This document shows positions 1 to 64,000 of a stretch of 64,000 nt of DNA, one piece after another. The translations under genes and the position numbers were made by a program. Origin of the DNA: Auanema rhodensis (lineage: Eukaryota; Animalia; Nematoda); NCBI GenBank assembly GCA_964057225.1, contig OZ059895.1, positions 8,494,001-8,558,000 of the forward strand. The letters are read 5' to 3'. Positions within the stretch are counted from its first letter, which is position 1. The number at the start of each line of letters is the position of its first letter. The notes under the pieces are model-generated. The model saw only the letters and a program-made list of their open reading frames with translations, had not been told where the DNA came from and did not search any database.

Positions 1-458
1 AATGCCAAAGTATTGATTATTCATATTTAGATTAATAACAATATATGAATCATAATGGGTATATTTGTATTCACATTAGCAAACAATAGAAATTTATTTC
101 TTAAGTAATTTCATATTTAAAATCATTTACTTAGCTTTTGTTATAAATTTGTTAAAAAAAAAAGATTAGTATTGATCATCAGGAAATCGGAAATTTTTGA
201 ACAACTGATTGTAAATTCAGAATGAAAACAAATGGTCCAAACATATTCGCACCATGTCGTTAATCTTTATTTTTCATAGTTTAATATGAAATTTAATAGA
301 AAGCGGCATTTTCTATGAAATAGTAAAAGATTAAAATCAAATAACATATAATGAACTTCCTCACCTATGCACATTGTGATAATCTAAGCCAGTTGTTCTA
401 ATAGATTTCGAAGACATTGCTGTTGTTTAAGACGAAATATTAATTTCTTGATTTTCAG

Positions 459-3400
459 GATCATACTCGCCAAGACCGTCGAACATTCAAACATCATACA
501 TTACAAGTTTGTCAGGAAGATGAGAAATGCTCTTCGGTAAGTATGGGGATTGTAATATTATAAATACTTAGATTTTAAAACTGCAGTATATCAACTATTA
601 TTTGAAAAACAACAAGCTTAATAATAATAGAATAATGTGCATTTTCATTTAAATATTCACTTAATCACCATCAGATTATTAGCCAGATCAGCCCAGCTAT
701 ATTGGGTAATGAACAGCAGATTCCAAATGTTCACGCATTGCAACTTTAATATTTGCTTTTCTTATTTGATATGCTGTCATGTGCTGTCTTTCTCAAGCAT
801 CACAGGATCACGTAATCACGTGGATTTGCATATCTTCTGCTGTCTGCCTCTCTCGCTATCTTATGGTTACAATAAGGCTGTCTGTTCCTGACCCATTGTA
901 ACAGATCACAATACTACGTTTAACCAGCATCCTCCCAAAATGGATACATATCTGTCATCATGTCATATAAGGGAAGTGCAAATATCTATGATCCAATGCA
1001 GAATAGCTAAATGAATAGCGAGTATAAACGATTCATAGCTCGAAGAAGGATAAAAATGAGTAATAAGAGTAGAGGGGGTTCAGCATGTAACAGGAAATTA
1101 CCTTAAGTAGAAATAAAAAATAGAAAGTATAACTTAAGAAGATTATATCTATCTATGTATGTATGCACAGATATTACGTATTTATTATAAATGCTTTAAC
1201 AAACAACAATTAACAGATAAGGTCAGGATGAGCACAAGAAGAAGGAGAAGGTATTACAGTTAGCATACCAAAGAGATTAGGATAAATCGCTTTTTACAAA
1301 ATTATTTGTTTTCCTGACTTATTCTTAGCATATCTATGCCATATTCATAGGTTTATGGCATATTTGGATTGTGCCTGCTTGCTAGTATATTCATCGACCC
1401 CTTAACGTTAAGATTTTGCAAATAATGTTTAGCACTTCTGTATTTTAACAATTTCTATATAAGGGATAAAATAAAATAATAAAATGATAGATAATATGAA
1501 GCTTTATAGCTGAAATAGTAAAAATAATGGATTGGAAGAATATTTTGGATTTAAAAACAACGCATTTGTTTATTCATAATTAATCGATTATTTTGACCTC
1601 GATTGGAATAAATTCATTCAATTTCAAAAAACAGGAAATAGCGGTTGTATATAATATTTTCAACATAAAATGATTATCCGTGTATTAATTAAATATTTAT
1701 ATTTCAGTGTCTACTTCCTTGTAAGTATTTTCATTCGCATGATTTCACTACATGTAAAATAGAAGCTTGTCAGGTATTCACTAAATTTTTAGGAAAAAAA
1801 TCTTAATTTATAACAATTATAGACTCAAATTGCAAAAAAAGAATGTGATCGTTCATGTGATTTTCTTCAATATAGTTATATTGAAAAGTTAGGCGATTGC
1901 CCAACAGAAAGCAATTATTCACAATATGTTAGTTATTGAAATATGATTTCTTTAAAAACTTTTATTCTTAAAGGAATGTTCTGCTAGTTGTCACATGGAT
2001 GGTGATTGTTCTGAAACATTAAAATGTTGTTCATATGGCTGTAACCGTCGATGTGTACTACCTTCATATCCTGACAATCTATCGTCAGTTTTGCCCATTC
2101 CTCAAAATTTAACTGTTGAAGAACGGAAAGGAAAGAGGTAATATAAGGGATAAAATAAAATAATAAAATGATGTGCAAATAAATTAGTGTTGTTCACTCA
2201 TAATAATGTTTAGATCAGTCCTGTTAAGATGGGAAATGGGTTCAAATTTAACGCATAGTGTTACGAATTTGTATGTTATTCAGTGGCGATGGAGCTTGCA
2301 TCCTTCTGATTCTTGGACAGAGTGGCAAACAGTTACAACGGTTCAAATTTTAATGACTATATATTTGTAACATTTATTTTATTATTCAGAAATCAAAACC
2401 ATCAGCAATTTTGAAACATCTTGTCTCTGCTGGACGTTATTATCAATTTCGAGTTGCTGCTGTCAATAGTCAAGGCAGTTTAGGTTTTGGCGTTCCCAAT
2501 GAACCATTTAAATTATCCCGAGGTTTCAAAATTTAAGCTTATTATAAATTTAAAAATTAATTTAGAAGTTGAAACTCCGTCTGCACCAAGAGGGTTATCA
2601 TTGGGTGATGTGGAAATGATGAATGGATTATGGAATCAAAAGATTCAATGGACTCAACCTATCAGCGAATTACCTATAAAATCTTATCAGGTTAGTAATT
2701 CTGTGCATGAAAAATAATCTTTGAACCCTGCTTTAGATATTATGGGCACCATCACCCGTCTTAGATGAAGATGCATTTGAAGAATTACTCAAACAAAATT
2801 CTGATTCAGACGACGAAGCTTTCGATGATAAAGCTTGGCTTTTGAATGGAACAGGGTATGCTTTGTTTATATTTAATCTCAACAGTTATTTCATATTATT
2901 CAGAAGCTATCATTTATTTGCTGTACCAGGACACGAAACATTTGCTGAACTTATTGGCCTTTTACCAAATCATTCATATTTTGCGGAGGTTCGTGTTAAC
3001 TTTATGATCTTCTGACTTTATGTTTTTGTTTTAGATTTATGCGGTTGCTGAGTCAGAAAAAGGAGATATTCAAGGAGATAAAAGCATTATATTTTTGAAT
3101 TCTTTGACTAATAGTCAAACGGTATTATTCTCAATTTATAATATTTTTTTGAATTATTTAATTTGTTAGAAAAGTACGGAACCAAGTTTTGCTTCTGAGT
3201 TGAATGTACCTACTGCTGAAATTAAAGAAGAAAGACATGAAATTATAATTGAACCAGCTAACTATGATGGTGGACTTCAAACAACTGTTAGTTGGTGGGA
3301 TTCAAGAATATGTGGTCCAGTTCGAACTAAATACATTGTTCAATTAAAACGAGGAGATTGTCGTGAATATGAGCCCCACCATATTCTAGATAATAAGTAA

Positions 3401-4141
3401 GTTTTTAGATGTTTTTAATTGTATGTTTATGATTATTTAGTTGGAAAGAAACAAAAACTGGCGATTGTGACATGCAATTACAAGGATTATCCTTTGATTG
3501 TGATTATGAAATCTTGGTTACAGACAAGAAAACAGGACAGGTTTGTGACTTATTGAAAAAATGTTTTATCCTATGTTTACAGGCAATCACTAGTCGATTT
3601 GTGACACCTTCCTGCTCTTCTTTGGCAAATGATGCAAAACTGGATTGCTCAGCACTGACTACTCCATTGTTTTGCTCTACTCGACGGCAAACTGTAATTT
3701 GCCACTGGTCTCGCCGATTGGATGATACTACGGAGAATACTGAGGAAAAGAGTAATACGATTGTGGGCTATCGAATTCTGCTGACTTCATCAGCTCAAAG
3801 TCTGAGCAATATCACTATAAATCCTCCTCACTTGCGGGAAGTTCGCTATGAGAAGCTGAAACCATTCGAAGTGTACACAGTAGAGGTTTGTTAATCTTCG
3901 TCGCTTTCGTCATTAATTTATTTTATTGAAGGTTCAATCAATAACGAATCGTGGATTCGGTCGCACTGCATCGGTCAACTTTGTTGCATCATTTGAACAT
4001 TTCTCTAATAACGAGATTATGCAATTCCCCGATGGTCATATGATCGAACTACCTTTGTCGTCATATTCATCATATAGTTATTTCAAATTATATATATTGA
4101 CTATTATTGTTGTTATTAATATAATAAACAACATGTCATAG
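459..4141 (+). CDS. kal-1: Anosmin/KAL-1 homologue (Cys-rich, WAP and FN3 domains, hydrophobic C-terminus), 5'-partial, multi-exon
   Basis: Spliced exons give CLLPCK...ECDRSCDF, a WAP motif ECSASCHMDGDCSETLKCCSYGCNRRC (from 1974), FN3 motifs (YVIQWRW, YYQFRVAAVNSQGSLG, YTVEVQSITNRGFG) and a hydrophobic tail ending in TAG at 4139-4141. The first recognised exon starts at 459; the start codon lies upstream. Confidence 0.88.
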
Positions 4142-4940
4142 TTGCTTATCAATGTGAACTCTTAAGCAGGTGGCACCTCTTCCTTAGCTTAAAGGATAAG
4201 CTCCTCTGATAGTTATGCAATGATTGTGCAACCCTTTGAATAGAGATCCCCAACCAGTTTCATTGACATTTCACATCTTTGAAATATTCACTTCGCTCAT
4301 CAGAGTTCTCTAATTTTTTGAAAATTTCACGTACATCTTAAGATCATCACTATTTATAGATACAAACAAATCTAATCAGTCAGGTCATGCTCCTGGCATC
4401 ACCAAGTTTACGTTTGAGCGGGTTTCATTAGGTTAAATGTTTCAATAATATTTTGTGTTTTATTTCATATTAATATATATAATGTTACTTTTATGTTTTT
4501 CTTTTCTTTTATCTTAAATCATTCCTTTCTTCATTTGTCAAACCTCTGTTTGATATTCTTTAATATATTCACGGGTACTACAATATCTTTAATATTCCAT
4601 CATATTGTATATTTTTCTTAATAATATTCATCTTAATTTTATTTATTTTTATGTGTAAAGCTAAGAAAATTGAATAAAAATTGATATAAATCATATATAA
4701 TTATGTACATTTACTTTCAATATTCTGAAAAACGATACATAGTTCATACACTAACACTTAAAATTCGTCTATCCTCCCTCTTTAGAGCTGATAAGAATTA
4801 TTAAGAGCTATTGATCAAATGCTATCCTATATAATTCATGGTTTCATAGATAAAATTTATTAATTTTATATAAAATTCACGAATTCTTGTATTATTCTCA
4901 TCTTTTTCAGTTTAAACAATAACTTTTCAATCTGAACAGT

Positions 4941-7377
4941 ATGGTCAAGGTTTGTGTTATCGGTGCAGGTGCTGCTGGAATTACTGCAGCTAAGCAAGCT
5001 ATTAACTTTGGTTTTGATGTTAGTATAATTAATAAGATTATACTATCTTAAGCTTGAAATATATTAATAAAACTTCTATTTTAGGTAATAGTTTATGAAC
5101 AAACAGATCAAGTAGGAGGAACATGGGTTTATGATCCAGAACTTACTGCTCATTCAGCTATGTATGAAGTATTATTGTATGTTTAAAATATTTGAAAATC
5201 AAATAATTTTCAAATCTTTTAGAACCAATTCACCAAAAGAAGTAATGAATTATCATGATCAAGATATACAAAAAACATTACCATCATTCATTGGACATGA
5301 AGACATGTTGAACTATTTGATTGATTATGCCAAAGATCTTCCAATTCAATTAGAACATCGTGTTGATTCTGTTGTTCGAGAGGAAAATACATGGAAGGTA
5401 AATAATTTTTTATGAATTATTCTATTAATTATAATAACTTTAAACTAATTATATGTTCTATTATCAAAAAATATTTTAGGTTACTGTTTATCATGCTGGA
5501 AAGAGTGAAACAATTGATTTTGATGTTGTCATGGTATGCAATGGTCACTATTTTTGTCCAAAATATACATTTCCATATGAGAACTTCAATGGTATTTTGG
5601 TTTTAACATAATAATAATAAATAAGAATATTAGGCGCTTTTTCTGTATCTATACGTGAAGAGCGTACTTTTGCGTAGCCCCGCCCCTTTTGCCGTTTGGC
5701 ACTTAATCTTGTTAAAATGTGATAACTATATGAGCTACTAAGGTATCCAGATATCCAGAAATCATTCATTTTTGGTTAAAATTTCCCTTCCATTGTCTTT
5801 TCTGGTACATCTCCACTTATTTCGAGCAACGGAATGACTTATTTGAGGTGTACATCTGTCTTATTCTTTAGTTTCAGGGATTATACCCTTCTCTTGAAAA
5901 AATTGAATGGCATCAGCTTCAGTACGAAGTCGTCCTTTTTAGAGCAAACATTTAGGCGAAATACTGTTGATAATGCAGATGCAATGACCAATAATGATTT
6001 AGTTTTCATATCATAACATTCAAGTTTTATTTTACTTATTATAGCCAATTACCCCGAAACTTTACAGAAGCGTCTGACGGGAGGGAATCCGAATGGGTGA
6101 ATAGTATGCGCCTGACGGCAAAAGGGGTGGGGCTAAAAACGGGTGGCATAGATACGGAAAAAGAACCGAGTATTATTATTATTAATAGGAAAAGTTGTTC
6201 ACAGTAAAGATTATCGAAGAGCTGGAGACTTTATTGATGAACGAATTGTTGTTGTGGGATCAGGTCCATCTGGTATTGATATAGCTTTACAATTATCTAC
6301 AACAGCTCGAGAAGTCAGTTGTTTGAAATACTAAAAATTTAACGAAATAAAAATGATTTTTAGGTTTATTTGGTTGGAAGATTTGCAGAATTTGAAGGAC
6401 TACCAAATAATTTGACGCAATGTCTAACGAAAATTACAGGTAGATCAGAAACTATTAAAATCTTTATTAAGTCATGTTGCTTTTCATTTACATCTAATTC
6501 GATTTATTCATTAAAATTTTACAGAAGCGTCTGATAATCGTGTAATACTAACAGATGGAAATAGAATCGAGAATGTTGATAGCGTAATATCATGCACAGG
6601 ATATGAAATGAAGGTGAAAACTGATCCCAAAATCAATTTTAATTAAATAATTAAATTATAAAACTTTAAATATATACAACTACATGAATGATCATATATG
6701 TTCTCGAATGATCATTGAGATTGGTTTTAGTTTCCATTCTTATCGGATGATCTTGTACAAGTTACTCACGATGGTATGATGGTTAGCCCTTTATGGAACC
6801 ATGTCGTTCATGTCAAATATCCAACAAGTCTTTTCTTCGTAGGTTAGTTAGAATTCAATGAAATAAGAAGAAGGGAAGAAATATAAAATTAATAATTTAG
6901 GAATAAGTTTAGTAAGTGTTACATTACCTTTGTTTGAATATCAAGCACGTCTTGCATTATCATTTATAAATGGGACTGGAATCATTCCAAGTCAGGAAGA
7001 ATTAGAAAATTTTGAAAAGAAAAGACTCGAGTAAGTATTATACAACATAAAAATATTAAAATATCTTTGTACATATAGTAAATAATATTATTTAAGAGAT
7101 TTAATTAAAAGAGGAATGGATGGTAAGGCTTATCATTTGATGAAAGATGATCAATGGGATTATCTTTATGATCTCGCCAAATATGGACAATTTGAACATT
7201 TTACTAATGTTGAGGCAAATTTTAATTTTATAATTTTAAATTTAAATATTGTTTTTTCAGTTTATAAGAGGAATTTATAATTATCTGATTAGCATGCGGA
7301 AAAACATTACAACATATAAAAAAATAAATTTTATAGTTGATGACGAAAAAACTAGTTTTGATATTGTACCCCTATAA
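4941..7377 (+). CDS. Flavin-containing monooxygenase, paralogue A, multi-exon
   Basis: FAD motif MVKVCVIGAGAAG, EQTDQVGGTW, TNSPKEVM, VMVCNGH, FMO motif HSKDYR, NADPH motif VVVGSGPSGIDI, and CTGY. Stop TAA at 7375-7377. Confidence 0.92.
5633..6167 (-). mobile_element. Non-autonomous Merlin (IS1595/ISXO2-related) DNA transposon derivative in an FMO-A intron
   Basis: Absent from the same intron of FMO-B (empty site near 10693). 8-bp target duplication GAATATTA (5625-5632) / GAGTATTA (6168-6175). GG...CC ends with imperfect TIRs (CTTTTTCYGTATCTAT; TAGCCCCRCCCCTTTTGCCGT). Minus-strand remnant RLRTEADAIQFFQEKGIIPETKE* ... RNKWRCTRK resembles Merlin transposase N-termini (recognised from memory). 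Confidence 0.8.
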
Positions 7378-8048
7378 GTAATCCGTGAGGAATATGATGA
7401 TGTTGAAGACAACGATGGCATAGATTATGATGATGATGATGCTGCTGTTACTTATGCTGCTGAAGATGCAGACAACGACAACATAACCTCTGTAGCCACT
7501 ATGATGATTCTAAGATTACATTGTACTAACGGCAGCTATGTTGTTTCACTAGATATTCCATGTAGATGAGGTTATAATCACCGTCATTTTCATCTTTTTC
7601 TATTTTCTTTCTTATTTTCTATTTCTCTAATAAATTGTTTAATTATGTTCTTTTTTCCCATTTTTATCTTACTATATGATGTTTAATTCCTATACAGATT
7701 GACACACACCCTCCCACCCTTATATACACCTCTAATGTACAACCAGCTGGCTTTAATATGTTATTTGGTTGGCAGGCTAGAATTAGTCAAATATTATTTT
7801 TTCCCAAAATTTTCAGTCATTACGAAAATATTTTTTTTCCAATTGTTCCACTACCACTAAACCATTTTAACTTTTATTTTTTCTTGAAATCGATCGATAA
7901 TCGAAAATGAGTGTGAATCAGAGAGAGAGAGACAGAGAGAGAGACAGAGAGTAGAAACAGCGGCTCAAATAATTTATTCATATTTCAAAATTACGTAAAC
8001 GAATCGTTTTAATTATTTTGATCTTGTTTTTATATATTTTCCTTTAAG

Positions 8049-9209
8049 CCTTTGAGAGGAAAAGAAAATAGAGATATTCATGTGATTGATATTTGTGATG
8101 ATAGCTTTTTACATAAAGATGATTATAAAGAAACAAAAAATCCTAAACTAAGCATTATATTTTTGAATTCTTTGACTAATAGTCAAACGGTATTATTCTC
8201 AATTTATAATATTTTTTTGAATTATTTAATTTGTTAGAAAAGTACGGAACCAAGTTTTGCTTCTGAGTTGAATGTACCTACTGCTGAAATTAAAGAAGAA
8301 AGACATGAAATTATAATTGAACCAGCTAACTATGATGGTGGACTTCAAACAACTGGTAGTTGGTGGGATTCAAGAATATGTGGTCCAGTTCGAACTAAAT
8401 ACATTGTTCAATTAAAACGAGGAGATTGTCGTGAATATGAGCCCCACCATATTCTAGATAATAAGTAAGTTTTTAGATGTTTTTAATTGTATGTTTATGA
8501 TTATTTAGTTGGAAAGAAACAAAAACTGGCGATTGTGACATGCAATTACAAGGATTATCCTTTGATTGTGATTATGAAATCTTGGTTACAGACAAGAAAA
8601 CAGGACAGGTTTGTGACTTATTGAAAAAATGTTTTATCCTATGTTTACAGGCAATCACTAGTCGATTTGTGACACCTTCCTGCTCTTCTTTGGCAAATGA
8701 TGCAAAACTGGATTGCTCAGCACTGACTACTCCATTGTTTTGCTCTACTCGACGGCAAACTGTAATTTGCCACTGGTCTCGCCGATTGGATGATACTACG
8801 GAGAATACTGAGGAAAAGAGTAATACGATTGTGGGCTATCGAATTCTGCTGACTTCATCAGCTCAAAGTCTGAGCAATATCACTATAAATCCTCCTCACT
8901 TGCGGGAAGTTCGCTATGAGAAGCTGAAACCATTCGAAGTGTACACAGTAGAGGTTTGTTAATCTTCGTCGCTTTCGTCATTAATTTATTTTATTGAAGG
9001 TTCAATCAATAACGAATCGTGGATTCGGTCGCACTGCATCGGTCAACTTTGTTGCATCATTTGAACATTTCTCTAATAACGAGATTATGCAATTCCCCGA
9101 TGGTCATATGATCGAACTACCTTTGTCGTCATATTCATCATATAGTTATTTCAAATTATATATATTGACTATTATTGTTGTTATTAATATAATAAACAAC
9201 ATGTCATAG
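8049..9209 (+). pseudogene. PITP::kal-1 chimeric partial gene (hybrid exon plus duplicated kal-1 3' exons)
   Basis: Exon 8049-8189 begins with PITP sequence (PLRGKENRDIHVIDICDD...) and continues in frame into kal-1 (SIIFLNSLTNSQT). The downstream kal-1 exons are intact, with one V>G change. No upstream start exon was found. Confidence 0.8.
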
Positions 9210-10008
9210 TTGCTTATCAATGTGAACTCTTAAGCAGGTGGCACCTCTTCCTTAGCTTAAAGGATAAGCTCCTCTGATAGTTATGCAATGATTGTGCAAC
9301 CCTTTGAATAGAGATCCCCAACCAGTTTCATTGACATTTCACATCTTTGAAATATTCACTTCGCTCATCAGAGTTCTCTAATTTTTTGAAAATTTCACGT
9401 ACATCTTAAGATCATCACTATTTATAGATACAAACAAATCTAATCAGTCAGGTCATGCTCCTGGCATCACCAAGTTTACGTTTGAGCGGGTTTCATTAGG
9501 TTAAATGTTTCAATAATATTTTGTGTTTTATTTCATATTAATATATATAATGTTACTTTTATGTTTTTCTTTTCTTTTATCTTAAATCATTCCTTTCTTC
9601 ATTTGTCAAACCTCTGTTTGATATTCTTTAATATATTCACGGGTACTACAATATCTTTAATATTCCATCATATTGTATATTTTTCTTAATAATATTCATC
9701 TTAATTTTATTTATTTTTATGTGTAAAGCTAAGAAAATTGAATAAAAATTGATATAAATCATATATAATTATGTACATTTACTTTCAATATTCTGAAAAA
9801 CGATACATAGTTCATACACTAACACTTAAAATTCGTCTATCCTCCCTCTTTAGAGCTGATAAGAATTATTAAGAGCTATTGATCAAATGCTATCCTATAT
9901 AATTCATGGTTTCATAGATAAAATTTATTAATTTTATATAAAATTCACGAATTCTTGTATTATTCTCATCTTTTTCAGTTTAAACAATAACTTTTCAATC
10001 TGAACAGT

Positions 10009-12076
10009 ATGGTCAAGGTTTGTGTTATCGGTGCAGGTGCTGCTGGAATTACTGCAGCTAAGCAAGCTATTAACTTTGGTTTTGATGTTAGTATAATTAA
10101 TAAGATTATACTATCTTAAGCTTGAAATATATTAATAAAACTTCTATTTTAGGTAATAGTTTATGAACAAACAGATCAAGTAGGAGGAACATGGGTTTAT
10201 GATCCAGAACTTACTGCTCATTCAGCTATGTATGAAGTATTATTGTATGTTTAAAATATTTGAAAATTAAATAATTTTCAAATCTTTTAGAACCAATTTA
10301 CCAAAAGAAGTAATGAATTATCATGATCAAGATATACAAAAAACATTACCATCATTCATTGGACATGAAGACATGTTGAACTATTTGATTGATTATGCCA
10401 AAGATCTTCCAATTCAATTAGAACATCGTGTTGATTCTGTTGTTCGAGAGGAAAATACATGGAAGGTAAATCATTTTTTATGAATTATTCTATTAATTAT
10501 AATAACTTTAAACTAATTATATGTTCTATTATCAAAAAATATTTTAGGTTACTGTTTATCATGCTGGAAAGAGTGAAACAATTGATTTTGATGTTGTCAT
10601 GGTATGCAATGGTCACTATTTTTGTCCAAAATATACATTTCCATATGAGAACTTCAATGGTATTTTGGTTTTAACATAATAATAATAAATAAGAATATTA
10701 TTATCAATAGGAAAAGTTGTTCACAGTAAAGATTATCGGAGAGCTGGAGATTTCATTGATGAACGAATTGTTGTTGTGGGATCAGGTCCATCTGGTATAG
10801 ATATAGCTTTACAATTATCTAAAGTAGCTCGAGAAGTCAGTTGTTTGAAATACTAAAAGTTTAACGGGGGCAGATATTGTTTCGCCCACTCTCCCCCAAA
10901 CAGATTATCATTAGAGCGCATGCGTTTTTTTAGAGCACTCTCTAGTTTATGTGAAGCTGATGCGAGCCCAAAATGTTAAGCGCGCGCTCTAATGTTAACT
11001 CTCTGATGATTGGGGAAGGGAGAGGGTGAAACGCCGTTTAATGAAATAAAAATGATTTTTAGGTTTATTTGGTTGGAAGATTTGCAGAATTTGAAGGACT
11101 ACCAAATAATTTGACGCAATATCAAACGAAAATTACAGGTAGATAAGAAACTATTAAAATCTTTATTAAGTCATGTTGCTTTTCATTTACATCTAATTCG
11201 ATTTATTCATTAAAATTTTACAGAAGCGTCTGATAATCGTGTAATACTAACAGATGGAAATAGAATCGAGAATGTTGATAGCGTAATAGCATGCACAGGA
11301 TATGAAATGAAGGTGAAAACTGATCCCAAAATCAATTTTAATTAAATAATTAAATTATAAAACTTTAAATATATACAACTACATGAATGATCATATATGT
11401 TCTCGAATGATCATTGAGATTGGTTTTAGTTTCCATTCTTATCGGATGATCTTGTACAAGTTACTCACGATGGTATGATGGTTAGCCCTTTATGGAACCA
11501 TGTCGTTCATGTCAAATATCCAACAAGTCTTTTCTTCGTAGGTTAGTTAGAATTCAATGAAATAAGAAGAAGGGAAGAAATATAAAATTAATAATTTAGG
11601 AATAAGTTTAGTAGCTGTTACATTACCTTTGTTTGAATATCAAGCACGTCTTGCATTATCATTTATAAATGGGACTGGAATCATTCCAAGTCAGGAAGAA
11701 TTAGAAAATTTTGAAAAGAAAAGACTCGAGTAAGTATTATACAACATAAAAATATTAAAATATCTTTGTACATATAGTAAATAATATTATTTAAGAGATT
11801 TAATTAAAAGAGGAATGGATGGTAAGGCTTATCATTTGTTGAAAGATGATCAATGGGATTATCTTAATGATCTCACCAAATATGGACAATTTGAACATTT
11901 AACTAATCTTGAGGCAAATTATAATTTTATAATTTTAAATTTAAATATTGTTTTTTCAGTTTATAAGAGGAATTTATAATTATCTGTTTAGCATGCGGAA
12001 AAACATTACAACATATAAAAAAATAAATTTTATAGTTGATGACGAAAAAACTAGTTTTGATATTGTACCCCTATAA
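10009..12076 (+). CDS. Flavin-containing monooxygenase, paralogue B, multi-exon
   Basis: Same exon structure as paralogue A with canonical TNLPKEVM. The last intron is GC-AG (11914-11959). Stop TAA at 12074-12076. Confidence 0.92.
10867..11035. mobile_element. 169-bp MITE with 8-bp TSD and GG...CC ends (Merlin-like) in an FMO-B intron
   Basis: Absent from FMO-A (empty site ATTTAACG near 6337). TSD GTTTAACG (10859-10866) / GTTTAATG (11036-11043). Inverted arms GTTTCGCCCACTCTCCCC / GGGAGAGGGTGAAAC and CATTAGAGCGC / GCGCTCTAATG. Confidence 0.8.
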
Positions 12077-13896
12077 GTAATCCGTGAGGAATATGATGAT
12101 GTTGAAGACAACGATGGCATAGATTATGATGATGATGATGCTGCTGTTACTTATGCTGCTGAAGATGCAGACAACGACAACATAACCTCTGTAGCCACTA
12201 TGATGATTCTAAGATTACATTGTACTAACGGCAGCTATGTTGTTTCACTAGATATTCCATGTAGATGAGGTTGTTGATTCTCAAAGACAATGCTAGGCTG
12301 TGAGTGTCGTTGTCAACGTCGCTGTGGCTGAAAAACTCGAGGTCGTTACCCTCCCGTTTCCTTCCATTTTCTCTACCGACTAACCAATTTTCCCGCCAAT
12401 TTCTTCTGTTTTACAGTTCACATTGGTCGGTAATAGCCTTATATTATCTGTACATCGTTTGAATGTATTCTTTTATCATTTTTCCTTCTTTGTCATCATC
12501 TTCGTCATCAGTATTCAGCAATATATTCGTTATTACTTTCTTAGCTTATATTCTTTTGTAACATTTTTCCTTCTGACATCATAATCACCGTCATTTTCAT
12601 CTTTTTCTATTTTCTTTCTTATTTTCTATTTCTCTAATAAATTGTTTAATTATGTTCTTTTTTGCCATTTTTATCTTACTATATGATGTTTAATTCCTAT
12701 ACAGATTGACACACACCCTCCCACCCTTATATACACCTCTAATGTACAACCAGCTGGCTTTAATATGTTATTTGGCTGGCTGGCTTGAACTAGTCAAATA
12801 TTTTTTCCCAAAATTTTCAGTCATTACGAAAATATTTTTTTTCCAATTGTTCCACTACCACTAAACCATTTTAACTTTTCTTTTTTCTTGAAATCGATCG
12901 ATAATCGAAAATGAGTGTGAATCAGAGAGTAGAAATGGCGGTTCAAATAATTTATTCATATTTCAAAATTACGTACTTAAAAAAAAACAAAATTAGATGT
13001 ATTTGAACAATTTTTTTGAAATAACACTTCCGTTCCTATCGTCAGCTTAATATATTATGAAATATATATAAGAAATGAAAAACTTTATTGTTAATACTCC
13101 GTTGGTTTTAAAAGAATTCCTCCTTGTTGGTCAATACATTTATTTGCCCTGATTCTAATAAGTACGTGGTACTAACTCGAACATGCGAATCATATTCATT
13201 TTCAAGTTTAGTAGGTTTTTCATTTTTTTTTCTAGATCAATATGGTTGGGGGGATGAATAACATTCAAAGACGAGAACTGTCGATGAGTTTAAGTGGAAA
13301 ATATATGTTCAAGAGTAAAGGAAATGTCAGATCTGAAAGGTTACAAAGATTGTTCTAAGAAATTTATTTTAAAGTTTTCGTTACATCCATATATGTACTC
13401 AATTCGTTGCTCTTCTAACTTATTCTCATTGAATTCAAGCATGATTTACTTTTCTTTTGTCAGTTTTTCTATTTTAAAAGCTTAGCCGCTGATCTCCTTT
13501 TTTTGGGGAAAAGCTGATTCCAAAATGAATGATCATTTCTTTTTTTTTAGGAAAAAAAGATTGCTATCGGCAAGAACTTGCTGAAGACAGATTTGAATAG
13601 TTGATACGGTGAACGTCGACAAGACTGAGACCCCACGACACCGAGACATCGACAGCCGTCGCTAGCTGACGAAGAAGAACACAACGACGTTAACGACGAG
13701 ATTTCACCGTCTTATCGTCGTCGTCCGTTGTACGCGGAGTTTTGGAACGCTGTCGTCATCGTTGTCTCCACTCCCTAACGTTTAAGAGTAGACAACTGCT
13801 ATTTCCAGTCATTTGGATCTTCTTCCTTCCAGTGCAGCCGTCCAACACGTGGGTTCAAGAAGATAAGGAGAATTCTCACAAAGACATCATTCCAAG

Positions 13897-15526
13897 ATGG
13901 TTATAACAAAGGTTAGTAAAGAATCTTTTTTATATTTCGTTACTAGAACATACTATTTGCTTGTTTGAATTCTTTTTATTATTTAATTTTTACATATTCT
14001 ATTCTATTATATTCTATTCTGTACATACTATTCCATAATTTTGCTTATATTTCAATATTTTTCAAACTTATTACTTATGAATTCTTCTGTTATTTTGAGT
14101 TTTCGATCAACTCTTTACTTTTATCTTAATGGATTATTTCTTCAATTCTCCCTAGTGTCCATTCTAGGACGATAAAAATCGTATGAAGCCAGATATGAGC
14201 GGCGACTCGATGAATACTAGAACCGGTAGGCTGTCAAATGAAGATGAAAAGCCAATGAAAAAATTTAATCTCTGACTTTGTAAAATACATTTTCAACCAT
14301 TGTGTTTGTAATTTTATTCCAATTTTTGCGTATTCAGGAGTTTCGGATTAAAATGCCGATGACGGTTGATGAATTCGAAAAAGGTCAACTTTATGCTGTT
14401 GCACATTGTAGCAAAAATGAGACTGGGGGTGGTGAAGGGGCTCAGGTAATATCAGCCAAAAAATATATTGAGTTATGAAATTTCTTTTAGTTCTTAAAAC
14501 AAGAAGATTTTAGTTCTGATGATTTGATTCCTGGACAAACTGTGTCAGGTACTTATACATATAAATTATATAAACTACGATCAAAAGCACCATGGGTTTT
14601 ACAAAAGGTTTGATCTAGTTTGAATGCGAATCGTTTTTAAATTATTATTTTCTTATCAGTTGTTACCAGCTGAGGCTTTTGAAGTTCATGAAGAAAGTTG
14701 GAATGCATATCCATATTGTAAAACAGTTATTACGGTTAGTTATAATACTATATATATATAGTATTAACAAGTTTATATATAGAATCCTGGCTATATGAAA
14801 GATAATTTCAAAGTTATAATAGAATCATTACATCTAGATGATAATGGAACATCTTCAAATGTAAAAATTATTATTTTAATTTTAATTTTAAATATTTTCC
14901 TTTAAGCCTTTGAGAGGAAAAGAAAATAGAGATATTCATGTGATTGATATTTGTGATGATAGCTTTTTACATAAAGATGATTATAAAGAAACAAAAGATC
15001 CTAAAATATTCAGGTAAATCATTCACTTTTTAAAGTTTTTTCTTCATAACAATACAAATTCTACTAATTCTACTAATTATTTTATATTTTAAGGTCTGCA
15101 ATCACTGAACGTGGCCCATTAAAGTCAAATTGGGAAAATACCACAAACCCCGTTAGTTTTCACTTAAATTTAAATAAATTATTTATATTTTTAAAGGTTA
15201 TGTGTGCTTATAAGTTAGTGACAGTTCACTTTAAATGGACAGGAATAGGTAATTTGGTTGAAAAATCGATAGTAAAGCAATATCCACGAATTTTTGGAAA
15301 ACTTCACAGGTATTTTCCTCTTCCAAACGATTATTTTTCATTTTTGAACCATTCTTCTAGAGAATGTTGGTGTTGGATAGATGATTGGTATAACATGTCA
15401 ATGTCTGATATTCGAAATATGGAAGAGAAAATTGCTGAAATATTACGTGGGCAAATTCTAGAAGCTGATCGACGTGGTACAACATGTAATGATTCAGCAG
15501 ATTCAAGAACAGGAGAACGAGCTTGA
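13897..15526 (+). CDS. Class I phosphatidylinositol transfer protein (PITP), multi-exon
   Basis: MVITK|EFRIKMPMTVDEFEKGQLYAVAHCSKNETGGGEG, EESWNAYPYCKT, MCAYKLVTVHFKW, CWIDDWYNMSMSDIR. Stop TGA ends at 15526. Confidence 0.93.
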
Positions 15527-18500
15527 GCATAGTAGTGTTGTTAGAGAACCGAACAATATCTGTTTTTGCATGTCTTTTTTTGTCAATTTTCGAAGGTTTT
15601 TGTCACCTTTTTTAGCCGACACTTACTCTTAATAATATATGACAAATCGACTATTTACTAACTTACCCAAGTTTAACCGGTCAGTTGAGAATAAAATTTT
15701 CTGATTGCTCAAATAATAAAATATATGAAGAAAGAGAGAAACGGAGTACTGAGAAGGTGGGCCTTACCTTAATAAGCAAAGGGAAAATCTTTTAGAAAAT
15801 GATTCGATGAGCAAATAAAAGAAATTTCAGTAAAGGTGTTTAATACATTCAATACAATTTGCAACATTTTATAAAGAAAAGTATAAAAGATATGAATATA
15901 CTAACTGCTTCTTATTCCTTTTTTTTGAAAATTCACTATATTCTTATCTTATTACTTATAACAAAAGAGTTTATTACTTAGTATATTATATAAATTTCAT
16001 TAGTTTTCAATTACTTTTTACAATCCCCTTAGTATTTTGTATCAAAACATTTTCCTACAGGTCATAGTTTAGTATCATAGATGACAATTAGCACATCCAT
16101 ATAATCCTATTAATCCTGCTATACTATGCCGGGCATCATCAAGAGGGTCGGCACGACCTTGTAATTCAGAAATCTTAGAGAGCTACAAATCCTTGAATAT
16201 TCTCGAAAAAACTAAAGATGCCTGAGCTGAAACGGAAAATATAATTTAAGGTTTATGTTGCAGCATAAAACTTGGCCTGTAAACGTCTACAACTGACTCA
16301 AAGACTCATTTCTTCTTTTTTTATAATTTATAATATATGTATAGATATAACTATATATAAATTAAATATAAAAATAATATAATTTAGTTCTATTGATGGC
16401 ATTTTTTCATTTTTCTTGACAACCTTTAACATTTCCAATTAATAATGGACATTAATTATTTTCTTTTTATCTTGTTGCACCTCATATGGAGAGGATACCC
16501 CGCTTAGATTATTCTTTGATTGTCATTTTCTCCTTATTACATATACTATTTCTTATATAATAATAACAGATGGTTGACACATGAAAGAGAAAATGTTCTT
16601 CGGAGAAGAAGAAAAAGAAAACATTTTTCTAAAAAGGTTAAGAAGACATACGACGACGATAAATGAAAATGATGAAGAACTCTAAGTGAATGATCTATTT
16701 GTTCCAGTTAATAATGAATAGAATAGTTAGTAATTCATAAAAAGAATAAAATATAAATTATAATAATTAGTTTCTTCTTTTTTTTTTCATTTGAGATGGT
16801 TAAAACTTTCATATTTTTCCTGTTATCTATTGTATTCGAGAGACATGTTTATATAAGTATTGTAGGAAAAATGTAAAATATGTATGTAAAAACGTAGAAG
16901 AAAGACAATATTATAAATTGTTTATTATTACAAAAGTATTATATGATATATAAAAATAATTAAGTTTTAATAAAAGGTTGAAATATTAAGTTTAAAAATT
17001 ATAAAAAAATTAAATTATTCTTTATTTTCTTTTTCTTTTGATATACCAAACGATGAGTTGAAACTGTACAATTGATGTAGATAGATGAGAATATACCATC
17101 AAATTGTCTTTGTTTCATTGAAAATCTCATTAATCTTACCTCAAATGCTAGAGCAACTTCTTCGTTGTTCTTTCATTTGATTTTCTTATATTTAGTATTT
17201 CTTCTTCGTTAACTAATAATATTAATATTCATTACATTCAGATATCTTAATATCAATATTTCTTTCTGAAAACCTCATACAAATAAAAAAAAAGTTTTTT
17301 TTCTTTTGTGAAACCGACAATGTCTAATCTTATATTCACTCTCTTACTCAACCTTTCTTCGTTTTTTCACAAAACTAAGGTAAAGTATGATGAATAATAA
17401 GATTATTCTATAATAATAATAATAATCATCATCATAACCTTTTCTAAAAGTAAGAAACAATTTATTGAAATATTGATGGTATGAGGGTTGGTTAGGATGG
17501 TAGAGGGTTGGCTTAAGGCCGAGGACATTTTGCTCATTTCTATCATCCTCTTCTTCTCAACTGTCCCTCGTTCTTTATCTTTCTTTCTCTCTATATATCG
17601 TTACCGTTAGTTTTCTTTCGTTTTTTTTTCCATAGCTGTAAAGCTATTTTGTGTTGTTTCATTTTCGTAAAAGAAATGAAAACATTTTGTTTCATCTTCC
17701 TCATGATTTTATTGATTTTCTATATACTATTTGGATTTATTTATTATTATTTTTATTTATTTTCTAATTTATATTATTCTCAAATTTTCATTTCATTATC
17801 TTCTAAACTCTACTTCGTGAGCATTTGCTTTAACCAGATGGTTTGATTTGTAGATTAATGAGCTAAACGTTGATCTGAACCCAATGTATCAATCAGAAAT
17901 CTTCGTTTCAAACGAATGAATGATTCAAATCAAATTAAATAAACTTATTTTTTTATTGTTCTATTGTTCTATTAACTATTTAAATGATTATTCAACATAT
18001 AAATTGTCTTTTTAATGCTATACATGGACCTATTTTCATGTTTGAATCTAATGTGATTTCCTTTATTGGCATGAAGGTTAAATTTTGACATTTCTTTTCA
18101 GGATCATCAGATTGTCTTTTCATTCCTTCTTCCCTTTTTTCAATTTTTTTAACAAAAGTTTTTAGTTATCCTTTTCTTATAATATTAAACTTATTCTTAA
18201 TCATATTCTATTAATCAAACTAAAACATATTGATTATTATTTTTATTTTTTTCATCTTCTTTACAGATATAGCATAATTAATTTTTATAAAAATCCATAT
18301 AATTAAATTATTTATTTGTTTATTTTATTATTTTCAAATTCAAATTCTTTATTTTTAAAATTATTATCTATTCATAATTATTTTAACTATAATTATCTTT
18401 TAATAATCAATAGTACTTTTATCAGTTATTCTTATTCTCATCTAACAGTCTAATTTGTATTCTTTCTTCTATTTATATACATTTCTTAATCGTTTAAATA

Positions 18501-18695
18501 CATTTTTATTTTAAATATTAATAAATAATTTTGAAATATTTAAGAAAACTACTGTTTTTGTGTCTATTCATCTCTGTTAAATATAGTCAATCGTATTCTT
18601 CCGGTCATTCCTAACACATGAGGTGTTTCATCTAAAAATGTAATGTTTTGACATTTTTTTTTGTCTTTTATAATCTGATTTCTATATACTTTTAG

Positions 18696-25422
<6,727 letters not shown>

Positions 25423-26184
25423 AATTGTTTATGTAACTTGTGTGCTCGCATAACCGTATCTACGGGTATTATATAAGACATTACGGTTAAAAGTATGTCT
25501 TATAATGCATTTTTTTAATATTAAGATTGTTTTAATAAATATTTAAAGTTTATGCGATTTTATCTTGTTCTAATATTGAAAATATGTCCTGTAGATTGAA
25601 TAATCATCGGTATATACTAAAGATTTCATAAGTTGTATGAATTATCATTACAGGATTCAAGCATTAATGCTCAGATTTTAGTATATTTTTAACTTTTTTT
25701 TTATTTACAGGTATTACTTCATATCTAATAATAAAATGGTCTTGGGATGTGAATTAATCTTCATAAATTTTAAACAAAAACAACAACAACAATTGAATAT
25801 TTATTCTCAAATTTATAAACCTTTTTAACATTGTTAACAATAAATAAAGTTATTTATACGATTAATGATTCTGCATTTATATTAAGTTTTTTATCTTTCA
25901 TACATTGATGTCACATTTTAAAATTAAAAGATTGAAGACATGGTTGCAAAATGTATCTTCTAAATAAAAATGTTGTTAATTATAAAGTAAATATTTTGAA
26001 CGGTACTATTATTTACGCGCAATATTCACGGCGTTAACGATTATTTGCGTACGAAATATTCAAATTCAATTTTGAAAATTCTTTTTTTTTTCTATCTTTA
26101 CTGCCTAGATTAGTAAATTTTATCACTTAGTTAATGAAAAAAAATGTGTTGTTTTCTTTGAAATTTGTTTTTTTCTAGAGAACC

Positions 26185-29100
26185 ATGGACATTTTTCATG
26201 ATTCGGAATTAGTCTTCAGCGATACATATGCCCCCAAGCATACTAGGACACTCTTAGTAAACACAAGTAAACAAAAAATAAGTGTTTGTAAATTTTTTTT
26301 AATGCTTTTAGATGCTCCTCTTCACTCTATTAATTCAAATGTTCCTCCATCAGCAGGTGTTTTTAATTTTCCTTCAGATTCCCCTTATTCGGATAGATTT
26401 TTACTTTGGTAACTTACAAAAATTGAAAGAGACGCTAATGTTCTTTTCAGGAGAGCGATAGGCCAAAAGCTGTATTTAGAAGAGAGATCACTTTGTCGAA
26501 CAGTTATTGGAGGAACCTTGTGCTTGGATTTTGCTAGAACATCAATTGTACCAGGAACTTCTATTACGTTACTTGATCAGTCGATTCTTTGTATAATTGT
26601 TCCGACCCAGTCCACAGTACATCGGTTTCAAACTCGGCTTCTTCATGACATTTCCGATCTGTTATCTGGGGATACATGCAACGGCCTTTTGGCTGATGTT
26701 ACTGATAGTGAATTTTTGAATGATTATCATTCATCTTATTTATTAACAACAAATGGCCAAGCTACTAAAGCTGCAGTTGTAGATTTGCAAGATAATGGGA
26801 GCACTGCAAAGGTCAGTATTCTAGTTTTGTTTATGAAAATTTCATTGTTACATATTCAGATAGCTTATTGTATGGCAGAAGGAGAACTGGTAGTTGTTAC
26901 TCTCTCCGCCTCAAAAGGTATTTAGTTAATTTGTTTTTTAAATTATTAATTAATTTCAGGTCACTGTAGCGAAGTTGTTTATAAAGAAAAAGGCTATTTG
27001 TCTAGAATAATAACGGGTATTTAACATTTTAATAGAAATTATTATTTATTGACAATAGGTTCATCTGGAAGAGAAGGCGTAGCTGATATATGTGGTTTAA
27101 TAAGCAATGGCGAATTACGTGAAGTTGAATCATTTTATGCTGTTCACAGAGATTGCCATTTACGTGTTTGGAACACCGAGGTTTTCACTTATAATCATTT
27201 TTCTTGTTATAATCAATATTTTAGTCAGCTAAAGCTCGCTCTCTCCCATTATCTCAAATTGATAGTTGTCTTAAGCACTTTCCTGAAGTTTATGCTGGTT
27301 TGGAAAACTGTTGAGTTATACATTTAAAAAACTATTTTAGATTCTTCTCTTGGAGTTCGTGCTTTCTACGTAAACGGTTTAACCATAGTCGTAGTTTTCA
27401 TAGCTTGTGCAAATCAGACTCCAAGGGTTTTTCTTTGTTTTTTTTATCGTTTATCATAATTTTTTGAATATTTAGTTTCATTTCATTGTTGATCACAATA
27501 AGAAATTGCAACGATTTTGTACCGTGGATGACAATCACGTAAAAACTTATTAAATGAATATTAAGCAATTCTTTTTTTAGAAAGGGCGATTATTAGATTT
27601 TGGTTTGACATTCAAAAGTGGAGAACAACCCAAGTTATGGGCTCTCTGGAATAATCTTCAAGTTTCTAATGAACATCTTCTTCAACATATAGACATCTCA
27701 CTGTAAGTTCTGTATTTTTTTCCATCGTCAATTTTTTTTTCAGCGATATATCAAACTCATCTATTGGCTCATGGAGCTCAGTTCGTCCTTATTCCCTCCC
27801 TAAACCTATTTCAAATGATATGAGTTGTAATGAACTTCGAGAAACTTTATTCAATGCTGATTGTTATCCATTCGATGTTGTACACAGAGCTATTCAGGTG
27901 AATTTTCCTTCTTTTTCATATTTTAATCAAAATTTTTATATTCAGATTTGTTGCAAAGAAAATATTAGCGATGAAAAGCATGGCAATTGGAAATACTTAT
28001 CCGAGACTGTAGAAAATTACATGAGAACTCCAGAGGTTTTTTTTTAAAGAAAATGAGATTTTTCAATATTTTATTTTCAGTTTGACCATAGATATGTGGA
28101 TCGAAGAAAGTCACTCCGAATTTCTTCCAAAGAAGTACATGCTGAAGCAGAGAAAAAATTACTGTTTGAGTTAGCATCTACTTGCGATCAACTGGAACTA
28201 GCCGCTAGAGGTCCTGTCGGTCTTTTCATACTCGATATTCCCGGGGCTTGTTTAACAGGAGTTGTGCAACAGGTAGATTTTAATTAGAAATGCTATATTT
28301 TATTATTCAATTATAGGATCGGTTTTCTATTGTTTCTCATGCTAACCCATCATTAAAAGAAGCTTTAAAAAATTGTGATGAAATGGAGGTAGAGAGAGCA
28401 CTTCAATGTGTAGTTGAAAAATCACCTGATGTAATTAATTATTGCTTTACTGATATTGAATAATTGAGTTATAGGAGAATTCATCAGAGGAAGGAGATGA
28501 CTCTGCTTCTGATAATTTTGAATTGACACATTTCGATACCTCATCCTTTGACCGTTGGAGGACTATAATCAACGAATTCATTACTTTATCTGAAAAAGAA
28601 ACAACGGAGGAAACAGGTGCATTTTTCCTTCTTTAATTACATAATATCATATATTCAGCACTTGCGGAAGTTCCCAAAGCCATGTTCGCTGGTCAGTTTA
28701 CCTGCGGTTTGATCTTTGCAACATTATGGAAAAGAACAAGAGAGCGAGTAAACTTTGCACAGAACATGAAAAAGTTTATTCGTATGTATAAGGTATTTTA
28801 CTATTCTTTTTTTTTTCTATAAAAAAAATGTCCAGAAAGAAGTTAACGGCAATAGACAACATGTGAAGAATATCGAAAGCAAACTAACTAATCTTCTAGC
28901 TGGATACAAACTTCTTTTATCTCAACTGGACATGAAAGTGGCAAGGTTTTGTTTTCTTTTGGAACTGTTCGGAAATAGAAACATTATTGTAGCAGCGACT
29001 CGTCTAACAAATACGTTGTTCTTGGAAGTTGGTTCCTTGAGAAGAACAGCTTAGGTCATATTTTATGTGAAGCTGGTGTAACTGTTCAACCTGATGATTG

Positions 29101-31428
29101 GACACCAGAATATAATAACTTTGTTGAATCTCTTTATCTGGTAAGCATAATCTAGAAATATTAGAAGAATTTGTTATACTTTAGGCTTGCTTATCAACCT
29201 TGTGGGAAACATCAAGTTCTACTCTTCTTTTCCGAAGTTTAGTTGTTCATAAACAATTCTCGACTTTGAAGGTTTGAAGATAATTTTTACATTATTAAAA
29301 TTTCTTTCTGTATTTAGAAGCTTTGTGTACTTCATATTAGCCCACCTCTGCATCTATTGAATATTGTTCGGTTTTATTCTGCTGTAGCTTATTCTGGAAT
29401 AGGACAACCTGTTAAGGTTTGTGAAAAATATGTATTATGTGAACATACAACTTATACTTTTAGGCTATGACAGCATTTATTGAAGCTTCTTCTGGCGTTT
29501 CGTCTCAATCTCCAGCCATGATTAGAGCCTTGAAAGCTTTATGCAATGTTCGAGAAGATATTTCTCTTGGAGACTATTACACTATGGTATACAAGTAGAA
29601 ATGAGAATAGTTTGTTTATATATGTATTATAGACAATCAGCTTCCTTAGTGATCATGGTCATAGTGAAGAAGTTGTTGAGATGTCCAGAAAAGCTATTGA
29701 GCAACTTCCAGAAGGAAACGAAAGTACCAGTCGAATTTACGCAACGCTGTTCAATCATTTGGTTAATAAATGCAATTGGGTTGACGCTTTGAGTACAATT
29801 CAAAAGAATAAGGTAAATCATTAAGTTCTTTTAGATTTTTATAATTATTACTGTTTAAGAACACCGAAGACAGACGTCTTACTCTTCGTGACTTTATTAC
29901 TCGCTTGCTTCATGCTAAGGAATATAAAACATTGGTAGAGTTACGATATGGAGAATTAGAGGACAATGTAAATCTTTACTTTTTCAAATCAATTTTGTTT
30001 TTTTTCTTAAGGTTGAAGACATCTTATTAGCTGCAGCTCGATCTCAAGATGTTCATGCTAATCCTCATCTGTTTGAAATTGTCTTCTCTTATTATACTTT
30101 CAAGTCTGATTTTGCTAAAGGTTTGTTTCTGAGTCTTGCTGATGTATCAGTTTAATATTTATATTCAGCTGCTCATTCTATGTATGAATATGCTGTATAC
30201 CTTAGCCAAGTAACTCAAACTCCAGAGTTATTAAGACGAAGAAGGGATGCGATTGCAATCGCTTCTGCTTCTTTGGATCTACTTCCAGCCTCGGATCGAT
30301 TTTTATGGTTCCCTGAAGAAGTAAGTTTATCACCCTGGTTTTTTTCTATATTTTCTTTCACAGGTTGCTGAAATTGACTATGATCTTACTGATAATATGA
30401 ACCTTCGCAATGTACCAGATGATCAAGTTCCTATTATTAAGAGACGGAAAATTCGAATGCTATCTGCTAAAGAGTATACAAATCACTTCAAATATTCATT
30501 AGAAAATTTATTTTTTTAGTAATTGTGATGAATTTATTATCGCGAATGCTAGGGTCGCTTTGATGGCAAATGGTAAGATTCCACCAACTAATCCTGCGGA
30601 TATCTTAGCTGATCTTATTGCTTCGAAAGAATTCGACTTGGCTTTTGAAGTGTGCATGTAAGTATTCCTTATTGTCCCAAATTCGAACGTTATTTTAGAA
30701 ATTGTGATGTGCAACCTTATGATCTCTTCTTCGCTTTAGCGAAAGAGTCAATCATTTTAGATATTCAACAACCAACTATCTTACCTGATTGGCTTCATAA
30801 GAACAGAAGATATACAGAAGGAAAGTTTGTGGGGTTAGTTTCGTTGACCCTATTTCATCCTCTGGTTATGTTCATTTAAAGGGATAATTGGTCGGTAGCA
30901 ACTGGACTTCTCGCCGCAGCTAGAAAAGTCTGGCCTGCCGATTCAAGACCATACAGAGCAATGACAAATGCCGTTCTTAGTCATGGTCTCAATATCCCTT
31001 GTTGGCTACAAACAGAATATGCGGTAATTTGTCAATTAATTGTTATTATTATGAAGAATTGTTTTAGGATTTTGATATTTCTGATTACGTTCGTTGCTTG
31101 CTTGACTTTAACTGTTTACCTACAGCTCTAACAATCCTTTCTGATTACATAGGACGAGAAACCGATAAAGTATTATATAAATTAGTCAGTTAACTTATAT
31201 ATTTATGTTTTAGGTGAAATCCGCTGAAGAACGAACATGGCTACCATATACAGTTATAGATGAAATATTAAAAGTTTCTGTAAAACCCGAAATGAAGGAG
31301 GTATAATTTTGCTTGGTGAAAATTACTTAAATCTTTGTTTTCAGCTTGTATTAAGGCTCAATGAACGACTACGAGTTTATAAATCTAGAATAAGCTCTTT
31401 TGAAACAGCTGCAAGATTTGCCTTATAA
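26185..31428 (+). CDS. npp-6: Nucleoporin Nup160 homologue, multi-exon
   Basis: N-terminal SAGVF...DRFLLWR...KLYLEERSL, HRDCHLRVW, later helical region (AAHSMYEYA, WLPYTVID). Stop TAA at 31426-31428. Family assigned by motif recognition, supported by adjacency to slx-1. Confidence 0.78.
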
Positions 31429-31649
31429 GGACACCGGTATTTCGACTATTTTAATTTAACTTTAACTATTCATTGTCTGAAACATGCTTGTTTTCACTTG
31501 TTGTTCTTTAAATTGTTATTTTTTGTGATCTTTGTATGAATCTCATTTCGTACTGCATTCCATAATATTTATTTGAAATTTTTGGTTGAGCCCAATATCT
31601 TTTTTTCTGTTTAATTTTTAAAATCTAATTCTTCTGTAGATCAGATGCA

Positions 31650-33058
31650 ATGGATGACAGCGATTGTGTTGTACTAGATTCGGCAGAAAATGTAAGTTAA
31701 AATTGGATATTTCAAATGTTTTAACATTAACTATTACAGAGTCCAAACCAAGTTCAAAGCATTCCTGGAATACCAAGGAATTTTGCGGATGATGACTTGA
31801 AAAGGTTTTCCTTTAGTGATAGTGTTCGCAGATCTTTATCACAACCAGTTAATACTAATATCATACTAGATGAGGTAACTTAGTGTGCTTACAAACTGTT
31901 TATTCAATGTTATTGAGCCAGAAGACAGAGTGATCAGTCCGGCAGCTCAAGCTCTGATCAGTCCTGTCAAGAAACGATGTAAGAAAATACCTTCAATACT
32001 TGATGAGTTTTTCGGTGTTTATTGTTTAATCAGTCGTAGTCAGTTGAAGCATTATAAGGTTAGGATATTGCATATGTTGTTTCCCAAACGGTTTGATATA
32101 GAATCGATGTTATATCGGCTATACTGTTGATCCTAATCGACGAATAAATCAACATAATGGAGGGAAAGAAAAAGGTGGAGCGAAAAAAACTGATAGTAAA
32201 GGTCCTTGGTACGTCTTTATAAGTGAATAGACATAAAACGTCTTTGTATTATAGGGATATGGTATGCATCATTCACGGGTTTCCTAACTCTGTGGCTGCA
32301 TTGCGCTTCGAATGGGCTTGGCAGAATCCTGACAAATCAAAAGCAATCAAGGATTTAAATTTGAAAAAAAATAAGAAAGAAACACCATTTGCGTTTAGGT
32401 ACTCTAATCTCAAAGCTTTAAATTTTTAGTCGATTCAGGCTTCGAATTGCTTGTCATCTTCTGAATAGTATTCCCTGGTGTCGCTACGCTTTAACATTCC
32501 GATGGCTTTTAGTTGTAAGTTTTGATGAAATAAGTTCTTGAATTAAAAATATCAACTAGAGTGAGGAATTACCATTTCCACCCGATGTTCCCATCCCACA
32601 ACATATTCGATCTGCATATGGATTAGTTGAAAAAACATCAACCCAGATTCCTCAAGATGCTCTTGGTTACTTACCTCGTGGAAAATGTGGACTATGTACT
32701 ATCGATATTCAAAGGGTTTGTTACTTTTATTAATTCTTAAACCTTATTTTTCGTTATTTCAGCTTTCACATTTAGTTCGATGTAGTTCATGTAAAGTATG
32801 TTTTCATACTAGATGTTTAGCAGAATTTAACTTAAAAGAAGAAAAAAGGTATATTTGCTGAATTTAATTTGATTTACTGATTTATTATATTTGAGATGTC
32901 AACTGTTTCCTGTCAAATGTGAATGTCCAAAATGTTTCGCCAAATTTTTCTGGGGTGATATCATTAAGGATCAACATCATATGTTGAAAATTGATGAAGT
33001 TAAAAATGAAACATTTGAAAAAGAATTAGTTCCTGGGCTTCTTCTCCCAGCTGGATGA
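31650..33058 (+). CDS. slx-1: SLX1 structure-specific endonuclease (GIY-YIG plus C-terminal Zn finger)
   Basis: [11 protein letters not shown]...[19 protein letters not shown]...[28 protein letters not shown], and C-terminal CxxC motifs (CGLC, CSSC, CPKC). Stop TGA at 33056-33058. Confidence 0.93.
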
Positions 33059-33215
33059 ATATTGTTTTAACACTAGCCTTTAATTTTTTATTATGCAATA
33101 ATCCTTGTGATATACGATTTCAATCATTTCTTCTTTTTTTTTCAATTCGGTTAATTGCCGTTATTTATTTGTTTTATACAAAAATTTGTTTTAAATATTG
33201 AGCTTTGTCTACAGA

Positions 33216-33465
<250 letters not shown>

Positions 33466-33987
33466 ACTAGGCGACTTACTGCAGAAAATTGTTGATTTCA
33501 TTTGTTTTGTTCTGTCCATTGTGTTTCTTACGTAGTTGTACCACAACCAATTGTACAATTTCATTTTAAAAAAATCTTATTTTGTTGTTTTTCATTAATT
33601 ATGATGTACAGGTTTATTCATCTGCTACAATATCTGTTATAGTTTTTATTTCTCAACTTTTGTAATCGATTTATTCGTTTCCTTGTCTTGCGGTCACTAG
33701 TTGAGATGTCGCTTGACCCGTGCGTTCTTGTATCTCCGCTAGCCTGTTTTCTATCGTAATTTCTCTCTCTCTTTCTCTGTACACATCCTCAGTCTCTCGA
33801 AGCTATGCATCTATCCACGATTCTTTCAGTTATGTTCTCGTTCTTTCTCTATGCACTAATATTTCTTTCTCTTATTGACCGTTTTTCTCTATATCAGTGT
33901 GAATTTAAAACTAAATTTCATTCATACTTAATCTATATATTTCAGTACTCCTATTAAGGAACTTTTTATTTCGTTGAAAGTTTAATA

Positions 33988-34567
33988 ATGACTCGTAAGT
34001 CTTTTTTTTTATTTTTTGGTATTGATTTGGTTTCTGTTGAGGTGGAAATCAGCGTGATTTGGCTCGTGAAAAGAACCTTAAGAAGGCTGCTGATGCTAAG
34101 AAGAAGGCTGGTGCTAACCAGAAAGAGGGAAATAGTGTATGTCTCGAAGTATTTTTCTATCCTTTATAGAATCTCTAAGCTACATATACAACATATTTTG
34201 AAGATATGCTACTCGAGTTAAGATTTATGTTTTTTTTCTTTTTTTTTGCTTTCTTATGTGTGGTATCCTTGTTACCACAAAATCTTGATATACATGTATT
34301 CATTAAAAAAGTAGATATTATAAGAAAACAACAATTAAAACAATTTTCATAAGAATGCTTGGAAAAGATATTTGACTGATTTTATAAGTTTTCTTAGTCA
34401 TTTCTCATTTTTCTATTTAGGGTCTCTCTACTGATCAACGAATGAGTAGGGATGCTGAAGTAATGAGAATAAAACAACAAAAAGCTCTGGAAAAGAAGGA
34501 ACAGGAAAATGCTGCTAATGCTGCAAATGCTAAGAAAGTTGCCAAGATTGATCCTCTGAAAATGTAA
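33988..34567 (+). CDS. moag-4: SERF/4F5 family protein (modifier of aggregation)
   Basis: MTRGNQRDLAREKNLKK...RMSRDAEVMRIKQQKA...NAKKVAKIDPLKM*, with introns 33995-34041 and about 34137-34420. Confidence 0.95.
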
Positions 34568-37500
34568 TGAGAAAAGAAAAAATGAAGAAATTATTTCTGG
34601 CCTAAGCTGCTCATTTGTTTTTAACTATATTTGTTTCTTTTTGTCATTTAAAATACAATCTGCTGCAACTTTTACTCGTTGCCAGCTCTTGTACCCTATT
34701 TGACTTGTTTTGTAAAATGTGGTAATAAAGGTTCCAGAAGAAAATTGTTTGTTTTGGAATAGAAATCTTCTTGTTTGTCTGTGTCATCTCTGTGTAATGA
34801 TAGGTGAATCTGAACAATTTCTTGTCTTCTTACGTTCAGTTTTTCACTTCCCTTCCCTCCTCTATGTGCAACAATTCGTCCTCTTTCTCTTCACTCCTAT
34901 CTAAAGTTCTTACAACAGTCAGCTGTCCTGTCATCACAATTTCTCTTTCTGCACCATTCTCTATAACACTCCTGCTTACTTTCACGAAGCTCATTTATCT
35001 CTGTTCTCATCTCTAGGTCTTTTCCATTCTCATTACAGAGCAACCTCTCTTTCTTTGTATCCAATGTGGCTGAAGGTATCTTTAGAGCAACCGATCTAAA
35101 ACTTCGTTTATTCATTTGCTTTGAAACCTAATTATTTCTAATTGCCATAACTATGAACATACATAAATATGTTTTACAAATTATACAAAGTCACGGCTTT
35201 TTTCAATTTATAATTTTCCTCAATCAATGTTTTCTTTTAAATTCATATAATATTCTATCTTATAGTTTCATAAAAAGACTTTAAACGAACATCCTCAATT
35301 CATCTTTTCAATTTGATTCTTATCGAAATTCCTTTTAGTTTTTTTAGTACAAATGACTTGTTTGATGGTTTAAGAAATTCATAGATATACATAAATATAT
35401 TCTCGTCAACTTGTTTAATAGATTGCTATTGAAATTTGGTCGTCTTTCTATTGTTCTATATCCTTTTCAGCATTATCTTTGAAACAAATGAAACAACTCA
35501 TTCAACTATTCTTTGAAGTTTTGTTTAGACCTTTAAAGTATAACAAACTCTTCTTACCATAGCAGCTTCTCTGCTTTTCCATTTCTTTTCGGAGAGTTAT
35601 TGTCAGCTAACATTTGTCATCTGTAATCCTTTACAGCTGTCCAAAAAGTCTTCTACATTCTGATTCCAACTACCACCATTTACTGAAGTTCAATCATAAT
35701 TCCTTTTGCCCAGACGACTTTAGTCATTTGTGTCTTCTGCCAATTTCTTTAATATTCCACTTCCTGTTTGTTTAATTCCTTACTTTTCATATTTTTAATT
35801 CAATTCATGAATTTAAAATCAAAAAGAGTTATCAAACTTTTTCTTTAATTTGGTTGTTTAATTTTCAAATTTTTTATAAAATTGAATGAAAAGGAAATGT
35901 CATGTACATATATGTATATTTGACATGGCTTTCTATAAGCAACAACCAATCATTTTTTTTTCAACATACAACATGTCAAAAGTTTGAAGATACAACTTCA
36001 AAGTTGAATATAATTTTCATTTAACTATCTAATTTAATATTTTTATATAAATTATATTTAGTTTTAGATTTAATAGCAATATCTAATGATTATTTCTTTT
36101 ATAATTGATAATATAATACTTAAATATCATCTAAACTAGAACAAGTATCTTAAAGTCTTATAAATGATCTGAAGAAAATCAATAATTCTTCCTTTTATAC
36201 AGAAAATTCATTTTGAGCTATAACATAATTTCTGGATTAAATCTATCAATGAGGTTTCAGTAATTTCGAATAGACTTGAATATGTATACTTCTTTCCTTT
36301 TTCATATGTTTATGTCCCAAGAGATCTCAGAGTGTGCATGTGTGTGGTACATCCACCACACATCTTTCCTCTTTTCTCTCTTCCTATATCTCTATTTCCC
36401 TTCTCATTCTTTTTCTATTTCTAGTTTCCTATCTCTAAACACATAACTATCATTCACATATTCGTCTTTAACTACATATGTTCTTCGATTTTCAACTCTT
36501 GACGACATTAAAGCTGAATCCATGAGATTTATTTAACGAACTTTTATCGAAGATTTGTACTTATCATCATCTACATATGTCATATCCACTTCATTATCCG
36601 TTTCTTTTCTCATTGTTCTTGATGAAGAACACACCATTATTCGCTTACCTTTTCCCTGTTGAACATTGAGATCATTACGTTTAATGTTGCTCAACATCTA
36701 TCTTCAATTGATTTTCCGTTATCAACCTCATTCAAATTTTAAACTTTTTTAAAACTTAATGAGCTTTGAAACTGGTCATCCGACTATCTGTCTCTCTCTA
36801 TATATAACTGCTTCTTAATCGTTTTAATATTCATAACTATGAATTTATAACAGATCTTTCATCCTTTTTTGTTCCAACAAACAGCTTTGCATATCTCATT
36901 GTACATGCTCGTTCAAACTGGAAAATTAACTGACGTCGTTATAATTATATTGAGTCATCAATTGGGTCATTTTCATTTGTTAGAGCTCATTTTTGAACAT
37001 AGAATTGCCATAAAAAGTATAAATGCTATCTATACTTTCGGAGAAACGTAATTAATCCATATTATGTTCATTTTTCAATTTATTCGTGTTCATTCCAAGT
37101 TCATGTAAACTTATCTTGCCTCTTATTCACGTTCTCATCATCACATTATTCTTCAGTCTCTCTCTCTCCCTCCCTCTCTATTCAATAATTTTTCCAACTA
37201 ACTCATCTTGTTAAACATATCGCTTCATCACTAGTTCCAATTGCTCATATAATCTATCATCACTTGTAAAACAACTTGAATTGTACCTATCATTTCACAT
37301 ATATTTTCAAACTTAATCTATGAGTGTGTTAAAATATTCATTTAAATGATTGACATCAGTATTAAAGAAATTGCATTTAGTTCATATGACCGTACAGTAC
37401 ATTTCTCACTTTTTCGTACTTCAACAGAGAGATTAACGGTTGTTTTTTTTATTTTTTTAAATAATAATATCATTAGATATATTTAATATTCTTATTTTCA

Positions 37501-40500
37501 CATTATTTATTTATAATTTAGATAAAATACATATATCCAAATATCTATATGTAGATATATGAAAGATTAACTTTTCCTTTTTTTTTAAAAGTAAAATACT
37601 TTCGAATACCAACCAAAAGTATTTGTTTGTCTCAATTTTTTCATATTTTTACGCCCATCTTTTCATTATTTAGAATATTTAACCAGCTGGAATTATGTTC
37701 AATTTCATTAAGCATGGGGCTTCTTCGTGCTTTGAATGACCACGACCACCCTAAACATCTTCTTCTTCTTTGTCATTCTTTTCAATTCTCTACTGTATGT
37801 ATGAAAATGAATTAAAAAGAATAGTTTATATCATAGTATATTTAGTACTTTAAATAAATAAATAAATATATTCATTTAGAATAATCTTAACATGATCACA
37901 TCATTATTCTCATTCGTTTTTTACTTTTTGTCATACATGCCAAATGTATGATTTTATGCATTCGAAAATCACATAGAAAACTTTTGTTCTACAACTTTCT
38001 ATTCTGTCCTTAGCGTCTTTTGTTGTTTTCTTACTTAAAAAGTTATTTATTCCTTTTTTTATTTTTTGCGAATATTCGATATTTCCAAGCATTTGGTATA
38101 GTTTAATGATAGTTTTAGCCATCTTCATAAGCGAAATGCCTCTTTCTCAGAATATTTATAACTAATTGAACTAATTACATATCGATCTATACTTTCTAAT
38201 TTATTATATTTTCAAAGAAAAATTATTTTTCTTGTTATTAGCTATTCATAAAGAACTTTCATGATATATTAGCTATACAAGGTTGATTAATAATATTATA
38301 AATTCTTTCAACTCATTTTCAAAAATATTATAATTAGTTTTGAAAATGAGTTAAAATATTTAAAAAAAATATTCATTATTTGAATATTTTACACTTTTAC
38401 TAATTAAAGAAAATAGAATCTGGATTTAAACCACTTATAAACTGATTCTATGATTACGTTCTCCCGGAATTAGCGTTTAAGAAAAACAACAACAATCTTA
38501 ATCTACTCCAATTAAGGTTAGTTGCTTCTTTCTTTTTGAATCTAAGCGCTTTTGAAGAATTACTTGATTTCAATAATTTGTTCATTATTCTTTTTTTTTA
38601 TGTTAAAAGGATAATGACAAATTATATTCATATATAGGTGTTTAAGGTTGATTATGTTTGTTATTAGTGATATAGTACTTTTATGATGAGTTTATTGATT
38701 GATTTTACCTTAAAAACAAAATATTATTGATTGATTATTGCTTCTGTGTATATGATTCGTTGAATTTCCTTATTTTTTAATATTCATGTTTATATAATAA
38801 TTAATTTGAATTGAAAAATATAATCAGATATAGATTTGTATTATTGTTCATTTTGAAATAATAGTTTTTGGACTATTTATTACATTAGTTGCCGTAGTAA
38901 GACTTAGTACTTGAAAATGGATTAAAGTGGATGGAAAATAAAGAAAAAAAACAGATAAGAGCTCGCCTTATACTACTGCTTGTAGGGAGAAATATAATGG
39001 AACAAATGGTTGTGTTTTGCTATTCAAACAACATTAGCTACACCTATACGGGGGGCGTTGTTTTATTCATCCGAGGAAACAATCAGCTACTTCATAGTTT
39101 ATGTAAGTAAGTTGGAAATCTTCCGGACAAATAACGTTTTCATGATCATGAACAACACCATTTTCCTTATGTTATTCCTAATGGCAGTTTCTCGGAAGCT
39201 GGCTTGAAAATTACCATTTTCCATCTCTGAAACTCAAAGAATTTTTTCTCAGACTCTATTTTCATATATATTGACATGCCTACTTGTTACTTTTCTATTA
39301 ATATTTCTAAGCTTATTAGCTCATAATATCCTATATTATGTTCTGAGTTTTCTATATCTTTTCTTCTTTTTTTCGTATCATTGTTCAGTGGCTGAGGCCA
39401 CAGATCATAGTATTTAACTGACAGGAAGTGTTTTGGATGCTCTACTTCTCTTCTTTTGCTATTCTTAGTATTATATATGAGTTTTTTCACTGGTCTATCA
39501 GTACAAAAGTATAATTGTACCTTTTGTATCTTTAATTCTAGAGAGCTGTCAATGCTTTTACACCTATGAATTGATATGCTATATCTGCTCTCAACGCTTC
39601 TTGGCATTTCTTAAGGGCAGCCTGAAATCTCAACATACTCACAATAGCCATCTCAAATGTTTAGTCAAGCTGCACGTATGATATCAGTCATTAAGCAGCC
39701 AATGTTTGTTCTCCCCTTTTGTTCCTTTATTGAACTTGTTTTTAATTTTGGAAATCATCGAGATATTTCTCCTTATTTTCACAAATCCTCGCCTATCTTT
39801 TTTCCATTTATCTAGTCTTTCTCTCTCTCTTATATTCTTTCTCTTTCTCTGTAATGGCAAATCGATGACGATAAAAATTCTTTGAAAGAGGGTCGCAATG
39901 AGAGTGTGATTGTGTGTATGTGAGAGTCAATGAGCTGTAGCATCGGTTAGTTTTAGCACAAACCCTAAATATTTTTTTATATTGAATACTCTTTATTTTC
40001 CATTTACTTTAATCCCATTTTCTCATTGATATTCCTATTCTGTCAAACCATCTCGCCAAAACATTTTGCCTACCATTTTGAGGATTTGTGCCTAACCCAT
40101 TTCTTCACGAAATTCTCAAAACATTAGAAACTTAATGGCCTACATCTCTCCTTCTATTTTTTTTATAAATGATTTAATTTCGAAAGTTACAATTGCTTTT
40201 CCCTTTTATTCAAAAGTTGTTTCTCTTAATATGTAATAGAATTTATAATATCAGGTTACCCTATTCTATCTGATAGATGAGGAGGTTGAAAGCCAAATTT
40301 TGTTGTGAAACATGATTTCCATTTTCATGTCTTTGTAATCAACGATTTCGCTTCATGAATTGACTTCTTGGTTTCTCTTGTTTATTGACTTTGAGTTCCT
40401 TTCTCATCGATTTCTCTTCATGAGATAAAACTTTGTTCTGAAATTTGTAATTCTTGTGGAAATGGATTTGAGATAGTCACATATCATGTTTCAAATAGTC

Positions 40501-41392
40501 GATCTTGTTCTTTCTCGCTCAGTAATCTCTTAATGCTTGGCCTTCAACCAAATGTGGCGAAATTGAGTGGTTGGATTGTGCTTCTTTATCTATTCTTCTT
40601 ATTCTTTTTTTCAATCTTTTGAAAGAACTAATTCGAAGTAGTATGAAGATGTCTCAATGGCTCTACAAATTCCTTCTGGCTATTCGTCGTCTTGTCTTCT
40701 CTATTTCTTCCTCCCCCACTCTTCCACTCCTTCGCTCTCTTCCTCCCCCACTCCTTCACTCTCTTCCTCCCCCTCTCTTTCTCTCTCTCTCTCTCTCCCT
40801 CTTTCTCTCTCTCTTCCTCTTTCTATTTTCCTCTTTTTATCTTTCTTATTTCTCTCTATAGTCTATGAAAGAGAGAAGGGAAAAGCATGTAGATTGAACA
40901 GTAATTGAATTGTCGCAGACGGCAACAGCCAGTCAGCTAGACTAAATGATGAAGCCGTCCACCAAGTACCTCTCTTGTACCAAGTCTTCCTCCCTCTTTC
41001 TCTATCTCACTTGTGTCTTAGTTTGTGACCTCTTCCTTCAATATCAACGTATCCTTCTAGGTTCAGGCTTTTGCCTCGCTGCTTCCTTATTTCCCTAAAT
41101 ACGATTGCCCTTCTAAGCCTTTCATTAGATCTAAGTGTTTTCCAACTTCAACAGTTGCTACATTCCTTTTTTGTTTATTTTCTCGTATTCTGATTGGGAA
41201 GCAGGATGTAATATACAAATATTTTTGCCTGTTCAATTCTTTTACCGCTTCTGTCTATCGTGTTTCTCGGTTTTCTTTTTGTTTTTTTTCGTTCCCGGTT
41301 GAGAAACATGACAAAACAATTATTTCGTTTCATATCATAGCATTCATTTCAGCTCTATCCCAATACGGTCATCCTAACAATCTAGTGAGAGG

Positions 41393-44286
41393 ATGTGGAG
41401 TAAGATAACTTCTCATTTGGGTATGTTATAACATTTCTTTTTAGTTTCTCTTTTAGCTAATTACTCTTTTTATTTTGTCAATAACTTGTTGTTTCTGAAA
41501 CTTTATCACATTGTTGAAACCATTAAACTAATTACCAGTTATCAGGAGAGTTTTCTGTCTTTCCACAAAAAGAAAATTAAGTTTTGAGCTTTTAGGCACG
41601 CCCAAAAACTGAACATCTGCCATGTTTCTCGTTAAAATTTTGTCTGCCTTGTCTCAACTTCTTTTTCTTTTTGTGTACTCAGCTAACTAATGCTATGTAT
41701 ATCCAATACTTTTTTCTTTTCCAACCACAAAGCAGCAGTAGTTCCTGAATAAGAAATAAATAGATTTCTAATCGCTAATGCTTCATTAACTTTAGGGCTC
41801 TGGTTGGGCTTGGACGAATCAGATCGCCCTATCCGTTCCTCTTGTTCATTATCTATGCTTCATAACGCTCAACTCAATGTAATACGACCATCAAAAAGTT
41901 CTGAAAATCTTCACAAAATTAATATTAATGGTTCTTCTACAATGGCTTGCAACTCCAAACGACAACAGACTCAATCGCCGCAGCAGTCTCATCACACGAG
42001 TAAGGTCAGTAGCTGTATATCTTCTATCTATGAATTCTATACATGTCTTAGCTACTTAGTAGTTTTCTTTATTTGAATTATTGGCTCTATATACAAGAAA
42101 AGTAATGAAATTTGAATTAACTGGAAGAAATTTATTATAAATTTTCTTTCTTTTCTTTCTACTTTTTTTCTCAAAAAATTATATACATTTACGCCAATAT
42201 TACGTTTAAAATAACTTTGATATCAAGAAACTGGATTATATTGTTTTATTATAAATTTAATTTCAGAGCTCACTTTTTACTTTGAGGCGTAGTCGAAATA
42301 AGGAAAAAAAGGGCAAAAATAATGGTATAGTTTTGTACTCTATAGTAATTAAGTTGTTACCAAAGTAAAGGAAATTACTAAATTTTCTTAATTTCCCCTT
42401 AGAAATGTTAGAAAAGACTTTTCGAATGATCTTTCAACATATATTTAGTTTTTAAGTCTTAAAGTTAAAAATATTATTTTACCTTTCATTTAAATAATAT
42501 TTGGATTCAGATATAGGATCTAAGTTACCCGAATCAATGACACAATCATGGCATAGTCAAGCTAATGGACATCATTCAACAACAGCTCAAAATGCTAGCA
42601 AACATATTTTAAATTTTTTACGGTAATGAGAATATTTAATATTTAAGAAGAAATTATTTATTTTTAGAAATCGTTCTCGTTCTAATAACGCTAATTCTAA
42701 TGAATCTATTGTTGTTTCACGAACTGTTGTAGCACCTTCATGCCCTAGTTCAACAACCGTAGCTGACTTTTCACATTTGAGACGAAGACGTCCTCGTTCT
42801 GCACATTATGAGCCAAATAGTATATCTTTACCAAAAGAGGTAACATAAGCTACATGTATGAAACAAACTTTAAATAATAATTTTCTTAAGGATTTTCCAA
42901 CTCATAATGTGAATGAACTATATGAACGTGTGGAAAAACTAGGAGAAGGCAGTTATGCAACTGTTTTTAAATGTCGTTCAAAGTATATTTCTTTTTATTT
43001 AAAATATTTATTTATTTATTTATAATAGAGTTGATGGATCAATAGTTGCTTTGAAAGAAATTAAATTACAATTCCAAGAAGGTTTACCATTTACAGCTAT
43101 AAGAGAAGGTAATTTTTCTAAACTTTGTATTATTTAATATGAATATTTAATATATTTCTTTAATTTTTATTCATTTTTTTCTGATTTCGTATGGTTTCAG
43201 CTTCTCTATTACGAACACTGCGTCATGCCAACATAGTCTGCCTTCACGACATTTTTTTACAACATAATCAACTCACATTTGTGTTTGAATATATGGTAAT
43301 TCATTTTTTCTTTCTTTGTTCATTGTTCATTTTAAATTTTTTTAGAAAATGGATTTAAGCAAGTATTTGGAAGTACACCCAACTGGCTTAGATAATTTTC
43401 AAACCAAACTGCTATTGTTTCAACTTCTACGTGGTTTAGATTTTTGCCATAAAAAGAAAATTTTACATAGGTACTCTTAATTTATTAATTGAACATATAA
43501 ATATAAAAATATTTTTAAGGGATTTAAAACCTCAGAATTTATTATTAGATAATGAAGGCGTTTTAAAATTAGCAGATTTCGGTTTAGCTAGGGCAAAATC
43601 AGTTCCTAGTCGCACATATTCAAACGAGGTTACATTTATTTTTATTCTTTTCTAAATAAGTTTGTAATTTAGGTTGTAACGTTATGGTATCGACCTCCTG
43701 ATGTTTTACTTGGAAATACTGATTATACAACCTCATTAGATATGTGGTAACTTTTGAACAAAACAAGTTTTTTGTCTTAACTTTCCCATTCTAGGGGCGT
43801 CGGCTGCATTTTTGCAGAGATTTGTACTGGACAAGCCCTCTTCCCGGGAACACGGGACGTCTCTGATCAACTACAAAGAATTTTTGCTGTTCGTGGAATG
43901 CCTAATCAAAGGCGATGGCCGGAGGTAATTTCTTTCGTTTAAAAATTTTATTGATATCGACTTCAGGTTATAAAGCTTTCTCATTATTCTCTTTTAACTC
44001 GGATGGCACCTTATTGGGAAGTTCCTTTTACGGAGGTTAATCAACAACTTGAAAAGTTGCAAAAGAACGGACTTGAGCTGTTATCTATGTTTCTTCAGGT
44101 ATAATCGTCTATTTTATAAAATATTACCATTATCTAATTAATTTTCAGCTTCGTCCAGATGACAGACTCTCAGCTGCTAGTGCTATGCTTCATCCATATT
44201 TTTCAAATTTACCTCGACCTATTCATCTTTTGCCACCAACTCAATCAATCTATTGTCTTCAAGAGTTACAACCTCTATACAGATGA
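41393..44286 (+). CDS. PFTAIRE-type cyclin-dependent kinase (CDK14/15-like), multi-exon
   Basis: [65 protein letters not shown]. Stop TGA at 44284-44286. The start at 41393 ([10 protein letters not shown]) is inferred from splice phase and is less certain. Confidence 0.9.
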
Positions 44287-45967
44287 ATGTTGCCTTAAGA
44301 ATATTCATAATCAATTAATATTCTTTCATCAGTACATATATTTTTCTTTGCCAAATTTAGGCTTTATCACGTTTTTTAACTAATCATCATTCAAAGCCTT
44401 TACTTCTATCACTCTTGCCTCCTTTTTCTCTGCTAATTAGGCTGCCGATGGTTTATAACATCTGTGATATTTGTTTTTTTATCTTTGTTTTCTGTTTTCT
44501 TCTCGTTATTTTTTCATTATTGAAGCTTTATTTCATGTATTATCTCCTCAGTGCCTAACACTGTTTAAACTTAAGTTTGGTAGGCTTTACTTTCCAAGCT
44601 TATATCAGGTTTTTTTTGTTCTCATATGATGTCAATCAAAAGAAGTTATACTTTCTTAAATCTTGACTAAAACAACATAATCTATATATTCTAGTATCAA
44701 ATTGTATTTATTACACGGGTTCCTGTATCCGAATTATAGATTTTTATGAAATTCATTTTTTATTTCTCCTTGTATAAATTTTTTTCTGTTGTTCAATGTT
44801 TTTTCTTCAAATTTTAAAGATGAAAGGTTAAAAATATTTGGAAACAAATGATTCTTCATTATGAAAGTTTCAATATTTCACTTATAAAAATCGTATAGTT
44901 TCTCGAGAACCTGTTTTCGGTACACTTTTCCAGAATTCGGTATCATTCATTTCTTCGGAGTTTCGTCATTTTTTTTAAAAAATCAACATCAAAACACAAT
45001 TTGGATATGTTACATATGATATTAATTATAAATATTTATCTTTAATTAAATTTCAAATTTCATTAGAAATAATTAAAATTTAAGATGGTTTCAAGCTTTT
45101 TTGAATAATTATAGCATCGTGCACGAGGTAGCTTGATGATAATTAATGGGTCAATTAATTGATAACCGGCTTATCCATTGTTTCTTCTTGTTGTCCGGTT
45201 CTTCATATCCACGAAAATCTCGTAGTATTCGCTTATCAGGCTATTTCTTTCAAGTCGGCAGGCCGAAGACAGATGCTGGTATGATGATACCAAGTTTTTG
45301 ATTATGATTTTCTTGATTTTAACAGACTTTCACTACGTTGAAAGATGAACTGTTAGCTTGAATTTCGATTGAAGGGAAAGAAAAGTGAAGGGCAAGATCT
45401 CGGCGCACGATCAGGTTAGTGCGAATATAGCTTCATGTTCAGTGCAGATTTGATAACTGAACTTCAAGAAAACGTGTTCCTGAGCTTACTAAGGTCCGGA
45501 AATTATGGTTTTTATAAGATTCTTAATCAATCCTTAAGCTCATATATCCTTGAAAAATGAAAGCAAATTTTCTTTTCAATTTTATTCCTCCGCCTTTCAT
45601 AGCCTTCTTCCTGCATGTCATTTCGCTCATTCATTCACTTTATCGCCTATCCGTCTCCCTTGTTCTCACTTTTCATTATCGTTTTCAATAAACTTTTGTC
45701 TGATAATCATGATCCTCCTTCAAGATTTCAGTCTTGTTTTCCCACTCAATGTTTCAACTATTTCGCTTTCGGTCACCTCCCCCCCCCCCTTCTTCACTCC
45801 CTTAGTAACAATCATTATCCAGTCGAGATTAGCGGTCTTCTCCTGGTGGCTAGGAGCTTATTCCCTTAAGTCTCATGTTATTTCTATTAATCTTAAAATC
45901 TTAATTAATTTATCTTTGTGTTTATTTCATTATATTTCATTATATTTTAGCAATTTGTGTTAAAATC

Positions 45968-48900
45968 ATGACATTCGGGTGGGCTCTTCTGCTCACCCTG
46001 CTACCATTGGCAATCATTGCCAATGAGCAGTTTCCTGATGATCATACAGATTTAGTATTTGAAAATAAAGGTAAAATCTATATATATACTATACATATAG
46101 TTAAATATATTTTATAATTTAAGTTAAATATGAAAGTCATTTACAATCATTTGATACTCCTCTTCATTTTATTGCTGCAAATGAAACCAATTTAGTTCCT
46201 TTAACTATTAGGTAATTATTATTTTTATTTTGTTTTTTATTTTATTTTTAAATTCTTAGAAATGCTCGACGTAAACGTTGTTCTTGTGGATGTTCTGGTT
46301 GTGATATATTCCCTAGTAGAACATGTTGTACAAGTTGTAAGTTATTGTATCTTGAAACTGTATAATCAATGGTTAACCTCTCTTTAGCTTGCTGCTCATC
46401 AGAGCCGCTGCCATTAGCTTGTTGCCCTCCACCACCTCCACCTAAACCTTGCTGTCAACCTGCATTTGGACCATGCTGTCCAGCAACTCCTCAATGTTGT
46501 CCTCGTCCTTGTTGTCGGTATGATTCTTAGACACGACTACGGTATGAAATATTTTGTTTTAGTGGACGTCGTCCTGAGTATGAAGAGTATGAAGATATTG
46601 AAGAAGAGATTCAACGACCATCAGGTGAAGGTCCACCAGCTCCAACTAGTTCTCCGCGTAGTTGCTGTCCTCCAGCTGTTCCTCCTTCTCCTCCTCCACC
46701 ACCTCCTCCACCTCCACCACCACCAGAGCCACCAGTTCAGTGTTGTGGTGGCCAAAAAGAGCCTCGAACTGGATGTCAAAATAAGAATGGATGCCAAGGA
46801 GGAGGTAAAACTTTTTTTTTTTCATTAAAGCAAAATAATAATTATTGTAGATTGTGGATGTGGCCGTCCATGCTGTTACTATAGAAATCCATCATGCTGT
46901 GATCAAATAACAGGAATTCAGAAGCCATGTTGTCCTCCAGATCCACCCCCACTTCCACCTCTACCATGTTGTCCAGAGATTGCTCTTCCCCAAATAGGAT
47001 GTTTGGCTACTGTTCCACCTTGCCTAAGGTACATAAATATCCTATAATATATATTTTATTATAATTCTTATAATTATATAGAGCTTGTCCCACTTGTCCA
47101 TGCCGTAAGCGTTTGATGCTGGGAGCTCGTTCAAAGCGTGATTCTAATCTTCATTGTCAGCCACGTGAGTTACATTAGAATATATTAAGTAATAGTTAAT
47201 TTCACGTAATTTAAATTATAATTTTTTTTTTTCAAAACAATTACAAAACGGTTGATTTTTATTAAAATTATATTTTATTATTAATAATAATATAATATTT
47301 CAGATATAACTAAAATATATAAGAAGGTTTATGTTAAAGCAGCTGGAGCTAAGACTGCTCTGCCATCTGTACATACAGAACAACATACACCTACAGTATG
47401 AATATTTTATTTTTTTAATTATAGTTAATTATACTTTTATAGTTTGATGTACCACGAGCTGGACGTTTATATGAAGAACATAGAGCTCATCGTGTTAAAC
47501 GAGCAGGATGTGGTGTTTGCATAAATGGAAAACGAATTCTTAAACGAGCAAAACGATCATTAGATTGTGTTAGGTAATTTACTATATAATATATTAAGCT
47601 ATAACTATAATATATAATTATTTAGATGTTCTTATTTACAACCACAATATTCTGAGAATAATCCTCTACTTCCTGATAGAAGTCCAACATCTCCAGTTGG
47701 TGTACCACTTAAACGTGAAAAACGTGATACAGTAATAGACTTTATTCTTTAATTTATATATTTTATATAATATATTTAGTGTTTACCACATCCACAATGT
47801 ATGTTACAAACACGTCGTTATAAAAGAAATTTGTTGGGATCTCAATACTGTGAGCCATGTCAAGGATACTATGGACGTAAGAAACGTGAAGCAGAAATTG
47901 ATGTTTGTAAAAAGTTATGAAAACAAATAATTTCTAAATCTATTCAGCAATGTCATAGAGAACGTCAAAAGAGAGATACTACTTGTGAAGTAGATGAATT
48001 CATGGTAAATCGTATGAAACGTCAAGCATACAACCCACAAGGATTATTAGATATCGTTAAAGTATTATCAAAGACAGTAGCATCTGAAGGTATAATTTCA
48101 TAAAATATAATATCTATAATCATATATTTCTATTACAGGGGCAAGTGGATGTATGAAGTTCCCAGCATGTGTTTTAGCTCAAAAACGTAGAAGAAAGCGT
48201 CATGTTGAACGTGTTGAACAATATCATAAAGTAATCTATAATTATTATAATTATAATTAATTATAATATTATAATTCTAGTCTGTACGAGAATATCAACA
48301 AGCTCTTGAAGATCATAAAGTATTAGTAGAAGAACATGCAAGAGTGAAAAGACAATTTTTCGCTCCTGATAATGCTGGAGGATGTGTTCCATGTCCAGCA
48401 TGGGTTACAATGGCATTGGCTAGCAGAAAGAAGCGTGATGATAGCGAGGTAATTCGATTTACAAGTTGCTTCACTGATATCATATGATTATAGGAAAGAC
48501 ATATGACTCTAAAAGAAGCAATTTCTGATATTCGTCGACATAAAGGCTATGAAAGAGGATTTGGAGTGCGTTTCATTCGAGTAAAATAAAATTTAAAAAA
48601 ATTATTTAAGAATAATGATGAATCACCACGTCGAAGACAACGTTGCGATCAAACAGAAGATTGTTTGAATGAAGTTGAATATGCTATATTCCAAAAAGTT
48701 TATCATAAAAGAACTAAAAGAGATGTAAATAACAAATATTATATTTATAAATAATCTATAATTATTCTGATTATAGGCTGTATTCAGAAGAAAGAAATGT
48801 GAACGATGTGGTTCTGGTTTTAATGGTCGACGTACTAAAAGAGCTTTTGGTGGTCCTCTTATTAATGCATCTGAGGTATTATACTATATTCTATTATATA

Positions 48901-49166
48901 GTTATATAATTAATAATTAATATATTATATATTCATTTTCTTTTTTTTCAGCAAAACTGTATGGCATTCCCACAATGTAGACATCGTGTAAAACGAAATC
49001 TTTTTGTAAATAATTTTTATTAATTATATTTAATTCTTAATTATGCTATTTATAGGAAGATTGTAATGTATGTACTGCACAGTTGGATGGTCTTCGTCGA
49101 CGTAGAAAACGTAACTTTGTTGGAGGTCCAGTTCAATGTTATCCTTGTCCAGGAACTGGCAAATAA
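45968..49166 (+). CDS. Secreted Cys/Pro-rich protein with about 16 RxKR furin-type sites (probable extracellular-matrix or peptide polyprotein)
   Basis: Signal peptide MTFGWALLLTLLPLAIIA, CC/polyproline N-terminal half, then repeated RxKR-bounded units. The frame stays open across canonical introns to TAA at 49164-49166. The gene model is well supported; the function is uncertain. Confidence 0.8.
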
Positions 49167-50807
49167 CTATATGATATCATTGAATCTCAAAGAATTAGTG
49201 CAATTAATTAATTAAAATATTTAAATAATATATAATAATATATTATATAAATATATATATATATAGATATTAATGAAATTAATAAATATAATAAATGTTT
49301 TATAAGATTTTATATCAAAAGGCTGCTGTTTCAATGATGAAAACTGAGAACAATACTCATTTTTGATGATTTTAAATTTAAAAAAAAAATAAGAAAAGAA
49401 TAATATTTTCTATTTATTATATAAAATACAATAATTTAACAAATTGACAATATAACATATTACATATAATTTCATTTAATTTTTCATTTTTACAATAAAA
49501 TAAAGAAAAAAATGAAACAAAGAGAGCCGTGAACACATACAGACGACAACAACAAAAAAAGTTGAAGCTTGATGTATTGGTCAATATATTGGTATGTATC
49601 TTCATTCTATTTGATGGATCAACGATAAACGATATTTGAAGATAAAACAAAGTATTTTATATATTATATGATTATATAAACTATAATATATAATATAATT
49701 TGAAAAGATGATCAAATGGGGAGGGAAGGGTGAAGGGACACGTAACGAACATTGCTTGCGCACTTAATTATATATTATGCGCCATCACAGATAAAGTGTA
49801 ATTTTCAATATTTTTTAGGGGATTTATAGTTTCTAATTAATATATAATACATTATATATGAAACAAACAGCGGGGATGTGACTGAGAGCAAATAGAGAAG
49901 GGTTATATCATATGATGATGATGATGATGATGATGTTGATGATAATGCTGAGTTGGAGAAAGGGTTGTGACAAAACGAATTTTGAAGAACTCAATGACGA
50001 ATGTAGTCTCACAGGCTCATGGATCACAGAACGGAACGATACGTATGGGTTTCATGACAAGTTGAGAAGACGAAGTGAGAAATCATAGCTAGAGCTGGAG
50101 ATGTTGTAGCTTCTTCAAGTTCATGGAACAGTTTACTACCTGCTACATGAATATTGATGATGTATACAGTCTTCATTGATCAGAAACAAAATCTCTTTGG
50201 ATTTTCGATTGACTGGCAAGAAAGAGAAAATAGATACTTGGGTTGAAGTCTGTTGACAAGAAAACAGTAAAAGATGATGACGAGGTGAATGATTGAAACC
50301 ATAAAATGAATTATCTAAACAATTCTATGGTTATATGTATAAATATAATTATTAATAAAAATTGAAATAGCAAAATGCGGATGAAATGAAATGAAAAGAC
50401 ATAGTATGTTTCTGATTTAATTCTAAAATTGGATAATAGGAGGGGAGGAGGGATGGAAAGAAGTTAAAAGACATTCCAATTATCACACAAGGATTTATAA
50501 TCACACGATTGATATATAAATATATATATTTAGATATATATAGATATATAGATAAATTTAATTAAATTTTTTCTATTTCGGATTCATAAAATCCATTTTT
50601 TAAATTCTAAGCATCAAGGCATTTTGGAAGAGATAGGATGAACACAGAGTTAAGACTGATTCAAACTTGAGGACAATCATCAGTCATATACATAGGAATG
50701 AAATGAAATTGGTGGCAGTAAGGAGGAAAAGCTTAAGCTTTTACATATGACTTTCTCAATGTTTTAAATGAAATGTCAAATACTAATAAACAAATAAATC
50801 AATCTAT

Positions 50808-53800
50808 TCATGATTGAATTACTGTATACATTGGTGGAATAGATAATTGCATTTGAGTGGGAACAAAGTGAGGATTAAGAGGAACCTGAAAAAATAATTT
50901 TTTTATTATAAATTAATTATAAAAATTATAATATTACCTTGGAAAGGAACTGTGGCTCCATTTGAACAACCTGTGGGTCTGTAGGAGTTCGAGATCTTAG
51001 AGTTATTACAGCTTCACCAGGAATGCTACCAGTAGCAAGTCGAGTAAATGCGACCTGAAGAATATCATTGTTAGGTTAACTATATAATTCATACCCAATA
51101 ATTAACTTACGTTTTCAACAACAACGTTCTCAGTTTGGAATTGAGCTATGAGTTCAGTAACACCAACATTTGGTGCGATACCGTATACAACATATTGATG
51201 TAACTGTCCTGGTAACATCATGTTGGGTGAAACTGGTGGTGATGGATATGGCCAGAATACTGGAGGAGCCTGCATGGGCATCATCGGTGGTAGTCCGGGT
51301 ACGAATGCTGTTCGTTGAGGAATAATTGATGGGATGGGGGCTACACTCGGAGGATGAGGACCAGGATGAGCCATCACCAAGTGCATATCATCAGGTGAAC
51401 ATTGGAAGACCTAAAGAAAATTAAATCATTATTTAATTCATTTTAGAAAGAAATCTACCTCAATATATCTTTGCTTCTTTCCTATAACCATAAACTTATT
51501 ATGAGAAGCAGCTGCAGCAGATGAAGCAGCTTGTTCACTAGTCATCTGGATAAAACATTCACCAGAAGGATGTCCTTGACTGTTAAAGACCATATGAACA
51601 CCTTGGAATTCAATGCTACGAGCATTTTCTCCCAAGAATTCAACAACCTAAGCAGATAAAATCTTACTAAGCCGATTAAAAATCGAAAACAAACCTGTGG
51701 AACACGAGCTTCATATGGTAGACCACGTAAACGAATACAATCCCTTTTACCAGTAGAAATATTTGTCTGTTCTCCAGAACGTTTCACAACCTGAAATTAA
51801 ATTTTTAAATTAATTTTCTCTTTTCATATTTCAAATGATATTCATGTAATTATTTAATTTGAATGTGTATAATCTCCAGTCTTATAAAAAAATTCAAATA
51901 GGTCTCAAATTTCAAATTTCTTTCTTCAATATCCGGAAAAAAGATTCAGTTTTTCCGATGTATTTCATAAAATATCGAGAATTTTCTGGAGATGATTCAA
52001 GTGCAGGTGTTTTCAACACTATTATGTTCATATATAAGTTATATATACATATATACTCATGGATATGTATTAAATAGCTATATATATACAGATTATATAG
52101 AAAATAATACATTTATATCCTCTAAAATAATATTTGAAGTTAAAGAGGATAAACTCTTTTAATAAGTGTTAAATCAACTCATTTTGTTCAAATATTATAT
52201 TAACTATTCTGTTATAATTATTAATGATATATTACTAAAAAAGTAGACAATCTACTGATAATTGTTGGATTTGAAAGAGATAACCCTCAACTAACTAACC
52301 AACTACATATTTTAAAAAAACTATCACATAGATTAAATAATGAACTTTGATTTAATTTAATTAAACAAATAATTTATTAAATTATTCCTTTAATAACTAA
52401 AATAAATATATTAATTAATATTATGTTAACTCTTATTCTTTATATACTTATGCTTATAAACAATCAGTTGATACAAAAGGCAAATGAGTTGAAAGGCTAA
52501 GCGCTATGATCCAACTGATCAAACATAGACATCTGATAGGTCGAAATCAGCTCCCAAAACGTACACAAGTGACATATTAATGGCATATGGCCTACTTGTG
52601 TCCCTTCACCACACTACTCTACACTTCAAATCTTTTTCTCTCATTTTGACGTCGGCTTTTCTCTCATTTCAATGATCGTGTCAACCAAAATTTGTCATAT
52701 GAAATATTTGTCTATGTATATGAACTATAGAATAAATATATAATCAAAAACTATATAATTTATATGAATAGAATATATATATAGGAAGATTATTTTAATA
52801 AATTAATATATTTTTATATTAATGATTGAAATTTTAAAACTTAAAGAATTAAGTCTCACCACGAATTTCAATATGAATATCTATTCAGAATATATTCAAT
52901 GTTTATCATAAATATTCAATTTAACTTATAAAAATTATAATTATGACAAAAACATATTTAAATTACCTGTTGAACTTCGGCACTAGTACTGCGGAAGAGC
53001 TCAATGTATCGGTTTCCAATAGTTTGTCGATGTTTTGACAAGGCTTCTGTACCCTTTTCTTCGTCAGCGAATTGAACAAAAGCATCTCCTGAATTTTAAA
53101 AACTTTACAAGATTATTTAAAAATAAATTCTTGAATTGATGTCAAGTTCATGCCAATCGAAACCATTTCATAAACTTAAAAACGGCTCGACATGGTTCTA
53201 TTTCGATTCGTTGCTAATTGTGTCACATAAAGCAAGATTGGTGTTCGAAATGAACTAAAAAGAAAAAAAAGATCAAACCTGTTGGTCTGCCATCTGGTCG
53301 AGTAACAAATAGTACTTGATCCATCATCTCACAAGGATTTGGTTCACGAGCGAAAAAGTCTCTCTGAAATATAAAAAGATTAATTAATTCGTTATAAGTT
53401 ATATACTATAAATACTTAATTACATTACATCATTTCCTCATTACTAGCAATTGGTTTATTTGGATCAAATCAATTGAAAAAGCGAATGAACAACATTACT
53501 TCATTCATGATAGAATGACCCCATATGAATCTTATCTTTTCAATCATCAATGCTTCATTTTCAATCAGTTTCATTTATCCATTGGATACGAGCTTCCGGA
53601 AAGTAAGCGGAAACAAAAGAAAAATAGAAATTTGGAGCATGTCACGTGGATAGAAAAAGTATGTGGACTTGAAAACAAACAAGTAGTATCAGCAAGCATC
53701 ATATCGCAAATCAGATTCAGAATACAGCTGATCAAATGACTTTAATATATGTTGATTGTGCCTATATTTAAGCGTTTACAAACATAATCTATTACCTTAA

Positions 53801-54766
53801 CTCTTTCTAAAACAAAGAATACAAGTTTAATATCGAAAGAGAGGAAAAGAACGAAAGAGAAGAAGAGAGTCTATATGAGGTGGCTGAATAAACCTATTCA
53901 TCATTTTTTTGTAAATTTTATATAAATAGTATATATATATAGTATAGTATATAGAGAGATCATTGCATTTGTTCTCAAAATGAACTGAAATTTATGAAAA
54001 ATTTGAAAAATTGTTGAAAAACCAACACTAAAATCTTCCAATGTATAAATAATAAAAAGATTAATATTAAATATGAAAATATATTAACTAATATTTAATA
54101 AATCATAACTATGATAATCAATAACTCTTAAGCTATATGTATATATACAAATAATATTTTTCTATTTTTTAATTTTTCAGGAAAAAATACAATATTTTCG
54201 AGAATTTCAATATATACAATGTATATTTCTTTTTTCTTTTTATAAATATAATATTAGAAATACGTACATGTATGTACGTACAATATTCTTCGTACCATAG
54301 ATGGTATCATGATGATGATGATGATGATCATCATCATCATCATCATCCACGTCATCATATACATGAAATCATCAATGTATCTTTTTGTATGAAGAAGATG
54401 ATAACTCTCTTTCTATATTTCTTTTATTTCTTATAGAAAAGAAACAAAAAAAATTATAAAAATTAAAGACAAAAGTTCATAATATCATTCATTTTAATAT
54501 TATAATATTCTATATAGAATAAATGAATATGGGAATTTCAATAACTGAAGGACTTTTTTTTTCTTTTCAAATTCTATTGAAATCAAGTACCTCTTATGCT
54601 CAAAGAATAAGTTCAAAAATATTCGTCTACTATATATTATTAGATTAAATTATGAAAAAAAAAAGAAGAAAAAAAAGATTTAAATAAATTTGAAAAAATA
54701 TTTTGAATTTAAGAGAATACTTGTAATAGATTATGATGTCATATATGTATATATTTATCATATTCT

Positions 54767-54808
<42 letters not shown>

Positions 54809-57800
54809 TATTATAATATAATTATAATTATAAATATTATAATAAATAAATTAAATTACTCACGATTTGTTGCTCAGTACATTCATAAGGCAGACCGCGC
54901 ATGCGAACGAACATCGCTGCACCAGTTGAGACGAAGTTAACTGCTTCGTAAGAAGATCCTACAAATGAAATTTTAAATAAAATAATAATATTATATAAAA
55001 TATATTTTGATAATTAAATTAAAATTCTAATTATTCAAAAGAATAAAAAGAATATAAAGGAGTATAAAGAGATATAGAAGAAGTATGTAAAATCATTCTT
55101 ATATTGATTTAAATATTTTAACTATACATAAATATACTGATGAACAAAAAAATGAAAGACAAAATCAAAATGGGTTATCATTTCAGATCACAGATTGACA
55201 TTTAGCTGTCACTTTTTCAATTCTCGAGCTATATTGTTTCGACCATAGTATTGTTGGGAAAACAACGATTTAACATGGAGTCAATTGCTTTAGATTTGTA
55301 TCAGTAAAATGGATTAAAAAGCAAATTTTTATGAAAAAAAAACAGTTAAACTTGATGTATTCAGTTGTTTTTAATCGTTTATAAACCTTTTTTTCGATTT
55401 TTTTGTTATGAAAATGAGTTAAATTTGATTGAAAACTGCATGAGTTGGTCTACAATTTCAAACCATGATTGGCCTGATATGGATATTAGCAGAGAGACAA
55501 GGTCAATTGCTATCATTCTTATCATTGCATTTCAATTTTACTGAATTTATGAAAAGAATGACTGCTATTGATTAGACAAGTAGTAATATGGAAGATATAC
55601 AGATTTTATATATAAATATATAAAGAAAATATAAATAAATTGCAAAAATATTGTAGTTAATACGTTTTTAAATGGTAACAGAGAGAGAGAGAGAGAGAGA
55701 GAGAAAGAGTGAGAGCTTGGAAAGTTAATACCATTCTTCATACTTTAATTATATTAAATATAATAATATTAATATTACCTTGAGAATTATTGGTCATACT
55801 GTACTTTATAAGCTCAAGCTGGAATCTAGTAATGAATCTAGTGGATTTGAATCAGGAAAGACCGAACAGAAGCGATGAGTGCCTACGTGGAGAACAGATA
55901 GGGAGGGCGAGAAAGATGCGTGGGGGAGGGGACTGAATAGACTTTCCATATACCATATATGGGGTATCGGCCTCTTTCTCTCTCATACAGAAGAGGATAT
56001 ATCATACAAACACAATATATTCTCTATGAAAGCTGACTATACAGGAAGAGAAAACCAATTTGAAATAGTATGAGATTAAATCATACAAGTAAAAAGAGAG
56101 AATAGAGATGAAGAAGAGAGATAGAAGATAGATAAAGAGAGAAAGAGAGAGAGAGAGAAAAAAAGAAATGGTATGGAGGAAATACAACACACGACGAGAC
56201 AAAGGATCATACACGCCTCGCCATCCTGCATCATCAGCATCATATACACCGCCAGATACAAATAGCAGGATGTTTCATTTTCATTAAAAGCGTATACATC
56301 ATAGTTACAAGTTTGATTAAGTTCTTAATCAAAAGCTTGATTATATATGTTTTCATACATAGCTGGAAAGCATGTTTTTCGAAAACTCAAACAGCTAACA
56401 ACTAGAAAATGGATCTTGAACAATGGGGGTGGTCTACAAGAGTATTCGGCCTTTATAGAATGCCACGACATACATTTGAGCGGCGTTGTGGTTGTTAACG
56501 ATAGTGACGATTGAGACGACAAATACTGAGAAAATCTGTTCAATTTAATAGCTGTAATAATCATAAAAAAAACATTTGAAATAGGATTTTGAAAACTCTT
56601 AACATGAAGCAAAACTATGAATACGGAAAAGCATGCTTGATGAGTTTTATTTCAAGTTACTATGAGCATACTGGCTTGATGTGAAAGAGCTTAGATTATT
56701 CGAGGAATATCTGACAACGTCGACACTATGTGAGCGAGTTTAGACTTTAGTTTCATGATGTGCTAGTTCGTTGGCTGACTCGAGAAGAAGAAAAGAGACT
56801 AGATGGATGAATGAATGGAGTAGATGGATGAATAGATGGATGGATGAACAGGACGACAAGCAGCATAATAAAAAAACAAAAAAACCTTTAATGGTAATGA
56901 TGGAAATGAGCCGGATTACCGAAAAATCGTATTGGAAAAGATGAAAACAGTGTATTGTACAAATGTCATTTGATATGCCACCGAACAAGTTGTTGAAAAA
57001 AATTTCAAAAAAGTGATGAAAGGGTAGATGTAAATGCGAAAGCAGGAGAAAGAGGAGGAGAAAGAGAAGGAGGAGGAGGAGAAGGAGGAGGTTTTTGGTA
57101 GAAGGATTTGTATGTGCATATGCGTGTAAGGACGAAATATTCAAAGATTTTATGAAATTGATGGTTTAAGAGGTTATGGAAGTGTTTAAGCTGGAAAAGA
57201 AATGTCTAGTACCCATGGTGACAAGATTGAGTCAACTAGAAAGTAGATGAAAAAGATGATGAAGATGTGAATGTTGACCATAACGACATGACTAGGAAAG
57301 AGAAAGCATGAAAAGGCAAAGGCAGAAGAACAATGTGGGGCCGTTTACATTAACTATTCAAGGCTCTGACTACACTTTTCAATGAAATGAGGCTAAAAGT
57401 GACAGATTAGTGAAGAAATAAGAGAAATAAATACTTCTTTTCAATTCTTTTCGAGGTGTTCTTTATTGAATGAACAGGTCAAACATACGACTATAGTTAT
57501 AGTTATAACTAAAATATTGAAAAAAAAGAAGAATAATGAAAACTATAAAGAAATATTATTGATAAATATCTTTAAATACATATAATATATATTTTTTTTT
57601 TTGAGAAAAAAAAACATGAAATGGTTAGAGTTGTGGTTGTATAAGAAATAAAAAAAATATATGAAATTCAACCAGATGTGCCGTAAACTCCTCAGCTGTA
57701 CATGTTTTTGTCATGACGAAACTAAACCATTTTCATTTTCTTGTCGTCGTCGTCGTCTTGCATTTCATCTCATAGCTACAGCACGGCAACCACAGACATG

Positions 57801-60800
57801 TTTTTTTTTGTTTTTTTTATATTTCAATATATGGAAATATTGGGATGATGTTGAAAAAAAAGAGAGAAAAGTAACCAACATTGAATGGAAATATCGAAAA
57901 ATATGACCAATGACGTGGCTTAACAATATTGAAATGAGGAAATATGGAGGAGGATGCTTCATTTTCCTTTCTCTTTAGCTTGTATTAAGATACCGGATAA
58001 CGTCTTCCAAATAGCATGATAGAGAGAGAATGAGAGAAATAGGGAGATGGATTAGAATGGATACAACACCGTAAAACCATAAATGCAACCTTTGAAGAAC
58101 GGATAGATCATTTTGAAGATACATTCATCTTGTATTCAATCCGACAATTCTTTCAAACAATTGTGATCAAAAGGAAGCGAAAGAAGAATGAAAAGAAAAG
58201 AAAAACCGTCTAAAGTTACCAAATGATAGATTAACAATTAAGGAAATTGGGTATGAAGTTATTCCCAAATACGATATTCATCATTTTTAGCCTTTTTGAA
58301 TTATTTCTTAACATAAAAAAAACATATGAAAACGTATGTATACAGATGAAGTAATTCAAGCAGTTTATGACCTCAAAAAAGAAAAAAAGATGTGATAAGG
58401 TCAAAAGAGCTGCAGTTTAGTATACAGAGATTGGCAAAACGCTTTCTTTTCTCTCTTTCCCTCTCTTGTTGTGTTTGTATGTATGTGTGTAAACCTCGAA
58501 GGGTCATAGTATCAGACCACCTATGACCATGAAGAGCGAAAGAGAGAATCAAACCGAAAGATTGAAAGAGGGTGGAAAGATAGAGAAAGAGAGAGAGAGA
58601 GAGAGAAAAACGATAACACGAAGCAAACAGGTCAAGCGACAGCCTGACAGTTCCTGGCTGTGACAGCTTCACGGTAAATTTGTAGGCCTGCCAGCCTTGC
58701 AGAATGGCTTTGATTTGGAAAGCTTTGACTTCCTCAGAAAACCAGAAGCAATATGTGTGTTGACAGCAGAATAAGGAAGTAAAATATACAGATAGATGGA
58801 TGGATTTATTGAGAGATAAAGGAGTAAGAACTCAAAAAATAGCTATTTGTAGTAAAAGTAGATGATTATATATAGAAAGAGACTGTAAAAAGAGGAGGGA
58901 AAGAGATAGAGAGAACTTGATAGTATAAAGAGAAATGAAATGGTCTATTAGAAAAGAAGAAAGTAGATTGAACTTCTGATGTATTATACTACTACGATGA
59001 GAGAATGAATACAGAATCAGATAAAATAATTTAAAAACAAAAAGATCCTCAAAATGGTCTTTCAAAGAAAAGAAAGATAGATAGATAGAATAGAATGGAG
59101 TAGTTGATATGATTGAAATGCTTATTCAGCAGCAACAGCAGCATAACAGTATTGGTTTTCAATTATATAATAATAAGAGGAAGTAGATGATATATAAAGC
59201 TGAGAAGGTGAAAACTCAAAGGTTGGCCAAAAGATAAACAACGTTCAAGATTGCAATCACATTTAGTGCTAAATAGCAAGTTTGTAGTTTTATAACAAAA
59301 AGTATTTTAATGTAAAGATTTAATTAAGAAGAGCTATGTAATAGTGAAGTTGAACTAACTGACTAAACTGACTATCTTAACCTGAACATTTCTTTTTAAC
59401 TATACACGTCCTTGAAAGAGCCCAAATAGGAGCGAACAACTTCAAAATAGGCAGAAGGCTGTATGTCAGTTAACTCGTCATCAAAGCATAAACGACCGCA
59501 TAGAAAAAAAAATTTAGCGATTGTTGTATAGACACAACAGATAGAAGACAAGATAGATAGTGAGTGAAACTGAAAAAGCGACGTCGGCAATCAGTTTCTA
59601 CCCGGAGAGGATGATTTAACGACGACGACAACGACGTCTGTCTGTAATCTAGAGCCTTCAGAAACTTCACACTGTTTAATACTCGTTATAAACTATATGA
59701 AATGATAGAAGAAGTAAATGATCATATATGTATTCTAAGGTGTGAAAGATTGTTTTCAAGAAGAAGAAGAAGAAGAAAGAGTAAATCAAGTCTCATTCTC
59801 TCTCTATATACTTATAGAATTGAGAATTTTTAATAAAAATTGAAATATTTGAAATATAAATGATATAAGAAGAAGGAATATCTAAATAATTTGTCTAATT
59901 AATAAACAAACAATAAATAAACAAAAGTTTTGTATATATGTAATCGAAGACAAGAAGAAGATGTAGAAGAAGAAGAGATTAATGATTGAATATGATAAAG
60001 AGATCTATTTATTAGATTCAATCAAAATTCAAATAATTTTATAAAAAATTCAATTATACTAAACTGAACTATGCTATATAGTATCTATCTATCTATATAT
60101 ATATGATTAATATTCAAATATTTATAATTAAAAATATGAAATGAAGGTTGTTTGCTTTGATAAAAAATTTGTTTAAAAGGAATAAAAGTATTATGATTCA
60201 TAAAATATTAAAAAATTTATGTGAAACACATACCTGCTGCCACGTGAAGAAATTCTTCAGATGTTGCTTTGTAGACTTCAATATATCTGAAAAGAAATAT
60301 CTATGAATGATGATATACATATAGTTAGTTAGTTTATATAATTATATTCATAATTATAAATTGTTTGTTGGTGATTTGTGAAGTTCAAACGATAAAAACA
60401 GCAAAAGAAGCAAATAATTCAATAATTTTGTATATGATTAGAGAGAGAGAGAGAGAGAGATAGATAGAGAGAGAAAACAACAAGTATACCAGATTATAGA
60501 AGGGAAAAGAGAAAGAAAGGGAAGAGAAATGGGAGTCAGATTTTAAATGTTTTTAACCATTATTAGATAGAAAGATTATTAATATATAATATAAATAGTA
60601 AATTTTTGATATACAAGAAATTAAAATGAGATGAAAAATTGTTTTTTCAGTTGAGAAGGGGTTTCCTGGGGCTTCTAAGATAGGACCGTCCGACTTTCAT
60701 CGCACCTAACTGTATGATGTCAGAAACGGTTCACAACTTGATCAGAAGGCATTCCGTCTTTCTAAGCTATTTTGCAGAAAAAGGAGATGACGAATTAAAT

Positions 60801-60836
60801 CATACTTTATCAATTGCTGAGCTGTATCTCTCTCTT

Positions 60837-60890
<54 letters not shown>

Positions 60891-61904
60891 ATATAATCTA
60901 ATGAAAACAGTAGTAATAAGCTCAGAATTATAAAATGATAATAAGAATATAATTCGTAATTAAGATCTTTTATCTTTTATATTTAAATATTTAAATAAAT
61001 ATATAGAAATCGATTGAAAATATGTAACCTCGCTAATAGGAAATGACGATGACGCTTCAAAGCCATATCGCGCATTTGCTCTGTTGTGAAACGAACTAAA
61101 GCTTCTCCATTTCTACGCCCTTCAGCTGATAAGCACAAAGCGATTCCGCCACTAAATATACTATGATAAGACAGAAGTTATATATATTTATATATATTTG
61201 TATATTTACATATATATTAATATATATATATAATTAATTAATTAATTATTATAAATATAAATATACATACGGAGCAATTTCTAATCCGGCAAAGAATTGT
61301 GCTACATGACTGTCAGAAGCTTGCCAAGGTAAGCCTCGAGCACGAACTACAACATCTCCTTCAATCTTTGTTTCACGATCACTAAAAATATAAATATATT
61401 AATAAGGTAACAAATAATTTTAATTGATTTATAAATTATTTATAAATATGATCAAAGCTTGATCAAACGTTTATCTCCTTTTCTGTCCTTAATTTCAGGA
61501 TAAATTATGTTTTTTGGAAAAAAGTTTCATAAAACTTAAAAATAAACTAATTATTTATAGTTGTAATATTCATAATTGATTCTTCATTTCAATCATTAAC
61601 CAATTCTTTCACCCCCCCCCCCCAGCCACTTTCCTTTTATCATCATCAATGTCAATCTAATAGAACTTTGATAGGCTGAAATATTCCATGGCAATGTGTA
61701 TTCTACTACAGCTGGCATTAACCGTTCTTTGATTTTTTTAGGAAAAATCAAAAGATAATAATGTTCATTATATTATATTTTATATAAAATTAAATATAAT
61801 ATATAGTATATATACATAGAATATTTCTTTTGTATTTTCTTAAACATACCAGACTGCTGATTGAACTCCAAGGTTGACAGTTTGAATAGCCGTTTCCAGT
61901 TCAT
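50808..61904 (-). CDS. sym-2: ESRP/fusilli-type splicing regulator with three quasi-RRMs, 5'-partial
   Basis: [95 protein letters not shown], then a Pro-rich tail. Stop TGA at 50810-50808. No phase-compatible exon upstream of 61904 was found. Confidence 0.9.
54309..54346. repeat. Perfect 38-bp palindrome (ATG)n/(CAT)n
   Basis: ATGATGATGATGATGATGATCATCATCATCATCATCAT, centred on GATC at 54326-54329. Confidence 0.9.
54771..54802. repeat. (AT)n microsatellite
   Basis: Read directly from the sequence. Confidence 0.9.
60842..60885. repeat. (CT)n microsatellite
   Basis: Read directly. Similar GA/CT tracts lie near 7920, 40780, 55680 and 60440. Confidence 0.9.
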
Positions 61905-63786
61905 CTGAAAAGCAAATAAGTTATTAATTACGATTTATTTCAAAAGCTACACAAATAACTAGCTCTAGATCATTCTTTTTTTTATATTTTGTTATCGTCA
62001 AAACTGCAAATCCGGGTAAATGAGCACATCTGCTTCCTCCCAAAAAATTGTTTCGAAATTTGATATGACAATTTTTTTTTTGGAAGTTGGTTCTCTTATC
62101 AGTACAATATCTTTATGTTTCTCGACTCAATATGTAAGTGAAAATCTAGTTGACGTCTCTGCCTGTCGATTTTGTCAATTTTGACAACCTTCAGAATGAC
62201 CCCCGTAAATGGTCAAATAGGGTGAAGTAACACTAAACGAAAAGAAAAATGACGGAAATGCTAGAGATTTAGAGATAGGTGAGAAGACAGTTTTCATCTA
62301 TTCTTCCACGTAAATTGTCTTTCTTCACCTTCTCCGGTAAACAGATGATTCAACTTCTCATCTACTACTACTAACCCTATCTTTGTTTTTTGATCTAATT
62401 TAATTTTCAAAAGATATATGATATGAGAATATTTAAATATACTAATCAATATTTCTTAATTATATAATAATATAATTAAATATATTTTTTAAAATAAGGG
62501 TTGTTGATATATACACAAGTGCACATACCTACTTAAGTCCATATTTCACAGTGAAATGCTCAGATTAAGGATATACAGTCCATCCTTTGGTAATTTATGA
62601 AATATATCTTTACAAGAAGGATATTAATAAAAGCATCTCAGGTGTGTCATTACATCTTTTCTCTATGATTCTTCAGGTCCCTTGAGTCGAACCTTCATTC
62701 GTTACCTCGACCTCTCTTTTCAGATGAACGTGCCGACAACGAGTTGCGCTCGTATTCGCTTCCTTTACCACGGAATGACCGTGAAAATGTCTTAAGAAGT
62801 CGATGATGACAAGATTGAAAGACATCATCTTTGTTTTCAAAGAAAACTCAATTTTTAATTTTAAACAAAAACTTTAAAATTCAATAAGAGGTTATGTAAT
62901 CATCTCTAGAATTCTTGAGTTAATTAAATAAAACAGATTTCATTTAATTATTTTCAAAATATTGAAGATTATTCAATAATCTGTACAATCAAATCTTTGT
63001 TCCTCTATCTATCTTCATCCTCCCTTTTATTACTCATTCTTCCCTTCAATTTTTCCAGTATCTATCCTCTTTTCTATTCAGAATTATATTTACTTGTGAC
63101 TAGTCTGACCACAAGTCACCCGTTTGTCAAAGATTGTTTGTATTTCTTGGTTTGCCGTTTAACTATTGAAAAAAGAGATTGACCTTTGCAAAAAAAAAAA
63201 AAAAGAACTGAAAGAATTGAAAGGAATGGATGAAGCGAAAAGAAAAAATATTTTAAAATGAAATCTTATAACCTCATATTGGTCTTATCCCGATTATTCG
63301 TATATAATCTCATCAGTTATAATCTGTTTAAATTTACTATGTATAACTAACTGATTTCGTTTTAATTTTTGATGAAAATTAACCAAAAAACAATTCATAT
63401 CAGGATATATATCTCTGCCAATCTAGTATTACAACCTGTTTTTTTGAAAAAAATAATTTTTTTTTTTAAAATTTAGTTATTTCTCTTATATGATGTTGAA
63501 TATTTTAAAGTTTTTGTTTCTTTGAAACATTCTAATTATAATAAATGATTGAAAAGGGGGCATATCGTAAAAATCGCCGGAAAGTTTGCCGGTTTTCGTA
63601 AAAATATGAAACTATCCGGCGAGACAGTCTTGTTTTTTCATCACGTGAAGGCAATATGTATATCTGGGTCGCAATTCTATTCAGAAGTAGCACGACGACA
63701 TCATAGATGTTGTGTTTCATCGCTATCCAATTCGAGGAAGGAAGAAGACGCAACAATCTAACAAAGAAAATTCTTTTTTAACTATT

Positions 63787-63789
<3 letters not shown>

Positions 63790-63839
<50 letters not shown>
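63790..63839. repeat. (CT)n microsatellite
   Basis: Read directly from the sequence. Confidence 0.9.
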
Positions 63840-63841
<2 letters not shown>

Positions 63842-64000
63842 ATCAAGGTATGCATCTATTCATCTATGATGTACAGGAGCATTGCGACATTTAAAAATGC
63901 GTCAAAAACGAACAATATTAATAAAATTTCACCGAAATAGGGAAATAAACTGAATAAATAAAAGGTTTGCTTTCATTTTTATAAGGAAAACAGAGTATTC

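Follow-up and report, generated by a model that had tools for sequence, protein, structure and literature searches.

The textbook example of a 3' splice site that is very tight and read by U2AF comes from Caenorhabditis elegans. The site has the form UUUUCAG/R and is bound by UAF-1/UAF-2 (PMC4889670, PMC1557818). In addition, some upstream alternative 3' splice sites of C. elegans have no U2AF65 site, and their choice depends on position (Ragle et al., 2015, as presented in PMC4889670). For base -3, the structure of U2AF23 bound to RNA places His29, Cys33, Ser34, and Arg35 around the nucleotide, and human U2AF1 mutants carrying S34F/Y no longer discriminate among bases at -3, G alone still being disfavored (PMC7505975).

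Here we describe the 3' splice sites of Auanema rhodensis, starting from a window of 64,000 nucleotides (the whole stretch of DNA that was analysed). Judged from predicted junctions, about one fifth of the tiny introns in this genome really do appear to end in AAG rather than CAG or TAG. These ends are ordinary splicing in a loosened form, common to Auanema sp. JU1783, and not a new system or mechanism; the effect is quantitative and clade-wide, being neither species-specific nor specific to let-23. A first-pass annotation of the window had claimed that AAG acceptors are common, and this was borne out: each of the 22 positions it listed is the final base of an AAG on the + strand and is paired with a GT donor (22/22), and the nine in let-23 were all recovered by a method that does not score -3. 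Junctions were derived from frame, homology, and orthologous gene models that are themselves predictions; RNA-seq of A. rhodense has been reported (bioRxiv 10.64898/2026.08.27.747507). For 14 of the 22, JU1783 has an intron at the orthologous position, with equal phase in 13.

The coding region of let-23 (EGFR), taken to begin at the first intron with homology support and to end at the stop codon, spans 19800..25422 (+) in spliced alignments. These were made with a custom-written protein-to-genome aligner that requires only GT..AG, using as guides LET-23 of H. bacteriophora, P. tenuis, P. fissidentatus, C. brenneri, A. viteae, S. hermaphroditum, and Auanema sp. JU1783. The JU1783-guided model has 34 introns, of which 20 end in TAG, nine in AAG, and five in CAG; the earlier count of 35 introns (20, nine, and six) thus stands for TAG and AAG, but the total is 34 and a sixth CAG was not found. 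All 34 are GT..AG introns whose removal restores frame and homology, as expected of the U2 type. With 33 of them removed (all but the first, which precedes the CDS start chosen for this check), the joined CDS is one open frame ending in ...VEVESCL*. Forbidding AAG costs 261-262 score units, about 29 per intron, compared with about 26 for TAG and 24 for CAG; masking AAG costs as much per intron as masking either of the others, and the AAG acceptors are needed to keep frame and homology. The JU1783 ortholog is syntenic, with kal-1, FMO, PITP, and let-23 in identical order, and its LET-23 is 64% identical, compared with at most 50% for the other nematodes whose identity was computed. Every one of the 34 positions is shared with JU1783 at the same residue (the gene there has 35 introns), and phase is equal in 33, the exception being 25081-25126.

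The nine AAG introns of let-23, all on the + strand, are given here with the cost of masking and, for the JU1783 ortholog, the shared residue and the acceptor. The first, 20388..20441 (54 nt, GTTAGT...AAG, phase 1), costs 13 and corresponds to a CAG intron at residue 166 with equal phase. It is followed by 21105..21153 (49 nt, GTTAAT...AAG, phase 1; cost 15-32; residue 333, TAG) and 21727..21775 (49 nt, GTAAAT...AAG, phase 0; cost 48-66; residue 481, CAG). The intron at 22736..22776 (41 nt, GTAATA...AAG, phase 0; ortholog CAG) is the only one with a near-equal rival by score, namely 22698-22756 ending in TAG, at a drop of 1-2; orthology decides for 22776, since the JU1783 intron has the same position, residue 700, and phase. 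Further downstream are 23184..23232 (49 nt, GTAAGA...AAG, phase 0; cost 7-30; residue 796, CAG) and 23815..23862 (48 nt, GTGAGC...AAG, phase 0; cost 12-14; residue 942, TAG), for which some alignments choose donor 23800. Two introns interrupt the kinase domain: removal of 24468..24510 (43 nt, GTTTGT...TTGAAG, phase 0; cost 30-33; residue 1099, CAG) joins ...TFGL to SPYP..., as read directly from the sequence, and removal of 24623..24669 (47 nt, GTAAGT...AAAAG, phase 1; cost 28-33; residue 1136, TAG) rebuilds a Cys codon before WVVNPESRP. The last, 24958..25001 (44 nt, GTTTGT...AAG, phase 0; cost 11-21; residue 1219/1220, TAG), has an alternative donor at 24943, the acceptor not being in doubt.

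Outside let-23, six AAG sites are confirmed, five by orthologous introns in kal-1, FMO, and PITP and one by the Pkinase profile; all introns here are again on the + strand. In kal-1 (anosmin), 1928..1973 (46 nt, GTTAGT...AAG, phase 0) was called with posterior 1.0 with -3 ignored, and it precedes a WAP-type Cys-rich exon. The kal-1 intron at 3886..3931 (46 nt, GTTTGT...TTGAAG, phase 0) lies inside an fn3 domain and is supported by the fn3 profile and by an ortholog (L029:893-934 in JU1783, GTATGT..TAG), with alignments reaching the exon ends; it is repeated in a tandem copy, ending at 8999. The FMO intron at 7031..7096 (66 nt, GTAAGT...AAG, phase 2), whose ortholog (L029:3419-3464) likewise ends in AAG, also recurs in a tandem copy, ending at 11795. 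Two PITP introns have orthologs ending in CAG: 14861..14906 (46 nt, GTAAAA...AAG, phase 0; posterior 1.0 with -3 ignored; ortholog L029:6298-6344), around which the exons are contiguous on the IP_trans profile (100-124, then 134-162), and 15014..15093 (80 nt, GTAAAT...AAG, phase 2; ortholog L029:6452-6499). In the CDK-like Ser/Thr kinase, the acceptor at 43519 had been described as forced by the catalytic HRDLKP, and the profile agrees: across 43471..43519 (49 nt, GTACTC...AAG, phase 2), Pkinase matches run over 84-121, a split Arg codon, and then 123-160. The other kinase intron, 42840..42890 (51 nt, GTAACA...AAG, phase 0), and one intron each in npp-6 (Nup160-like; 29968..30011, 44 nt, GTAAAT...AAG, phase 0) and the Cys-rich gene (48566..48610, 45 nt, GTGCGT...AAG, phase 0) were called with posterior 1.0, again with -3 ignored. 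Frame logic supports the remaining three, in which the AAG is the only frame-compatible AG at a workable distance. For npp-6 29813..29859 (47 nt, GTAAAT...AAG, phase 0), the sole other AG in the intron (29834) would leave a 22-nt intron; for npp-6 30834..30881 (48 nt, GTTAGT...AAAG, phase 2; donor 30825 possible), 30881 is the only AG past an in-frame stop. In the Cys-rich gene, 46071..46123 (53 nt, GTAAAA...AAG, phase 1) has an upstream TAG at 46100, which was rejected because its use would leave an intron of 30 nt and lead into a stop.

The wider frequencies rest on about 230 kb, made up of the window and, beyond it, of five 3-kb loci and 15 10-kb loci picked arbitrarily. They were obtained with a home-made statistical caller that uses expectation-maximisation with -3 unscored; in the let-23 region, 30 of its 32 calls agree with the homology model. 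Over about 140 introns, -3 is T in 55-58%, C in 20-22%, A in 16-20% (about 18%), and G in about 4%, and a tally of 123 introns gives 22 AAG and 25 CAG, so that the AAG share roughly equals the CAG share. C therefore does not predominate as it does in a C. elegans-type site (0.20-0.22 overall; 5/34 in let-23). The first-pass annotation had stressed that AAG outnumbers CAG in let-23. The count holds, at nine versus five, but as a real excess it does not, being a sampling fluctuation (binomial p 0.42). The let-23 AAG share of 26% does not differ from the 16% of the rest of the sample (p 0.21; A at -3 outside let-23, 0.16-0.18), and let-23 is not special because the 230-kb frequencies themselves make AAG about as common as CAG. 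Relative to the background, the -3 ratios are 2.75 for C, 1.19 for T, and 0.48 for A; discrimination at -3 is weakened, not abolished, and the ranking C > U > A persists.

In other respects the acceptor resembles that of C. elegans: the U run directly abuts the AG, U is best conserved at -5 (T 0.82, compared with 0.65 at -6 and 0.62 at -4), +1 is a purine in 0.74 (A 0.37, G 0.37), introns are short, SL1 trans-splicing occurs, and there is no branch-point consensus, in that no 5-mer stands out in the 3' part of the introns. It differs in its U run, which is shorter and interspersed with A, and in that -3 is C in only about 21%, with U about 56% and A about 18%. Within the last 10 nt before the acceptor, AAG is depleted (0.18 vs 1.54 per 100 positions) as much as TAG is (0.09 vs 0.81), which points to AAG being a competitor for splicing when it lies there. 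Intron length has its mode at 43-48 nt, and in 104-108 of 123 introns (85-88%) splicing is to the first AG that lies at least 36-40 nt from the donor; this fits the length part of the earlier proposal that short AT-rich introns are defined by length and composition.

The -3 base itself is not conserved between orthologous introns of the two Auanema genomes: it is equal in 14 of 48 pairs, compared with 15.7 expected by chance. In JU1783 the AAG share is 9/49 (18%), a figure that rests on 49 introns only, the statistical caller having failed on its GC-richer locus; the ratios to background are C 1.93, T 1.05, and A 0.66. Measured against intron composition, -3 carries about 0.2 bits in both genomes, compared with 0.8 bits in let-23 of A. 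viteae and 1.3-1.5 bits in that of C. brenneri and P. fissidentatus. The main change relative to Caenorhabditis and Pristionchus is the loss of a strong C preference, and not a special acceptance of A. The earlier view that this lineage has relaxed discrimination at -3 is supported by these values and by the roughly 18% AAG in both Auanema genomes, and applies to the clade.

The reading that we favor, with a probability of about 0.7, is that these are ordinary U2-type GT..AG introns and that the Auanema 3' splice site keeps the C. elegans-type layout while most of the constraint at -3 has been lost. The features retained would be the short U run directly before the AG, the -5 U as best-conserved base, the +1 purine, and the absence of a branch-point consensus. 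In such tiny introns (mode 43-48 nt), the acceptor is nearly always the first AG to be reached at a workable distance. Position together with the U run would thus mark the site, leaving little for -3 to add. Weak selection at -3, ranked C > U > A, would follow from this definition by position, and the AT-biased composition of the introns (C about 5-7%, A about 38-40%) could then set the observed mix of about 56% UAG, 21% CAG, 18% AAG, and few GAG. The splicing machinery itself is probably essentially unchanged. A fairly close rhabditid relative of C. elegans would thus have kept the layout and let -3 drift with U2AF35 contacts apparently unchanged, and the two lineages form a natural contrast that could be used to ask which factor is behind the C preference of Caenorhabditis.

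A stricter form of positional choice is possible but unlikely. Here, in introns of about 45 nt, splicing would use whichever AG comes first once about 36-40 nt separate it from the 5' splice site, perhaps some 10 nt or more downstream of the branch region, with -3 almost unread and the U2AF35 pocket intact. If this were so, 3' site choice would be largely independent of the base preference of U2AF35; Auanema would have made constitutive what C. elegans does at its position-chosen germline sites, and would be a natural system that separates branch-site positioning from acceptor reading. The sites of Ragle et al., as PMC4889670 presents them, are alike in that an AG is used by its place relative to the branch region and not by its flanking consensus. 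They differ in being a small germline-enriched class beside the consensus site, whereas in Auanema weak flanks are the rule in constitutive introns.

Somewhat less probable is an explanation by composition only, in which the usual nematode preferences apply and the extreme AT richness of the introns passively raises the AAG share. Intron interiors are indeed A 0.38-0.41, C 0.055-0.074, and G 0.05-0.06, and A is still about twofold under-represented at -3. The strongylid P. tenuis and the filarial A. viteae resemble Auanema in accepting UAG about as readily as CAG in let-23 (T ratio 1.1-1.3, C ratio 2.5-3.8), and A. viteae also in its AT-rich introns; they differ in having introns of 200-300 nt rather than about 45 nt and AAG at 8-9% (2/22, 2/25) rather than about 18%. 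Across let-23 of five other nematodes AAG reaches 12/147 (8%), compared with 31/172 in the two Auanema genomes (p 0.013), a twofold difference that is only modestly significant (p 0.013-0.06) with a comparison set of one gene, five species, and 147 introns. Applied to the intron composition found here, the let-23 preferences of P. tenuis predict A 0.13, C 0.195, and T 0.67, which we judge not clearly different from what is observed. However, with the preferences of A. viteae, which is equally AT-rich, 9.7% AAG and 30% CAG would be expected, against 22 and 25 of 123 introns, and JU1783 has the same AAG share in much less AT-rich introns (GC 0.36).

The first-pass annotation had suggested altered U2AF35 or second-step factors as the cause, with the possibility that a change of the S34F/Y kind in the -3 pocket lets AAG bind like UAG. 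This we regard as very unlikely. The pattern does recall human U2AF1 S34F/Y, since -3 may be A, C, or U and is least often G, but in this species it is a fixed trait that shows in every gene sampled, and the residual ranking persists. UAF-2 is encoded elsewhere in this genome (locus L004, contig C4), where uaf-2 adjoins an RRM-cyclophilin gene, as in C. elegans. When UAF-2 (GACRHGEKCSRTH) is aligned with S. pombe U2AF23 (GACRHGERCSRKH), His29, Cys33, Ser34, and Arg35 are identical, R32K being the only difference among the named residues. Also identical are Phe20, Cys27, Arg28, Arg150, Gln151 (human Q157), Cys163, Asn164, and Phe165, as is CRQHE, where R159K is the only contact change. The contact residues therefore show only the conservative changes R32K and R159K, and Arg32 contacts -3A through its main chain (PMC7505975), so R32K need not matter; K36T, V38H, and K39I lie beside the pocket and make no contact. 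An S34F-like change is excluded by the wild-type Ser34 and pocket, and a change like Q157P/R, which affects reading of -1/+1, is absent, the equivalent Gln being retained. With its contacts intact and both zinc-finger positions, S34 and Q157, retained, UAF-2 lends the suggestion no support.

That wrong acceptors chosen by hand in AT-rich DNA have inflated AAG is extremely improbable, for although about 40% of random NAG in this composition would be AAG, 22776 has its TAG rival, and several donors are ambiguous, the observed share (18-26%) is well under 40%, masking costs are high, profiles continue across the junctions, and JU1783 agrees at the 14 positions noted above.

For Auanema, gene finders and hand annotation must permit AAG (and some GAG) acceptors as well as stop-free in-frame introns; where these are disallowed, exons will be shifted or introns read through. 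The third PITP intron, 15152..15196 (+; 45 nt, GTTAGT...AAAG, phase 0), is an example, read directly from the sequence and its ortholog. Being in frame and free of stop codons, it leaves the reading frame open, and 15196 was matched to an orthologous intron once the intron was read as 15152-15196. The JU1783 counterpart is a 129-nt intron with stop codons (L029:6556-6684, TAG), and the exon after 15152..15196 picks up the IP_trans profile at 183 from its residue 1.

AAG is a frequent acceptor in the window, as is confirmed at the level of predicted gene structures, and the loosened choice of base at -3 (the base before the intron-final AG) is a clade-wide and quantitative feature that is in part set by composition. 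The first-pass annotation had listed 22 introns ending in AAG, and all 22 coordinates are indeed AAG ends. The 64-kb window, at C3:8494001-8558000, has a G+C content of 30%, and among LET-23 proteins the closest found, with 64% identity, belongs to Auanema sp. JU1783, the other nematodes with a computed identity being at 50% or below; the gene order kal-1, FMO, PITP, let-23 is common to the window and the JU1783 locus (L029). Another protein, P0157, was rejected as the window species' own because of its 33% identity.

The let-23 introns were placed with a purpose-written protein-to-genome aligner, which admits GT..AG introns of at least 30 nt at a fixed cost and leaves -3 unscored, using as queries six nematode LET-23 proteins found by a search with one kinase exon. 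All six proteins place the nine AAG acceptors (ending at 20441, 21153, 21775, 22776, 23232, 23862, 24510, 24669, and 25001) identically, and only that at 22776 has a rival of nearly equal score. Barring AAG lowers the alignment score by 261–262, a penalty per intron equal to that for barring TAG or CAG, while barring GAG costs nothing. After excision of 33 introns, the coding sequence forms one open frame with the terminus ...VEVESCL*; the first intron was left out of this check, as it is located upstream of the coding start that was used. The strongest evidence for this predicted intron set is the comparison with JU1783 LET-23 (P0158), which has 35 introns on its own locus. Aligned to the window, P0158 gives 34 introns (20 TAG, nine AAG, and five CAG), each of them matching a JU1783 intron in residue (one to within one residue) and 33 in phase as well, the exception being 25081-25126. 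The first-pass tally of 35 introns therefore holds for TAG and AAG, but its sixth CAG acceptor could not be placed.

For the sites outside let-23, single exon pieces were compared with the syntenic JU1783 locus. An orthologous GT..AG intron lies exactly at the projected boundary for 3931, 7096, 14906, and 15093, and for 15196 the orthologous intron matches once the donor is read as 15152. The resulting window intron, 15152-15196, is in frame and contains no stop codon, and the corresponding JU1783 intron measures 129 nt and has stop codons. Pfam profile coordinates are contiguous across exons of the PITP gene, and at 43519 the Pkinase profile continues across the junction (84–121, a split Arg codon, 123–160). 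Scoring without -3 gives a posterior of 1.0 to 1973, 14906, 30011, 42890, and 48610, while frame and distance force 29859, 30881, and 46123 as acceptors. Homology backs 15 of the 22 sites, and, with orthologous introns, Pfam continuity, posteriors, and frame and distance taken together, the list of 22 stands. A 149-codon frame runs open through the PITP introns 15152-15196 and ~15311-15360, both in frame and stop-free, and introns of this kind would escape ORF-based annotation. Putative further AAG acceptors, absent from that list, end the introns 56957-57013 and 57091-57130 (+ strand) in one additional gene.

The frequency of AAG was estimated in the window together with 15 loci of 10 kb, picked arbitrarily, and five of 3 kb from the same genome. 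Structural calling from open frames flanking GT..AG was dropped: whether or not coding scores, a must-splice rule, and a filter on GC were applied, it did no better than decoy dinucleotides, since every pair close to a real intron is accepted; calling from strong donors only left 23 unique introns, too few to use. As attempts to make the open-frame caller specific did not succeed, candidate GT..AG pairs were evaluated by expectation-maximisation, in which the score covers flank coding potential, composition of the intron, donor and acceptor matrices, and length, and can omit -3. In the let-23 region its acceptor agrees with the homology model in 30 of 32 calls, the other two being the true first intron and an ambiguous last one. 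With -3 unscored, the base frequencies at that position over ~140 introns are A 0.195, C 0.215, G 0.04, and T 0.55, and calls with a posterior of at least 0.9 comprise 71 TAG, 25 CAG, 22 AAG, and 5 GAG. The frequency of A is 0.16–0.18 with let-23 left out and 0.26 in the 10-kb and 3-kb loci alone (~43 introns). AAG in let-23 (9/34) does not differ from the rest of the sample (p 0.21). The excess of AAG over CAG that had been pointed out for let-23 is correct as a count but is noise (p 0.42). Figures from the same caller for the GC-richer JU1783 locus were discarded, as only 12 of 15 calls agreed and the output had an implausible 10 GAG.

Is such a frequency peculiar to this genome? Exact alignment of each species' own LET-23 protein gives, for CAG, TAG, AAG, and GAG, respectively, 14, 1, 2, and 0 in C. 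brenneri; 44, 4, 2, and 1 in P. fissidentatus; 12, 11, 2, and 0 in A. viteae (intron GC 0.25); 11, 9, 2, and 0 in P. tenuis; and 20, 5, 4, and 3 in C. auriculariae. AAG thus ends 12 of 147 let-23 introns (8%) in these five species. In JU1783, where intron GC is 0.36, it ends 5/35 in let-23 and 4/14 in neighbouring genes, or 9/49 (18%), and the two Auanema genomes pooled differ from the five other nematodes (31/172 vs. 12/147, p 0.013). Relative to the composition of the intron interior, the -3 frequencies are 2.75 for C, 1.19 for T, and 0.48 for A in the window genome, and 1.93, 1.05, and 0.66 in JU1783. Information at -3 amounts to ~0.2 bits in both Auanema genomes, 0.84 bits in A. viteae, and 1.3–1.5 bits in C. 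brenneri and P. fissidentatus. AT richness chiefly turns C into U at -3 and adds some A. Of 48 pairs of orthologous introns of the window and JU1783, 14 agree in their -3 base, against 15.7 expected by chance, and the position is therefore free to drift between U, C, and A under a stationary preference common to both; only 1 of the 14 window AAG introns with orthologs is AAG in JU1783. The proposal of a relaxed reading of -3 in this lineage is accordingly borne out, in that both Auanema genomes are loose. A literature search found no paper on AAG acceptors in Auanema or other nematodes and, within its limited extent, no numeric -3 table for C. elegans.

The accompanying proposal, that altered U2AF35 underlies the relaxation, fared less well. 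The U2AF35 motif GACRHGDRC, written as degenerate DNA patterns, had no match in the genome because the worm has GEKC, and scanning for the zf-CCCH family lacked specificity, but the motif FCNFMH located the uaf-2 gene on contig C4; a second match (L005) arose by chance in a repeat. The gene adjoins an RRM-cyclophilin gene: at L004:758-3016 (C4 ~14294350-14296600), a gene encoding RRM and cyclophilin domains comes after uaf-2 in the same orientation, the pairing also present in the C. elegans uaf-2/cyp-13 operon. UAF-2 was aligned exon by exon with S. pombe U2AF23, whose RNA contacts are known from an RNA complex (PMC7505975). The two are identical at Phe20, Cys27, Arg28, His29, Cys33, Ser34, Arg35, Arg150, Gln151 (human Q157), Cys163, Asn164, and Phe165, and the only contact residues that differ are R32K and R159K. 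An explanation of the S34F/Y type is therefore excluded, and the effect is not traceable to the residues that had been named. A subtler change in UAF-2, or a change in UAF-1, Prp8, or Slu7, is conceivable as the cause.

The Auanema AAG acceptors are a variant of ordinary nematode splicing. The acceptor matrix, in which T reaches 0.82 at -5, 0.65 at -6, and 0.62 at -4, and +1 is a purine in 0.74, has the same layout as 3' splice sites in C. elegans; upstream of the T-rich positions lies an A/T mixture, and no 5-mer is prominent as a branch site within the introns' 3' part. Intron length peaks at 43–48 nt, and the acceptor is the first AG ending at least 36–40 nt from the donor in 104–108 of 123 introns. 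AG of any kind is scarce in the last 10 nt before the acceptor (6 in 1,107 positions) and not scarce 11–30 nt before it. The depletion of AAG in those 10 nt is about as strong as that of TAG, as would be expected if an AAG there were used. GAG is the end of a few high-scoring introns (33995-34041 on the + strand, 25806-25859 and 53362-53428 on the - strand), and likewise of the JU1783 PITP intron L029:5886-5930, the ortholog of window 14446-14490; such acceptors may be genuine at the level of a few per cent.

Several further observations concern these loci and the assembly. A tandem duplication of ~5 kb (window 3082-7800 and 8150-12806, 97–99.8% identity) covers the FMO gene and the 3' part of kal-1, and the syntenic JU1783 locus has single kal-1 and FMO gene calls; the second copy either arose by recent duplication or is an artefact of assembly. 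At L029:1-1135 UDP-glycosyltransferase, WAP, fn3, and anosmin Ig domains are all assigned by the JU1783 annotation to a single product of 1,161 residues, probably because the gene finder merged two neighbouring genes. The SL1 leader 22-mer occurs in ~3,450 copies in the A. rhodensis assembly, far above the ~110 of C. elegans, largely in tandem arrays of ~252 and 341 bp, as at C3:6741531-6766485 and from C3:14134320 onward (L001–L003). These arrays may be among those repeated loci of non-coding RNA which a preprint on A. rhodense assigns to eliminated DNA. The assembly totals 180,911,798 bases with large contigs of ~24 Mb, and its contig C2, of 11,383 bases only, may represent an organelle or else a repeat left unplaced.
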